From: Schmidtea nova
Taxonomy: Eukaryota
Assembly (NCBI GenBank): GCA_044892505.1
Contig: CM097883.1
Span: 185,690,001 to 185,754,000 of the forward strand
Length of the DNA: 64,000 bases
Direction: 5' to 3'
Shown: piece after piece, positions 1 to 64,000 of the stretch
Position numbering within the stretch: position 1 is the first letter of the stretch
How the letters are laid out: each line of letters starts with the position of its first letter
The notes under the pieces: model-generated
What the model was told of the DNA's origin: nothing
The model's database searches: none
What the model saw: the letters and a program-made list of their open reading frames with translations, nothing else
Program-made: the position numbers and the translations under genes

Positions 1-968
1 AAACAAAGGAAATCGAACAAATAGCCAAAAGGGTCATTCCAAATTAAGAAGTACATAAAGGCAAAAGTAATTTAGAAATCGAAAAACAAAAACAAGAATA
101 AAATTATATTTTGACAACTTGTCAGAGATATCAGGATTGCAAAATAAGAAGTCAGAATAACAAAAATAAAAAGCAAGGCATATATCTACAGCTGTCAAAG
201 ATAAAGCAAGAGCTGTGGGAAAATGCGAAAAGCAAAAAAAATTATCTCAAGTACCGCAAAATTTAATGAACTATAAAAGGGAAAGACACAGCAGTTGTTT
301 TATTAGTAGAAGTATTACAGAAGTACAGCAAAAGTTTGAGAGAAATTTATTGAGAAAGTTTGTTGAGCCAATATTCAAATCATAACAAGAAAACAATTAG
401 TTGTTTGTCCATTGTTGAATCTAAATCAGTAGCTATTGATCGTTAGACGGAGATATTGTACATAAGTGCTATTCTTTAAAAAGTGCCGTAATAAGCACTG
501 TATAATTATTTCATATTATTGATTGGTTGTGCGAGTGTAATGGTGAAACCAGTTGTGATATTAGTAAAGGTTCATGTTGTTAATCGCTATTTTATTGATC
601 AATAAAGCACGTTTTTGAGTCAAAAAATTAATTAGTAAAATTCTATTTCACCAACAACACCATAACCCAACAAATTGCTTGTTTAGAGTTAATTAAAAGC
701 CGAAAACTACCGGTTTTCTATTCTCAGTTTTCGGTTGTGTTAGTATTTTTTTGAAATTTATTTTGATTTTCAAATAAAGATTTTGCAAAGTTTATTAGAC
801 AAAGGTTATAGAAATTTCCAAACTAAAAATGTTTTTACGTTATTCTAACTTTCACTCTTTTGGACTGCAAATAAATTCATTTATTCATTATCGAATTATA
901 TTATGTAATAAGTTTAACATGATAAAATCAGAAATCATAAAAAACTTCTATTTAAAATTCAATAAATA

Positions 969-1130
969 ATGTCAACTGTTTGGAACTACGTCACAATAAG
1001 GAACACGTCCTAACTAAATAAAACGAAGCTGTTTGTGGACGGTGTGAAGCAGCAATTAATTGTGGTGATGAATTCATCTCTGCTCTTGCAGAACATCTTA
1101 AGAATAAGGACCAGATTGATAATAAAGGTA
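969..1130 (+). pseudogene. Degenerate BED zinc-finger fragment (probable hAT-type transposase N-terminus relic)
   Basis: ATG at 969 gives MSTVWNY; after a stop/frameshift, NEAVCGRCEAAINCGDEFISALAEHLKNK resembles the BED pattern VWxYF...CxxC...LxxHL. No downstream transposase found. Confidence 0.45.
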
Positions 1131-1721
1131 CCGCTTCCAAAATTCATGTGCCACAAAAGAGAGGGAAAACCAGGTTTGATTTTGTCCAACACAAGTCACA
1201 ATGACATTGATTAATATTCAGTCATACCAGTTCGGCATGAATACTTATTAGACAAATACCAATGAGCATTATTTATAGTCATCCTACATCCCCTCTCTTT
1301 TTAAATTGTTTAATAGATTCAAAATTTCTAATTTTAATTTTAACATTTTCAAATTCGATCATAAAACTTCTGTTATGAATTTTCTCTTTTATTTTACCAG
1401 GAACTTAAAATCTATCTTAATTTTAAATACATCTTTTAGTACGAAAACAAATTCTTGTCTGTTTCTCATGTCAAATTTCCTAGAAATATGTTCTCGAACT
1501 TTATTTAGATCTGCATGATATAAGATTTTGTGGGTGTACAAAACGAATTCTGTTTTCCTTTCGTCAGAAATCCATTTCCTGAAATCTACATAAAAAGCCA
1601 TTAAAAACCATTAAGACAAATTACTAGTAGGCAAACTTTAGTCGTAATTTTAATTTTGAAATTTTAAACAGAGGTAAATCTTTTGTTTTATTTGTCTATA
1701 AATCGGTTTATGATCTGACTA

Positions 1722-2951
1722 CCGTCTCAGCCCGAAAATAACACCATGGTGTTGTATTTGAGTTTTTAAAACATTGAAGAAAATTCAAATATAACACCAC
1801 TATAAATATAACACCATGGTTTATTATTTAATATTTAAACATTAATATAATGCTAATTAACCAAGCATATGTATCCCAAAATACTGATCAATTTCTACCA
1901 TTACCACAGTTTGAATTGGATTTGATACTAGATATTCAAATGAAGTTTTAGTATTTGCATTTTTTATTATAATGTTCCAATTTTTTTTAATGGACACTGC
2001 AAAAATCTCGTTTTCAGATACAGGTATGTCATCATTCTGAATGTTTTCAAAATAATTAGAATATACTAAATCAGATAATTCATGCAGAGACTGCATAAAT
2101 AAAATTAATTGATTTTTATAGTCCTTCCAAGTATTTTCACCTTGATTACCATATTTCTTGTGGTGTACATACATTCTGGTGGTTGATATTTTTCTTCATA
2201 TTCTTCAGGTGTAACATACTTAGTTGCATATAATTCATTCCAGATAGTAATCTCAAAAGATAGTTGAAATAAAGCTTTTAAAGGTGGATGGAGAATATTC
2301 ATATCAAATATTTCTTTAGGAACCAATCCACATACCTTGAATGCATTAACTACTTGTTCTTGCGTTTTTGTGCTAATCCATTCAATAATCCAGTTTGAAA
2401 CCATTTCATAGCTAGGAACTTTAGCGTTTCCAGCTTTTGTTTGCAAGTTATTATCTTCCAAAGCACATCCAATATAAGAATCATAAGCTGTTTGAAAAAA
2501 ACTTTGAAAACTTCTATTTATAGCAACATCCAAAGGCTGTAAAATACTGGTCAAGTTAGGAGGTACAATTACAATATGAATATTATATTTCTCCAATGAT
2601 TTGGAATTTGCAAGCTTTGTATGAGCACCATAAGAATCAATAATATATAGGATAGGTTCACGTAAAAATGCTGTCTCCATACGAGATATTATAGTTTGTC
2701 GAGTAAATTGTAGCAGGATTTCATCATTCCACATTCCAGTCTTATTTACATCAACTAAAACACCTTTGTGAATAGTTGGTTTATTTTTTAAGCCAGAAAA
2801 TAAAACATGTGGTTTAAGAAACTTCCCATCACCAAAAAAAAGTTATTACATTAAAGTATTTTAAAACACCATTGTGTTATATTTGAATAAAACACCAGAG
2901 TGGTCTTATATTCAAAGATAACACCATGGTGTTATTTTCGGGTTAAGGCGG
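1722..2951 (-). mobile_element. Internally deleted pogo/Tigger-like (Tc1/mariner superfamily) DNA transposon
   Basis: Imperfect ~32-bp TIRs (ccgtctcagcccgaaaataacaccatggtgtt; reverse complement of right end ccgccttaacccgaaaataacaccatggtgtt), TA on both flanks (1720-21, 2952-53), and an internal DDE_1 fragment. Confidence 0.85.
2105..2850 (-). pseudogene. DDE_1 (pogo/CENP-B type) transposase C-terminal fragment
   Basis: Reads GDGKFLKPHVLFSG...NKTGMWNDE...LYIIDSYGAH...IVPPNLTSILQPLDVAINRSF, with typical DDE_1 motifs (DSxxAH, PxxxTxxLQPLD). The N-terminal HTH is absent. Confidence 0.85.
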
Positions 2952-4934
2952 TAGTGGTTACTTTTATTTGTTAAGGGTGTTGCTGGTTACGCCCCGGGCA
3001 AGCGCCTGTAAGAGTAATTTTGTTATTTGATTAAATCTTTATTAAAAAATCTTTATTTAAAGATTATTAATTTTTCTTCGACTCAAATTGCCACTGGTAC
3101 TATTTGTACTAAAGACAGAACAAGCTGATAAAATTACTACATATGACTTTAGAGGCCTATATGAATGTAAATAAATCAACGTGGGATAGCTCAGCACCTC
3201 ATTGGAAAAGTCTAACATGAGCAGTTTCAAAGAAAACACAAATCATTTAAAAAGATTTGATCTACATTTTAATAAAAAATGAAAATTTTTTCCCTGATAG
3301 TTTATATTGTCCGAAAATCGGTTTTTCTGGGATCAAATAAAGCATGCTTCTGAGTCAAAGATTTGATTGGTAACTTTTAAATTTCACCAACAACCTAATA
3401 ACCCATTAAATTTATGAAATTGTATATACCAGTTTGGGATGAGGGATAATAATCATAAACTTGAATTTTATTTTTACGACAATTTGCAATGATTTAAGGG
3501 TTTTATATTTTCTTCATCAACGCATAACATTGATATAATAATAGAGAATTTCCGAGTGATTCTAAAATTTTAGGCATAATTTCTTTTAATCTAACAAATG
3601 TTTCTTTGTACTCGAACAACTGTCCGAATTGAGTCGTTTAAGAATAGCGATGATATAAAAGGTTTTGCATGCTTCTTTTATGAAAGAAATGTATGAATGT
3701 TTTTTGCGTATGTTGTCGAAAAATTGGTATAACTTTGATGATATAGTATGGATTAAACCAGTTCCCTTGAACGACGAGCATAGCTATTGGTGTCTAAATT
3801 AAGTCACACGGGATGCATGTAAGCAAGAATTAAATGAATGTGATTAATGAGTGCTTTTTTGTGTTTGATTGCAGATATAACTTGGCAGTTATTATGTCTT
3901 CGTAAATAATTAAATTCTCGATCAGAAATGACTCTAAAAAAACACTTTATTTAGATTATGGAAGAAATCAAGCATGCGATTCTCCGTATTGATAAGAATA
4001 TCAAAACGATTAGTAGACGATCAAAAGAAAGTAATCATACTCTTAGAAGAACGTTTAGAAAAAATGAAGTTACTGTTGCATAAAAATGGAAACAACATGG
4101 GTAAGTTCCGAGAAATAAGAAAATACAGTCAGAAGCAGACTCAAGTGCTTATCAAGCCAATGGAAGAGAACACGACGATAGTTCATACTCTAAACATTTT
4201 TTTAAAAGAACGGGAAGCCCAATTAGCCCGTTGCTAAGTTGACTATGGCTTCATAGATGCAGTGTTACCATCTTCTTTATCCAGACAAAACATAGAGGTC
4301 TTTCCTGAAGATCGATTCTAGTCTCTCTCACCCAGTTCAAACATAATCCCAAAAAAAAATGTTTAAGTCAAGCAAAGTCATTCGAGTTCGTCGGAAGAGA
4401 ATGGAAAAAGCAAGGCCACTAGGTCAGTTAATGGGAAAAAAACCTAAACGCCTCAAACGATCCCGAGAAACAGAAGGAAACTGACTGTGTGATTAAACTC
4501 TGAATCTCTAACTTTTCATATTTATTTTATTATTTGATGATTTCCTTTTATGGTTATTTTGATTTCTGTTTTATTATTTGCAATTTTATTGAAATCTTTG
4601 TTTAAATTATCATCATTTATTATATGGTTCCAGTGAGTTTTAATCTTTTTATATATATTTAAAATATTTAGCTTAGTTTTATGTGTATTAGATAATTATA
4701 TAGTAAATTTATTAAAATTCGACATATAATAGTGAATGGGAAAAAGGAAATATAAACTTACATTGTAGTCAATACAATATAGTTGTAAATGGATTAAAGT
4801 CACCATTAAATCGATAATTCAGTCATATTTGTTGCAAAGGAAGGTATGAAAATGGGCAAAGTACCTTCAGTCTGTTGCCTTTTAATATCCCTGTGGCATT
4901 CGTTCAACTAAAATTTCGAATCAAACGACTTTCA

Positions 4935-5076
4935 CTTTTTGCGAATGTCCACCAATTTGTTGCAGTACCAACGTTACACTGTAACGGAAAACAATGTGGT
5001 TATTCAATGTTTATATGCGATGTTATTTGAAAAAAGTCACAGTAATTAGTCTTCACGCACGCCCAATAACTTACCA
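4935..5076 (+). repeat. Diverged relic of the 3' end of an LTR related to the giant element's LTR
   Basis: Aligns by eye with 10185-10330: shared ttgcgaat, ttgtt(g/a)cagtaccaacgttaca, ttcaatgttt, and terminus caataacttacca vs caacaacccacca. The upstream limit is not defined. Confidence 0.65.
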
Positions 5077-5266
5077 GTCATGTACTCAATTTTTAACCAT
5101 CTATACAACAGCACTAAAAGCAATAAATGCCATCATATGTTTTCTTATAGAATGGACTCAAAACTACCGTTTGTCATATATTTATGTATATATTATATGA
5201 TCTTATTGTTAAATACTTTAGAACATTTTAGTTTTGTTTTTAAATTATAATTCTCTCTTTTTAATA

Positions 5267-6154
5267 TACAGGATAAACCAATAAGTTTTGTCCGGTGCTC
5301 ATACTCAGCTTTCCAATGCTGTAATGAGTGTATAGGTCTGCAACTTTGTGTGTCTATGCTATATATGTTGTAGATTTGTAAAATTAAAAAAAATTACTTA
5401 TTAATAATTGTTAACATTGCTATTAACTTTGATATGTCTTACATGGATTAACCACTTTTAATAAATTTCTTGTTTGACTGAAATACCTTTTGTTTTCATT
5501 AGAATACGTTGATTAAAAATGAATTTCGCACGATATGATATCCGTAAGTGAATCTACTACAATTGGAAACGTGGATAAGTGCTTTCCTAGATTGCAAATG
5601 AAATAAATTTTACACTGGGGAAGGGCACAACAAATGAGCGCACTTGTCAACGCTGAGTTGCAAACTTCAAGGAAGGAAACTGTGATGTTGAAGACAAAGA
5701 GCGATGTGGAAGGCCCTCTCTTGATATCAACGACAAAATTCTAGCTCTTTTGGAGGAGCACAACAGTACTGCGGAAATGAGCGTGGAGCTTGGAGTTGGT
5801 CAGCAGACAATTCAAAATGATCTGCTTGCAATGGGCATGCGTTACCTGTGCAACCACTGGGTCCCACACAAGTTGTCCGAGCAACAAATGGCCAACCGTG
5901 AGAAAATATAAAACGAGCTGCTGTGCAAGTATGCTGCTAATGACTTCCTCAGTCAGCTCATTACAATGGACGAAGTCCGAATCTATTAGAACAACGACAG
6001 AACCTATCACCCCTGTTCATGGAGAGGAGCAGATGATGCCCCTGGCGTGGAAAATCGCCGCACACTCTCACCCAGGAAACATTCCTTCTTTTGAGACTGT
6101 AAAGGTGTGGTTATGATGGATAATCTGCTGCAAGGTGTTACAATTACTGCCGAT
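5267..6154 (+). mobile_element. Mariner transposon, 5' part (interrupted by the giant LTR element)
   Basis: TA at 5265-66 then a 31-bp TIR (tacaggataaaccaataagttttgtccggtg). Decayed transposase: TCQR*VANFKEGNCDVEDKERCGRP...WVPHKLS...LITMDE...GVTITAD. Confidence 0.9.
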
Positions 6155-9100
6155 TGTTGGGCCAAAACGCAATTTGTTTTAATAAAGCGATAACCCCATA
6201 GGTAGAGAACGCGCAAGATTCCATTTTTAACCTTAGCTGCCATTAAAAATCTAACAATTACGTGGAAAACACCAATAGGTGAAGTGAAATCAAAACACAT
6301 CAACCGGTAGAGTACGCGCTAGCTGCGAGTTTGTAAGTATTTTCACTGAAATCTCGAGAAAAATTAAAAGCAGAACGTTTGGAAGTTAGAATAGGCGGAA
6401 AACCCATTGAAAGTGCCCATAAAGAACAGAATTTTGTCATAAAATCTTTAGTACAGAAAAATTAACAAAATTTTAGAAGAAAATTGTAAATTTATCACAA
6501 AATTTCACATTTAACAGTAGAGAGAATTGATATGGATCGAAATATCATAAATTAAATCAAATCGAACAAATTTCGATTCAAACATAAAAATTTTGAATTA
6601 AAATAAATTATTTATAGTTTATAAAAAATTATTATACAAAAATATGGAATTAATTTTCGGAAAATCATTAGAATTAATTTAGAAAAAATTAAGAGAAAAT
6701 TCTAGAACAATTTGTTTTATTGCACTAGTGAAGATAGGGTAAAATTGATGGTATATATACCGCCATCAAAATGGCAGAATTCAGAATTTGTGAAAAAATT
6801 TTCGTTTTGTTTAACTAAGAATTTGTACCATTTTCAACAGAAATTGTGGGAGAAAAATTTCTTAATTGTTTCTGAAAATTTTACAGAGTTTTTGGCAGAA
6901 TTTTTGTGAAGATTTCGTGGAGAAAATTCTTTAGAGAGATTATCAGAATTTTTGAATTTCTGTGAAAGAGGAAGAAGACACTGATTCCCGGAAGACCAAG
7001 ATAAAAACGAACATTTTATAAAAGAAATTTTCGTGTGAATTTGAAGATTTTCCGGAGTTTGCGAATCACTGAAAGAAATGTAAGGATTAATTGTTTTTTT
7101 TTAACTTGTTTTTGAGGGGTTTGGGATCGTCGATCATCATGCCTGACGATCATCCCATTCCTCGCACTTTATTAATTGATATGGTATTTGTTATTTGTTA
7201 ATTTTAATTTAATGCTAACACCTTATTATGATATTATTAAAATAAAATATTTGATTCATATTTTATTCGATTTAGTTTTAAATTTTTTCTTGTTGTTATT
7301 ACTATCATCACAAATTCCCAAATTAATTAAAATTTCATATGAGCAATTATCTAAATACGAAAAAATAAAATTTTTTTTTTCTCCCTTATCTTCTGACGAT
7401 CCGTCCAGCCTTGGTTGTGCGGATCTGTTAGTAGCCTGGGTGGATCGTTCTCTGATTAGTAATCGGCCAGCCCATATTTCCACTTTAAGGTGAGGCTCAT
7501 ACATCCATAATCTCGTCATCCCAACTGGGGAATCGTGGTATGGCCAAGAGCAAGGATTTGTTATACTAATGATTTTTATTATAATAGAGTAGCATATTTT
7601 TATTATCTACATAAGCAATTTCGTAATACAACATAAAATTTTCTAACTCATGTCTTGAAATCTAAAATAGGAAATATTACTGATTAAAAAATCGACTCGT
7701 ACTCACCTTCACCTTCACACTCTCAACGACGATCATCTTATGAGAAAACGCAAGAAAAATGGATGCTAATGATGAAAAGAAATCGTTCGAATTAATGCTC
7801 AAATCCAATGGAATGGTAATGAAACCGAAATTAACCTTACTCGATGTCGAAAAATATTCGTTGAAAAATTTATAACTTATTTTTATTTTATTTTTATTTA
7901 GCATATAAAGACTTTTTAGATTTTGGATTTCGAAATTTATGGATAAAAATGTATTATTATTTCATTTTGGTCAAGAATAAAAATTTGCTTTTTATTATAC
8001 TGCAAAAATTTTATAATGAAAAAATTGTAAACCAAAAATTTTCCTAATATTGTTATGATATAAAAGATTTTGTCATTTTATAAAATTCCTAAGAATTTAT
8101 AAATCAAAACTTATATTGAAATCCATAAAAATTTTAAATCGAAAATATTATTATTATATTGAAAATTTTATCATCTTAAAAAAATCCAAAATTTCAAAAT
8201 TTTATAGTAAAATTTTTATTATATATATATATATATACTTAAAATATAAAAATTCGAACCTAAAAATGTATATTATAAAAATTAGAAATTTTATTATTAT
8301 ATTATTTTCATAAAATTATAAATTTAAAATTTATAAAAAGTATTATAAAAATGTATATTATAAAAATTAGAAATCTTATTATTATATTATTTTCATAAAA
8401 TTATAAATTTAAAATTTATAAAAAGTATTATAAAAATGTATATTATAAAAATTAGAAATTTTATTATTATTTAATTTTCATAAGATTATAAATTTAAAAT
8501 TTGTAAAAAGTATTATAAAAATTATTATTATTATTTTGATATAAAAATTATTATTATTATTTTAATTTTAAAAATATTTTTTATGATTTAAATATAGTAT
8601 AATATAACTACCCCACGATACCTCAAAATCATAACGCATCTCTATTTGCAAAAAATTACATCCATTTCATTCAATAACATTTTCCATACTAATACACACG
8701 CAACATCTATTTAAAATACAATATACACACATACACAGTATCATTCAATAACATTCAACAATCACATACACACCAACAAACCATACCAAAAATTCCACCC
8801 AGACTTGCTAGTTAGCATCGTACGTCCAATCACACGCACAAACACTCAATTGTTCCCATCACCTATCCACAAATCGCACGCAAACACGATAATAATAAAG
8901 TCATACAAATCTAAAACAATATTACACACCATCATTCTATCTCACTCTACTCAACATACCATCGCATTCAACTCATACAATCACCCTTAATATCATTTAA
9001 TTGCATTTTTTTTGTGGCGAATCAACAAGTTCTGCCAAAACCTTTTCATAACAATCTATGGAAATCATACAAAAATCTACCATTATACGGCGAGGGTACA

Positions 9101-10330
9101 TAAGAAATCCGTAAAGTAAAATAATTTACCGGACGGAGGACTAAGTAAATCTGATCCAACAATGCCGCATAAACAGAAAAGATTTTTTTATTAAAGCCCA
9201 ATAAAACTCATAATTTTGATTGGAAAATCCAACAAAACTCATAATTGTGAAATTATTTTATTCAAAATCAAATAGTCTAAGATAATTGTGAAATTGTTTT
9301 ATTCAGGATCAAATAGTTCATTAGCATGATTAAAAAATCAAATAGTCCAACTGCATGGCTTCTTGTAAAGATAAGACGGTACCAAACTGTCCATAAATCG
9401 TTCTCTGCATATGAGATGATAATAGAAATACAAATCGTTGGAATAAATTTCGACACATTGGGTCATGATCTCCAATCTTCGATGCCCAGAGTTTGTAGAG
9501 GGTGATCTTGCGGTGAAAAGTAACAAAATTTACCTAAAAAGATAAATCAAAAAATAGAATATCTCCTTCAAAATGAATATTACCGTTTTTTTTGTTCGGG
9601 AAATTTCCTATTGAACTCTGATATAATTGCTATTATACTCCGGATCTCTAAAATGGCTAATTGAGAAAAATTTTATAAAAAACCCGAACTTACCGTTAAG
9701 ACCACATCGGGATTTTTGTTTCTTGTAAATGGATATATATATGTATATATGAGTATATATACATTAATTGTATTATATATATGTATATTTGAATTATATT
9801 CGTTTTAAATATATTTATTAACAGACTTAAACAAGGAGTTTAAGATTTGTTAATTTAGTAATAAACTGGCCAAATGAAGAATTAAATTCAAACTTTTCGA
9901 TGCATAATTAAGATTCATTCTTAAAAAATTGTATTATTTATTATTTATCCTAAAATTACAATATTAGAAAAATTTAATGTTTATTAGTGTTTTCGAATGT
10001 TCGGAATAATTTATTTGTATTTATAATTATGTAAAATATTTATGTAAATTTCTGATAAAATTTGTATTGAAAGCTTATAGGTAAATCATATAAGAAGGGA
10101 CAAAATGGGCATTAAACCTTCTATCGGTAGCCCTTGGACCCAGGAGATATTCGGTCAATCATAGTTTCGTATTGACGACGCTCACTGATTGCGAATACAC
10201 ACCCACTTGTTACAGTACCAACGTTACATAGTGACGGGTAACAAGATGGTAATTTCAATGTTTTATGTGTTGAGTTGTTGATGAGAGCCATAGAAACGTC
10301 AAGGTCATATTGACGGTCAACAACCCACCA
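6155..10330 (+). repeat. 5' LTR (4176 bp)
   Basis: Starts tgttgggcc and ends aacccacca. Near-identical to 27012-31103 and followed by the PBS. Confidence 0.97.
8261..8515. repeat. 85-bp AT-rich tandem repeat inside the LTR (3 units; 2 units at 29118-29287 in the 3' LTR)
   Basis: Unit starts taaaaatgtatattataaaaattagaaa at 8261, 8346 and 8431, versus 29118 and 29203. Confidence 0.9.
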
Positions 10331-10340
10331 TATAAAAATT

Positions 10341-10358
10341 TGGGGGCTCAGCCGGGAT
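10341..10358 (+). promoter_or_regulatory. Primer-binding site complementary to a tRNA-Pro 3' end
   Basis: tgggggctcagccgggat, 10 nt downstream of the 5' LTR. Compare the canonical tRNA-Pro PBS TGGGGGCTCGTCCGGGAT. Confidence 0.88.
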
Positions 10359-11658
10359 TATCTCATCTAGTTTGTTTTGTTTGAAGCGAAAATCAATGAA
10401 AATGGCTTTACGTGGGAATTTATTAATGTTTTTGCGTTGTAAAGAAAAAAATATTATAGAGAAAAACGAGATTTAGTGAAAGTTTTATAAAAATCGATGA
10501 ACATTTGAATATTTTCGACGAAAATGGGAAAAATTTATGTTTGATTATTAATATTATTTATATTGCTATTATTATTTTTACGACAATAGTTATTTTATAC
10601 CATTATAAGTATTATTATTAGGATTNNNNNNNNNNNNNNNNNNNNNNNNNNNNNNNNNNNNNNNNNNNNNNNNNNNNNNNNNNNNNNNNNNNNNNNNNNN
10701 NNNNNNNNNNNNNNNNNNNNNNNNNNNNNNNNNNNNNNNNNNNNNNNNNNNNNNNNNNNNNNNNNNNNNNNNNNNNNNNNNNNNNNNNNNNNNNNNNNNN
10801 NNNNNNNNNNNNNNNNNNNNNNNNNNNNNNNNNNNNNNNNNNNNNNNNNNNNNNNNNNNNNNNNNNNNNNNNNNNNNNNNNNNNNNNNNNNNNNNNNNNN
10901 NNNNNNNNNNNNNNNNNNNNNNNNNNNNNNNNNNNNNNNNNNNNNNNNNNNNNNNNNNNNNNAAGTAGCAAATATTGTTTAAGTACCATTTTGAGTTAAG
11001 ATTCGAAAAAATCTTTTGGAAAATAAAAAAGTTCTGAATCAGAATCACCGTGAAAGCGATTAGAAGTAAAGTCGAAAAACGATCTTTAAGCCCCACGAGC
11101 AGCCAACGATTGAAATTGAGAACGAATAATAACAACAGAGCGTAGAATAAGTGTCTTTAATATAAATAAACGTCAAACATAGCATAGGATAAAAAGTTGA
11201 GCCGGAATGATCCAAAAGTCTAAGAAAATCACGGGTAAAATAGTCAAAATACCAAATCGCGACAAATGAATCCCACAAACAACCAATAATCGTAAAATTG
11301 TCCAAATAACGTCCATAGAGCGTAGAAAGTGGGTACGCAGCACCGGCAAGTGGAAAATACCTCGAAAGATAGAATATGACACCGGAATCCGCAAAAAGTG
11401 TAGAAAATCACCGCTAAGAAATTTAAAAGATTGAAGAAATTACGGAATTTTGACCCAAGAAAGCAGTAACACCGAGTAATAATGATAGTATAGGTATCAG
11501 GATTATTATTATTGTCATTTTAACAGTAGAAACAGTAATTTGGTCAAATAATATAAAAATAAGACTGATTTATTATATTTTTATTATAATTATTACGTAA
11601 TAATATATAAGAAATATATTGGGTAAATTGCCGTATAACGCGCATTATTATTATTATA

Positions 11659-11691
<33 letters not shown>

Positions 11692-12870
11692 ATTATCATT
11701 TTAGTTATTATTACTAGTAGTACNNNNNNNNNNNNNNNNNNNNNNNNNNNNNNNNNNNNNNNNNNNNNNNNNNNNNNNNNNNNNNNNNNNNNNNNNNNNN
11801 NNNNNNNNNNNNNNNNNNNNNNNNNNNNNNNNNNNNNNNNNNNNNNNNNNNNNNNNNCATGAGTGTTACTGTTGATATCATTATTATTACTAGCGATATT
11901 GGTGTTATGTTGGTTGATTGAGAATGACTGAGGTATGACCCCTGTAATTTTATTTTGTTGGCAAAGAAGGACATGGAAAGTATCGGGTCTAAATGAAATA
12001 ACAACGAAAATGGAGCAATACGTGAATTGTTTGTTTCAATTGATATAATTTAATAAGTTTGGGGTTTGAATGATGGAAAAGATGGATTGTTGAAGTCAGA
12101 ATGATGCATGGTGATATTGGAATGTTGATCGCGACTCAATTCGGGAATCGAAATCGGGAATAACTCTAAAATCTTATGAAATCATAAAATGATATCTAGC
12201 AACGACTTAAAAAACAAATATAATGATATAGAACCAAACGAGAAAACGTGAGACTTAACGTAAATACGAAAATTTTGAGATGCACAAAATTAGGAACCTA
12301 GTAAAAGGAGATGTTATACGACCATAAGATATGGAATAGAGTTCACGCGAATCACTTAGAGAATAAATATTCGAATACACAAAAATTGATTTCAGTAAGC
12401 GGAGAATTACCGAAAATTTGCGAGTACTGTAAAAAAAAATATAATTATCTCAAAATTGATAAAAAGTGTAAAAATCATGAAAAAATTGTGTAAATAAATG
12501 TTTAATTATTTTTTATGTAGAAAATATTAGTATATTCAAAAAATATAAAAATCATAAAAATTATGTACATAATGGCTGATTATTTTATTTATATTATTTT
12601 ATTCGAAAAATATCGAATATAGACGAATGGAGAAAATTAAAATATATAAAAATGTAAAAAATATAAAAATATAAAAATATATGTATAAAAATGGCTGAAT
12701 ATTCTGTTAGTAGTAGTTTTGAAAAAATACAAAAATATATAAAAAATTATAAAAATTTGTGTATAAAGATATTGAAGTTTTTATTATTTATTTTCGTTCA
12801 AATTTTAATAAATGGTTGACTCATGTTGATTCAAAAAGTTGTAAAAAATTAGTCATCATGAATATTTTAG

Positions 12871-13353
12871 ATGCAATCGATTGAGCATATTTTACTACGA
12901 ATCGAGTCGTTTTTCGATTTTGAAAAGAACCCATTGCAGGTGTTGAGCGAGAAACTCGAACGAGTAAACGGAATAAAAGATGAATTATTGTTGAATCCTA
13001 GACCACAACCTAAGAACCTAATAGTGATTGCAGGAATTGTGGTAACAACAAACGATATTTCGTTAGAAACGGTTTATAAATATCAACGATTGCGACTGAA
13101 TAATCCGAATTTTAATCTAAAAATACAAGAATGGATTGGTAAAATCGATAAAATCATGGACAAGCTAGAGAGATCGATAAATCAACAGATCGATTCGTTC
13201 GAAAGATGTTATATTTGTCGACAAAAAGAAGCGAACATTTTATTCATGCCATGTGGGCATTTGTGTTATTGCCAGCCGTGCTCTAGAGAAATAAAGAGAT
13301 GCGTAATCTGCAAACAGACAATTGATGACAAAATCGTCGTATTTTGTTCGTAA
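12871..13353 (+). CDS. 160-aa protein with C-terminal IAP/MDM-type C3HC4 RING (putative E3 ligase)
   Basis: CYICRQKEANILFMPCGHLCYCQPCSREIKRCVICKQTIDDKIVVFCS* has the IAP-type RING spacing and terminus. ttttag immediately precedes the ATG. Confidence 0.88.
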   Translation: MQSIEHILLRIESFFDFEKNPLQVLSEKLERVNGIKDELLLNPRPQPKNLIVIAGIVVTTNDISLETVYKYQRLRLNNPNFNLKIQEWIGKIDKIMDKLERSINQQIDSFERCYICRQKEANILFMPCGHLCYCQPCSREIKRCVICKQTIDDKIVVFCS

Positions 13354-13790
13354 CGAATGTCGTTCGAAATAAATGTTCTAGCCGGGTTGAACTTCGTTGA
13401 TCATCCAGTACTCTAAACCGTTGTAAAAATTAAATAAACACAGAACACTAGGTAATTAATGACTGAGAATCGTGTAAAAAACATAACAAGTAACGGCTAA
13501 TGCCGAAAAATCAAACATTAGGAAAATGGGAATTTGTGACAAAGTTACTTTTGTTTTCTTTTTGAATTTTCTTTATTATTATTATTATAAATCCTCCTCA
13601 TCATTATTATATTGATACAAATTTCATTACTATAAGTCTTCCTCATTACTATTATTATATTGATTATCTATATTATATCGACCATTAGGACGAGCAATAA
13701 GTAGCGTAATAAAAATTGATTTTATAAGGAGAATCTTCTGAAATAGAGCGATAAATGAGTGTCTGAGTAGGAAACGGGAAAATAGTACAC

Positions 13791-13859
13791 AAATTCATAA
13801 CTGAGCTATCAAAAGATAGTACGCCAAATTCTAACTGAGCTATCAAAAGATAGTACGTC
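13791..13859. repeat. 35-bp tandem duplication, each unit with a ctatc-aaaa-gatag hairpin
   Basis: aaattcataactgagctatcaaaagatagtacgcc followed by aaattctaactgagctatcaaaagatagtacgtc. Confidence 0.85.
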
Positions 13860-14372
13860 AATATTTTTGTTGTTAAAAATTAGCAGACAACAAACGGGGA
13901 AAAAACTTGATCACCCTGAGGAAAGAGAGTAGAATAGGATATCCATCGCATATGTTGGCGAAATTTCGTTTGTGACTGATCATCACAAATTGCGAAACGA
14001 GTTAACGCGATTATTTTACGATTTTGAATTAGGTGAAAGGGTAACCCGTAATGTTCGTCTTATACACCAGTTTACCAAGGCATGATTGGTACACTGAGGT
14101 AGAAGACAGTAACATGAATAAAGAGAAAGTTGCTGAGAAAATTAGATGCAGATTTTAGAAAGTCGAAAGAGTAAAAAGTGAATTTCGATGATAATAGTAG
14201 ATGATAGTATAACGAGAAAAGATTCTACCATGGTAGTTAAGGAATAAATTCGTAATTGAGAAGTAGTAGAACAATTTGAGAAAAACAGTCAGCAACAGCG
14301 AATTTATTTAAAAATTTGAGAATAGGGAAACGAGTGATTGAATAGCATAAAGAGAACAATTGAAGACGGCGG

Positions 14373-14650
14373 AGATAATTGAGAAACTTTGAGAGTCCAT
14401 TAAGAGACTTTGAGAGTCCAGATAATTGAGAAACTTTGAGAGTTCAGGAAGAGACTTTGAGAGTCCAGTAAGAGACTTTGAGAGTCCAGTAAGAGACTTT
14501 GAGAGTCCAGATAATTGAGAGACTTTGAGAGTCCAGGTAATTTAGAGACTTTGAGAGTCCAGATAATTGAGCGCTCTGGGAGAGACTTTGAGAGTCCAGA
14601 TAATTGAGAAACTTTGAGAGTTCATGTATGTGAGAGACTCTGAGAGTCCA
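14373..14650. repeat. Minisatellite: 11 copies of core ga(g/a)actttgagagt(c/t)ca with short variable linkers
   Basis: Counted directly. Linkers include gtaa, gataatt and ggtaattta. Lies in the non-coding leader of the 1035-aa ORF. Confidence 0.9.
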
Positions 14651-15409
14651 ATGTTTGTGAATATTGTTGAGAAATTTAGGAAAACGTTTGAGAGATAGAA
14701 TTAAATAAAACTGCGCAGTTATAATTTCGTTATGACAGAGAGAAACGTTGAACGAGAATACTTAAGGTGTAGTAATATAAACCGTTAACAAGAGCAGATA
14801 AAAGATATCGAGAAATACTTAGGAAATAAAATAATGGCCATGAATAGATAACGAACAAGACATTTTTTCCTCGAATGCCGAGATGAGTATGATTATACTG
14901 TTATTATAGTATTAGTATTGTTATTATTATTGTTATTATTATTATTATTATCAGGGTATAGATAATTGATACGACTATATAGACAATTATTACGAGATAT
15001 AGATAATTTAAAATCTGAGCTCAGAGTAGAAGGGGGGTAAATAGCGTCGATGAAGAAGCGATTTTTTATTTAGATTGTCCAACAGATCAAAGCCAAGCCA
15101 AGAGATAGTCAAATCAATCAGTTATTGAAGAGGTATATATAGAAGAAAAGAAGAAAAAGAAGTCTAATTGAAAAGGAAAGAAGTAAAAGAAAATAAATCA
15201 AAGAAGATCCAATTGAAGATAAAAGAGAGATCAGCAATCGATATTAAACGCAAATCGATAATATTACCAAACCAACGAAGTTCATAAAGTCGAAAGGTAG
15301 AGTCAAATCTCTAAAGAAACGACGAAAGGAAATTACAAAGAAGCAAAGCTGATAAATAAAGAAGTAAAATCCACAATATTAGAAGTTTGTAGCCGATTTT
15401 CAGAAAGAA

Positions 15410-18400
15410 ATGGAGAATCAGAAAGTTACCAGTGTAAACTCGGAAGATAATTTATTAGAAGAAGAGCAGAAAATAACCAGTCCAAACGTAGAAGATAATT
15501 TACAGGAAGAAGAAAAAGAAGTAGTAACAATGAAAATGCAACTACAACAGAATATCGAAGGAAAAGTAAATGAAATGATAACCGAATTATCAGACGTTGA
15601 AATTGAAAGAAATGGAAATGTATATGAATTTTCAGTAAAAGATATGGAGGGAGAAGAAAAGAAGAAGTTTGTGGAGAAATATAACCGACAAAGAAGAGAA
15701 AGAAGAAGCAATGATGATACATGTAGCATGGACGAGAAATGGGATGAATCTACGACAATCAAATTAGAAGAAGTGGCACAAAGATTGTTAAACATTACCA
15801 TAGAAGAAATGACGAAAATGAATCAGAAGTCGGAAGAAAAAAGGAAATCAGCGAAGCTCGAAAGATCGAAACAAACAGAGACGTCAAAGACCGAACGATT
15901 AATCAGTAACCTAAGCAAGAGTGCAGGAAATCAATGTGAAACAACAACTGAATTACTAAAATGGGTTATAAAAAATAGTGCAAATATATCAAACATGAGA
16001 TTGATAGTGAGAGAAATCGAGAAATGCAGACGTTTATGCCCTTGGTATTCAACACAATTTGATGACATCATGAGAAAATGGAAACAACTGGAACAAACAA
16101 ACGATGATCCACAGATGTGCAGATTGAAAATTCAATTTCCGAATCTAGAAGAAATAAAGATGAATGTATCATTAACAACAAAGATCAAAGAGATAAAAGA
16201 GAGATTACCATTTAACTTACCATTTCACGTGAAATATGATGGAGAATCGCTGGATGATGATATAGAAATCGGTGTAACCCCGATACAAATCGAAACAAGT
16301 AATAAATTAACTGTTGATAAAATTGCAGGAAGCGAGTTGACCAGAAAAGCGAGAGGTGAAGATAATCCCGAAACAACGATAATTGCAATGATGAAAACTC
16401 CAGCTGGACCAACACTTACAATTAACATCGAGGTTAATGGTGTGAAAGTTGACGCGATGATAGATACTGGCGCAAATATATCAGCAATAGATATCGATAT
16501 GATACCAGAAATGTTACGGTTATGCATCGAGAAAACATCGGTAGACGTAATAACATGCAGCAAAGAATCTGTCAATATCGTTGGAAAGATATGGACGGAC
16601 ATCGAATACAAAAATGTGAAAATATCAACTTATTTGACAGTAATAAAACAACTAGGTGCACCATGCATTATTGGAACAGACTTAATACCAAAACTGTTAA
16701 AAGGATCTGTAATTGATTTGAATACGATGAAGTTGGAACACCTAATTGAAGAGAATTGCACAAGAGAAACAATGATAGAACAATCAAATCCAGAAACAAC
16801 CAGAAAAGGACAAGTATATATGTTTCGTGAGAATAAAAATGACGATTGGCTACATCGTATATTAACTACGAGCAGAAAAGTAAATCAGTCAACAACAATA
16901 TCTGAACAACCTAAGATAGTTGACGATGTAAAAATGGAGCACCGCAAAAAGATGGAATTGATCATTGAGATTACCAAAGAAATTATGCCAGAATGGTCAA
17001 AAAGTAAAGATCTATTTGAAATATTAGGAGGAGTAAGCCTGATGGTTGAGGAATATGCCAAAGGAAATGAAACGACAGAAGCGATGAATACCATAAAAGA
17101 AAGATTACCAATATTATTTACAATTGCCAGTTTTAAAGATGAGATACCGTTATACCACGCAATAAAAAGTGGGAATGAACAGAGAATGTTTGAAATCATA
17201 AAACTCATGGAAAAGTGTAAACAACATACCAACACGAAAAATTGGAAAGATCAAACACCCTTGATGATAGCAATTGAAAAAGGAGGATCCAAGAAACTCA
17301 TAGCAGAACTGATGAGAACCGGATCAAGTTTTAAAGAAAGAGATGATAAAAATGAAACGGTGTTATCATATGCAGTGCAAGCAAATAACCATCAAATAAT
17401 CAAATATATTATGACAAATGCTACAGAAGAAGATATTGAAGTACTCAGTTCAGATCCAAATCCATTAGTAAATGCAGTAAACAAAGATGCGGACGAAACA
17501 ACAGCCAAAATGATTAAATGGTTACATCCAGAGACGCACGAAGGAGTGATAAATGTCAATGACAGATTTGAAGACGGTGAAAATATGATAATGAAAAGAG
17601 CCATGAAAAGAAAATGGAAAATGTACAAAACGATTAAAGCATTGCTGCAAAGACCTGATTTTAGATTTACGAACAACAAAAAAGAAAAAGAAAGAATTAG
17701 ATCTAAAAGACATGAATTATATCAGCAAGTCATCATATGGAAGGAAAATATAAAAGAAAGCAGAATTCACCGAAGTTGGAACAACGCCAAAGATGAGATA
17801 ACCAAGAGAGCAAATATAAAAGCCGAAGCAGATGAAATAGCTAAAAGATATGAGGAAATAATAAAATTAATAAATGTCGAGGACGACATTTTAAACGGAA
17901 CCGAGGGTGGTTCCGATGATCACAATAAGCCTGACGATGAAGATGAAGAAAATGATAACAACAAAACAAAGAAAGATGACAATGAAAGTATCAACAGAAA
18001 CAATGACAAAGACGAGAAAGATGATGGAAAAAGCAACAAAGATGAAAATGGGAACAAAAGTGATGAACCCAAGCAAGAAACTTCAAATTATGAGAAACGA
18101 ACAGCATGTCTACATAAAACTCGAATAAAAGACATAATATTACTGATATTGATGCTGTCAGCATTGAAAGGAACGGAAGCTGATGACAAGAGAAAACCAG
18201 TACAAGTATTAATACAAGGAGCAGATAATGAAGAAGCATGTTGGAGTAGCGTAAAATTGCAAATTAAAGGAGATAATCCAGTCAAATGTCAACGAGCAGA
18301 AGGAGGAGAAATCCGAATAAATGGATTAAAACGAGAAACGAAATATAAAATCTGTGTTTACAAAAAGAAAGCAGCACAAGAAATGTTTAGAACACTCGTA

Positions 18401-18517
18401 TGCCAGATAGTTGCACATAATGGTTCAAAAGTCACCCAAGAAGACATAAAAGTCATATTAACCGACGAGCCAGATGAGAACATCAGAATGTCGTCGAAAC
18501 GCAAGTTGTCAGAGTAA
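15410..18517 (+). CDS. 1035-aa polyprotein: charged/coiled N-terminus, ubiquitin-like domain, retropepsin aspartic protease, ankyrin repeats, acidic linker, hydrophobic segment, FN3-like C-terminus
   Basis: Protease IEVNGVKVDAMIDTGANIS...CIIGTDLI (DTG at 16463-71). Ankyrin-like IPLYHAIKSG, TPLMIAIEKG, TVLSYAVQAN, NPLVNAVN (~17138-17600). Ubl-like RLKIQFPNLEEIKMNVSLTTKIKEIKERL...YDGESLDDD (~16118-16300, tentative). FN3-like IRINGLKRETKYKICV (tentative). Confidence 0.85.
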   Translation: MENQKVTSVNSEDNLLEEEQKITSPNVEDNLQEEEKEVVTMKMQLQQNIEGKVNEMITELSDVEIERNGNVYEFSVKDMEGEEKKKFVEKYNRQRRERRSNDDTCSMDEKWDESTTIKLEEVAQRLLNITIEEMTKMNQKSEEKRKSAKLERSKQTETSKTERLISNLSKSAGNQCETTTELLKWVIKNSANISNMRLIVREIEKCRRLCPWYSTQFDDIMRKWKQLEQTNDDPQMCRLKIQFPNLEEIKMNVSLTTKIKEIKERLPFNLPFHVKYDGESLDDDIEIGVTPIQIETSNKLTVDKIAGSELTRKARGEDNPETTIIAMMKTPAGPTLTINIEVNGVKVDAMIDTGANISAIDIDMIPEMLRLCIEKTSVDVITCSKESVNIVGKIWTDIEYKNVKISTYLTVIKQLGAPCIIGTDLIPKLLKGSVIDLNTMKLEHLIEENCTRETMIEQSNPETTRKGQVYMFRENKNDDWLHRILTTSRKVNQSTTISEQPKIVDDVKMEHRKKMELIIEITKEIMPEWSKSKDLFEILGGVSLMVEEYAKGNETTEAMNTIKERLPILFTIASFKDEIPLYHAIKSGNEQRMFEIIKLMEKCKQHTNTKNWKDQTPLMIAIEKGGSKKLIAELMRTGSSFKERDDKNETVLSYAVQANNHQIIKYIMTNATEEDIEVLSSDPNPLVNAVNKDADETTAKMIKWLHPETHEGVINVNDRFEDGENMIMKRAMKRKWKMYKTIKALLQRPDFRFTNNKKEKERIRSKRHELYQQVIIWKENIKESRIHRSWNNAKDEITKRANIKAEADEIAKRYEEIIKLINVEDDILNGTEGGSDDHNKPDDEDEENDNNKTKKDDNESINRNNDKDEKDDGKSNKDENGNKSDEPKQETSNYEKRTACLHKTRIKDIILLILMLSALKGTEADDKRKPVQVLIQGADNEEACWSSVKLQIKGDNPVKCQRAEGGEIRINGLKRETKYKICVYKKKAAQEMFRTLVCQIVAHNGSKVTQEDIKVILTDEPDENIRMSSKRKLSE

Positions 18518-18675
18518 CCAGTGGAAGGAACAGTGTATATAGTGTATAAAATTATATTGTATTATAAAAGTAGAATATTTTTTTGTATAATAAAAATTTA
18601 AAAAAAAAAATCCAAAAAATGAATACCTCAAAACTGGGAAAAACAAATGATAATATTGTGTAATTATTGACAGAA

Positions 18676-19311
18676 ATGAATCCGAACAACGAGAATCAAA
18701 GTTATCAAACATCAGTTCCAACGTTCAATGAACCATCAAATCAAACTCAGTTTCCAGAAGATACCAATATACGAGAAAGAGAAGGGTCACTGCAAACCCC
18801 AGTAATCGAAAATGAAACGCAAAATCCAACAATTGACAATAGAAACCTGATATACCAAGTCGAAATTCCACTATTTGATGAAACCATGAACCCAATTCAA
18901 ACGACATTCGTATTAAATCAACAACCAACAAATAGCCAGACTCAATCAATATCAGCTCCGATGGTTTATCAGCAGACAATGACGCAAGAGTTATCATGGA
19001 AAACGCAATGTGAATTATTAAGCAGGATGTTGAATCAAGCCTACGCACAATGGAAAAACGAACAAGCTTTGTTAACAGAAAGTGTAAACAGAAATTTATT
19101 ATATCTTGCTAAAATGGAAGAACAACAACAAATGATAATCCAAAAGGACCAGAGAATTGAATGGTTAACAAGACATACGGAGTGGCAAACAAACGAAATC
19201 AGAAGATTGAATGAGACGCGAGAAGAAGTCAGAGCATGGTATAACTGGTTAGACAATTTTCCAGAACCGGTTCGAGAGCCTGACTCGACGGGAAGGGATG
19301 AACTATTATAA
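18676..19311 (+). CDS. ~211-aa protein of unknown function (Q/N/P/T-rich N-terminus, coiled-coil C-terminus)
   Basis: Open frame with the same codon style as its neighbours. The first ATG (18676) is preceded by ttgacag-aa. Confidence 0.7.
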   Translation: MNPNNENQSYQTSVPTFNEPSNQTQFPEDTNIREREGSLQTPVIENETQNPTIDNRNLIYQVEIPLFDETMNPIQTTFVLNQQPTNSQTQSISAPMVYQQTMTQELSWKTQCELLSRMLNQAYAQWKNEQALLTESVNRNLLYLAKMEEQQQMIIQKDQRIEWLTRHTEWQTNEIRRLNETREEVRAWYNWLDNFPEPVREPDSTGRDELL

Positions 19312-19405
19312 AAATTTAAAACCAGTGTAAATAAAATGTAAAAATGTGAATATGAATAAAACTTGGTATAAAGAGCAAAACGAAAAAATTATAAATTATT
19401 TTAGA

Positions 19406-20809
19406 ATGCAGACCGAGAATCAGCAGAAACAAGAGGAATTGATCGAACTATATCAGATACTACAGAGACAACGGATAGAACCAACAGAATTTCAAGAAAG
19501 ATTTAAATGTAAAGTATGTAGAAATTTATTGATAGAACCCAGACAAACTGAATGTGGATGTCGAATATGCACTAATTGCGTGATGAAAATAATACGAACA
19601 AAACAGAAGCTATGTCCTGAATGTGGTGAAGCAATAATAGACCAATTTGACCAAACCAGACCAGATATCGCAATGAATCGGGAAATAATGAACGCAGCAA
19701 CAACCTGTCCAAATAAACCATGTGCATGGAGTGGGCCAATAAAATGGATCGCCAAACACCTTTATAATTGTGATGATACGAAAGCCAAATGCAAGTGGTG
19801 TGAAGAAGAAATTTTGAAGAAAGTCAAAGACAGTCATGAGGAAATGTGTGAACAACGACAGGAAATCTGTGAGTTTTGCAACGAAACAGACGCTTGGATA
19901 GTGTTAAAAGATGAGCATTGGAATATAGAAGAAGGGCAAGTATGTGACGAGTATGAAGGTAATTGTAATCAATGTGGAATGGCAGAAAACGTGAAGCTAA
20001 AAGAACATTGGGAAATATGCGAAAAGAAGCCTACTGCATGTCCACTAAAATTATTCAATTGCAAAGCGAGATTACCAAAATAGGAAATACAAAAGCATGT
20101 GGATGAAAATAGTGTAAATCATTTGAGAACCATTGTGGAAGCTATTGGAGCAACCGCGCTGGTAATTGGAGAAGCCAACACAGAAATAAAATCACACAAA
20201 ATCATGATACAAGAGATGTTGGATACGAGAGGAAATTTTGAAAGAATAAGAGAACAAATGATCCAAAAAATGATACTATTAGACCAGAAAATAGCAGAAA
20301 TATCAACAATCCAACAAAGATTGGAAAGCATATTGCCAACAATGGAAGAACTACCCGTCACACCCTACTATTGGAAAATCACAGAATTTACAGAGAAATT
20401 GAGACTAGCAAGAGAAGGAGGTCAACGTGTATGGACAAGTCCACCTTGTCACAGTTGGAAACATGGTTACAAGCTTAGATTCAAAGTATATCTAACGGGA
20501 GACGGACTAGGAGCCGGAACTCATTTATCTGTATATTTTCAAATATGCAAAGGAGATTATGATGATTGGTTAGAATGGCCCTACGATTGCGATATAACTA
20601 TGATGATCGGAACAAAGGAAAACAACGTTCGGGAAGTATTCAGACCAAACTTGAGGAAGGTAGAAGCAGCTTATAAGAAGCCGATCGAAAACTACAACGT
20701 AGCTGTAGGAAATCCACGTTTTATTGCACTACATTATTTAACCATAGAACAATCATTATATTTGGTAAATAATATCCTGTATCTGATTATCGAAGTAAGA
20801 AAGCCGTAG
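19406..20809 (+). CDS. TRAF-family protein (RING, TRAF zinc fingers, coiled coil, MATH) interrupted by one in-frame TAG at 20081-20083
   Basis: RING CKVCRNLLIEPRQTECGCRICTNC...CPEC; zinc finger CPNKPCAWSGPIKWIAKHLYNC; MATH YYWKITEF...SPP...GYKLRFKVYLTGDGLGAGTHLSVYFQICKGDYDDWLEWP. Track ORFs 19346-20083 and 20099-20809 are in the same frame (LPK*EIQKHVDENSVNHL). The start could alternatively be the ATG at 19352. Confidence 0.9.
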
Positions 20810-21041
20810 TGAAGATGGAAAAAGTGTAAATATGTCTGTATTATAATGAAGTATCTGTATCATAATGTACAAAATAAAATTAGAAAATCACAATAAACAT
20901 AAAAATCAAAAAGAAATATAAAAATGAGAAAAACCAAAAAAAAAAAAAAAATCAAATATAAAAATGAGAAAAATCAAAATTTTGTAAATATAGAAAACAA
21001 AAAATTGTGAAAAATATAATGGAGAAAATATTGTAGATACA

Positions 21042-22211
21042 ATGACTGAAAGGAAGATCGTGAAAATACGAGAAGATGACAGATCATTCAAATGTTTATG
21101 CGAATTAATGAAAAGAGATAAAGAAAAGATGTCAAAACCAATTACCTCAGAAATGATCCATTGTCGATTTACACGAACAATATCGAATGTTCCTAAGGAA
21201 AGGAGTTATGGAAAATTCAAAATTATTGATGAAACGTTAAAAAACGAGAACCGAAGATATATAACCTTTTTACAACAAGACAACTTCTATGAAAAGCAAT
21301 ACAGAAAATTTGCCAAAGATGGTTTGTATTTTGCAGGGACAATTGAGAAACCCGATAAAGTAGCCTGTGTATTTTGCAGAATTGAAATAGAACCTTGGAG
21401 AATTAACGATGATCCACTAACAGAACATAGAAAACTTTCACCCACATGCCAGTTTGTGTTAAAGGCTTGCGAAAAACCAAGAAAATCAGCAACAATGAAC
21501 AATAATGAAGAAGAAAAACCCAAAATAGTAACGATAACTTCAACAGGTCCAGCAAAGATACGATTCATAGAAGTTGACCCAAAATACACGATTAATGGGA
21601 GAACTAACACTTTTGTAGATAAAAAGATGGGTATCAGATTAGCAATAGAAGGTTTTTATGCAATAAATGAATCAACCGCTGAATGTTCAGAGTGTGGAAT
21701 ACAATATCAATTACCAAAAATGGAAGGAGAATACCTGAAACACAACGAATATTGTAAATATAGAGAAGAATTATATGAAGACGAAGAACCGATCAATTAT
21801 AAAAACCCAGAGATGCCTGTTAATGAATTATTAGTAGACAAGATATTAGATGAACCACGAACTCAAAAGGCAATGGAATGCACCGGCAAAAGCGAAATAT
21901 TTATGAAAGAAGTCATCAGAGAGAGATTGAGAAGAAATGGAGAAACATTTGGATCAACCCTAGAATTCTTTAAAGCTATAATACAGTTCACCAGAAAATC
22001 CCAAGTTGTCAACCCAGAATCATGTATCAAGAAAATTATATTAAATAAACACCCCTGTTCAATCTGTTGGATAAAGAAAGTGGAAGTTATTCATTTACCG
22101 TGTGGACATCTGTTAGCATGTGAAAATTGTAGCAATAAATTGAGATTGTGCTCAATGTGCAGGAAACCGATCGACAAACGGATCAAGGGATTCCGTTATG
22201 CCGATCAATAA
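21042..22211 (+). CDS. Inhibitor-of-apoptosis (IAP)-like protein: BIR, degenerate BIR, UBA-like segment, RING
   Basis: Canonical CX2CX16HX6C BIR (CVFC...DDPLTEHRKLSPTC); a second BIR-like unit (GRTNTF...LAIEGFY...CSEC...KHNEYC); a UBA-like segment (KAMECTG...VIRERLRRNGETF); RING CSICWIKKVEVIHLPCGHLLACENC...CSMCRKPI. Confidence 0.92.
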   Translation: MTERKIVKIREDDRSFKCLCELMKRDKEKMSKPITSEMIHCRFTRTISNVPKERSYGKFKIIDETLKNENRRYITFLQQDNFYEKQYRKFAKDGLYFAGTIEKPDKVACVFCRIEIEPWRINDDPLTEHRKLSPTCQFVLKACEKPRKSATMNNNEEEKPKIVTITSTGPAKIRFIEVDPKYTINGRTNTFVDKKMGIRLAIEGFYAINESTAECSECGIQYQLPKMEGEYLKHNEYCKYREELYEDEEPINYKNPEMPVNELLVDKILDEPRTQKAMECTGKSEIFMKEVIRERLRRNGETFGSTLEFFKAIIQFTRKSQVVNPESCIKKIILNKHPCSICWIKKVEVIHLPCGHLLACENCSNKLRLCSMCRKPIDKRIKGFRYADQ

Positions 22212-22345
22212 TCCAATCAAGCAACCTTGTAAATAAATTGTAAAGATTTTAACTTCAATTAATGTATACAAGTATTATTTAATAAGCATGAGCAACAAAA
22301 AATGTATAAACAAAAGGAAATTACCCATGTTATTATTATTTCAGA

Positions 22346-23893
22346 ATGAATATACAACAATTGATAGACATCCTAGATCAGGAGATGGCAAAAAGACAAG
22401 AGCAACTAGATCAAATGAGAAGCTATGAACAAAGAATGGAAGCCATCCAAGAGAACGTTAAAATGATTGAAAAACGAACCCAAGAGATCAATAAAATAAA
22501 AGAGGAAAATGAGGAACTACGAAAGATAATAAATGACAAGGCGCATATCGAAGCTGAACTAGGAAATTATAAACGAGAGTACAGGGAAATGGAGAGAAAA
22601 CTCGAGCACGAACAACGAAAGTCGGTACCGTTGAAAAACCAAGCGAGATTAAGAAAAGATGAGCTCGAAACTTATAAAAGAGATACCGAAACAAGATATG
22701 ACAACTCCATAAGATTCTATCAGCAGCAACTCGAAAGTGAAAGGAACAGATATGAAGCCATGAAAAAGAAATGGGAAAAGTGTCGAGATGAAGCATTTGC
22801 TTTGAGAGGACAACCTCAAAAGAAGCTTAAAGTCAGAACAAGAAACATTGAGCCTGAAAGCGAACAAGAAAAGATCATTAGAAAAGTTAAAGCAGAGGCT
22901 AGGAAATGGAAACAAGAACACCAAGATTTATTGGAAATGGCTCGACACAGAAAAACGCTACAGGAAGAATTATTAAGACGGAGAGACGTTCAAATCGAAG
23001 CTCTGAAAGAGGAATGTCATTGGTATGCAGACATACGTCATGAGGAAACGGAGAAACTCAGAAAAGAAACATTCCAGTTGAAAACGAGCGGACAATTCAG
23101 AGAACGAAGCATAAGGCATCAAATAAAGTGGCTAAAAGAACAAGCCAGAACATGGAAAAAGACCTGGAAAAGAACTCGAGACGAACTACGAGAATTCCCA
23201 AAGAAGCTGATGTCAATAAATGAAGCAGAATTGTGGGAGAATGCAGAAAAGCAAGAGATAGAAAACAAAGAATTAAGACGGCAAGTTCAATTAAAAACTG
23301 AATGGAATCAAAGGAGAATGAAATTTACCAGGAATCAAGAAGCTCGTATCAAATATCTGGAATTTGAAAATAGGCAATATGATCAACAGAAGAATATGGA
23401 TGATCAAAGTATTGAAGAACTGACAATAGAATTGACTATTGCAAACCGTGAAGTCAACGGATATCGAGGAACAAATACTCATAAAGATATTGTCATTCAA
23501 CACCAGCGACGGCAGATAGAAGAGACAAAGGCCGAATGTGAAAAAGCAATCCAGCAATCCCAAAAGGAAATTGAAATGGCTATCCAAAGTTTGGAAGAAA
23601 ACCGCCAAAACTATGAAAGAGAAATTGAAAGGCTGAGAAATATGGAAAATACGAGAGAGCTCGAGATAGAAAAGGAACAGCTGAGTGAAGAACTCGATTA
23701 TATGACATATTTGCTAGATGAAGAGATAGAAATCTCAAGAACTTTGCGAGAAAGAGTTCAGAGCCTACAAAATCAACCTCCAATAATTCTATGGCCACTA
23801 TATCCAACACCAATACAACCTGTACATTTGGAGCAAGAAAATCCTCAAATCGAAGATGAAGGGTTCGGAGAAATTGAAGAGACGTTTGTATGA
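22346..23893 (+). CDS. 515-aa long coiled-coil protein, function unknown
   Basis: Uninterrupted E/K/R/Q-rich heptad-like ORF with an acidic, Pro-rich tail; tttcag-a-ATG start context. Confidence 0.8.
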   Translation: MNIQQLIDILDQEMAKRQEQLDQMRSYEQRMEAIQENVKMIEKRTQEINKIKEENEELRKIINDKAHIEAELGNYKREYREMERKLEHEQRKSVPLKNQARLRKDELETYKRDTETRYDNSIRFYQQQLESERNRYEAMKKKWEKCRDEAFALRGQPQKKLKVRTRNIEPESEQEKIIRKVKAEARKWKQEHQDLLEMARHRKTLQEELLRRRDVQIEALKEECHWYADIRHEETEKLRKETFQLKTSGQFRERSIRHQIKWLKEQARTWKKTWKRTRDELREFPKKLMSINEAELWENAEKQEIENKELRRQVQLKTEWNQRRMKFTRNQEARIKYLEFENRQYDQQKNMDDQSIEELTIELTIANREVNGYRGTNTHKDIVIQHQRRQIEETKAECEKAIQQSQKEIEMAIQSLEENRQNYEREIERLRNMENTRELEIEKEQLSEELDYMTYLLDEEIEISRTLRERVQSLQNQPPIILWPLYPTPIQPVHLEQENPQIEDEGFGEIEETFV

Positions 23894-24192
23894 ATAATAA
23901 AAGTGAATGTAAAGTGTAAAAAGAAGTCGAAATGTAAAGTGTAAAAAGAAATTGAAATGTAGTGTAAAAAGAAAACGTTGTAAAGAAATGTAAAAAGAAA
24001 AAGTCGTAAAATATATCCAAAAAATTAAATAAAAAGCAGAAAAAATAAAAAAAAAAAAAAAATTCGATAAAAAATAGAAAAAATGAAAAACAAATAAAAA
24101 TTAGAAAATGATAAAAATAATAAAAATGATAAAAACAAAAACAAAATTAATAAAACTATAGAAAAGAGTTATGAAAATTCAAATTATAGAAA

Positions 24193-24768
24193 ATGAGACT
24201 ATTGAAGCAAAGATCAGAACCAGAACAACAGACGATATCAAAAGAAAGATTCAAAAAATGGAAGAGAGCAACAGAGCAATATTATCAAGACCAAATAGAT
24301 CAATTGAAGGAAGTAATGAGCAAAGATAGAAAATATATCGCACAAATGGAACAAAAGTGCGAGACGATGGAAATAATCAAGCGAGAAAATTATCTATTTC
24401 GCCAACAAAATGGTCTTACCCAAAAATATTGCGACAGACAGAAGCAAGAGATTGACAGACTCAAAAGGGAAATAAACAGTGAACAGAACACTGATAATAA
24501 AAGGAGAATTAAGATCGAGTCATTACAACGATCCTTGAAGAGCAAACAGAAAAAGATTATCAAAAGAGAAAAACAGATAATAAAGTTGAAAAGTGAAATC
24601 ATAGAAGCAAAGTTTGATACATTCAAAGCAAAGAAAGTTGTAGAAATCAAAACGGCAGAAAATTACGTCCTCAAAGAACAAAGGCGAAAAGAAGCAGACG
24701 AGATTGCAAAAATGGGTAACTGGAAGCCAGAGAGTCCGTTAAAGCTAAATGAAGAGACGAAAGAATAA
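24193..24768 (+). CDS. 191-aa basic coiled-coil protein, function unknown
   Basis: Open K/E/Q/R-rich ORF; attatag-aaa-ATG start context. Confidence 0.72.
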   Translation: MRLLKQRSEPEQQTISKERFKKWKRATEQYYQDQIDQLKEVMSKDRKYIAQMEQKCETMEIIKRENYLFRQQNGLTQKYCDRQKQEIDRLKREINSEQNTDNKRRIKIESLQRSLKSKQKKIIKREKQIIKLKSEIIEAKFDTFKAKKVVEIKTAENYVLKEQRRKEADEIAKMGNWKPESPLKLNEETKE

Positions 24769-24863
24769 AATATATCTAAACTCATGTAAATATCCCTGTA
24801 AAAATATAAAAGAGAAAATTTGACAAATCATTAAACAAATTTGAATCTATAAATCTATAGAAA

Positions 24864-25709
24864 ATGAGCAATCTAATGAGGATCACAACAACCATCATGA
24901 TATTTATGATTACAAACTGCCGAAGCGAAGAAGCATTGAGTCAATGTCAAGCAAGCCATCCATTTAGAAGGTCCGATAGCATCTGTGTAAGCTATCAAGA
25001 AATTTGTATCACCAGAAATGAGGAGTGTCAACAGATACAATTACAATGTCAACAATGTCCTAAATCCAGTGAAGATTCAATCACCATCCTTAAACAATTG
25101 AGAAATGAAACTCAACAATTAATCCAACTACAAATCTCCTTAACCAAAAGAAACAATCTTCAACTAAAGAAACAGCTCGAAAACCAATCATCTTTCAAAC
25201 AGTTGACTACCGAACTAAAGAAATTGAGCAAGTTAATAGAAAAATCTCTAAATAATAAAGATGAAGTTAACGAGGAAAGATCAAGTTTTACAGAGGAGTT
25301 AAATCAAAAACTAAAAACTCAACTTCATCAGACCGAGAGAATTATAAAGCAATTGGTTTTATCCGAAAAGCAAAAAGAGATTATCCCTAAACAAGGATCA
25401 ACAAACGAAGACGTCAGAGACCGAGAAGCAGCCATCACAGTCGTTCTACAGGGCATCAGTCTTTTCGCGGTCATAATGATCTTTAGCATTGTTGCATCAA
25501 TCGGATTAGAGAAAATGAAATTAGAGAAAGCGAAAATACAATTGAATACAATCAAACGAACCACACATGAAGACAACAACCCTTCAGAAAATTTTCTGCG
25601 ATCAATATTTGAAGATCCAGTTCAAGAACAGCCTAATCCTGAGACATCTACAACCTCGGTGCAGATGAATTACTTCTATAACAATAATACGATTCAATTC
25701 ACCTTTTGA
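24864..25709 (+). CDS. 281-aa predicted type I membrane protein (signal peptide, Cys-rich head, coiled coil, TM, tail with PVQE)
   Basis: Hydrophobic N-terminus (ITTTIMIFMITNCRS), six Cys in the head, L/Q/K heptads, TM AAITVVLQGISLFAVIMIFSIVASIGL, and a tail containing DPVQEQP (25617-25631). Confidence 0.8.
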   Translation: MSNLMRITTTIMIFMITNCRSEEALSQCQASHPFRRSDSICVSYQEICITRNEECQQIQLQCQQCPKSSEDSITILKQLRNETQQLIQLQISLTKRNNLQLKKQLENQSSFKQLTTELKKLSKLIEKSLNNKDEVNEERSSFTEELNQKLKTQLHQTERIIKQLVLSEKQKEIIPKQGSTNEDVRDREAAITVVLQGISLFAVIMIFSIVASIGLEKMKLEKAKIQLNTIKRTTHEDNNPSENFLRSIFEDPVQEQPNPETSTTSVQMNYFYNNNTIQFTF

Positions 25710-25888
25710 CAATTCATGTACTTTCTTCCATTCATTTAATCTATCTATCTATTTGTATTCTCATCTTGAACAATATTTCATCATCATTAAATCATAACCC
25801 TGTTTAAAACATCGTAACGCCCTTGTAAATAGCAAAAATTATTTATCATCATTATTCAATTTCTCTATTAGAAACACAAAAATCAACA

Positions 25889-26692
25889 ATGAAATCGTAC
25901 CGAGAAGTTTTTCTAATCGCCATGATCACAACAATTTATTGTCATCTCGAAGAAACCCAGAAATCAAGCCAATTAAACCCAAATCAACAATGTAATAAAG
26001 AACCATTTGAAATCTCTAACAACAAACAACTATCCGAAAAGATTGAGCAAGCCAAAATCGAAATTCAAAATACCCTTTTCAATCAAAATGATGAAATTTC
26101 AGGTCTAAAGAGAATAGCAAGGATAATATTAGCAGACTTAGCGATCAGAGATATATATGAGGATATTTTTGATAGTGATCGAGAAACCCGTGATGCAATA
26201 AAAAGTCTCACCAAAGAATTAAAAATGAATATAGGCAAGTTAATCGATCAGCTAACGATAAATTCATCAAGTCCGAAATGTCTGAAACAAATCCAGCAAA
26301 TTCATCATAACCTGTCCCAGCAGATTTCCGAAGTAGGAAACCAAACGGCACAACAACTGAGAAAGGCTTATTTCGAAAACCTGGCATTTAGGAATAAAAT
26401 CCACGATCACATAAACGAGATATCGAAACCGGATAACAATCAAGACAGAGACAAGTGCAGAGCATCCCTCCTATCATCCGAACGAATTCTCGATATCTGC
26501 CTGATCATCCTTAACTTTTTCCTAATAATCGGAATTTGTGGTATAATATGGTTAGGCTTGACCACCACAAGAATGATGAACAACATGACCTCCGAACAAT
26601 CCGGAAGCGAAGATGACAAGAAACGGTTGATCAATACCGAGTCATTCAAACTATCCCAGCCGAAGACCCAACAAATTCAATTCAAAAGTTAA
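25889..26692 (+). CDS. 267-aa predicted type I membrane protein (signal peptide, coiled coil, TM, short tail)
   Basis: N-terminus VFLIAMITTIYC, heptad-rich ectodomain, TM ILDICLIILNFFLIIGICGIIWLGL, tail ending QIQFKS. Confidence 0.8.
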   Translation: MKSYREVFLIAMITTIYCHLEETQKSSQLNPNQQCNKEPFEISNNKQLSEKIEQAKIEIQNTLFNQNDEISGLKRIARIILADLAIRDIYEDIFDSDRETRDAIKSLTKELKMNIGKLIDQLTINSSSPKCLKQIQQIHHNLSQQISEVGNQTAQQLRKAYFENLAFRNKIHDHINEISKPDNNQDRDKCRASLLSSERILDICLIILNFFLIIGICGIIWLGLTTTRMMNNMTSEQSGSEDDKKRLINTESFKLSQPKTQQIQFKS

Positions 26693-27011
26693 ATTCAACA
26701 AACTTAATAAACTTGATAAAACTTTTATCCGAGTCGCTGTAGACTCATATCGAACTTTGATTAGCCGCTGTAGGCACATATATTACATTTATTTTTGCTT
26801 GTGAGTCGATGTAGACTCATATTAAGGTATACGTATTAAATTTTTATTAATTTTTATAAACTTTTTATTTTTATTGTCGCGAACGGCATGGCATGATCAC
26901 GACCAAGTAGCTCGTGTATAATGTACAACCTTTTGACCTTTGATTAGTCTTGGTTCTTAACCCCTCTGAGAAATTGCGGGACGCAATCTTTGCGGGCCCC
27001 CGAGTATTTTA

Positions 27012-30000
27012 TGTTGGGCCAAAACGCAATTTGTTTTAATAAAGCGATAACCCCATAGGTAGAGAACGCGCAAGATTCCATTTTTAACCTTAGCTGCCAT
27101 TAAAAATCTAACAATTACGTGGAAAACACCAAAAGGTGAAGTGAAATCAAAACACATCAACCGGTAGAGTACGCGCTAGCTGCGAGTTTGTAAGTCTTTT
27201 CACTGAAATCTCGAGAAAAATTAAAAGCAGAACGTTTGGAAGTTAGAATAGGCGGAAAACCCATTGAAAGTGCCCATAAAGAACAGAATTTTGTCATAAA
27301 ATCTTCAGTACAGAAAAATTAACAAAATTTTAGAAGAAAATTGTAAATTTATCACAAAATTTCACATTTAACAGTAGAGAGAATTGATATGGATCGAAAT
27401 ATCATAAATTAAATCAAATCGAACAAATTTCGATTCAAACATAAAAATTTTGAATTAAAATAAATTATTTATAGTTTATAAAAAATTATTATACAAAAAT
27501 ATGGAATTAATTTTCGGAAAATCATTAGAATTAATTTAGAAAAAATTAAGAGAAAATTCTAGAACAATTTGTTTTATTGCACTAGTGAAGATAGGGTAAA
27601 ATTGATGGTATATATACCGCCATCAAAATGGCAGAATTCAGAATTTGTGAAAAAATTTTCGTTTTGTTTAACTAAGAATTTGTACCATTTTCAACAGAAA
27701 TTGTGGGAGAAAAATTTCTTAATTGTTTCTGAAAATTTTACAGAGTTTTTGGCAGAATTTTTGTGAAGATTTCGTGGAGAAAATTCTTTAGAGAGATTAT
27801 CAGAATTTTTGAATTTCTGTGAAAGAGGAAGAAGACACTGATTCCCGGAAGACCAAAATAAAACGAACATTTTATAAAAGAAATTTTCGTGTGAATTTGA
27901 AGATTTTCCGGAGTTTGCGAATCACTGAAAGAAATGTAAGGATTAATTGTTTTTTTTTAACTTGTTTTTGAGGGGTTTGGGATCGTCGATCATCATGCCT
28001 GACGATCATCCCATTCCTCGCACTTTATTAATTGATATGGTATTTGTTATTTGTTAATTTTAATTTAATGCTAACACCTTATTATGATATTATTAAAATA
28101 AAATATTTGATTCATATTTTATTCGATTTAGTTTTAAATTTTTTCTTGTTGTTATTACTATCATCACAAATTCCCAAATTAATTAAAATTTCATATGAGC
28201 ATTTATCTAAATACGAAAAAATAAAATTTTTTTTTCTCCCTTATCTTCTGACGATCCGTCCAGCCTTGGTTGTGCGGATCTGTTAGTAGCCTGGGTGGAT
28301 CGTTGTCTGATTAGTAATCGGCCAGCCCATATTTCCACTTTAAGGTGAGGCTCATACATCCATAATCTCGTCATCCCAACTGGGGAATCGTGGTATGGCC
28401 AAGAGCAAGGATTTGTTATACTAATGATTTTTATTATAATAGAGTAGCATATTTTTATTATCTACATAAGCAATTTCGTAATACAACATAAAATTTTCTA
28501 ACTCATGTCTTGAAATCTAAAATAGGAAATATTACTGATTAAAAAATCGACTCGTACTCACCTTCACCTTCACACTCTCAACGACGATCATCTTATGAGA
28601 AAACGCAAGAAAAATGGATGCTAATGATGAAAAGAAATCGTTCGAATTAATGCTCAAATCCAATGGAATGGTAATGAAACCGAAATTAACCTTACTCGAT
28701 GTCGAAAAATATTCGTTGAAAAATTTATAACTTATTTTTATTTTATTTTTATTTAGCATATAAAGACTTTTTAGATTTTGGATTTCGAAATTTATGGATA
28801 AAAATGTATTATTATTTCATTTTGGTCAAGAATAAAAATTTGCTTTTTATTATACTGCAAAAATTTTATAATGAAAAAATTGTAAACCAAAAATTTTCCT
28901 AATATTGTTATGATATAAAAGATTTTGTCATTTTATAAAATTCCTAAGAATTTATAAATCAAAACTTATATTGAAATCCATAAAAATTTTAAATCGAAAA
29001 TATTAGTATTATATTGAAAATTTTATCATCTTAAAAAAATCCAAAATTTCAAAATTTTATAGGAAAATTTTTATTATATATATATATATATATACTTAAA
29101 ATATAAAAATTCGAACCTAAAAATGTATATTATAAAAATTAGAAATTTTATTATTATATTATTTTCATAAAATTATAAATTTAAAATTTATAAAAAGTAT
29201 TATAAAAATGTATATTATAAAAATTAGAAATCTTATTATTATTTAATTTTCATAAGATTATAAATTTAAAATTTGTAAAAAGTATTATAAAAATTATTAT
29301 TATTATTTTGATATAAAAATTATTATTATTATTTTAATTTAAAAAATATTTTATATGATTTATATATAGTATAATATAACTACCCCACGATACCTCAAAA
29401 TCATAACGCATCTCTATTTGCAAAAAATTATATCCATTTCATTCAATAACATTTTCCATACTAATACACACGCAACATCTATTTAAAATACAATATACAC
29501 ACATACACAGTATCATTCAATAACATTCAACAATCACATACACACCAACAAACCATACCAAAAATTCCACCCAGACATGCTAGTTAGCATCGTACGTCCA
29601 ATCACACGCACAAACACTCAATTGTTCCCGTCACCTATCCACAAATCGCACGCAAACACGATAATAATAAAGTCATACAAATCTAAAACAATATTACACA
29701 CCATCATTCTATCTCACTCTACTCAACATACCATCGCATTCAACTCATACAATCACCCTTAATATCATTTAATTGCATTTTTTTTGTGGCGAATCAACAA
29801 GTTCTGCCAAAACCTTTTCATAACAATCTATGGAAATCATACAAAAATCTACCATTATACGGCGAGGGTACATAAGAAATCCGTAAAGTAAAATAATTTA
29901 ACGGACGGAGGACTAAGTAAATCTGATCCAACAATGCCGCATAAACAAAAAAGATTTTTTTATTAAAGCCCAATAAAACTCATAATTTTGATTGGAAAAT

Positions 30001-31103
30001 CCAACAAAACTCATAATTGTGAAATTATTTTATTCAAAATCAAATAGTCTAAGATAATTGTGAAATTGTTTTATTCAGGATCAAATAGTTCATTAGCATG
30101 ATTAAAAAATCAAATAGTCCAACTGCATGGCTTCTTGTAAAGATAAGACGGTACCAAACTGTCCATAAATCGTTCTCTGCATATGAGATGATAATAGAAA
30201 TACAAATCGTTGGAATAAATTTCGACACATTGGGTCATGATCTCCAATCTTCGATGCCCAGAGTTTGTAGAGGGTGATCTTGCGGTGAAAAGTAACAAAA
30301 TTTACCTGAAAAGATAAATCAAAAAATAGAATATCTCCTTCAAAATGAATATTACCGTTTTTTTTTGTTCGGGAAATTTCCTATTGAACTCTGATATAAT
30401 TGCTATTATACTCCGGATCTCTAAAATGGCTAATTGAGAAAAATTTTATAAAAAACCCGAACTTACCGTTAAGACCACATCGGGATTTTTGTTTCTTGTA
30501 AATGGATATATATATGTATATATGAGTATATATACATTAATTGTATTATATATATGTATATTTGAATTATATTCGTTTTAAATATATTTATTAACAGACT
30601 TAAACAAGGAGTTTAAGATTTGTTAATTTAGTAATAAACTGGCCAAATGAAGAATTAAATTCAAACTTTTCGATGCATAATTAAGATTCATTCTTAAAAA
30701 ATTGTATTATTTATTATTTATCCTAAAATTACAATATTAGAAAAATTTAATGTTTATTAGTGTTTTCGAATGTTCGGAATAATTTATTTGTATTTATAAT
30801 TATGTAAAATAATTATGTAAATTTCTGATAAAATTTGTATTGAAAGCTTATAGGTAAATCATATAAGAAGGGACAAAATGGGCATTAAACCTTCTATCGG
30901 TAGCCCTTGGACCCAGGAGATATTCGGTCAATCATAGTTTCGTATTGACGACGCTCACTGATTGCGAATACACACCCACTTGTTACAGTACCAACGTTAC
31001 ATAGTGACGGGTAACAAGATGGTAATTTCAATGTTTTATGTGTTGAGTTGTTGATGAGAGCCATAGAAACGTCAAGGTCATATTGACGGTCAACAACCCA
31101 CCA
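27012..31103 (+). repeat. 3' LTR (4092 bp)
   Basis: Same termini as the 5' LTR. Differs by roughly 20 substitutions/small indels (counted by eye) and one fewer 85-bp tandem unit. Followed by TSD cgat. Confidence 0.97.
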
Positions 31104-31580
31104 CGATGTTTACTACAAACAGCTGCCCGTCTGGTGCTGGCAATACAACAAAAGCGACTTCGTCTTCTTGGTGGTTGATTTCATCAAATTTAATATCTCC
31201 ACGACAATGCACGACCCAATACGGCAGCCAAATCTGTGCAGAAATTTACTGACATTGGTTTTACTGTTCTACCACATCCCCTTTACTCCCAAGACCTCGC
31301 ACCATCCGATTTTTATTTGTTTTCCCCTTTGAAATCTGCAATTCGTGGAAGAGATTTCAACGGAGTTGATGAAATTCAAGTGGTTCTGGACACTTGGTTG
31401 GACAGTAAATCACGCAGCTTCTTCGCCGATGGAATCAGGAAACTACCTGGTCGATGGCGCCGATGTGTCCTTCATAATGGTGCATATTTTGAACATCTCT
31501 CTGACACAGATGATTGACATTTTTGATGTTTTGAAATTTATATATGTTTCACCGGACAAAACGTATTGGTTTATTTTGCA
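31104..31580 (+). mobile_element. Mariner transposon, 3' part
   Basis: Continues DVYYKQL...LHDNARP...LPHPLYSQDLAPSDFYLF...RWRRCVLHNGAYFE. The 3' TIR at 31550-31580 matches the 5' TIR at 27/31 positions and is followed by TA. The rejoined element is ~1.36 kb. Confidence 0.92.
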
Positions 31581-32054
31581 TACGGTTTCTCATTTGTCAG
31601 TAAGACCCTTGCATTAGATAGTGTAAATATTTTATTAGATAGTGTTCATCTTCATTTATGAATGTTTTTTGGTAGTAATAATAATAATTTATTTTTAATT
31701 ATCTTTTAGATGAATTTTAATGCAAAATAAATGTTACTACCAAAATCTAATGTTGTAATTAACCATATAATGTTATAAATTTAAATTCTTTATTTAAACT
31801 AAATTATTATTTTTCTTGTGAATTTTATATAAAGAAAATTTTATTATAATATTTCAGTGGATTAGTTTTAAATAAAAATTTGCCAAAAATAATATTAGAA
31901 TATCAAAATTATAAAAATCTGATTGTTTAAATGTATCTATCATAACTAAGACTTTTTAAATTCGTTTCTATACAAATTTGTTGATTAAAATATTTATTTA
32001 TTTAACTAATTATAAAGTCAATCTCTTCCAATATAATTTCCATTAAAATTGAAA

Positions 32055-35000
32055 ATGAGTGAAAATTCTTACGACAGCGACTTCACATATTCGACTAGAT
32101 CAGTGAAAACTGATTTAAATTTTCAAAATAAACTCTTGAAGTTGATGAAAGACAAAGGTGTTGTTGACAAACTTAAAGTTATTCTTTCTGAAACTATTGT
32201 TGACGGCAAATAAATTTTACAAATTCAGACACAAGTCAGACAAAATCTAATTTCAGAAATTGCTGCCAAAGAATCAATTTTCAGTATGAAAAATAATCCC
32301 AATGAAAAACCAGAGAAATCGATTGATATATTTTCTCATTCCTCGTCCAGTGTGATTTTTGAATACCTGGATAAGAATGATTTCCATTTCACTAAAAGCG
32401 TTTTTGCACCAGAATCAGGAATAAATACCGATAAGGTAAAAAATATATATTTGAAAAATGATTAAATTATGATGAAAAATATCACAGTTTTATACAGCTG
32501 AGGAATTATTACGGGTTTTGCAATTGGATAAGAATTCAGAATTCTATAAGAAATTGGTAAATTATCATATTAAAATTGATTTTAATAATTTTTTATTAAA
32601 TAAAATATTTTTTTTACTGATTTTTTAAAAAAATTCATGTTTCTAATTTTGATTTAAATACTCATATTTCAGTTTAACGTGCATGCATAAATATTTATTT
32701 ACTCATTTTGCATATTTAGTTTTTGGGACAATTAACGCATTCGCCAAGTCTAGAATTTCTTAACTTCCTCTCGGAGTGGCACCTTTTGTGCTTGCTATAT
32801 ATTATCTTTTTACTGCATATTAAATGAATTTTGGAGATTATTGGCAGACTTTAACTTTATTTTTAACTTTGTTTTCTTTTATCCCAGTTGATGTATTGCA
32901 GCTCATTAATAGAAATGAATATATACAATTCGCATAACTGTTCAGATTTCGAGAGAAAATTATTTTCCTAAAGATGAAAATTGGCTTGCTCCTATTAAAC
33001 ACAAAATATGACAGGGAATAATGATACAATACGACCTTGTATTATTTTGTGTTTAATAAAGGCAATCCAATTTTTATTTGTCATACTCAAAACTCGGGGT
33101 TCTTAACCGGTGCTCGCCGAGCATGTTTCAAGTAATCCGTCAAAAATGAAACATTTGATCGAATTTTGGTGTAAATTATATGCGAATTACTTTTGGTAAT
33201 GATATACTAGTTTTCGCCTCTTTACCGTCAATTTAGCTGTATTTTCCCCTCAGATTTGTCTCTCGGAAAAAATACCCTTTTAAATACCCAACAACGTTGC
33301 TTCAGCTTCTGTCAAGGAATCAGTACACAAATAATGAGCTATTTGTATTCAGTTAAACAATGATATTTTCACTGCGTCATTGAATACTGATTTTAATCTG
33401 TATAAAGTTTATGTATAATGTTAATGCATTTTTATTATTAATTTAATGAACTTAATTATTTCGGTGCCTCGAAGATTTTTCTTATAATCAAAAGTGCTGT
33501 GACTTCGAGAAGATTAAGAACCATTGTTTGAAACAATGATGAAAAATTTAGACATTTACAAATTTAAGAAATCTCAGAATCTGTAAAAAAACACATACAG
33601 ACACTTCCCAAAATACCTGAAACCTGAAACCAATAATTGTGAGTTCATGTATAAAATAGTCTGAAAAACTGGAAACCTTTTTTTCCTTTTAAAATCGGCA
33701 GTGTTAAGAAAACTAAAATGGAATTTTGAGCCGCTAAAATGCCAATTGGCCTCATTCATAAAATGTTACAGCATAGACCAATCAAACCTGAGTAACATAA
33801 TCTAATAAAAAGTGCCAAGTACTAATTTAAATTAATATTCTACTTATAATTTGTTACTAGCTAACTCTCTTTGTTAGTACTAACTCTGTCCGAAACTATG
33901 ATGTACATTTACAATTTATATCATTATATAAATGTATACATTTTCGTCCGGAGGGAGTACTTTTTTACATTACCGTATTTTCTGCCAGATACAGTGCACC
34001 AGCCAGATACCGAGCACCAGTCAGATACCGTGCACCAGCAGGTAACGAGCATCTTAATAATTTTATCAAATTGAAAATTGCATACAAAACACGCAGTTAT
34101 AAAAGTTTTATAATAAAGCCCATGGAAAACGAAAATAAATTAAGACGAAATTAAGTCCAAAAAAGGAAATCGTAAAGCCAGGAGAATTTCTAGTGTAGGA
34201 ATTCTGTGTCCGAAAATGTAGAAAAAGTGAAGCAATTCTCAATAATAACAAGTGTAAAAAACTAGCGAGTATATTGAATTACGTTAGAACATTTAGTGAT
34301 ATTGTTTCATATGTTGCTATATAAATATTACTAATCGAAATTTTATAATATGGAAATGTTTTAATTACGTGATAAGACGTCTGCAAGTGTTTTTAAAGGG
34401 TGACGAATTGCTTTAAATTTCCATTTCTATAAGAAAAGCATAATAATTACAATGAAATAACGTTCACTTTGAAATTCAATTTTTTTCTGCGTATAATGCG
34501 CATTCACATTTGCTAGATTTTTATATTTTTTGTATATATAACGCGCGCGGTATCTGGTGGAAAATATGGTAGTTACATTTTAATGCTTCACGATTCCAGA
34601 AATTAGAACAAGTGTATCCAACCTTGGGCAATAGTGGAAGAGAATTTTTTTTTCGAGCTGCACATAAAATATATTAATTCTAACGATAATTAAAACAGTT
34701 TGATTATTAATTTACAAAATACTATGTTCATTATGTCAAATAAACAAAGGCGTTGTTGCTTAATGAGAAAAACTTCATTATTTTTTCTTTACTTTAAGTG
34801 CAAGAATAATACCTTGCGAATTTGAAAAAATTTGAAATTAACTACATAAAATTTCAATGTTTCAATGATTTCATTTTGGACAACATTCATTAGAGCACGG
34901 GGCCGTGGGTTGGATAGTCATGGAAAAGAACATTAATTTTAGAACATTTGGCATTTTGTTTAGGATATCAATTGAAATTTTATTTTATTATTTTACCCAA

Positions 35001-38000
35001 TGTTTGTCAATGAAATATTTATAATATTAATCAAATTAGTATTGTGATATCAATAATTTCCATAATGGGATGACCATAGATCAAAATTTTTATTTTTGGT
35101 TATTAAGTACATAATATTTTGGCACAACCTTTATCAAGTGTGTATTTATTATTGGGAATAAAAAATATACCTTACTAAAAATTTATAAGTTAAATTTCTT
35201 TTTGTAATTATTTAGTTTTTTTCTAATAAAATTAAATTAATAATCTTACAAGTATTCTGAACTTTCTCCATAGTTTTTTAATCCATTCGTTACCGCAATC
35301 TCCAAATGGGGATTTCAATATTTTATTTTATTTCACTTAATATAGGATTATATTAAATAAAATATTCATTCATTAAACACAAATATATAATCAAAAAAAC
35401 GTGACAATGATTTAATAATAGAAAAACGTCAAGTAAATTCAGCATAAACGCGATATATTTCGATTGTATAACAATCTTCATCAGGCAGCAATCAGGACAA
35501 TTAATAATAAAATAGAAAATATGCCATATCTAAACAAATTAATTAATAATAATCATCTCCATACTATATCAAATTTTAATTTAAAAAATTTTTAATTTAA
35601 TTTATTTAGTTACATAAAATTTTAAAAATTAATTAATAAGCAAACAACATTTTACATAATACAACATACATATTTTTTAAAAAATAAACTTTTAAAATTC
35701 AACATAAAATTTACAATAATTTTTCTTTAAATTTGTAAATTTTTTGTTGAATTTTAAAATTTTATTAAATTAAATTTTATTTCTTTAAAAAAATATGTAT
35801 GTTGTATTATGTAAAATGTTTGCTTATTAATTTATTTTTAAAATTTTATGTAATAAAATAAATTAAATTAAAAATTTTTAAAATTAAAATTTGATATATT
35901 ATGGAGATGATTATTATTAATTAATTTGTTTAGATATGGCATATTTTCCATTTTATTATTAATTGTCCTGATTGCTGCTTGACGAAGATTGTTATACAAT
36001 CGAAATATATCGCGTTTATGTTGAATTTAATTAATTGGTGTATTTCTATTATTAAAACACAAATATCTTCTATTTTTCAAAATTAATTTTTGTTTCAATC
36101 TTGCTCAACTTGAAAAATTATTTAACATGTAAATTTATAACCTATGTGGTTATCAAAAATAAAAATTTGGCCGTTTATATATGCTTAATACATACTTTGT
36201 GCACTGAATCTATTTAAGATGCGAGGAATATCCTTAAATACTAGTCATTTATAGTAGCAATTCTTGACCTTTCTAGTGAAGTTACTTTTTTATAAAATTT
36301 TACAAATTATGGCTACTCTCAATGATAGATTTAGAAATTTTCGTAAAGAAAATCAAAGTTAACAAAAAGATAAAAGCAAAATTTTCGGAGGTGTTTGACG
36401 ACACACTGTATAAAGTCAATCAATTTCAGTTTGGGCTGCAAAATACTTATTGAAAACCACTGATTATTAAATTTTAGACGGAACTTGCTTCACACCTTTT
36501 ACCTTTCTCTTTTCAACTCTCTAAATATCTCACATTTATTATTATTGGAAATACACACTTAAAAAAGACTGAAAAATTGTTTACATTTAAAAAAAATTTG
36601 ATCTATAAGAAATAAAAATTTCTGAAATAGAAATGAAAAAACCAAAGGTGTAAACAAAAGATATTAATGATAAATTATTATTCAATATTATCGTTATTTT
36701 TTTAAAGGCCTAAGTTAAAAAATATTTAAACAAGTTTCATTTTTTATGAATAGTTTGAAAAGAAAGAAAGATGAAAAAAATTGAAAAAAAACAATGTTAT
36801 TTTATTTTATTTGGAAATATTTAAATTCGCACATTCCAGGTTAACATGGGCGATGCCCAATTGGGCATGCATAAATTTTCATTCATTCGTTTTACATATT
36901 TATTTATGGAACAATTACCGCATTCGCTATAGCTGGAACATTTTAACTTTCCAACTGAGCGACACCTTTTTTTGTTATTTTATCTTATTTTATATGAAAT
37001 TATTTTTTTTACTTCTCAATTTTAATAAATAAAAATCGTAAATTTTTTACGGTCATAATCAATAAATGTTTTAGCAATCCGATTTATTTAATTCGGACAA
37101 AAGTTTCATTTTATGCTTATTGAAAACCATATCTGAGTATCACAGTTGCAAGCAAAGCGAAATTGAAATACAAACCGACAAGCCGGAAAAATTTATCCCG
37201 TTAAGTTATTTTATACCCTTTCATTAACACAAATACTGATGTCTCGGTATCGCAGGTGAGAAAATGCAAAAGCTAGACTTACAGTTCGAGGATCGACAGA
37301 AACAAGGAATTCTTAAAACTCAACAACTTTATGAAGATCGCATTGTTGCTTTTCAAAGGGACATCGAAAAAAGACTTCGTCAAGAAATGGAAAATGAGGT
37401 TTATTTTTAATTGTTTACTCAACATTTAGTTTGTTGGAACTCGGATAAAACTTGATTACAAATGTCATTACCGTACTCGATGTTTTATGCTATTCTGCAT
37501 TATCAATAAAATATAAATCTAAATAAATAATTAGTTAAAAAGCAACTAAATTATTTTTAATTAATAAAAACGCGAACATTACATTAATTTTTATGTTTTA
37601 ATTATATTTTATTGTTTACTTCCACACTTTAAACATAGAATATTAATTAATAAGTTTATTATATAATTTATAAGATTTCGTTAAAACTAAGACTAAAAAC
37701 AAAAAATATGAAAAATATATTTATAAATATTACAAATAATTAAATTAATTTTTTCTATTATCATTTAATATAATTAAATTATTATTTAATTAATATTAAT
37801 GTTATTTAATTATTATTTAATNNNNNNNNNNNNNNNNNNNNNNNNNNNNNNNNNNNNNNNNNNNNNNNNNNNNNNNNNNNNNNNNNNNNNNNNNNNNNNN
37901 NNNNNNNNNNNNNNNNNNNNNNNNNNNNNNNNNNNNNNNNNNNNNNNNNNNNNNNNNNNNNNNNNNNNNNNNNNNNNNNNNNNNNNNNNNNNNNNNNNNN

Positions 38001-41000
38001 NNNNNNNNNNNNNNNNNNNNNNNNNNNNNNNNNNNNNNNNNNNNNNNNNNNNNNNNNNNNNNNNNNNNNNNNNNNNNNNNNNNNNNNNNNNNNNNNNAAA
38101 GTATTTAAAAATTAATTAAATAAAAATTAAAATAATTAATTGGGTGCCTGATTGCTGTGAGAGATTGTAGAGCGAGCCTGGAAGCCGTAAAACGGACTTA
38201 TCGAAATCTATATAAATCTTATATGATAAATGGGAGCATTTTTAGACAAACCTAAAACAGACGAATTTAATGAAAGTGGAATATTGTAACGAATTTGAAA
38301 CACATTCCAACTGGAGCATTGCAACAGTATCCGAAACAGTTTCTCAAAGTTTCAATCGGTTGTCAATTTATTTCTTAATGAAGACGCATTTCGCGTCTGT
38401 GTGCACGGGGGGGGGGGTTTAAAGATGTGTGCGGAGTTGAAAACGTTCTGAATTTCAACAAGAACAGACGAATTTCATTGAGTCTGTGTGCGCGATGGTG
38501 TTGATAGTGAGGTTTTCTTAGCGTGCGCACACAAACGCGAGTAGTTCCATTTTGGCTAAAATAAATCAATTTAAAATTTGTGAAGGATTATTAAGAACAG
38601 TTCGAACAATTGAATTGTTTTACTGTGTTAGTTAATTGCTTTTTTGGATTTACGATTTTGGCGGAGAATTAATGTGGAATTTTGTAACTTAATTTAAAAC
38701 ATTTTCAGATTTTGTTTAACTGATTTAATTGAATTTTTTTTGGGGAACTTTTAATTTTAAAAAATGGCTGAATTGTTTTTTGGCTATTTTGATTATTTTG
38801 CCTGTGTGAATTTTTAAAATTTGGAGATATTTTGAGTTGGGGATTTAAAATGGATTTGGAAATGTATTAATAACTTTATGAAAATTATTGAATAAATTCT
38901 TTGTGAAGTGGAGTTTTTTCTTTATTTTCAAATATGATTGGTGAAATGGAATCTGATCACAAGCTGATAGCGATTCTGATAGCGATTCAAATTATAGTTT
39001 ATGGGAAAGTGCTGACTTTCTCAGTTTCTTGGGAGTTCCCTTTATAAATAGCCTGGATAAAGCTGCTGGTTATGAAGAGAATCTTAAGTTGAATGTGGTC
39101 AATGGAATCGAGAGCTCTTTTGTTAATGATTTAATTAATGTGTTGTCTTCGCGAGATTCAATCATTTCTGATGAAGTGCGATCGTCAGTAATTGTAGAAA
39201 AGCTACAATTTAATTCACCAATATCTGGCAGTGATTATTGGTGCAAATTGAATGTTGGTCGAACACATTTTACAGAAAAACTCCAAAATTCTCCAATATG
39301 TAAATCTTGTTATAATTTTAGAACGGACATTTTGTCCAATCCCAGACTCATTCTTGATGAGTTATAGAAGATAGATCTGAAGGCAATGATATTAATAAAA
39401 CTGATGATATAAAATCGATGCTCGTAAATCGAAAAGATAATTTGATGAAATCTATCACTTCATTCCAATCTCAGTTCGACAAATGGCCAAATTCGTATAA
39501 AAACAGACCACATCTGAGGCCACTAGGCTGTTCAATCATCGCATTTTCTTATGATAAGGAGATGGATAAGCCAATGTTATTCAAAACCGATCCCAGTGGA
39601 TTTGTAGCTGGTCGTCGAGCTGTTGCGGTTAGTGGAAAACAGTTGGAAGCTAAAAGCTATGAGGAAAAGAAGCTTCGTAAAAATTCAGAATTTTCAAAAA
39701 GAGAGAAAATCAATCGGANNNNNNNNNNNNNNNNNNNNNNNNNNNNNNNNNNNNNNNNNNNNNNNNNNNNNNNNNNNNNNNNNNNNNNNNNNNNNNNNNN
39801 NNNNNNNNNNNNNNNNNNNNNNNNNNNNNNNNNNNNNNNNNNNNNNNNNNNNNTATGTGTGCGCATTATCACTTATTGTCATTATACGCGTCTGTGTGCG
39901 CATTAATTGTGTAATAAATTGGTCTCGCGTCCGTGTGCGCTTAAATGTCTCGCGTCTGTGTGCGCATGGATTGTAATGTGAGATTTTGGTGAAATTGATT
40001 TTTATTTATGTTTATTTTAGATTTTTGGAGTTTGTTTTATCAAACTATTTTGAGTTTTTTTAGATTTTGATAGGTTTAAAAATTTGAATTTAATTATGGA
40101 AAAGATGGACAATGAAATTCTTAGGATGTATTATGGTCCAATTGGTAATGCGATGTTTGGGAATTTTAAATTGGATATTGTGAAACATTATCAATCATGT
40201 CGGGAATCATTTGAAAGTGCACCTGAAGAAGAAGAAGAAAGATATGAAATTGTAATTAAAACAGTCGCTTCATTGAATAAAAATGGTATTAAAGTATGTT
40301 TTCATGCAACAATATGTTCCATCATCGAAAGATTTGTTTCTTCATATCCTACAAGTGAAGTAGTTGGTTCTATATTTAGATCTATCAATGCATATTTGGG
40401 TGGCGTAATCATCAGTAAAAATACATCTAGATTATTGAAGAAAGTTCTTTTAGCCTGTAAATCCAAAGACATTTCTAAAAATGATATTGTGAGATTTCAG
40501 AGTCAAAAATTCTGTGAATATAGGTGGATACATTATCCGGATCATTTAGAAAACAATATCGGTTCGCATATTGTGAGAATGTTTTTCCAGTTTGCATTCG
40601 ATGTGTATGTAGGATTGGAAGGAAAGATGTATTTTTCGAAATCAGTTGTCATTTCTACACCGATGCAGAGTCCACAAATTGATAAGTTAATCACAAATGA
40701 ATTCAGGAGTTCTACATTGCAAGCTATAATGGTAATCTGTAAAAGTCGTTGCCTGGACAAATTCAATGAAGTAGTTAAACAATCAATGTCAGTTCATGGC
40801 GAAATGGACAAAACGAAATCTAATGATAAAATCCAAGCATTGTCTGGCAGTAACGATGTCATAGTTCGATTTGACGATTCTCCCGAAATCCTCTCGAAAG
40901 ACTATTTGAATGTTGTTTATTTAGTGATGGAAACGAATAAAAATTATTATTTGGCCNNNNNNNNNNNNNNNNNNNNNNNNNNNNNNNNNNNNNNNNNNNN

Positions 41001-44000
41001 NNNNNNNNNNNNNNNNNNNNNNNNNNNNNNNNNNNNNNNNNNNNNNNNNNNNNNNNNNNNNNNNNNNNNNNNNNNNNNNNNNNNNNNNNNNNNNNNNNNN
41101 NNNNNNNNNNNNNNNNNNNNNNNNNNNNNNNNNNNNNNNNNNNNNNNNNNNNNNNNNNNNNNNNNNCAAATATTTATTCATTCAATAAATTTACTTATTT
41201 AAACAACTTTATTTTCTTTTATAAATCATTATTTTAAATTATTCTTTTTTATACATCTCTCCGAGATTCTGACAAATCTTCATTCCTGTGCCTCAAGTCG
41301 GCTACATGACGCGGCATTGCCACGGTTCCGTAATCGACGATTGCTTTATGCGGAGACAGCAGCTTCATGATTCTTCCTCTCACCAGGAAGATTGCATGGT
41401 TGATTTTGCGCGGGTTTCACCTACACCTTGTCGATAATCTCAAAGCCATTGTCTATTTGTTGAGCCGTTCCTTTCGTTTCATTAAATCGAAGTCTTAGGT
41501 CATAAGCGTAAATGCCTTTTTTTTGAGGGTCTGGAAGAACCATTTACTGGTGTATTATTGTACCAGTAAATTGCTTCTTGCACTGAGCATTCCGATCGCG
41601 TGACGGCAGCTTTTATTGTTTTATGGTTCCTCTGAATAATGCCGTTGCCTGCTGGTTTATTAGCGGATCTGAATTCAGTTCTAATTCTCCACCTTTTCAT
41701 TAGAGAAGTGAACGTTTCTGACCTAAACGATAAGTAATTGTCCAACAGAAGCTCGTCAGGAGGTCCTCTTTCATAAAATACCTGTTCCAACTGTTTGCAA
41801 ATTTCGTCTGCGCTTTCGTTTCGTATTTCTCGACAAATCGCAAATCGAGAAAGCCCGCAAATTTTCTTTGATGTAATTTAGTCACATCGATAGCTAATCT
41901 TTTCCAAGAATCTTTTACCTCTAATTGCCCTTTGCTGATCTTAACCGGATGAGGGTCTATTGATTGACATTTGTCACACTTCTCGACAACCTCTTTTAAC
42001 TCATTTTGAGAAAGATTAATTCCTGTTTCCTCGGTCAAGAACCTCAACCGGTCTCCTCCGAAATGGCTTAATTTGTGTATTTCAACTGCGTTCTTGATGG
42101 GATCTTCACCCGTGTCTGGCAACGCCGTATTACACGTATGTTTTGTAATCCAATTTGAAGGAATTCTGGTTAATATGTCGGATTTATTTTTGTCTGTTGG
42201 AACGTATTCTATTTCAGCTTTTATCTCATATTCAATAATTAATTCTTTAATAATGTTGAGCCTTCTTTTTACTAACATTTCTGAGGAAGGTTTAGTTGAA
42301 ATCTTTCTCTCGGATGTCAAGGCATTATCTACCCAACTTACTACGGATTTGTTATCCGACATGATTTTTACTGTCTTTAAATTCCATTTGATGCATAAAT
42401 TGATGCCTTTAACGATCGCCTCTAGTTCACACAGGTTAATGTGCCTAACGTCCTTCTCCTTTCTCAACCAGCATGCGTCTTCCATAATATTTCCGTTGAT
42501 TTCTAGCGCTGCTCCTATGGCAATAGAGCTGGCATCGCACCATAAAATGTTTCCTCTGTCCATTGGTGCTTTCCATATACCATGAGCCGGATCATTCATT
42601 TCAACCTCCTTTATTAACCATTTAACTTTGTCTAGTAATTGTACGTCGATTGGCCGGTCCCATTCTCCTTCACTTAATCGTTTGAGATAAGAGCACGCGG
42701 GTCGTAACCAACCTGCAACTGGAAGAATTTCGGTTAATTGACCGCATAATGAATACAGTTCTCGTCTGTCCATTCTCTTTTCTTCAAATTCGTACCTGAT
42801 GACATTGGCTCGGTTCCATTTTAATACGTTGTCCTCAATGTGAACTGATAATACGAGTATTCTTAGAGCTTTTGTTGATAAAGGGCGTTCAATTTCTTTC
42901 GTCATCAAGTTAAATTTTCCTAGTCAGGATTTTAATTTTTTCAGCTGGGACAACTTCTTCGTCGATTAAAATATCGTCAATGTACGCACTGGCTCCTTGT
43001 TTTATTCTGTCATTTAAACCCAACACGTAGTTAACGATCTCTGTCATAATACAGGGAGCGATATTGATTCCGAAGCCTAGTCTTGTCAATGCATATCGCC
43101 TTCCGTTTACAATGCATGACTGGTACTTCCACATACTCTCATCAACCCGGATTTGCATGTATGCATCAGATAAATCCAAAATCGCTATTTTCTTTCCTTT
43201 CTTTCTCCAATCTCTTATTGTTTCATTGCAAAATACTGCTTCTCCACTATAGACGTCTAAATAATGATTTAAAGCTCTAAAATCGAACACTGGCCGGAAA
43301 TAAAATTACTGCTCCAACAGGCTTACCGAACCGGTTTTCGTCATATTCGACTAACCATCTATTTTTGACCCACTGCTCGATGACTTTAAGTGCCTGGCCT
43401 GCTTTGGGCTTATCTGGATCTAACTTGGAATATCGATCTGACATTGATACTGGGGGTTCTGTGTTCCAATTCCATGATACCATCCATTCTTTGTTGAACG
43501 TTGCTTCGAAGGTCTTCCTTTGAATTAAAAAACTCTGAGCTTCGTTTCCGTTTACAGCCATCAAACATTTCAATTCACATCCGAATCTGACGTCTTCACT
43601 GATTGTCACTCCTCCTTGTGCTATAATGGCGTTCATACCTAATATGACGTCATATCCCGATATCATTTTTCTAGAAATAAAACAGTCAATGATAAAGTAC
43701 TTTCCTTCTAATTCGATTTCTGCCTTGCTCTGGCTCACTGGCAGTGTCGATCCATCTGCTAGGAACACTTGAGCGTTGGGTGATGTGATGGCTTCTCCGC
43801 GTATAATTGTTGTCGAGCAGCCGGAATCTATAAGACATAGCCGTTTTGATCCATTTATGGAAAGGAGTCTTTCTTTTAACATCTTTTTGGGACCGAGAGA
43901 GACTCCTGAATATTCTCGATCCCTTTGTCTTTTCCCGATTTACAATATCGGGATTGGTGTCCGAGCATTTCACACCTAGAACATTGAATTTTTTTCTTGT

Positions 44001-46821
44001 TCGGACAGTTACGGGCAAAATGGTTTTCGTTGCAAATATAACATTGCACCTTCTTTATCTTCGCTGCAAAGGCAGACTGATGTCCATGAGAGAGTCAGTC
44101 GTGAAACGATGTTACCAATTGCGTCGATCGTCGTTGATCCTTGTCGTCTCACCTCAGCTGCGATTTCTACTGGCAAGGAGCTGATTATAATGTTTATTAA
44201 TAGATCTCCAGCGTTACAAGCCAGATTCTTCATTTCTGATAAATGAATGTTAATATTGTCCCCGATCTGGAATCTCTTGTTTAACAACTTGGAGAAACAT
44301 GCTTCTGGGGGATCGCTGAAAGCTCGTATCAATGATATTTTAATTTCTTCATAACTAATATCTTCGTTTTTCGCTGCTTCCTTCAAAGTGATAAATGCCT
44401 TCCCCTTCATGACAGCAGGTAAAATTTCTTTTTTTCCATTGAATTTGTGAAGCTTGCATATTAATTCAAACTTATCGAACCATTCATCGATTTTCACGGT
44501 TTCGCCGTCAAAACATTCGATTGCTTGTGAGATAATAAGATAATTCAAATATTTATTCATTCAATAAATTTACTTATTTAAACAACTTTATTTTCTTTTA
44601 TAAATCATTATTTTANNNNNNNNNNNNNNNNNNNNNNNNNNNNNNNNNNNNNNNNNNNNNNNNNNNNNNNNNNNNNNNNNNNNNNNNNNNNNNNNNNNNN
44701 NNNNNNNNNNNNNNNNNNNNNNNNNNNNNNNNNNNNNNNNNNNNNNNNNNNNNNNNNNNNNNNNNNNNNNNNNNNNNNNNNNNNNNNNNNNNNNNNNNNN
44801 NNNNNNNNNNNNNNNNNNNNNNNNNNNNNNNNNATTATTATCAATAATTCTTAATATTATTTTTATATTTTTATTTACTACATAATCTGTGATACGAATG
44901 GTAATTTATTAAATATCACTCTGATTATTATCAGTAGCTAGTAAGTGTAAATATTTTATTTTTATTTTCCATATTTTGCTAATTTAATCTATTTATGGTA
45001 TTTAAATTAAATGAATAATAAATAACGCCATTGACATCGATACTGTCGGATTGAAAACTTGTTTTCCAAATATTCACAGAATAGATAACTCTTCCTCAAA
45101 TTACTTATAATATCATTGAAATTTCTTGGTTGTCAGAATCTACATTTCGTCCTTTTTCAAAAGTCAGTATTTTGAAATATTAAGGAAAAATATTGCTAGT
45201 CTTTATTATGCACATTCTTCCGAAAAGCGAATTTTAATTGAACTTTGGAAAGATTAAGACTTATATAGTTATTGTTTTAACGGATCATTTTTGCAATTTA
45301 ATCTCCAATAATCTCACTTTAATAGTCATTGCTAATACCAATATCTAAAGCAGTGATTCCCAACATGTATACCGCGATAACTTTACAAGTTGCCTCATTA
45401 AATATACCTTATTAATTAATAATAATTTTAAACTCTACAAAAGTTAAAATATATTTTATAAAGTAAATTTGTTCAATTGATATAATTTTATTGTTTTCTA
45501 AGACTACGTAAAAGTGAATAAAATTTACAGGGAAAAATATTTTGAACAATAGTTATTGACTTAAGATTTATTAATTTCCAATAAATTGCACAAATCTAAT
45601 GATTTTAATGATTTTAATTATTTTAATTTTAAAATTTTAATATTCAAGGTTAAAAAATAAACTTGTCACTATGACATTATTAGACAATTAGAGTAGTAGA
45701 ATTAGAATATTATTAGATAATAATAATAATAATTAGATTAAAAATTTTGGTAAGAACTTATAAGTGTGTTGCGAAAAGTTTCATATTTTCTTAGTGAGTG
45801 ACCTATGATAACTTCTCGGTAACTTGTGTAAGAAAAATGACAACGCTTTATCTATGGAGCTGACTCCATTCAGTTATTCTTTACATTTTGAAAATTCAGT
45901 TGTTTACGAATGCCCACGCATATTATCTGTTGTTTTTTGAGTGATTAGTAAAATGTGTTAAAAACTGTTGCTTAATCTGTTTATATTCAATAAAGGTTAT
46001 GAATAAAGTTAATATTTCTTTCTGTAAACCTGCATTATAAAATGATAAAATAAGCTTTGCACAATATTATAAAGTAGTTTGTTCATCAACACAATTGAAA
46101 CATATGCTTCTCTTTTCCCAATAAATTTAGAAAAACATACAGTTGGGAAAGACCAATATCATAGATTTTTAGATAGAATTTTTATTAAAATAATATAATA
46201 ATAAAATATTAATAATTATTTTAATAAAACCGATTATAACTTTAGCAGTGGTTGACAAGCTGGAACAATATTTTATGTATAATGGAATCTGTAAATGATT
46301 TATGGTTTATTTTATTATAGTAAATTTATAAAAATTGAAAATACAATTTGAAAACGTTTTGTTGAGTTCTTTATATTTTATCAATTAGGGATGAAAAATT
46401 AATTATAATTATGAAAAATCATATTTTCAAATAAAAAAATGATTTAAAAGTTAAATTGCATAATGGAGGACATTTGATTTATGAAAATGACAAGTTATAT
46501 ATAGAAAATAAGTAAAAGTAAAAAACCATTTGGAAGATTTTGATAATATAAGAAATAACTTAATAATGCTTGACACAACTCAACACCACTTCTTGCATGC
46601 AGTTAAATAAAAATAGATTTTTTCCAACCATTTAAAGTAATGTTAAAGGTGATTATCCGTCTTTGGTAGCGTGATTCTTTGCTAATTGAACAAAATACAA
46701 TAATTTATTTTCATTTTTAGACAATACATAATTTTTATTTTCTTTTCTTTATCCAATTCAATACAATTTCTTGATTTATTGCATGAAAAAATCAAAATAA
46801 ACGAAATCGAAAAAAGATTAA

Positions 46822-46908
<87 letters not shown>

Positions 46909-48485
46909 CCACTGCATGTTCGTCTGCCCATCCATCCGCTCTTCACATATATTTTTTATTGATTTAAATTTGTGTATAAATATGTAAATATTATACAAAC
47001 AACCCTCGTTTAACGCGGTTTACTGGTTCCGTGTTATCTAAAACCGTGTTAAATAAAACTAAAAATTTACATATAATAAAAAAATTATAATAAGAAAAGA
47101 AGCTAAAATTTTAATTATAATTTGAAAAAAATTATGTAACATTTAAAATAATTTTAGTTTAAAGTACCGCGTTAAACGAGGGTTACCTTTATAAATATTA
47201 TTCATATTCATATTCATATTTTTATTAATACTTAAATAAACATGGCGAAGACTTAATAAATGAAAAACCCCACTAATATAGTTTTCTAATTAATAATATA
47301 ACAAAACTAATTATATCATTAAATTCAATTAATATAACAATAAATCCATGCTAATATCCAAACTATTTTAAAAATTCAAAATACACATGTTGACCACATT
47401 CTGTACAATTTCTAAATAAGACATACCAATTTTTATTTTACAGTTTTTATTGTGATGACTAATATTGGACACTCTCTTTGGTCGACTATGTTCAAGAACT
47501 CTAGTACAGAGATGACGGACAGTCTCTCAAATGTATGTGGCATTACACCCATTACATCAGGATTATTTGATAATCGAAAATTTTCTCAATTAATAAAATT
47601 ATTTTTGCAGCAACGGCTTATTNNNNNNNNNNNNNNNNNNNNNNNNNNNNNNNNNNNNNNNNNNNNNNNNNNNNNNNNNNNNNNNNNNNNNNNNNNNNNN
47701 NNNNNNNNNNNNNNNNNNNNNNNNNNNNNNNNNNNNNNNNNNNNNNNNNNNNNNNNNNNNNNNNNNNNNGACTATCAGAATATAACACTAAGGTAAAAGT
47801 TGTTTATTTGATGAAATATTTCGATCTTCAAAAGATCCTGATCACTCCAATACGAAATTCTTTCCAATTGATTTCTCACTTCTTTCTGAATGTTTTCCTT
47901 CTCCTGAAATCAGAAGGAAAAAAATTTACAACATATGTTTTAGTAATCTGTTATATCTCGGAATATTAAATTCTTATTTATATTTTTTAATTGTTTTTCA
48001 TAATCTATAATTAGAAATAAATTATTCATAATAATTCTATTATTGAATAATTCAGTTCTTATTGTGTCATCAACATTTTAAAATTATAAATTCTAAGCCA
48101 TTTTTCTAAATACTTGAATTAGTAAGTAAAATTATATTTTATTTATTTTTAAAGGTAAATAACTATTATTTGCATAAGATTTTGTACAAAAACTGAAAAC
48201 CAAATTGTTGGTGATAATTCCATTTGATTGCTCATTGAAAAAAAAATAGAAATTATATACATTATATCTATGATACCGATTACGCTTAAAAATACTTAAA
48301 CAAAAAGTCAAATGCATTAGTGTGAATATATGAATATAATCTGAATAAAATGGTTTCATTTTCTAAAATAAGTTTTATATCGTTTTAACATTTTTTCTGA
48401 TTTTTCTGATTTTTCTCTACTTTTATTTTATTTCTATCTAACTAAGATTACTTATTGATATGAAAAAATTATTAAACTAGCACTA

Positions 48486-48562
<77 letters not shown>

Positions 48563-51191
48563 CACTTTTTGTCCGTTCGTCATACAAATATTATTCATTG
48601 ATTATCATACTTAATAATCAAATTAGTTTTTATTGATTACATTATTATTAAATCTTCCTCCGACAGCTTGATATTGGGTCTACCACGAGGCATATTTAAG
48701 AGATCAATTTTTCCGTCATCAAATTTTTTAAACCAACGCCTAATAATTCTTTCATTAACTGTATTGCTCCCAAAAGCATTATTAATATTCCTCTATGTCT
48801 AAACTGGATTGTTCTTCAATTAGCACTCGTAAATAAAGAAGTTTCATCATGATTTTCTAATGTGTACATTTCTATATGAAGATTAAGTTTATAGTAATTA
48901 AATTATTATAAATCTTACTTAATATTTGAATTTGAAATAAGTGCTTTCTAATGAACTTTAACATAAAGAAAACGTTTTATATATAAATAGTTATGATGAT
49001 TTAAAATTATTATATATTATTCGGGCATTTCATTGTGGACAATCTAATACTTTATAATTCATTTTAATTAATTTGTTTTTATTCAATAATTTTCATATTA
49101 GTTTTTAAAAGACTAGATTAAAAATCTTTGTGATCGAGTCATACAAAAATTAATATGAAATTATTGAATTAAAATTATTGAGATCATAAAAACGGTGAAG
49201 CTAAAAGATAATGAGTAAAGCATTATATATGAATTCTCCACTGTTTATTATTTTATTTCTTACATCTTAATTTAATAATAGCACAAATCTACTAATGTTT
49301 AATACTGTCTGGTGGTCCGATGCCACGCATATCTAACTTTTTATAAATTCAAAAATTGTGACCGTCATTTGAGGAGTTTCATATACAGCTGGCAAATAAT
49401 AATATTTAAACATGTTGAAAATTGAATTCTTGTCTTTTTTATTATATTTGATGAAGCTTGAAATTATTCATTCCACTATTGTTTGTTTCAAACAGCAAGA
49501 AGCCATGTACATGCCCTAATTGTGCCGGTTGTCAATGAAGTTTCCATTATCGTTACTGGAAATTAGTTTGATGTTGACATTCGTCGATTTAAAATAAAAT
49601 AATACGAATTTATAATTGGAAATAACTTAATTTTTTGTTATTCTTTTATGCCAGAATAATTTTCTGTGAATTGTAAAGGAATAAAACATAATATAGATAA
49701 AACAAGATTCTGGACGAATCCGGATAGAAATATAATAAATAAAAAACATTTTTCGATATAAACCTTTATTGTGATTTAAAATATAAACGTGTGACAACAG
49801 ACCAACGTAATAGAATAATTTTGATGATTTTAAAAATTACCTCGAAATATTTGTTATTCTATCTTTATAACAAACCTTTAATGCATCCAGCAAGGTTTTC
49901 AAATTTAGCAGATACATATTCTTCATAGCAGACTTCCTCAAAGAATGTGCGGGAGCACACTTATGTGATGTTAAAATCTCAAAGTGTGCCTTGAAATCTT
50001 AAAAATAATCCTTAAGTCTTTGATAGAATACTCTCATAATTCTAAGTTTTGATTTTTTATATTTATTTGTTTTAAAAATGTTTACACACGTACAAAATGA
50101 AGTGTAATTTAAATTGTAGTTGAAATAATTTTTTCATTTTCCCTTATTTTGAAGTAGTCCATCGCCGTAATCCACTATAAATAAATAATTTTTACCATAA
50201 GGTTTTCCATAAATGGTAAATAATTCCATTAAATCATGAAATCAATCATGAATATTGCAACCTACTGTTGCCATTTTATTTTTTATTAATTTTTTTTTCT
50301 TTTACTGATATTTTCCAAGTATTTTTACAATTCAATATAACTTGTGCTTCTGATATTTGATACAACAATTAAATCCAATCTTCTAATTTTTTTCGTTTCA
50401 TTTAAGAAAATTGAAAATACAATTTGTTTCTAAAAATGTTAAATTTTATATACTAAAGAACTCTGATTTCAAATTTTTTAGTCAAATTTTAATAGTTTTT
50501 CAGCTGAAATTATTTCCCTAAAAACCATAATAATAATGTTTTGAAACTATATTAAAGTTTATTTTTTTATCAAAAAAGTCCCACTTACTTATACCAACTT
50601 GACACAAACAATTCAATATGTTGAAAGACCAAACTTGAATTTAGAATTAATGATATGTTTTAAAAACTGGGTTAGAGACAAATATTATCAATCTCTGTTG
50701 TTCAATGTTCTAAAAATTATTTTTAATTAATATATATAAGTTTTGACATGTTGTCTATATATATATATATTACAGATTCAAAGATTCAAGGATCACGAAA
50801 TATTATCCATTAAACGAAGTGCTGAAGAAGAATTTAATAAAGCACTTAAAAACAAATCGAAAATTGTATTTTATTTTTTGATAATTATATAAATGAAATA
50901 TGTTGTAGATGGAAGAAGAATATCAAAATAGATTAACAGCTTTAAAAGATAGAGAACGAACATCACAAGAAAACATACAGCAATTTAAAGACAGTCAAGA
51001 GAGAGAGAATTTTTATCAAAGACAACAAATGTTGAGGGATCTATCAAATGTACAGGAACGTGAATTGCAAATGAAAAAAGAAAAAGAGCGTTTAGAACGG
51101 TAATGCTAATATTGCATTCTATTAATAATTTGCAAGCTATTTAATGCATTTAAATAAATTTAACTAAGTTTAACCTTTTATTTTAACGCTG

Positions 51192-51276
<85 letters not shown>

Positions 51277-51723
51277 ACGGTAAATGTACAAAATGTCAAA
51301 ATGTACACATTCGCCGGTAAATGTACACATAGATCACACCAATGGGTAAATGTAAGTTTACTATTTCGAAAAAGTTTGTTTTACATACATTTACGGGTAA
51401 ATGTATACATTATATCAAGGTCTTGTAAAATGTAGATATAATTGACAAATATGTATATGCACCGGGAAAAGTACATATCGGCTTCGGGGCATTTATATCA
51501 AATCAAATTTTACCTAAAAAATATATTATTGTTTTTTCGAACACATAGATGGAGTTAATTTCAGGACATTTAATTTTTTTTATGTTTTGTATTTGAAAAA
51601 TATTGAATTTATGTTTTTATTTCGAAAAAAATGTAATAAAAATGTACATTTGCCAAATCTTGCAGTTAATGTATACATTTACCGGTAAATATATACATTT
51701 ACCTGGTAATGTACATTTACCGT

Positions 51724-51779
<56 letters not shown>

Positions 51780-54700
51780 TAAGAAGAGTTTAAATAATTA
51801 ATAAATAACAAAATAAGCCTTTGCTGCCAAATTTTATTAGGCACAAATTTTCCATTATAATATAATCCTTATTATAGAAATAAAATTTGGCATCAAAAGC
51901 TTATTTTGCTATTTATTATTTATTTAATATTTAATTATTGCTGCTACCGAGAAACCATCATTTTATAGGTTGAAGATTTTATTAGAGGATTAAAAAATAA
52001 CATTTTTTATATCATAATTATCTTTTGGTTTCACATTTGATCTTTTTTTATTTAGATCAATAATTTTCATATTAATAATTGTTACACTAATCATCAAAAA
52101 ATAACCAACAGTTTTTATCTTTTTTTTTAAATATCTATAAGAAAATGAAAATTTCTAAAAAAAGAAAATAAAAGCTTAAAAGTGAAAATAAGAGATGTTA
52201 ATCATAACTATTTTTAGGAAAATTTTATTTTGAAAATATAGTTTGTTGATTTTGTACGCATAAATTTGAAATGTTTTATAATATTTGAATTAAAGACTAG
52301 GAAAATCTATCTCATCACATGCAAATTCCACTAACACCAGTATAAAATTTATTCCATAAAAACTGTCTAAGGTATAATCTAATTTCTAGACACTGGGATA
52401 AGTTTCATTGAAGGTTCTTCGTTGCTGACAGTCAACACCAATTTATTGTCGAAAGGCTAACGTTCTGCACAAATTATTTTATGGAAAAGCCATGTCCTTA
52501 CTGTTTTGACACAAATAATTTACAGGAAACATAAGAAAACTTCAAAATACGCTTTTTTCATAATGGTTTTCTGGAAAATTGTGTTTCAACATATTTTTTC
52601 AACGAACACCACCCTAAAATAAATGAAGCAATTTAAGACAGAGCAACTTATCTATGGTATATCTACACTTCTGTTATACTTTATAAAATCATAGTTGGTG
52701 TTCCAGGTAAATTGCAATTTCTAACTTTAAATAACGAAGGACTGAAAACCAGATCAATAACATTTTTAAATGGGACAATGTACACTTTTGGGTGTTTTCA
52801 ACCTCAAAAATGTATAAATGGGAGTGTTAAAGGATCTAGATTAACTAGAAAAATGAATGTCATACAATAATGCCAAGTCATAAGTACTTATTACAACAGA
52901 GAATTTTCACAAAAGATTGACAAACTTCTTATCAAATAATCATTAAAATTAGTTTGTAGATAATCAAAATACTGTGCAAACAAAGGAGAAATCTCCTCGG
53001 ATATCCCTACTAAACTACTTTCATCCACAAAATCTGCGCATTTAACTTCGGACAATTTGAAAACTGAGCGATTAAATATATCATCTTGTGATAAAGATTC
53101 CCAACTAACTTGATTTTCTTTAAATTTGTAGAATATATACCAAGATCTGCATAGGCGATTATCATTTACACTTTTCATTTGATTGACTTCTGATGATTTC
53201 ATAATTCAAAATAAGAATTATTCCAACAAAAAAATTAAATTTTACATTTTGAGCACAGATCAAATCACATCAGAAAGCTAAATTCAAAAAATTCACACTT
53301 ATTCCAAAATATTCTTTAAAACCGAAGATCAAATTTCAGAAAACATTTTTTCTCCAATAAACCAATAGCCACAAATACACAAAGATTTTCCAAACAAAAT
53401 TCAACCAATCGAATCGTCAAAAGAAAAATTTATCCAATCGATTAGACGCACACAACTTAAACACTCATATAACTTAGATGCACACAAAAAATAAGATTAG
53501 AAAGAAACTGAAAGAGTTTCTCAATCCACAACAGTTGGTTTTCATTTATTTTACATCTCGGAAATTCTTTTTTCGTAAAACTTTGTAATTTTTATCCACA
53601 ATGATTAGATTTTTGGAAACATGAATGAGCCCTTTTACTAATTCAAATGAGTTTTAGGGTTATTTATTAATAGGTACAAAATTATGATAAAACATTATTT
53701 TCCTTTCCTTTTATAAAGTTAAAAGATGCTACCAACAAGCTCTCAAATGATTAGACAACTAAAAGTCTTAGCTAATAAAGATAATGTTTACATCATAATT
53801 GCAATTATTATTCTCCGCTAATCACCAATTTAACAATTGTTATTTTAAATTTTTATATTGCCCTGAAAAATGAAATTTCTTAGGGATATTCCGAGATATT
53901 GAGATTCTTCATAGTAGATTATTTGATTTATTATTATTTATGAAATATTTTCGGTCTTGAATTCCACTTAAAAAAACGTTTTAAAATGCAACTGAAAAAC
54001 ATTTATTATTGAGAATTTACAAAATTTTAATTTTAAAGGTATATAAATAATAAATTTGACGCATGGGACAGTTAAGTTTATGTGGTGATGGACATTCTGA
54101 TTTTATTGGAGGAAATATTATTTTGGAAATGAAACTGTAGATATGCTATAAATTATTTGCTCTGTCTAAAATTGTTGGTGTTCGATTAGGAAATATGTTG
54201 ATGCACAATTTTCGAGATAACCATAATGAAGAAAGCGTATTTTGAAGTTTTCTTATGTGTGCTGTAGTTTGTTTTGTGTCAGAAGAGTAAGAACAGGGCT
54301 TTTTCATAAGATAATTTTTGCACTACTTAAACCTTTCGACTTTAGATTTGTGTTAACTGTCAGTAATGAAGAACCTTCAGTGAAACTTTTCATGTTATCT
54401 AGGAATGTGATTTTACCTTCAAACTTCGGTTTTTATGAAGTAAATTTTATATTGGTGTTAGCTGGAATTCTCATGAGATAATATAAAATTAAAAAGAATA
54501 TTGAACACTAAATATGTCATGCGTATATATTTTCCTGAAGATCATCTTCATAGGACACAATTTTCGATTCAATAAAGTGCATTTAAATATTGACTAAAAT
54601 GGATGAGAAATTGTTATTCATAGCTAATTAATTAACTTTTTTGAATGGATTTTCTCTTAATTAAAACAGTGTCTGAATTTACTGATAATTTGAGAAGCTC

Positions 54701-57700
54701 TATAAAATTTGGTTAAGATAAGTCAGCTAGAATAAAGCTTCAATATGAAATATATTATTTACGCATTATTGGTGCGTTTAACGTTTACTGAAGTCAAGAG
54801 CGCCAAGAGCTTGTGTGAACGCCCAGAATGTGTATCTGTTTAAATTATTTTGTCAAAGTTATTTAGCATCTAAAAGTTTAAATGAAATTTAAAAAAATAA
54901 AATCCATTTTAATACAATTTTCTTTAGAGAATTTGAAATGATGAAAGAACAGCACAAAATAAAATTGAATCAAGTGGAAGAGAGAAATTCTAAACTGAAA
55001 GAATTGGAAATGGGCATTGATACGAGAATTACACAAGAAATCAACAGGTTTTTTTGAAATTAATTATTTGTAAAGTGTCTAAGCATATAAATCATTACGT
55101 ATGTTTAAAATCTTTAAAAAAGAATAAATTTGCATTACTTCTTTCACGAATACTTGCAACTTATTTTCTAAAATATATATTTCTAAAAATCATTATAAAT
55201 TAAAAGTGAAAATTTAACAATGTAACAATATTTCATTAACAATATTTCATTAAAAAATATGTTACTAAGTAAATTTAAACATTAAATTTACAAAGCAATT
55301 GATAAGGTTTTGTTTAATGTCCATAAAAGTCTTATAACTTGCACGTTAGTGTAGATAGTTCTCAACAATAGAGTTATTATATTTCATCTGAAAGTTAAAA
55401 CAATGTTCGTAATGAACTAACTTTACAATATCGTGAAAAGTTTCATCCCATATAAATTTCTTTAGTCAGAAATCTCTAAGTGTGAATTTCTTTGTTAAAA
55501 CAAATTAAAATCTTTGGTTTTCAATTCTTCAGTCTACGTGACTGATTGTTTAAACAACATATGCTACCGTTTCTCAACGTTACAGAACACAGTGGACATT
55601 ATATGTTTTGGTCAAATTTGGCTGCATGACATCAGGCCTCTGTAGCATTGGAGTAACTACATTGTAATGAAGTACTAATTATTCCCATATAGCAAAAACC
55701 ATATTATGGTTCATAGATCCACTTAATTGAAAATTATTGGTCACATTCGAAGATTAAAGTATACAAAATTGCTGGAAAACTATCAGTGAAACACAGCTTG
55801 TTCAATGAATCAAACAAAGATAAAAATCTTTCCCTCTTATTTACTTTACAAACTTATTCCGCCACTTTACAGAGAAAAGCGTCGCTTGTGCCAAAAATGA
55901 ATCTATTATATTATCTGAGTTATCAATTACTATTCTGGAATGTTTCTACACTTTTCTATGAAATTTTTACATGACATTTTTATTAGCAATAAAATTGTGA
56001 CACTTATCTTTTGTGAACTTATTTATTAATTTAGCTATCTTACAATAATTATTAAATATTTTAAAAGTTTTCAGAAAATTAAAATTTAATTATTTAACAT
56101 TATTTTTCATTTAGCTATAAACTCAATGAAGAAAAACGTTTAGTTCAAAAATGGAAAGAAGTCGAAGTGTTCGAAATGAAACTTCAAGGTTATTTCTAAT
56201 ATAAATTAAATAAAATTTTGAATTCACAAGAAACTGTTATGCTACTACAAAGTTTTTAAAATACTTTGCATTCTGTCATTTTATAACAGTGAATGTTGGA
56301 GAAATCGACGGGACATTATAATAAATAAGGTTTATGTGACTTTCCCACAACTCATTTTTAAAGACAGGTAGATCATTTACTCGTCTTTGCAGTCTGTCAA
56401 AGTAGGTGTTTCTAAATAGTAGATTATATGTTTTTCTCGGCTTGAAGTTCTTCAGATAATTCTTCGAATGCAGTGACCACATCTTGTGATGGGGTTAGGA
56501 TTAAGAGAAGAACGGTATCATGCTCATTTCAGAAAAAAGTCAGTATCATTTTGGTGTCGTTTCTAAAGGCTTTGCTCCTGAATTTTCCTATAGATATTTT
56601 GGCTGAATTGAAAGAAACAGCCTTTGAGTCCAGTGTTGGGTAATACTTCTTGTTTACTCGACATCATAGCTTTCTTGAAATCAACCATAATCGAAACTGG
56701 ATACAACTTTCCATTAATTGCTATTATCTGATTAAGTAACTCTTTGTACGTTACTTTCGATTTTTTTTATTTTTAATGAGTCAAATTTTAGTGTTTATAT
56801 TACCTCCACATTTTTCGGTGATATTTGTACGAAAGAGATTGTTTTGGGGATATTGCTCTAGAACCCAAATAAATACGGTAAATAACTAGTATTTATGCAT
56901 AATATAATTACTGTGTTTACCCAACATAAGACGAAGTTTTTTACCACAAAATTTCATTAAACATTGAAGGTAATTTTATAATCGAACCCATATTTTTTGA
57001 ATAAATTTCATATATGTACATTAAGCTTTCAGGATAATCCCATTTAACTGTCTATTTCTAATTTCTATTCATTAAAAATTGGGATCGTCTTACATTCGGA
57101 GAAGCAGTTATTTTTTCTATGTAGTTTCCAATGTTATGCATACACTTGTTCCAGCGCTTCAACAATTTGAAAGTTTCATATTTGTACGTAGTGGAATTTG
57201 AATTATTTTTTGAATTTTTTCTTGCTTATAACAATTTTGACAAATTTGATGTTTTTTTAAGGATTTAAGTTTGATAAATACAAAGGATTATTGAATACAT
57301 GAAAGTCAATGTTGTTTAGATACCAATTGTTGTGAATGCATTGTTCTAAATAGGTGCGTTTTCCTCAGAAAATTAGAGAATAGGTGAATGTGGCTTTCAT
57401 TAACACGTTTTATAATTCTTTCCTTTTTTCAAATAATTTTAGGAATATTTCGATATTTTTATCTGCAATATCAATGAAAGAAGTCCTATGGTAATTGCAA
57501 TAAATGGTATGTTTTCATTCTATGTTTTATTTTCAACTTTTTATCACTACAAAACAGCCAACTGCTGCAATAATCGAACTTTATACATATACTGTTGTGT
57601 ATCATTTTCACACATCAAACGCCAATTGATGAGCCATCGGATCCCACGATTAGCCTTTAAAGGATTTCAACAATCTTCTGAGAATCATCTAAAAAAAATT

Positions 57701-60700
57701 GAGCATTGACACATGTTAATATAATCTTGGCTTGGATGTGTCCCATGCCATTGAAGTAGCTTTTGAATAATTAGATATTTTAATGATTTGTTTCTAACTA
57801 ATGTGATTGATCTCTTAAATTCGTATTGAAGCATCGCCTCTTTGTCTTGTATCGTTTAGATGATCCTTTCAAACATGTCCAATATATGACTTACTAGTCT
57901 AATAACAAACGCTTGTTTGTGTTGTTCAAGCCGAGAGAAAGTATTGAACTCGTTGTCAGACTCACTGGATTTTTAAGTAACTTTCCTGCATTATAGAAAC
58001 ATATTCATCTATACATTTGACATTAATCGTTACGTCATCTTCATTTTTTACATTGAAATCAAATAATTCTTCCAGAAAGAGGATAATTCAAAGATTTTAG
58101 TTTAAACATCAATTAAAAAACTCGATTCAAATAATTATATTTCTATTCCTCGTAAAATTCAAAAAAGAACAAAACACTTAAAATCAAAATCTAATCATAC
58201 CAAAATAGACCAAGCTAATCAAATCCAAGACACGGAAAAAGGTAGAAAACCCACTAATCAAATTACAATTCATCATCAGGAATTAAGAACCTGCACACAA
58301 TTGGCCACATAAACATTTGCACACACAATCCCAAAAACATTGAGGCTCACAAGTTGAGCCATAATTAATCAGTCTATATAATAAATATTAATTAAATTTT
58401 CAATTTTGTATTTAATTATCTAATAATTTTAAATGTTTTCCTTCATACAACACCAATAAAAAAATCAGTCAAATGAAATACATAACCATTATTTTATATT
58501 TAATCGTTTTGTGACTATCATCCTTTTCTCATTTAATGCTATTTTATAAAATATACTTGCTTTACATATGGTAAAAGAAACATTAGTGTCCTATTATTAA
58601 ATTGTTTATTAAAATCACTTATTATCAAAAATTCCCTAATATAATGTGAATTAGCATATTTTATTCAAATATCAAAAAACATGAAATATTTTTTCAAAAT
58701 TTTTGTAAAACAATAAGGTTTTTATCAATTTTTTGTCAGAAGCGTCGCGGCAATAAATCATTTGTTTTTATTTTTTTAATTGCCCATGTTTCATGAGTTC
58801 AATTATAAAAGGGATATTAAATTTCTAACAGTTATATATTTGTAAATTTATCTTATTTGGAAAAAATATATATTTCTTTAATGAAGAATGTAAATTAGAT
58901 TTTATAATTTTGGAAAATTAATCCAAGAGGTAATTAAGGGTATGTAATCTTTCTCACAAATTGAATTATCTTACCTAGCTGAAATATTCGTGAACAGTAA
59001 GGTTAGTAATAAATTATCGGATATAAACAAGGTGGCATCACATGAAACATAAGGTCGATCATGTTAAAGAAATTTATAAATTTATAAATTTCGAACATTT
59101 TTTATTAGATATACAACGAAATAAACAAATAATTGTGTTTATTTACATCATGAAATAAAATTCATCTTAAAGATAATTAAAATAATTATTTTATTGATAT
59201 CCCCATGGCAAGTCCATATATGAATGTGGCAAGATTCTAAAATTAATTTGAAAGTTTATTATTTAAGTTCTGTGCTTACTTTTTTTAAATCTATCTTTGA
59301 TAGTATTATTTATACAAAGGTTAGTTACCCGATAATTATTATCACACTAAAGCTATCTAAACGAATGGATCCTGTTGAAAAAATTATAGATAAAGTTCAT
59401 ATGAAATTTATAGATATTATTGAAGTTCATATTCATTTCCTATTTTTTAGAAGAAAAAAAATATGCGGATTCTGAAAAAAGCACAATGGAAAAACTTAAA
59501 GAAGAATTAACGAAAAGACAATATTTATTTAATGAAATGGATGTAAGTATTTATTTGTAGGTATAATAAGATAAAAGTTTAGTACTTAATAAATATTTTT
59601 AACAATGTTTTAATAAAATTACTTGGTAATATTTTAAATTAAATCAGTTTAAAATTCTTAAAAAATGAATTAAAATTTTATGTCTAAATAATTTTCATTA
59701 TTGTGAAATTTTCACGGTCAATTCGTTAATATTATAGAGATTTAAAATAATTTAAAATTTTAATTTTAATTTTAAACAATTTTAATATATTTTAAAAGAA
59801 ATATATTTTAATTTTAATATTGTTATTTTATTGTTTAATTACCATATTATTTTTGTCAAAATTATAGTATTTATTTTTAGATAATTTCTTATCCAGTTCT
59901 GAAACAACAAAATAATTCATTACTCGATCAAATAGAGGAATTGAAACAGTAATTATGTTAATTAATGTTTATAATGTTTANNNNNNNNNNNNNNNNNNNN
60001 NNNNNNNNNNNNNNNNNNNNNNNNNNNNNNNNNNNNNNNNNNNNNNNNNNNNNNNNNNNNNNNNNNNNNNNNNNNNNNNNNNNNNNNNNNNNNNNNNNNN
60101 NNNNNNNNNNNNNNNNNNNNNNNNNNNACACTTAGGAGGTATACACTTTTCATTTTTTAAATCAATTCAAACTTTCAAAACTGGTTTAATATTTGCCTTC
60201 TTTGTTCTTAGTTTAAATCGTTTGACATCGGCCACAATATCTATAAAAATTACAATAAATTAAATAGAAAATGGAACAAATACCGAAACAACTGTAAGCT
60301 TACTTTTGGCCCACTCTGTATATATTTTGATGATAAATTTTCACGTTTGTGTAATTTGTTTTTTAAAACCTTTTAAAACTTATCATTCTTTGAAAATTAA
60401 CTCTATTCTAAAAACAGTCGCAACATAAGAATAAATTTTATAATTTTTTATTATTATTATTAAAGATTGACTGTTTGCACTTTTTCACGATTGTCCCAAT
60501 TATGGAGCCAAAAATAATTGTCTAAGAATTAAAAATTTTGTAATCATTGCTTTGTTTTTCGTGTGTGTGTGTTAAGTCTCATACCGCCTTGATGCCAGTC
60601 AGCCAGTCACTAATGACATGTATGTACAGACTACTAATCTACGACACTCTTTAAAACTTCCCTGTCACTATATCATTATTCAGTATATGTCAAATAGCAC

Positions 60701-63700
60701 TGTATTTTATTTTGACATTTTTGACATTAATAATCACATTAAATTAATATAGTTGTTGTTTTTGGAATATATATTTTGTTGTCATATCAGAGTAATGACT
60801 AATTCAGTTAATATACTGAATTCTTGATCTTGAACAATCGGCGATTGTCCTAATAATCTACCGATTGTGAATATTACCAATTACTCGGTTAAGTTCTAAT
60901 TAATAATAATAATAATTATTATTATTATATGAAAATAATTTAACTGATAAGGTTTGAAATACTGTATTTTATCCCTACAAATGGTTTTAGCAAAGTAAAG
61001 TGCAAATCCAAACTAAAATGGAATTATCTTTTGGACAAAAAGATAATGATTTGTAATATTTTATGCAATTAATTTCATTAAATGATACACTTGTTTACAC
61101 TATATTTATTTCCTAATGTTTCATTGCACTAAATATCGCGACTTTCAAATAATCTACACTTAAATAATTTTATAAGTAACATTTTTATAATGTTGCATCC
61201 TCAATATACGCCATTGGGCGTTATTGAGAGTTGGAGATAAAATTGTTTTAGCTATTAGTGACATTTTGAGATTGAATTAAATTCTGTTAGAATATTTTTT
61301 GTAAATTTTTTTAAATATCAAATATATTTAGTAATATCATAATTATCTTTTGGTTTCACTTTTGATCTATTCTTTTAAATCAATAATTTTCATATTAATA
61401 ATTGTATGACTATAGATCAAAATTTTTTTCGTTGTTAGACACACTATATTTCAGCACAGCCTTTACATGCTTGATAAAGGCCATGCCAAAATATTTTGTT
61501 TTTTATAAATTTGTCATTTTTACTGTTAAAAAACCACTTATTCTAAATCAAAATACAAAACACAGAAAATATTGCTTTCATATTAATTTTTAAAAAATTA
61601 AAAAAAAATTTTAATTAACTCGTTTTATATATCAATTACATAGTGATATCCCATTTGATTTGTACCACCTTACTACTGCTTGATAGCCAAAACTGAATTA
61701 TGCTTCTTTTTTTTGCTAAAAGTGGCAAAAGTGATGAATACAATTAAATGCGAGACTTCAAGTGGTTTTTTATAATTTATATTTGCAATTTACTGCTAAA
61801 ATTAAAGACCTTCGTGAATAAAATTTGCAGTGAATAAGGCAGGTGTTTCTCTTTATAAAATTTCTCATAATTTCTAGAATCCTTGATAATATTTGATAAT
61901 ATTTAATTATATCTAGAATTCACCTGAAAGAGAATGATGTATATATAATTATTTAAATATATTTAATACATTCAATTAATATTTTTAACATATTTAATTG
62001 AATCTCAATATAATGTGTTTAATCTGAAATCATTTTTCTGTCATTGTTGATATGATTTTTTTTCATTTGAAATTCATAGATGACTGAATATCTATGTAAA
62101 TATCGTGTTTGTCGAGCAATAATCTTGTTGATTTTATACTTTTTTCTGTTAATTGATACTGACTTCACAGTGCTTTGAAAATATAAAAAAATGTAATAGT
62201 TATTTCAGTATTAATTGGTATTTATTTGTCTATGTGCAATTAATTAATTTTTGTCTAGGCAACTTCAACAACAAAATATCATCAATCAACAAGACAAACA
62301 CAGTATGTTTATTTTTGGCTTTAAAATTCCATTTATAAAAAATTAAATGATTTTAAAATATTTTTTTAAACTAAAAACCACAAATTAAAAATTAATGTTA
62401 ATATTTAAAAATTATTTTCTACCAATCAAATTTATACATTGCCCTGGAAGTTAACATAAAAATTTAAATTGAATGTTAAAAATAAAAAAATAATAATTTG
62501 TAAATTGTGTTTAATTTTCTTTATTTTTCTCCTTAAAAAGAAGGATAAATTGAGTTTAATAAGGATTTGAATTTTATTTTATCTCACTTTTGTATTAAAT
62601 ATCTCATAATCAAATGTAGTTTTTACACTTGGTCAAAACGGTAATTTGTTTAAAATATAAAACTATAATGTGGTTCACAAACGACCGAACACAATTCTTA
62701 TTTACTTCAACTAACAATTAATAAAAGCTATACCGAAAATTTGTTTCTAATTTTAAATATAATTTTTTGATAAATTGTCATTTGAATACTGGATGATAAA
62801 ATATGTAATATTATTTTGCAATGGTCTCGTTAAAATATATAATAAGAAACTGAAAAAAGTAATTTTAAATGATTTTAAATTGTCTTGTCTCAGAAATCAC
62901 TTTTTTTTGACTAATTTTCATAATACTTAATTAAAGTGTATGTAAACAAAAACAAAATTATAAAGCAACATCAGCTTCAATTAGTGGTGTTAAGGAGTAG
63001 CAAAATAAAACAATGCTTCAGAGAAGCCTTGCAGAAGCCCATTCCAAAATGACATCATTTTTTATTAACTAATATTGAAAGAACCATGTTCAACCTCTAT
63101 TTTGATAGAGTGATCCACCATTTAATAAAAACATGCTACAAGTTCCGTGAGAATGTTTTTAAATGCAGTAAAATTCTTGTTGGATCGGCAATGTATACAC
63201 TGGGCATAGTGTATATGAAATAAAATTTGCTCCAATTAAAGCGGAACTGGAGAGAGAACATCCGAGTCATTATTCAAAGACTTACGCTGCAGTTTTCTCA
63301 CATTGTTCTAAAATATGCATTTTTATTGTATTTATGAGTTGAAAAAAATGACTGTCAACGATTTCATAACGAAATTATTCTCTATTAAATATATTTCATT
63401 GTAAATATAAAATATCATATTTTCTTGGTAGAAAAATAAAAAAATAGTTTTAAATTGTATTTTATTTCTTATACAAAATTTGTTTTACAAACATTCTTTA
63501 TATTTATTTTAAAGTTGCTCAAAATATTTCTTAACATATTTCTTAACATACACGATTTAACTAAAATATATGCAAGTTATATACAATTTAAACGGCGTTA
63601 CACTAAATTTTATTTTAATTCTCTATTAATTTCTGTATAATAATATTTAGAAATATCATGTTTGTTAAAACAAAAAATGGGTCCGAATTTCGAACAATCT

Positions 63701-63964
63701 GTTCTTTCAAATGAATTAGAGCGTGCTAGAGATATTTTCAAAAGAGAGCGAACAGTGCTTGAAGAACAGAAAGAAACATTAGAGAAAAGGTTATTGGACG
63801 AGGTTAATCGGATTTTAAAGATTGATATTTGTTAATTTTCTCTTTTATTATCTACCTATAGATTAAAAGCAAACGTATTCTAACTGATCAACTCTCTCAA
63901 CAACAAGAATTAATTGAAATGCTATCTCGCCAATGTTCTGATAACAAAGACGTCTCTTACAGAA
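32055..63964 (+). CDS. OFD1: OFD1-like centriolar/ciliary LisH + coiled-coil protein; 14 exons in the window, continues past the right edge
   Basis: Phase-consistent GT-AG exons: 32055-32177, 32229-32435, 32488-32556, 37075-37204, 37256-37398, 50776-50865, 50909-51099, 54928-55047, 56115-56188, 59451-59542, 59881-59948, 62259-62302, 63651-63802, 63862-63964. Translation (MKDKGVVDKLKTQVRQNLISEI...VIFEYLDKNDFHFTKSVFAPESG...FYTAEELLRVLQL...TISEYH...EIQT...SEKMQKLDLQF...RFKDHEI...YQRQQMLRDL) is collinear with the OFD1 N-terminus as I recall it. Confidence 0.85.
33973..34569. mobile_element. pogo/Tigger-like MITE in OFD1 intron 3
   Basis: TIR ccgtattttctgccagatac versus reverse complement ccatattttccaccagatac, TA flanks, and three 18-bp subterminal repeats (cagatac..tgcaccag) at ~33984-34037. 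Confidence 0.75.
35412..36055. repeat. Foldback / long palindrome (two ~310-bp arms, very short spacer)
   Basis: For example cataaacgcgatatatttcgattgtataacaatcttc...gcagcaatcaggacaattaataataaaat is mirrored by its reverse complement at ~35950-36020; the centre is near 35725. Confidence 0.9.
38184..38289 (+). pseudogene. Retroposed 5' fragment of a spliced-leader-capped PP2C (PPM1A/B-like) mRNA
   Basis: 42-nt gccgtaaaacggacttatcgaaatctatataaatcttatatg matches the planarian SL as I recall it (GCCGTTAGACGGTCTTATCGAAATCTATATAAATCTTATATG) at 39/42. Then ataa and ATG (38230) encoding MGAFLDKPKTDEFNESG, the conserved PPM1A/B N-terminus, followed by IL*. Confidence 0.8.
38946..39367 (+). pseudogene. 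Orphan ORF with a frameshift near its start (unknown product)
   Basis: ATG 38946 MESD, then shifts to the frame SDSDSNYSLWESADFLSFLGVPF...CKSCYNFRTD. No recognisable domain. Confidence 0.4.
39502..39718 (+). pseudogene. PSMA6: Proteasome subunit alpha-6 (alpha1) gene fragment
   Basis: HLRPLGCSIIAFSYDKEMDKPMLFKTDPSGFVAGRRAVAVSGKQLEAKSYEEKKLRK parallels PSMA6 MRPLGCCMILIG...[31 protein letters not shown]. Fused to unrelated upstream sequence and runs into an N-gap. Confidence 0.75.
40096..40956 (+). CDS. Orphan intronless ORF (at least 287 aa, runs into a gap) nested in OFD1 intron 5
   Basis: Long stop-free frame in very AT-rich DNA with protein-like composition; no motif recognised. Confidence 0.5.
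41500..42908 (-). pseudogene. pol: RNase H and integrase (frameshifted)
   Basis: LWCDASSIAIGA...INLCELEAI...MSDNKSV; HHCC HKLSHFG...CDKCQ; WKRLAIDVT; GPPDELLLDNYLSF...GNGIIQRNHKTIK. Confidence 0.92.
42910..43882 (-). pseudogene. pol: aspartic protease and reverse transcriptase (frameshifted)
   Basis: LIDSGCSTT protease motif; RT VFDFRALN...LDLSDAYMQI...TRLGFGINIAP...AYIDDILI. Confidence 0.92.
43880..44560 (-). pseudogene. gag (capsid-like region plus two CCHC knuckles after a frameshift)
   Basis: IECFDG...IDEWFDKFELIC; shifted frame CYICNENHFARNC and CSRCEMLGHQSRYC. Confidence 0.85.
46828..46904. repeat. (TA)n microsatellite (others at ~48494-48558, ~51194-51272, ~51728-51775)
   Basis: Pure TA runs seen directly. 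Confidence 0.95.
46996..47189. mobile_element. Tigger-like MITE (~194 bp)
   Basis: Inverted aaccctcgtttaacgcggt / accgcgttaaacgagggtt with TA flanks. Confidence 0.8.
48650..48869 (-). pseudogene. Mariner transposase N-terminal relic
   Basis: RNINNAFGSNTVNERIIRRWFKKFDDGKIDLLNMPRGRP matches the mariner HTH/GRP region. Confidence 0.75.
51273..51727. mobile_element. TG...CA MITE (~455 bp) embedded in a (TA)n tract
   Basis: Perfect 18-bp TIR tgttacggtaaatgtaca, many internal ggtaaatgta(c/t)a repeats in both orientations, and (TA)n on both flanks. Confidence 0.85.
52308..54480. repeat. Diverged ~305-bp inverted repeat pair (52308-52611 and 54176-54480) enclosing an orphan minus-strand ORF (52891-53202)
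   Basis: For example aagtttcattgaaggttcttc..tgacagt..aacac and cataagaaaacttcaaaatacgctt are mirrored in the right arm. Confidence 0.7.
57108..57186 (-). pseudogene. Mariner transposase C-terminal relic
   Basis: KLLKRWNKCMHNIGNYIEK matches the mariner terminus LxxRWxKCxxxxGxYxE. Confidence 0.6.
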
Positions 63965-64000
63965 GTATGTAGAAATACGCTTGCTTGTAAAGGTTTTAAG

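Follow-up and report, generated by a model that had tools for sequence, protein, structure and literature searches.

Introduction

Rice Dasheng/RIRE2, LARDs, maize Bs1 and mouse ETn/MusD are examples of non-autonomous LTR partners, which have LTR, primer site and leader in common with an autonomous helper and reach high copy numbers although they encode neither RT nor integrase. To our knowledge, these elements have little or no maintained coding capacity, and a LARD is defined by a long interior that has none. In replication-defective transforming retroviruses, signalling genes replace replication genes so that a helper virus is needed, and complex retroviruses carry accessory genes.

In planarians, Burro1-4/GYPSM1 are giant Ty3/gypsy elements with multi-kb LTRs and thousands of copies; their description lists RING, Smc-like, MATH/TRAF, BIR, SUMO-like and ankyrin modules, as well as a separate accessory TRAF ORF in a Dugesia element (PMC6431247). 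TRAF, BIR, RING and ankyrin cargo is already published for the Burro group. Furthermore, an IAP with BIR and RING that is encoded by Burro1 (B-IAP) reportedly shields stem cells against death mediated by caspases (Lee et al. 2026 Dev Cell, as cited in PMC13465017), and a TRAF expansion has been reported in a planarian (PMC6109357).

Here, we analyse an LTR element of Schmidtea nova, termed the satellite, together with a related family, termed the helper. With Burro1-4/GYPSM1, the satellite shares multi-kb LTRs, a size of tens of kb, a TSD and MATH/TRAF, BIR, RING and ankyrin modules, and the helper follows the published order Gag-CCHC-MATH-SUMO-like-Env-PR-RT-RH-IN-ANK in a frame of ~5,000 aa. 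However, Burro1-4/GYPSM1 as described are autonomous, whereas here the accessory genes are located on a separate old lineage that is devoid of Gag core, Env, RT, RH and IN, and the helper has no accessory genes downstream. As the satellite does not contain the ~5,000-aa polyprotein, we count it among the derivatives of a Burro-type family rather than the autonomous Burro elements. Its IAP resembles B-IAP in being an element-borne BIR+RING protein; however, B-IAP rides Burro1 itself, whereas the satellite IAP is carried by a non-autonomous partner, of which 14 of the 39 sampled copies are without it.

The satellite is similar to non-autonomous LTR partners in its helper-shared LTR, primer site and leader and in the absence of RT and integrase, but it has kept nine genes, eight of them under purifying selection, plus its own protease. 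It also differs from a LARD, since it has nine genes of which eight have an omega <0.3 on shared variants. Signalling cargo, dependence on a helper and probably spliced accessory genes are features in common with defective transforming and complex retroviruses. In contrast to the defective transforming retroviruses, several genes are involved here in a long-lived, endogenous partnership, and the cargo was passed down within the element clade and not newly acquired from the host. In the literature searched, we found no Burro cargo that is split onto a separate passenger element.

Results

A complete LTR element that retains a protease

The window, i.e. the whole stretch of 64,000 nucleotides that was analysed, contains the satellite with a total size of 24.9 kb (Table 1). 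The initial annotation of this DNA described a complete LTR element with ~4.1-kb LTRs, a TSD and a primer-binding-like site, and this description is confirmed. Alignment of the two LTRs over 4089 bases shows 18 mismatches as well as five gaps, one of which is a single 85-bp tandem unit; the 4-bp TSD CGAT is found on both sides, and the primer-binding-like site presumably corresponds to tRNA-Pro. There is no purine tract adjoining the 3' LTR. The flanks of the element are the two halves of a single decayed transposase, which we take to be mariner-type from its motifs and whose reading continues across the TSD. The leader likely holds a packaging signal.

Table 1. Features of the satellite, with positions in the window
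Feature	Position	Strand	Remarks
Left TSD, CGAT	6151..6154	n/a	
5' LTR, 4176 bp, TG...CA ends	6155..10330	+	85-bp tandem array inside at 8261-8563; blocks 78-96% identical to helper LTR
Primer-binding-like site	10341..10358	+	10 nt downstream of 5' LTR; identical site in helper, similar one in sister families
Long leader	10359..15409	+	blocks 78-93% nt identity to helper; tandem array 14373-14650
160-aa IAP-type RING protein (RING160)	12871..13353	+	also in helper leader, 82% aa over 120 codons; sister families 26-29%
1035-aa mini-polyprotein	15410..18517	+	in-frame mosaic of four helper pieces, 40-62% aa identity to helper
211-aa protein	18676..19311	+	C-terminal half homologous (33-39%) to the small gene that precedes TRAF in sister Burro families
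TRAF, full-length: RING, zinc fingers, coiled coil, MATH	19352..20809	+	in-frame stop 20081-20083 in this copy
389-aa IAP	21042..22211	+	BIR aa 80-139, C-terminal RING; best PDB sequence match cIAP1
515-aa coiled-coil protein	22346..23893	+	26-31% to homologues in sister Burro families, 26-44% to 11 homologous unnamed database proteins
191-aa coiled-coil protein	24193..24768	+	
TM281	24864..25709	+	signal peptide, Cys-rich segment, coiled coil, transmembrane helix, short tail (by eye)
TM267	25889..26692	+	signal peptide, coiled coil, transmembrane helix, tail (by eye)
3' untranslated stretch	26717..27011	+	common to 20/20 helper copies examined
3' LTR, 4092 bp, TG...CA ends	27012..31103	+	
Right TSD, CGAT	31104..31107	n/a	

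The nine genes are all intronless and located on the + strand, as had been annotated, and Pfam backs the RING protein, the ankyrin repeats, RING and MATH of the TRAF, and BIR and RING of the IAP. In seven of the nine genes, an acceptor-like YAG is found at most 6 nt from the ATG (background 0.166, p 9e-5), and it is retained across copies; candidate acceptors are located at 12870, 15403, 18673, 21036, 22344, 24189 and 24860.

The element had been called pol-less. RT, RNase H and integrase are indeed absent; however, one pol-type domain had been overlooked, namely a retropepsin protease at aa 338-429 of the 1035-aa ORF, which scores above the Pfam RVP cut-off and whose DTG motif is intact in 20/20 other copies. 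A pol gene concealed in assembly gaps was rejected, because the element has two N stretches, both in the leader, which comprise 471 nt altogether and are too short for the ~3-kb RT-RH-IN block of the sister elements.

The 1035-aa mini-polyprotein joins a post-nucleocapsid segment, a SUMO-like segment, the protease and an ankyrin + FN3-like tail of a Burro-type helper polyprotein, which bears out the suspected relationship to Burro, and it contains no Gag core, MATH, Env, RT, RNase H or integrase. This four-piece mosaic is common to the sampled copies and intact in 17 of 20. Four signalling or ubiquitin modules had been proposed, and TRAF, IAP and RING stand. The ankyrin repeats are not a gene of their own, but are part of the protease-bearing ORF and derived from the Burro post-integrase region. 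With ankyrins that originate from the polyprotein of Burro and no stand-alone IkB-like gene, a role as an IkB-like inhibitor of NF-kB is unsupported. A search of the genome for the Rel domain gave no match, with equally silent controls, and a search for the TNF-ligand family was also uninformative. Cleavage-like motifs flank the protease and precede the ankyrin part in satellite and helper (pattern match only), and the ankyrin part may possibly be released by cleavage. RING160 has 29% identity to the C-terminal third of the satellite IAP gene and an omega of 0.58 in comparison to the helper (120 codons).

An autonomous helper with LTR, primer site and leader in common

The initial annotation proposed to search for an autonomous, pol-containing relative with the same LTR and primer site, and such a relative was found. 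The helper family (loci L010-L012) has its LTR, primer site and leader in common with the satellite at 78-96% identity. Its frame of ~5,000 aa encodes Gag-CCHC, MATH, a fusion glycoprotein (Env), PR, RT, RH, IN and ANK, and many of the 150 scored RT matches sit in open frames near 5,000 aa. All 20 helper 3' ends examined match the 3' UTR and LTR start of the satellite at 83-93%, and none of the 20 has a homologue of the downstream cargo cassette. With the enzymes absent and this helper located, the satellite is non-autonomous, as had been claimed.

Satellite and helper proteases form a clade (100/100) against the proteases of four sister families. Comparing the four coding pieces between satellite and helper results in a dS of 1.45-2.44 and an omega of 0.09-0.24; by these values, the shared coding pieces are old, with silent sites near saturation. 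None of the 150 scored protease matches (95-100% aa) lies in a frame >1081 aa, and the closest autonomous relative found has 62% aa identity in the protease; this search covers the matches listed, so that a rarer autonomous parent may be missed. With Pfam, no BCL2-like or dUTPase-like motifs were found in the helper segment examined and no BCL2-like motif in the ORFs of the window.

The cargo cassette in sister Burro families

In sister Burro families, the polyprotein is followed by a homologue of the 211-aa gene, TRAF, a coiled coil and a membrane protein, and the cassette order with TRAF is syntenic at 11/20 zf-TRAF loci. Because of this synteny, the TRAF cassette is regarded as inherited within the Burro clade and not freshly captured. 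The IAP and two further genes were found in the satellite only, among the stretches examined. Fresh capture of a host gene as the origin of TRAF was considered and ruled out, as the sister families have TRAF in the same slot.

The TRAF architecture of RING, zinc fingers, coiled coil and MATH is complete on the intact copy L002. A second, degenerate BIR is possibly present in the satellite IAP when inspected by eye, and the 515-aa coiled-coil protein possibly corresponds to the 'Smc' motif reported for Burro. A word-index search with TRAF, IAP or the membrane-protein alignment gave zero matches, which reflects its low sensitivity because TRAFs and IAPs from PDB do match.

TM281 has 274 aa in other copies (TM274); the window copy has a frameshift near the C-terminus in comparison to all 38 other copies holding the gene. 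A gene with signal peptide, coiled coil and TM also follows TRAF and the coiled-coil gene in the sister families (174-213 aa). Comparing TM281 and TM267 to these genes gave hhalign probabilities of 0.2-0.4, and the window-shuffle z was at most 1.5 for TM274, with one TM267 pair at z 3.4. Since the genes agree only in architecture, slot and a C-terminal MNY-x-YK stretch, we leave their homology unproven. With a protein-language-model search, TM267 matched unnamed clusters only.

Many recent copies with cargo under purifying selection

Copies were sampled from the top 150 protease matches, and the sample is thus biased towards close and intact copies. For BIR, 150 matches with at least 98% identity were scored among 1312 candidates in the genome, and most of them have the same frame length as the satellite IAP. 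TSDs were found in two further copies, and LTR blocks are 98.6-99.8% alike within each of four copies. Together with the near-identical LTRs in the window, these TSDs confirm the proposed recent mobilisation; dispersed recent insertions with TSDs are also a feature of non-autonomous LTR partners. Both TRAF and IAP are missing from 14 of 39 informative copies, and only 17 of the 25 sampled copies having TRAF contain an intact gene. We thus conclude that the cargo is dispensable in cis for the spread of a copy.

Variants common to at least three copies have an omega of 0.139 compared to 0.371 for singletons (Fisher p 1.5e-19). After correction for the mutation spectrum, the shared-variant omega is 0.08-0.29 in eight genes, with TM281 at 0.24. 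The codon model yields an omega of 0.20 for TRAF, 0.27 for IAP and 0.16 for the coiled coil, but 0.82 for the last membrane gene TM267, which is near-neutral and frequently deleted. The cargo is thus under purifying selection except for TM267. Neutral evolution (dN/dS ~1) and genes disabled in most copies, which the initial annotation had listed as evidence against its reading, were not seen for TRAF, IAP and coiled coil and for TRAF, respectively.

Discussion

We consider it probable that the element is one recent copy of an old, high-copy family of non-autonomous satellites of a Burro-type helper, that the helper proteins copy and insert it and that its selected cargo acts on host cell-survival signalling. 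Mobilisation by helper proteins is likely because LTR, primer site and leader are in common and the satellite has no such enzymes of its own. The helper supplies each enzyme that the satellite is without, and the cis ends are the same. The RNAs of both may be co-packaged; template switching would then have kept LTR and leader similar (78-96% nt), whereas the coding pieces drifted to near saturation. The satellite has retained the cassette of 211-aa gene, TRAF, coiled coil and membrane protein, which the sisters have and the helper does not. Downstream genes would be expressed via spliced RNAs, and the retained protease may cleave the mini-polyprotein. Given what is known of their families and the published Burro1 result, IAP, RING and TRAF might damp caspase-dependent death where the pair replicates, which would favour both; domain identity and the Burro1 citation are consistent with an anti-apoptotic role of the cargo.

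Alternatively, the animal may depend on element-borne IAP and TRAF for stem-cell survival, with the satellite as a vehicle that amplifies a host-beneficial function. Such a host mutualism is possible, if somewhat unlikely. It agrees with the stem-cell protection reported for the Burro1-borne IAP (Lee et al. as cited in PMC13465017), with host TRAFs being required for cell survival in a planarian (PMC7586133) and with the satellite-IAP frame length of most scored BIR matches. However, the variants on which selection is seen recur in numerous recent copies at dispersed sites, which suggests that selection operates while the element replicates and not at few fixed loci, and Burro1 is reported as a PIWI-silenced transposon (PMC8532177). 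Host mutualism is compatible with the helper-satellite reading and differs from it in the level of selection.

A further reading, which we regard as unlikely, is a bipartite retroelement whose Burro genes are split over two co-packaged RNAs, the helper with Gag/Env/Pol and the satellite with an enlarged host-manipulating cassette (TRAF, IAP, membrane proteins). The two would be mutually dependent and cargo-less copies would be cheats, whereas TM281 would be a ligand-independent receptor, clustered by its coiled coil, that recruits the TRAF and IAP of the element.

In its strongest form, the interpretation of the initial annotation would make the cargo a coherent captured mimic of the TNF-receptor-TRAF-cIAP-IkB pathway, in which TM281 would act as receptor and the ankyrins would stand for IkB; this is doubtful. 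The language-model look-alikes of TM281 are mostly TNFR-type (Grindelwald, TACI/BCMA, Wengen and Fn14, scores 0.76-0.79, a lead only), the sister families have a gene of the same architecture in the same position, and TM281 is under purifying selection. However, TM281 has no TNFR match in Pfam or among PDB sequences, and AlphaFold predicts its Cys-rich part as helical (pLDDT 55-72, shallow alignment) with no Foldseek match. Judged by the consensus of TRAF-binding motifs, a TRAF2-like PVQE motif in the tail is present only in the window copy, whereas other copies have PVPE or PVPR. Pfam, PDB, fold and motif comparisons thus revealed neither a conserved TRAF-binding motif nor a TNF-receptor fold in the membrane proteins, and a TNF-receptor identity of TM281 gained no support. 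Furthermore, TM281 is retained in copies without TRAF. With an inherited cassette, ankyrins from the polyprotein, no TNFR fold and copies without TRAF and IAP, the coherent pathway is not supported.

It is very unlikely that the satellite arose recently by deletion from an autonomous family outside the sample, with a purifying signal that stems from the parent and genes that are now decaying. Sister Burro families do produce such derivatives, as 9/20 copies examined have lost RT-RH-IN and match an autonomous sibling at 95-98% identity, but none of the close protease matches of the satellite lies in a long frame, the mosaic is common to the sampled copies and mostly intact, and the nearest autonomous relative found is distant in the protease. 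Lastly, an assembly artefact with a collapsed or missing pol has two short N stretches in the leader in its favour and can practically be dismissed, given the identical pol-less layout at independent loci and contigs of four public runs (one study) that cover 30/30 bins with no insertion-type joint among the rows listed.

Non-autonomous elements are expected to shed coding sequence, whereas in the satellite purifying selection has maintained eight genes ever since it parted from its helper, long enough ago for silent sites to be near saturation. With this retention, the level of selection on trans-acting transposon cargo becomes testable, that is, at which level such cargo is selected when its carrier cannot replicate itself and about one-third of the copies are without TRAF and IAP. 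The TRAF expansion that has been reported (PMC6109357) may to a large extent be due to element-borne copies, as may most BIR domains in the genome. Under the mutualism model of Burro1, stem-cell protection in this species is predicted to be provided by the satellite instead of the autonomous element.

Structure of the element

The initial annotation described a complete LTR element, and the TG...CA ends, the paired LTRs and a CGAT target site duplication (TSD) bear this out. The two LTRs differ by 18 mismatches over 4089 aligned bases and five gaps. The insertion split one decayed transposase, which we take to be mariner-type from its motifs; its halves form the flanks and read on across the TSD. 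The nine proposed same-strand genes were recovered. Pfam matches comprise RING (160 aa), ankyrin with retropepsin protease (1035 aa), RING with MATH (TRAF) and BIR with RING; the search of the element genes found no RT, RNase H or integrase, as claimed. The separate ankyrin gene did not hold, as the ankyrins share the 1035-aa ORF (the mini-polyprotein) with the overlooked protease. TRAF is interrupted by a stop in the window copy and intact in other copies. N stretches within the element sum to 471 nt. A GC-rich stretch common to the autonomous helper (described below) precedes the 3' LTR; no purine tract adjoins the LTR there, so plus-strand priming may be atypical.

Locations of features in the window and in fetched loci
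Feature	Location	Strand	Remark
5' LTR	window 6155-10330
3' LTR	window 27012-31103
Nine genes	window 12871-26692	+
Split transposase	window about 5700-6154, 31104-31500
GC-rich stretch	window 26940-27011
Possibly old related LTR fragment	window 4898-5017		120 bp upstream of element; 76% similarity to LTR 3' part
Separate gag-pol retroelement	window 41167-44615	minus	ordinary size, frameshifted; short direct repeats 41167-41236, 44546-44615
DDE_1 transposase fragment	window 2105-2842	minus
Proteasome-subunit fragment	window 39361-39717
Inverted repeat pair, MITE-like	window 35431-36032		216 nt
Nested, inverted satellite copy	L017-L019
Three IAP matches	G000:C1:384825449-384869516
Extra 482-aa gene	L021:235-1680, L043:261-1706, L130:2139-3584		satellite copies without TRAF and IAP
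Intronless TRAF	L110:4476-5837
Intronless TRAF	L131, about 3200-4600	minus
Pol-less sister sublineages	L132-L135, L137, L138, L141-L143, L103, L122/L104

A satellite and its probable helper

The claim of a recently mobilised, non-autonomous element is supported by abundant, near-identical pol-less copies, which we call the satellite. Queries with 600 bases of LTR, the protease and the BIR gave 3445, 6589 and 1312 candidates in the genome, which are lower bounds and not copy numbers. The scored matches were 97-100% (40 for the LTR), 95-100% (150 for the protease) and at least 98% identical (150 for the BIR). No frame above 1081 aa surrounds the protease among its 150 scored matches of 6589. Five of six fetched LTR pairs enclose the pol-less interior or its deletion form; the remaining one is the helper. 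One satellite copy sits nested and inverted within another, and two more copies have TSDs. Three IAP matches lie at intervals of ~22 kb, resembling a tandem array. Most of the best 150 BIR matches among 1295 candidates lie in frames as long as that of the satellite IAP, so the satellite may supply most BIR domains of the genome.

The helper (L010-L012) shares LTR, primer site and leader with the satellite, in blocks of 78-96% nucleotide identity. Its polyprotein contains CCHC knuckles, MATH, a viral fusion glycoprotein, PR, RT, RNase H, integrase, ankyrin and FN3, in the order that PMC6431247 gives for Burro. Open frames near 5,000 aa surround many of the 150 scored RT matches. In 20/20 helper copies a spacer of ~1 kb separates the polyprotein from the 3' LTR. 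The 3' ends of all 20 match the satellite over its 3' UTR and the beginning of its LTR (83-93%), and no homologue of the downstream cargo occurs in any of them.

The mini-polyprotein consists of four helper segments joined in frame, at 40-62% amino acid identity (dS 1.45-2.44, omega 0.09-0.24). Satellite and helper are much closer in the leader RING gene (82% amino acid identity, dS 0.15). In a protease tree of nine rows (one locus without a stop-free stretch was left out), satellite and helper group together at 100/100, and four sister Burro families fall outside. We conclude that the satellite is a non-autonomous partner of a Burro-type element, and that it is old, abundant and has been active recently. 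Ancient divergence of the coding pieces next to recent similarity of the cis regions is the pattern expected if co-packaged RNAs switched templates time and again; we thus infer that satellite and helper RNAs are co-packaged and recurrently switch templates.

Selection on the cargo

Downstream genes were sampled from 40 copies and upstream genes from 20, all from the top 150 protease matches, which biases the sample towards close copies. One locus (L046) had no match.

Genes present and intact among sampled satellite copies
Gene	Present	Intact	Copies
TRAF	25	17	40
IAP	25	22	40
211-aa gene	25	23	40
Coiled coil (515 aa)	39	26	40
191-aa gene	38	34	40
Mini-polyprotein	19	17	20
RING (presence limited mostly by fetched-stretch edge)	11	9	20
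TM274 (membrane gene)	38	31	40
TM264 (membrane gene)	27	20	40

Omega was 0.139 for variants in at least three copies and 0.371 for singletons (p 1.5e-19). After correction for the mutation spectrum, shared omega was 0.08-0.29 in eight genes and 0.69 in the last. Codon models gave 0.20 for TRAF (21 sequences), 0.27 for IAP (24), 0.16 for the coiled coil (36) and 0.82 for the last gene, TM267 (21), so the model is able to return near-neutral values. Functional cargo had been proposed over neutral decay: eight of the nine genes are under purifying selection, whereas the last is near-neutral. TRAF and IAP are both missing from 14/39 informative copies, by at least three breakpoints. Two sampled copies have an extra 482-aa membrane gene, which reads by eye as signal peptide, EGF-like region and TM with a terminal PDZ-type motif; Pfam and PDB searches with it gave no match.

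Origin of the cassette

Sister Burro families occupy 11/20 loci fetched from a zf-TRAF search, in the order polyprotein, 211-aa-like gene, TRAF, coiled-coil gene and signal peptide-coiled coil-TM gene. Three of the four sister families examined have a homologue of RING160 (the leader RING) upstream of Gag. From the shared order we conclude that the cassette was inherited within the Burro clade; the satellite has kept it and its helper lacks it. No homologue of IAP, the 191-aa gene or the second membrane gene was found in the examined zf-TRAF loci of sister families. In a midpoint-rooted MATH tree of ten rows, one group (100/100) holds the satellite TRAF, the element TRAFs, the MATH of the helper and an intronless TRAF (L110); three divergent TRAFs, which we presumed to belong to the host, fall outside it. 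The L110 TRAF is possibly a donor lineage or a domesticated copy. A second full-length intronless TRAF (L131) lies ~12 kb away on the other strand, and neither of the two has element genes as neighbours.

Among 20 fetched sister-family copies, nine lack RT-RH-IN, seven have it and four are uninformative. The nine are 95-98% identical to an autonomous sibling; the satellite, in contrast, is an old lineage. Amplified pol-less sublineages of sister families join protease in frame to ankyrin, dropping RT-RH-IN; some also lack the SUMO-like and Env region, and the joins lie near cleavage-like motifs.

Probable expression and proposed function

A YAG lies at most 6 nt from the start codon in 7/9 genes (background 0.166, p 9e-5); this threshold was picked after the distances were seen, and all four thresholds tried gave p below 0.003. 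The sites are conserved across copies. This suggests that the cargo may be made from spliced subgenomic RNAs or by trans-splicing. Motifs resembling cleavage sites are found repeatedly at the domain borders of the helper and on either side of the satellite protease segment; the retained protease therefore probably cuts the mini-polyprotein of which it is part.

The satellite family carries a complete TRAF and a complete IAP. The coherent TNFR/IkB pathway read from the sequence at first was not supported. For the window-copy membrane protein TM281, Pfam and PDB sequence searches found no TNFR match, and neither an AlphaFold model from a shallow alignment nor a tail motif check favoured TNFR identity; TNFR-type look-alikes of TM281 scored 0.76-0.79, a level that counts as no more than a lead. 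The ankyrins are of Burro origin, which speaks against a captured IkB mimic. A Rel-domain search for an NF-kB target gave no match, and neither did its controls.

PMC6431247 reports RING, Smc, MATH/TRAF, BIR, ankyrin, BCL2-like, SUMO-like and Env domains in Burro elements and proposes that they interfere with host apoptosis. According to PMC13465017, which cites Lee et al. 2026, Burro1 B-IAP protects stem cells. The satellite cargo may likewise be anti-apoptotic. The literature searched yielded no description of a pol-less Burro partner; the primary Burro papers and their supplements may bear on this. Both the cargo and the role proposed for it were known before; what is new is the split between helper and satellite.

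What the first reader, a model, noticed from the sequence alone, without database searches (positions are those of the whole stretch)
12860..25891. Every cargo ORF has a 3' splice acceptor just before its ATG: an operon-like transposon
Seen: a T-rich YAG ends 0-17 nt before each start: ttttag|ATG 12871 (0 nt), ttttcag 15403/ATG 15410 (6), ttgacag 18673/18676 (2), ttattttag 19404/19406 (1), ttgtag 21036/21042 (5), tttcag 22344/22346 (1), attatag 24189/24193 (3), tctatag 24860/24864 (3), ctattag 25871/25889 (17). Caveat: for TRAF I chose the second ATG. The MATH half-ORF has no such site, consistent with it belonging to TRAF. Established: flatworms use SL trans-splicing, and complex retroviruses splice one leader to many acceptors. 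Inference: one LTR-driven precursor is resolved into monocistronic mRNAs by SL trans-splicing or by alternative cis-splicing from a shared leader (candidate donor gtaagt at 6333-6338).
Basis: partly seen in the sequence, partly recalled or inferred. Interest (0 to 1): 0.85.

Follow-up and report, generated by a model that had tools for sequence, protein, structure and literature searches.

The report
Splice-cassette gene array in retrotransposon
A 25-kb jumping gene that lacks its own copying enzymes, in a planarian-like genome, places a splice-acceptor sequence before each of its nine genes and 3'-end signals after them, so one long RNA is likely cut into single-gene messages, probably by joining a shared leader to each gene and possibly by the host's spliced-leader system.

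Summary
Observation confirmed. All nine YAGs lie where stated; 8 of 9 end within 6 nt of the ATG against 4-16% of control ATGs (P about 1e-6). They are kept at 132 of 133 sites in 17 other copies. The host element is a non-autonomous Burro-like LTR retrotransposon (6155-31103) with a pol-bearing partner that shares its LTR and leader. Each gene looks like a cassette: acceptor, ATG, ORF, stop, then AATAAA-type signal (9 of 9), with TGTAHATA in 5 of 9. A better donor lies after the primer site at 11933: invariant in 19 of 19 copies, and 1,673 intact against 8 changed genome-wide. The host also shows an ATG-ending spliced leader (968 genomic copies; identity recalled), none found joined to these exons. 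No RNA was available, so cis versus trans stays open: shared leader about 0.5, spliced-leader operon about 0.33. The scan noted the same pattern before in other Burro-like elements (three notes).

The parts
6151..6154 (+). Left target-site duplication (cgat), in a broken mariner-like host sequence (mariner label recalled)
   Evidence: same four bases at 31104-31107
6155..10330 (+). 5' LTR, about 4.2 kb, TG...CA
   Evidence: 98.8% and 98.4% identical to the 3' LTR in two blocks
6333..6338 (+).
   Evidence: 6 of 16 LTRs; 0 junction matches
10341..10358 (+). Primer-binding-site-like sequence, 10 nt after the LTR (tRNA-Pro type, recalled)
   Evidence: found in 13 of 14 sequences scanned, the window included
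11930..11938 (+). Conserved 5' splice-donor candidate GAG|GTATGA (GT at 11933), with an ATG 9 nt upstream; inferred major donor
   Evidence: invariant in 19 of 19 copies, matched by 14 of 1,002 9-mers of the leader; 1,673 GT against 8 non-G genome-wide
12863..13353 (+). Acceptor 12870 + RING ORF (160 aa); AATAAA 14 and 75 nt after the stop
   Evidence: TAG changes to CAG in 3 copies, YAG kept in the partner
15058..15073 (+).
15396..18517 (+). Acceptor 15403 + 1,035-aa ORF with aspartic protease and ankyrin repeats, a deleted form of the partner's polyprotein
   Evidence: Pfam; four pieces at 41-62% identity to the partner
18666..19311 (+). Acceptor 18673 + 211-aa ORF without family
   Evidence: no hit at 0.9
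19397..20809 (+). Acceptor 19404 + TRAF-like gene (RING, zinc fingers, MATH), broken here by one in-frame stop at 20081-20083
21029..22211 (+). Acceptor 21036 + BIR-RING (IAP-like) ORF, 389 aa
22337..23893 (+). Acceptor 22344 + 515-aa charged, coiled-coil-like ORF (read from composition)
24182..24768 (+). Acceptor 24189 + 191-aa ORF
24853..25709 (+). Acceptor 24860 + 281-aa ORF with hydrophobic N-terminus and a late hydrophobic stretch (membrane protein, inferred)
   Evidence: AG lost in 1 of 17 copies
25864..26692 (+). Acceptor 25871 + 267-aa ORF with hydrophobic N-terminus and a late hydrophobic stretch (membrane protein, inferred)
18534..24792 (+). TGTAHATA motifs 14-16 nt after five stops (18534, 19326, 20825, 22228, 24785), each followed by a second TGTA; Pumilio-site-like (label recalled)
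   Evidence: 5 of 9 stops against 1.1% background; kept in 71 of 72 copy-sites; also after the partner's pol stop
27012..31103 (+). 3' LTR

Best explanation
The element is a non-autonomous Burro-like LTR retrotransposon with nine genes built as acceptor-ORF-3'-signal cassettes, and it likely makes one mRNA per gene by cis-splicing a shared leader, ending at the conserved donor at 11933, to one acceptor at a time and polyadenylating after that gene. Shown: the acceptors, their conservation, the donor-like site, the 3' motifs, the pol-bearing partner with the same LTR and leader. Inferred: that splicing occurs, that the 11933 donor is the partner of all nine acceptors, that the AATAAA sites are used, that unspliced RNA is packaged and copied by the partner's proteins, and that TGTAHATA binds a Pumilio-type protein. 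In the partner gag-pol itself would be read from a spliced RNA (strong acceptor, then 450-580 nt free of ATG).
For: Acceptor enrichment and TTNYAG shape; 132 of 133 kept, with TAG-to-CAG and T-to-C changes that keep the consensus. Donor 9-mer invariant in 14 cargo and 5 pol-bearing copies in a region with 10.7% mismatch; 1,673 intact against 8 changed, whereas the weak LTR donor at LTR+132 is lost in 74 places, many as LTR pairs of elements that spread. The donor lies between the primer site and the first acceptor, the place of a retroviral major donor (recalled). [quoted passage not shown] No spliced-leader junction to these exons among the listed genomic leader fusions. An earlier scan note reports a spliced genomic copy in another element of this genome (e1-9318386; not checked by me).
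Against: No RNA evidence at all. No genomic copy with a 11933-to-acceptor junction: 0 matches, and all 8 copies without the G are point changes or small indels. The leader would have to pass up to eight AATAAA signals and 14 kb. The leader holds ATGs at -9 and -26 in all 13 sequences printed; a phase-0 AUG is in frame at only 4 of 9 acceptors, gives a short frame whose stop overlaps the start at 3, and a 27-33 codon overlapping frame at 2. The invariant run 11920-11939 could serve packaging or protein binding instead. The start site of transcription is unknown. Copies are related, so conservation counts overstate independence (column test P = 0.02).
Confidence: 0.5

Rival explanations
1. Spliced-leader operon, pure or hybrid: the precursor is cleaved after each gene and the host spliced leader is added at the next acceptor; the 11933 donor serves only the first acceptor or the gag-type acceptor.
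For: The host has an ATG-ending leader fused to many different mRNA starts (968 matches). Seven of eight gaps between ORFs are 94-299 nt, inside the 300-bp limit used for flatworm operons, where cis-splicing is lowest at operon acceptors (PMC12582326, passages); the peak is about 100 bp in Macrostomum (PMC8629364, passages). AATAAA or ATTAAA within 90 nt of 9 of 9 stops against 33% background. Host leader targets also have near ATGs in any frame (9 of 25 within 6 nt), so an out-of-frame leader AUG is tolerated. The Gypsy element Cer1 takes SL1 on a spliced mRNA (PMC3315495, passages).
Against: None of the leader fusions listed matched an exon start of this element (100 of 153 rows; all 7 and all 20 rows of the tighter patterns; six near matches fetched, none similar). 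This test is weak: only one leader type, unknown sampling. A conserved unpaired donor lies upstream. Short gaps are expected in any mobile element.
Confidence: 0.33
2. Each gene has its own small promoter, and the AG is an outron end or part of a start-site motif.
For: Internal promoters that create outrons are proposed for flatworm genes (PMC12582326). Each cassette survives deletion of its neighbours in copies that spread.
Against: Gaps of 94-95 nt are filled by the upstream 3' motifs; the seven short gaps hold no GT donor with a G before it. An outron would still need the spliced leader.
Confidence: 0.07
3. The AGs are not spliced: they are a start-codon context or relics carried along when genes were captured, and the genes are read by leaky scanning or re-initiation.
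For: No junction was seen in any data here; copies are young, so invariance is weak evidence (P = 0.02).
Against: Variable distance of 0-17 nt with fixed T at -5 and -6 fits a splice site, not a start context; the genes are intronless and one is a pol remnant, so the sites were not brought by mRNA capture; ATGs lie in every gap; ATG-free runs follow the gag-type acceptor (P 5e-3 and 9e-4).
Confidence: 0.07

Closest known systems
Burro / GYPSM1 giant Ty3/gypsy elements of planarians (PMC6431247, section 7 read in full; Lee et al. 2026 seen only as cited in PMC13465017)
   Same: Long LTRs, thousands of copies, RING, MATH/TRAF, BIR and ankyrin domains; the LTR-sharing partner has gag, MATH, env-like fusion protein, protease, RT, RNase H, integrase and ankyrin in the published order.
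   Different: The window's element is 25 kb, lacks gag, env, RT and integrase, and carries nine separate ORFs. The section read says nothing on how accessory ORFs are expressed.
Complex retroviruses and foamy-like elements (one leader, many acceptors; recalled)
   Same: Donor candidate downstream of the primer site; an acceptor before each accessory ORF.
   Different: 3'-end signals after every ORF instead of one site in the 3' LTR; gag also appears to lie behind an acceptor; the cargo sits on a separate non-autonomous element.
Adenovirus major late unit (recalled, no call)
   Same: One leader, many acceptors, several poly(A) sites: the closest working model for the best explanation.
   Different: A DNA virus with virus-encoded regulators; none identified here.
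Flatworm spliced-leader operons (PMC12582326, PMC8629364, passages) and Cer1 of C. elegans (PMC3315495, passages)
   Same: Same-strand genes 94-299 nt apart with a poly(A) signal before the next acceptor; Cer1 shows a Gypsy mRNA taking SL1.
   Different: Known operons are host genes, mostly two per operon, at most nine; Cer1 has one SL site and no gene array. Leader addition is not shown here.

Membership tests
Burro elements | Giant size (internal region up to 25 kb, total over 30 kb) | tested here: not met
   24.9 kb total, 16.7 kb internal
Burro elements | Multi-kb LTRs and thousands of copies | tested here: met
   LTRs 4.1-4.2 kb; 1,673 matches of the leader motif, cargo and partner together
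Burro elements | One polyprotein gag-MATH-env-PR-RT-RH-IN-ankyrin | tested here: not met
   Absent from the window's element; present, with frame breaks, in an LTR-sharing partner
Burro elements | Apoptosis and ubiquitin cargo (RING, MATH/TRAF, BIR, ankyrin) | tested here: met
   Pfam; no BCL2 hit
Burro elements | Sequence identity to Burro1-4 / GYPSM1 | not testable with these tools
   No reference sequence available; protein searches found none
Spliced-leader operon | Host has a spliced leader ending in ATG | tested here: met
   968 matches, diverse mRNA-like sequences behind the ATG; terminal ATG rule in PMC12582326; identity with the planarian SL is recalled, a paper search for the motif found 0
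Spliced-leader operon | Same-strand genes at most 300 bp apart | tested here: met
   7 of 8 gaps
Spliced-leader operon | Leader joined at the downstream acceptors | tested here: inconclusive
   No RNA run; no match among genomic leader fusions
Common-leader splicing (complex-retrovirus type) | Conserved donor between primer site and first acceptor | tested here: met
   (sequence and conservation only)
Common-leader splicing (complex-retrovirus type) | Leader-to-acceptor junctions | tested here: inconclusive
   0 genomic junctions; no RNA
Common-leader splicing (complex-retrovirus type) | Single poly(A) site in the 3' LTR | tested here: inconclusive
   AATAAA-type signals after 9 of 9 stops suggest several sites; use not shown

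The most novel reading that the evidence does not exclude
A helper-dependent retrotransposon has built a nine-gene eukaryotic operon: it uses the host's spliced-leader machinery to cut one precursor into monocistronic mRNAs for TRAF, IAP, RING and membrane proteins, each under a Pumilio-type 3' control, while a pol-bearing partner copies it.
Probability: 0.33. Interest if true: 0.85.

Novelty: new variant of a known kind. Interest (0 to 1): 0.62.

Why it matters
Planarian Burro elements carry anti-apoptotic genes, and one is reported to support regeneration (seen only as a citation in PMC13465017). How such elements express many separate genes is not described in the papers I could read. A cassette of acceptor, ORF and 3' signals explains how an LTR element can gain or lose genes one at a time, and gives exact junctions to test with existing RNA-seq. 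Either outcome is informative: an array of nine alternative last exons, or an operon on a transposon.

Tried and rejected
RNA: no RNA holder listed. Four runs of unrecorded kind laid on 24160-27440 cover genes and gaps alike; none of the 15 joints listed (7 not shown) or 24 loose ends listed (644 not shown) lies at an acceptor: no evidence either way; three runs are deeper at the LTR start, not interpretable. Only 3 of 9 acceptors were laid. Donors: 6333 and LTR+132 (20 of 74 matches read, all point changes) rejected; 7490 is found in only part of the LTRs and was not tested for junctions; nor were 11235 and 11623. Internal deletions in copies join at short shared sequences or without GT-AG ends, so they are not spliced copies. 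TGTA as a general planarian poly(A) enhancer: PMC5068929 (passages) reports no UGUA upstream of the signal, so I read it as Pumilio-like or element-specific. Rfam: 0 matches in 6000-31200; nematode SL1 model: 0, and its control did not ring. Lee et al. 2026 and the 2018 genome paper could not be read; either may describe Burro transcripts. In one search two spurious projections and a mis-indexed site inflated the AG mismatch count; one search is the corrected count and leaves out the five pol-bearing copies.
Full report
The element. The finding lies inside an LTR element at 6155-31103: LTRs of about 4.2 and 4.1 kb that are 98.4-98.8% identical, TG...CA ends, a 4-bp target duplication and a primer-site-like sequence at 10341. 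It holds nine plus-strand ORFs: RING, protease plus ankyrin, an orphan, a TRAF-like gene, BIR-RING, a coiled-coil-like ORF and three more orphans; Pfam finds no gag, RT or integrase. Ten other copies at 94-97% identity have the same layout where present (three are cut at the 5' side). One of eight further LTR pairs examined encloses a different interior: same LTR start (93%), primer site and leader, then gag, MATH, an env-like fusion protein, protease, RT, RNase H, integrase and ankyrin. The window's ORF2 matches that polyprotein in four pieces at 41-62%. So the window's element is the non-autonomous, cargo-bearing half of a pair. The partner's domain order is the one published for Burro (PMC6431247, section 7). 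The planarian-like host is inferred from this and from the spliced leader below.

The observation. Eight of nine end within 6 nt of the ATG, against 4-16% in six control sets and 0 of 5,000 shuffles; with the mechanical first ATG for TRAF it is seven of nine and still 0 of 5,000. The sites share T at -6 (8 of 9) and -5 (7 of 9) against 25% at 413 other YAGs. In 17 other cargo copies the YAG is kept at 132 of 133 sites; 17 of 18 AG columns are monomorphic against 71% of gap columns (P = 0.02), a modest result because the copies are young and related. Changes next to the AG keep pyrimidines (TAG to CAG in three copies), and the five pol-bearing copies keep a YAG at the first site in a diverged context. 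The TRAF gene has one in-frame stop here; other copies show that RING and MATH are one gene, and several break the 19352 frame but keep the 19406 start.

A tenth acceptor. A longer T-rich acceptor at 15073 is followed by 336 nt without ATG up to ORF2. In five of five pol-bearing copies with that region, a like site stands 450-580 nt before the gag ATG with no ATG between; five other fetched stretches did not hold the region. The gag ATG has no adjacent YAG. Gag-pol would thus also be read from a spliced RNA (inference).

3' side. AATAAA or ATTAAA follows 9 of 9 stops within 90 nt (background 33%), two TGTA within 50 nt follow 7 of 9 (2.6%), and TGTAHATA lies 14-16 nt after 5 of 9 (1.1%) and after the partner's pol stop; it is kept at 71 of 72 copy-sites. 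These patterns were chosen after looking at the sequence. PMC5068929 reports no UGUA upstream of planarian poly(A) signals, so the motif is more likely a Pumilio-type site (label recalled). Either way each stop is followed by what looks like a 3' UTR. Two deletion types, each seen in two copies, remove ORF3 to BIR yet keep the whole stop-motif-acceptor block before the next ORF; their joints are not GT-AG.

The 5' partner. A weak site at LTR+132 is lost in a subfamily that spread. The donor candidate GAG|GTATGA at 11933, between primer site and first acceptor, is invariant in 19 of 19 copies, which 14 of 1,002 leader 9-mers match; genome-wide 1,673 places keep GT and 8 lack the G, all by point change or small indel. 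No spliced genomic copy from it was found. An ATG stands 9 nt before the donor in all 13 sequences printed; it would be in frame at four acceptors, end in a stop overlapping the start at three, and run 27-33 codons out of frame at two. The same arithmetic holds for a spliced leader that ends in ATG.

Spliced leader. The window itself holds, at 38184-38225, a sequence I recall as the planarian spliced leader, ending in ATG as flatworm leaders do (PMC12582326). Its core occurs 968 times in the genome, followed by many different mRNA-like starts. Among 25 distinct ones the first ATG is within 6 nt in 9 and within 17 nt in 15, in any frame. So the host has the machinery and tolerates an out-of-frame leader AUG. 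None of the fusions listed by three probes matched an exon of this element, a weak negative. Seven of eight gaps are 94-299 nt, within the flatworm operon limit of 300 bp.

RNA. No RNA run was listed; four runs of unknown kind gave nothing usable.

Weighing. Splicing at these sites is likely (about 0.85). A shared cis leader from 11933 gets 0.5: the donor is conserved in both partners and cis donors are said to out-compete the leader (PMC4558846), but it must pass up to eight poly(A) signals. A spliced-leader operon, pure or with the first gene cis-spliced, gets 0.33: spacing and 3' signals fit, and Cer1 is a precedent for a leader on a Gypsy mRNA. Internal promoters and non-use share the rest.

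Novelty. Burro elements and their cargo are known; common-leader splicing and operons are known. A nine-cassette array on a helper-dependent LTR element is a new variant. Paper searches (listings, with passages read as cited) showed no description of Burro splicing, but the 2026 Burro1 paper and the 2018 genome paper could not be read. The scan's own notes record the same pattern in three other Burro-like elements, unchecked AI notes that are not independent proof; one gave me the idea that spliced genomic copies can exist, which I tested for this family without result.

Noticed in passing
window 38150-39720; L060-L089: A repeat that seems to capture 5' ends of spliced-leader mRNAs: 968 genomic matches of the leader core; 29 of 30 loci read share the same upstream sequence, many share a downstream repeat, but they differ right after the leader's ATG (here a PP2C-like start, label recalled). 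Some occur as pairs about 5 kb apart, like LTRs. It is a fossil library of trans-spliced genes and may deserve its own study; a search of the scan's notes found nothing.
   Followed up: partly
window 26975-27011: No purine-rich tract before the 3' LTR; a GC-rich motif stands there instead, also in the pol-bearing partner.
   Followed up: no
window 14363-14650: Tandem repeats of about 26 nt between the RING ORF and the gag-type acceptor, variable in number among copies.
   Followed up: no
window 11640-11720: ATT-type microsatellite upstream of the 11933 donor; PMC10558129 (passages) finds A/T trinucleotide repeats in tissue-specific planarian promoters, so an internal promoter here is possible.
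   Followed up: no
L096-L098, L126, L132-L134: In the pol-bearing copies the RING ORF is broken (ATG changed in 4 of 5, frame breaks) while its acceptor is kept; the cargo element keeps the ORF, suggesting a division of labour.
   Followed up: partly
window 41167-44615, minus strand: A small, broken gypsy-like element with direct repeats at both ends (DUF7047, RNase H-like hit).
   Followed up: no
window 32056-37400: Exons of a host gene with a LisH-like motif (read by eye) downstream of the element.
   Followed up: no
window 1700-2950 and 35431-36032: A DDE_1 transposase piece on the minus strand and a 216-nt inverted repeat pair at 95%, probably DNA transposon remains.
   Followed up: no

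Follow-up and report, generated by a model that had tools for sequence, protein, structure and literature searches.

What is encoded by a long open frame in which a retropepsin is followed by ankyrin repeats rather than by RT, and what does the protease serve there? This question was raised by an earlier note on the window, the whole 64,000-nt stretch of DNA analysed here, in which a single open frame of 1,035 aa extends over 15410..18517 on the plus strand. The ORF is one of nine passenger genes on a giant LTR element, and several of these genes are cell-death regulators. The reading we favour, held with about as much confidence as doubt, is that a young, trans-mobilised Burro-like giant LTR element, itself non-autonomous, carries the ORF as cargo, and that the protease encoded in it processes its own ER-anchored precursor.

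The 1,035-aa ORF is a real gene. When the bases were shuffled 200 times, no stop-free frame exceeded 194 aa. A codon usage score trained on the other ORFs of the element was positive in all ten 300-nt blocks from 15431 to 18430, the tail included, whereas both remaining plus-strand frames of the region scored negative. Upstream of the ATG the codon usage is not coding-like, and the frame is charged and riddled with stops. The encoded protein comprises, in this order, a helical N-terminus, a SUMO-like ubiquitin-like segment (Ubl), a retropepsin, ankyrin repeats, an acidic linker, an internal signal-like segment and a beta-rich tail. No gag match was obtained in Pfam for the N-terminal acidic/helical region (15410..16114), and neither NCBIfam nor a Pfam search of the segments at the N-terminus, behind the protease and behind the ankyrins gave anything above cut-off. 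The whole-protein model built without an alignment had a pLDDT of 39.5 and was left out of the fold search.

A relative of the whole ORF was not found. Residues 230-780 were compared with proteins of near length, and of the 7,995 candidates scored only two, both generic ankyrin proteins, came up; residues 160-1035 matched none of 3,450 shorter proteins, and residues 232-460 none of 470 longer ones. A 1.84-billion library yielded 1,843 matches at E<=0.001. Among the 150 library matches listed, the best stretch lay in the ankyrin region for 148 and in the protease for two, a 181-aa protease fragment (P0090, 60.9 bits) and a gypsy polyprotein (P0087, 61.4 bits summed over three stretches). None of the 152 stored matches resembles the other ORFs of the element, and only P0087 possesses both RT- and PR-like motifs. 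Such blanks do not show novelty, and host proteins may be missing from the collections. The literature search met with neither a pol-less derivative of Burro nor the cassette grammar set out below; the original Burro accounts or Repbase may describe one.

The ORF lies in an LTR element of 24.9 kb in total, with an internal region of 16.7 kb in which ORFs, most of them open, take up about 10.7 kb. Self-BLAST delimited a 5' LTR of 4,176 bp with TG...CA ends (6155..10330) and, together with the LTR alignment, a 3' LTR of 4,092 bp (27012..31103), both on the plus strand. The two LTRs are 0.44% apart, with 18 mismatches in 4,089 aligned sites. The element is flanked by a 4-bp target-site duplication, 6151..6154 on the left being identical to 31104..31107 on the right, and the 5- and 6-bp flanks differ. 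The LTRs and this duplication are marks of an integrase-made insertion. A PBS-like motif, which we take to resemble a tRNA-Pro site, is found at the atypical spacing of 10 nt past the LTR (10341..10358, plus strand). At the place expected for the polypurine tract lies an imperfect inverted copy of the 30 nt on the PBS side (26982..27011, minus strand), and no purine run of at least 10 nt occurs in the last 511 nt of the internal region. No significant RNA folding was seen where the internal region meets the 3' LTR (z -0.21). Rfam gave no match at gathering scores in 6000-31200, and a search for tRNA genes was also negative. The non-coding leader carries a tandem-repeat array with periods of 21, 26 and 89 nt (14378..14650, plus strand).

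Pfam was run on the 64 frames of at least 60 aa between the LTRs, and none of them gave a match to gag, RT, RH, IN or env. The scan did recover, with E 9.5e-11, the RT of a neighbouring LTR-type element, which served as positive control. Neither YxDD nor CCHC motifs occur in the six frames of 5000-32000. The tblastn search for pol remnants was negative too, with a weak control (a true RT at E 0.011), so the claim of absence is carried by the Pfam scan. The earlier note had seen neither a CCHC knuckle nor a clear capsid, which agrees with the motif scan and with the lack of a gag match in Pfam, and no RT behind the protease, where about 130 unassigned residues lead without a gap and in frame to the ankyrin repeats. 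The element appears to be non-autonomous, and it is supported that the retained retropepsin is the only replication-type gene left. Judging from the LTRs and duplication of an element without gag or pol, an autonomous partner would have copied and integrated it in trans.

The nine ORFs are all on the plus strand. An IAP-type RING ORF of 160 aa (12871..13353; zf-C3HC4_3, E 9e-14) precedes the protease gene; its paralogue is the C-terminal portion of the IAP gene (29% identical, E 8e-10). Downstream of the protease gene are an ORF of 211 aa with nothing above the Pfam cut-off (18676..19311), a TRAF gene with RING, zinc fingers, coiled coil and MATH (19352..20809; TRAF-mep_MATH, E 3e-23; TRAF3_RING, E 0.005 and below cut-off), and an IAP gene with BIR (E 6.8e-16) and RING (E 4.6e-11) (21042..22211). 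The IAP gene is open, and the TRAF gene is interrupted by a single in-frame stop (20081-20083). Further downstream are a charged, coiled-coil-like ORF of 515 aa without a Pfam match (22346..23893), a basic coiled-coil-like ORF of 191 aa (24193..24768), and two ORFs of 281 and 267 aa (24864..25709 and 25889..26692), each with an N-terminal signal-like segment and one TM helix by hydropathy. Pfam gave no match to a BCL2-like motif in the element frames scanned.

A common layout, acceptor-ATG-ORF-stop-TGTA/AATAAA, was discerned for the nine ORFs. In the protease gene, a predicted pyrimidine-rich 3' splice-acceptor-like site (15391..15403) ends 6 nt before the ATG, and TGTAHATA and AATAAA (18534..18594) are located 17 nt and 72 nt past the stop. 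By a rule set only after the sites had been seen, acceptor-like sites precede the first ATG of seven of the nine ORFs, compared with 34 of 370 other ATGs in the element and 83 of 536 and 111 of 588 in the flanks. TGTA is present at +15 to +17 past the stop in six of nine ORFs, versus at most 1.9% of arbitrary stop triplets, and TGTAHATA in five of nine, versus at most 0.5%; the excess has a p of 2e-7 after x50 correction, for a window picked after the fact. The three donor-like sites upstream are all weak. Each ORF, that of the protease included, would be expressed from its own subgenomic mRNA, through alternative cis-splicing from the LTR leader or through SL trans-splicing, with internal polyadenylation. 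An ORF on its own mRNA would therefore give a stand-alone product, not a gag-pol read-through. SL trans-splicing has been described for Schmidtea, and operons for other flatworms (PMC12582326).

This layout bears on the strongest alternative, a deletion relic, in which a Burro-like element lost gag, env and pol by internal deletions and the protease is a passenger in a chance in-frame fusion with ankyrin and a residual signal and ectodomain, open only as the insertion is young. We consider this rather unlikely. The ORF has its own acceptor-like site and the common TGTAHATA at +17, as its neighbours do, the coding signal is uniform down to the stop and begins only at the ATG, and no pol remnant was detected anywhere by Pfam or tblastn in the element, which was inserted in its present form with a target-site duplication. 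For so recent an insertion, however, an open ORF is to be expected even if selection is absent: the ORF should by now have gathered 0.40 stops and about 1.5 frameshifts, and the probability of no hit is about 0.15, or about 0.67 when stops alone are counted. The relic is also favoured by the already broken TRAF gene, the stop-riddled frame upstream and the lack of relatives in the protein searches. Moreover, Burro itself has such domains fused within a single polyprotein, and fragments in a decayed state are reported from Dugesia japonica (PMC6431247).

The earlier note's intact DTG protease was borne out. The retropepsin spans residues 333-445 (16406..16744), with the catalytic DTG at residue 352 (16463-16471) and IIGTD at residue 420, and passes the Pfam RVP cut-off of 20.7 bits both within the whole protein (25.4 bits) and as an isolated domain (30 bits). 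A homodimer model scored 0.47, against 0.00 for the best control, with a pLDDT of 80; its runs agree in at least 57% of contacts, and the DTG lies at its interface, where Asp-Asp and Thr-Thr contacts of the catalytic motif are formed. Among solved structures, this mark was attained in the microbial set by 21 of 30 homodimers but by none of 23 monomers, and in the eukaryotic set by 17 of 29 and none of 30, respectively. Since solved retropepsin dimers exist, this pass denotes likeness, not activity.

The ubiquitin-like segment (residues 236-308, 16115..16333) is tentative. What stands of the earlier proposal is its position before the protease and PF11976, Rad60/SUMO-like, as top and sole match; this match is weak and below cut-off (E 0.0073-0.0088, 16 bits against 23.8), and SUMO-like. 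Among PDB sequences the best match is 5n9v (E 0.51), presumably a ubiquitin-like domain. The segment ends in IAG, and ubiquitin-style cleavage after it by a host deubiquitinase was set aside, as the end is AG and not GG.

With a tentative Ubl N-terminal to a dimeric retropepsin, the dimer here being a model, the ORF resembles Ddi1/DDI2, and the protein might bind and cleave ubiquitinated host proteins, perhaps those tagged by the RING ligases of the element, with the ankyrins choosing substrates. Three RING genes lie alongside, the best PDB sequence matches of the protease are of the Ddi1 family (E 0.033-0.083, 17.5 bits), and PF09668 scores 29.9 bits on the isolated domain, above its cut-off of 26. 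However, these matches do not discriminate, because P0090, which matches DDI1/2 and HIV protease about equally weakly, and P0087, which also matches PF09668, give them too. The 60.9 and 61.4 bits of these two exceed the 17.5 bits of Ddi1, although the figures come from different searches, and by its nearest proteases the enzyme is probably of retroelement type. The protease of the neighbouring element was compared with PDB sequences as a control, without any protease match, so this control is uninformative. Only about 25 residues separate the Ubl (308) from the protease (333), which leaves no room for an HDD of about 110 aa. Ddi1 activity requires this helical domain (PMC7149228), which occupies residues 86-196, between UBL and RVP, in yeast Ddi1 (PMC5028754). 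The ORF further differs from Ddi1/DDI2 in an internal Ubl, the lack of a UBA match, the ankyrins, the ER-signal-like tail and its place inside an LTR element. A Ddi1-like effector is thus improbable, and the analogy drawn at the outset is weak.

The ankyrin region (17144..17674) matches Ank_2 in Pfam (E 3.4e-10) and 104 PDB sequences at E<=0.01. Three repeats are clear (about residues 579-680, to about 17449), and one or two are degenerate (about 684-755, read by eye). Ankyrin repeats behind the protease are confirmed, though not directly adjacent to it. The label 'IkB-like' is unverified, with no IkB among the 60 of 104 PDB ankyrin matches listed. The acidic low-complexity linker of D, N, K and E (17885..18109) is present as first described, and no in-frame Met lies in it upstream of the signal-peptide-like segment (18110..18181). 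This segment shows a basic n-region, an 11-residue h-region and a small-residue c-region. Its h-region (909-919) is the most hydrophobic 11-mer of the protein, with a score reached by 16 of 1,000 residue shuffles; the hydrophobic core stands out, and the signal itself is plausible by hydropathy. The beta-rich tail of 111 aa (18182..18514) possesses four Cys and, at residue 1004, one N-glycosylation sequon. Its FN3 identity is unconfirmed, as FN3 was matched neither in Pfam nor by PDB sequence. A single-sequence model of the tail (pLDDT 49.7) had no Foldseek match at E<=0.001; its best Z was 5.5 (rmsd 3.1, 81 aligned), to unrelated generic beta-sandwiches, and all 50 fold-comparison (VIA) rows were at background Z with no recognisable FN3 entry.

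For the favoured reading of a self-processing cargo protein, these features suggest the following course. The internal signal would put the C-terminus into the ER, where signal peptidase would free a small secreted beta-domain. The Ubl-PR-ankyrin part would stay cytosolic and membrane-tethered until the protease acts, and cleavage of its own precursor in the linkers, as by pol proteases, would free the ankyrin module. Self-processing by the retained retropepsin is the most economical reading. The cargo may act on host ubiquitin and cell-death signalling and so keep carrier cells alive, a role proposed because of the neighbouring TRAF, BIR-RING IAP and second RING genes and because of Burro1, whose RING-BIR is reported second-hand to protect planarian stem cells from apoptosis (PMC13465017).

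The protease could also act on a partner instead of on its own precursor. A non-autonomous element must share particles with its partner, and there the protease, of retroelement type and the only replication-type enzyme kept, would process or mis-process the autonomous partner's polyprotein, with Ubl and ankyrins as targeting modules. Such a helper or interfering element is quite improbable: the partner would bring its own protease, no gag would carry the protein into particles, and the ER-signal tail and ankyrins would be superfluous. Least probable of all is an assembly artefact, with gag and pol of an autonomous element lost in a scaffold gap or repeat collapse: near-identical LTRs can be homogenised in assembly, and two of the eight N gaps in the window lie in the element leader (10626-10962 and 11724-11857) and could hide sequence, but no N occurs from 11858 to the 3' LTR, across the protease-to-ankyrin junction, and the LTR ends and duplication match.

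The reading as a self-processing cargo gene can be extended, though we think the extension unlikely, to a gag-less and pol-less satellite turned mobile cell-survival operon, with nine genes from one LTR transcript by SL trans-splicing, co-regulation through a 3' UGUAHAUA element, of PUF or CFIm type, placed at a constant spacing past the stop, a signalling protease that frees an ankyrin module from an ER anchor, and a small secreted ectodomain. In such an operon the retropepsin may no longer serve particle maturation, and the plus strand may be primed at the mirror copy of the tRNA site, not at a polypurine tract.

If a Burro relative has shed its replication genes yet retained TRAF, IAP, ankyrin and protease as separately expressible cassettes, this would point to selection acting on cargo, not on machinery. 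It would then represent a step between a selfish element and a domesticated gene cluster, and a retroelement protease that has exchanged particle maturation for a regulatory role. Exact junction positions and poly(A) sites follow from the cassette grammar, with predicted acceptors that end at 12870, 15403, 18673, 19404, 22344, 24189, 24860 and 25871. If the ORF is only a young deletion relic, the result is an annotation note on Burro-like elements.

Among known systems, P0087 (2,855 aa, gypsy-type) carries three retropepsins 25-28% identical to that of the ORF; behind the third lie an internal signal-like segment and a short GLxxxTxY motif similar to the ORF's. The likeness of the tails is a 14-residue match reached by 23 of 1,000 shuffles and serves as analogy only. 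Unlike the ORF, P0087 has an in-frame fusion glycoprotein, a TM anchor, RT, RH and IN, and neither ankyrin nor Ubl was matched in it. Large retrotransposon derivatives resemble the element in their long LTRs, the lack of pol and movement in trans, which for the element is our inference. According to PMC6431247, citing Kalendar 2004, their material between the LTRs is rarely more than 10 kb and need not code, whereas the element has 16.7 kb with largely open ORFs, protease included.

Burro/GYPSM1 elements are described, in the same account, as giant gypsy-like LTR elements of planarians with internal regions up to 25 kb and totals that can exceed 30 kb, and with a polyprotein of 4,873-5,140 aa that holds gag, CCHC knuckles, an in-frame env and PR-RT-RH-IN; their cargo includes PF11976, MATH-TRAF, BIR and ankyrin, and a BCL2-like motif in Burro-2 to -4 (PMC6431247). 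The element, large yet below these maxima, has in common with them the LTR form, retropepsin, ankyrin, MATH-TRAF, BIR/RING, coiled-coil, accessory ORFs and tandem repeats, and the SUMO-like family of Burro is the top match of its Ubl, below cut-off (E 0.007-0.009). The proposed kinship is based on this shared domain content, and a planarian host is suggested by the A+T richness of the sequence and by the cargo. Unlike Burro, the element shows no match to gag, env, RT, RH, IN or BCL2, only PR being found; unlike in the Burro polyprotein, the cargo is split into nine separate ORFs and the Ubl is placed directly before the protease. The domain mix itself is not new, being already published for Burro/GYPSM1 (PMC6431247). 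What looks new is an apparently non-autonomous element, free of pol and gag, whose cargo is arrayed in operon-like cassettes with a common grammar.

The frame at 15410-18517 (+) holds 1,035 open codons, whereas the longest open frame in 200 base shuffles reached 194 aa. Its codon usage, scored with a model trained on the other ORFs of the surrounding LTR element, is positive in 10 of 10 blocks, including the tail, and is not positive upstream of the ATG at 15410. The long open frame together with the positive codon usage throughout denotes that the entire ORF is coding-like and not read-through. A retropepsin was found above the Pfam cut-off at residues 338-429, with DTG at residue 352 and IIGTD at residue 420, and the intact DTG protease claimed in the earlier note stands. 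Two copies were modeled as a dimer with Asp-Asp and Thr-Thr contacts, at a score of 0.47 versus 0.00 for the best control, a pLDDT of 80, and at least 57% of contacts common to separate runs. Among solved structures, the dimer mark was passed by 21 of 30 homodimers from microbes and 17 of 29 from eukaryotes, and by no monomer (0/23 microbial, 0/30 eukaryotic). Since retropepsin dimers are already solved, the predicted dimer shows an intact-looking retropepsin fold, not activity.

The other domains fared unevenly. The ubiquitin-like segment (Ubl) proposed ahead of the protease lies at residues 236-308, where PF11976 (Rad60/SUMO-like) is the top and sole Pfam match, but its E-value of 0.007-0.009 misses the cut-off and the segment ends in IAG. 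About four ankyrin repeats had been placed behind the protease; three are clear and one or two degenerate (Ank_2 at residues 581-670, E 3.4e-10, Pfam), but they start only after a gap of about 130 residues. Their supposed IkB-like character was not borne out, with IkB absent among the 60 listed of 104 PDB matches. The signal-peptide-like stretch is the most hydrophobic 11-mer of the protein, a score reached by 16 of 1,000 shuffles, and no in-frame Met was found in the linker ahead of it. The FN3-like label of the tail (111 aa, four Cys, one sequon) was not confirmed, as no profile matches FN3 and the fold model is too poor to decide. Taken together, the earlier observation is partly confirmed and its interpretation partly supported.

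No relative of the whole 1,035-aa protein was found in the protein collections searched, including a library of 1.84 billion proteins. Among 150 library matches listed, the best stretch lies in the ankyrins for 148 and in the protease for two. Of these two, P0090 is a 181-aa protease fragment (60.9 bits). The other, P0087, has 2,855 aa and is a polyprotein of gypsy type that combines three proteases, RT, RH and IN with a fusion glycoprotein in frame; its third retropepsin lies past the integrase, and beyond it come a signal-like segment, a Thr-rich stalk and a TM helix. This polyprotein is unusual in itself, and it denotes that a protease followed by an internal signal occurs in gypsy-type polyproteins. 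Between the tails of P0087 and the ORF only a 14-residue match was found, which 23 of 1,000 shuffles reach.

The ORF resides in an LTR element of 24,949 bp (6155-31103) with LTRs of 4,176 and 4,092 bp, which differ at 18 of 4,089 sites, by four small indels and by one 85-nt repeat unit. The termini read TG...CA, and a 4-bp target duplication flanks the element. A PBS-like motif, putatively matching tRNA-Pro, sits 10 nt in from the 5' LTR boundary; a purine tract was not found ahead of the 3' LTR. The ends of the internal region (10331-10360 and 26982-27011) are imperfect inverted repeats, so that the PBS-like motif is mirrored at the expected place of the polypurine tract; the score of the inverted 30-nt copy was equalled by 1 of 20,000 random 30-mers of the window and 17 of 20,000 shuffles. 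These mirrored ends could mean that a tRNA primes both strands, or they could act as a paired recognition site. Pfam yielded no gag, env, RT, RNase H or integrase match in any of the 64 internal frames of at least 60 aa, shorter frames and the LTRs being covered only by a motif scan and an insensitive tblastn; as positive control, an RT elsewhere in the window was recovered at E 9.5e-11. The element leader contains two N gaps. Just upstream of the insertion, a 98-nt stretch (4925-5022) is 73% similar to the LTR 3' end (10175-10272) and may be what remains of a related LTR.

Eight further ORFs accompany the protease-ankyrin gene: an IAP-type RING ORF (12871-13353), which is a BIR-less paralogue of the IAP C-terminal part with 29% identity, an unassigned 211-aa ORF, a TRAF gene (19352-20809), a BIR-RING IAP (21042-22211), the second IAP-type RING gene of the element, two coiled-coil-like ORFs, and two signal-plus-TM ORFs (24864-25709 and 25889-26692). 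The latter two occupy the env position, match no family above cut-off, and are possibly small surface proteins. TRAF carries one in-frame stop (20081-20083), and about 1.4 stops are expected across all cargo ORFs at the observed LTR divergence.

The nine ORFs share a cassette-like layout, a feature absent from the earlier note. A pyrimidine-rich YAG occurs 0-17 nt ahead of the first ATG in seven of nine, compared with 34 of the 370 other ATGs in the element and, in the right flank, 83 of 536 and 111 of 588; the misses are TRAF, with the site before its second ATG, and the BIR-RING IAP, whose TAG at 5 nt upstream did not satisfy the rule. TGTA begins 15-17 nt past the stop in six of nine (stops at 18517, 19311, 20809, 22211, 23893 and 24768) and extends to TGTAHATA in five of nine, whereas arbitrary stop triplets are followed by these in no more than 1.9% and 0.5% of cases; the motif presumably resembles PUF or CFIm elements. 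The p-values of 3e-6 for the YAG rule and 2e-7 for the TGTA rule (after x50 correction) are optimistic because both rules were framed after site inspection. An A[A/T]TAAA hexamer lies within 150 nt past every stop, although the A-richness of the sequence makes this weak evidence. Past the ORF, stop-to-stop frames are spaced by 20-297 nt, under the 300-nt threshold for flatworm operon candidates (PMC12582326), and SL trans-splicing is described in Schmidtea (PMC12582326). Just three weak donor-like sites were found upstream. From this arrangement we infer that each cargo ORF may be carried on a separate subgenomic mRNA, via cis- or trans-splicing.

The LTR insertion marks with no pol detected in cis, the nine cassettes, and the ORF with its intact retroelement-type retropepsin, ankyrins and hydrophobic internal segment form the basis of a proposed mechanism. 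The element would be mobilised in trans, and a spliced mRNA would start the ORF at 15410. Residues 901-924 would insert into the ER, with a small beta-domain released and secreted; self-cleavage by the protease would detach the ankyrin module from its membrane tether, and the product, with TRAF and IAP, may act on host ubiquitin and death signalling. The whole chain has about an even chance of being right; its first links are firmer and quite probable, namely that the element is non-autonomous, that its cargo is Burro-like and that the protease is of retroelement type.

The main rival, a young deletion relic, is unlikely but deserves weight: the LTRs are 0.44% apart, the frame would stay open without selection at a chance of 0.15-0.67, and the TRAF reading frame is already disrupted. 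A Ddi1-like effector is improbable. The protease's best PDB matches are Ddi1-family (E 0.033, 17.5 bits), PF09668 exceeds the cut-off on the isolated domain, and a tentative Ubl precedes the retropepsin as in Ddi1/DDI2; but P0090 matches DDI1/2 and HIV protease equally weakly, gypsy-type P0087 also matches PF09668, and the 25-residue Ubl-protease spacing is too short for the helical domain of Ddi1 (HDD), which is needed for activity (PMC7149228) and occupies residues 86-196 of the yeast protein (PMC5028754). A helper protease is slightly less credible still, and mis-assembly of the element is the least probable reading.

Other mobile or putatively mobile sequences were also observed in the window. 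A second, frameshifted LTR-type element (41700-44560, -) has protease-like, RT, RNase H-like and DUF7047 regions and is flanked by a 70-nt direct repeat (41167-41236 and 44546-44615). A DDE_1 transposase fragment lies at 2105-2842 (-). The stretch 38957-41202 (+) contains N gaps and three or four ORFs, one with a partial proteasome-subunit match (E 5e-7), and is possibly another captured-gene element. Inverted-repeat pairs at 35431-36032 (216 nt at 95%) and 52314-54479 (about 300 nt at 81%) are MITE or DNA-transposon-like.

The closest comparison is Burro/GYPSM1, giant gypsy-like LTR elements of planarians. They exceed 30 kb and encode a polyprotein of about 4,900 aa with gag, MATH-TRAF, PF11976 SUMO-like, BCL2, in-frame env, PR, RT, RH and IN, besides BIR and ankyrin motifs, accessory ORFs and tandem repeats (PMC6431247). 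The presence of PF11976 there raises the odds that the weak Ubl call is correct. Burro1 RING-BIR is reported to guard stem cells against caspase-mediated death (PMC13465017); passages in PMC8532177, PMC11410931 and PMC13238120 mention Burro with nothing on structure. A gag-less, pol-less, operon-like protease-only form is apparently undescribed in the literature searched, though the supplements to Grohme 2018 and Lee 2026 may describe such derivatives. The cargo is alike, but the defining polyprotein was not detected in our element, which is therefore not assigned to Burro. It fits a non-autonomous LTR derivative, bigger and more coding than the usual ones, whose internal part is rarely above 10 kb (PMC6431247). 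Base composition and cargo suggest a planarian host. The domain mix is anticipated by Burro.
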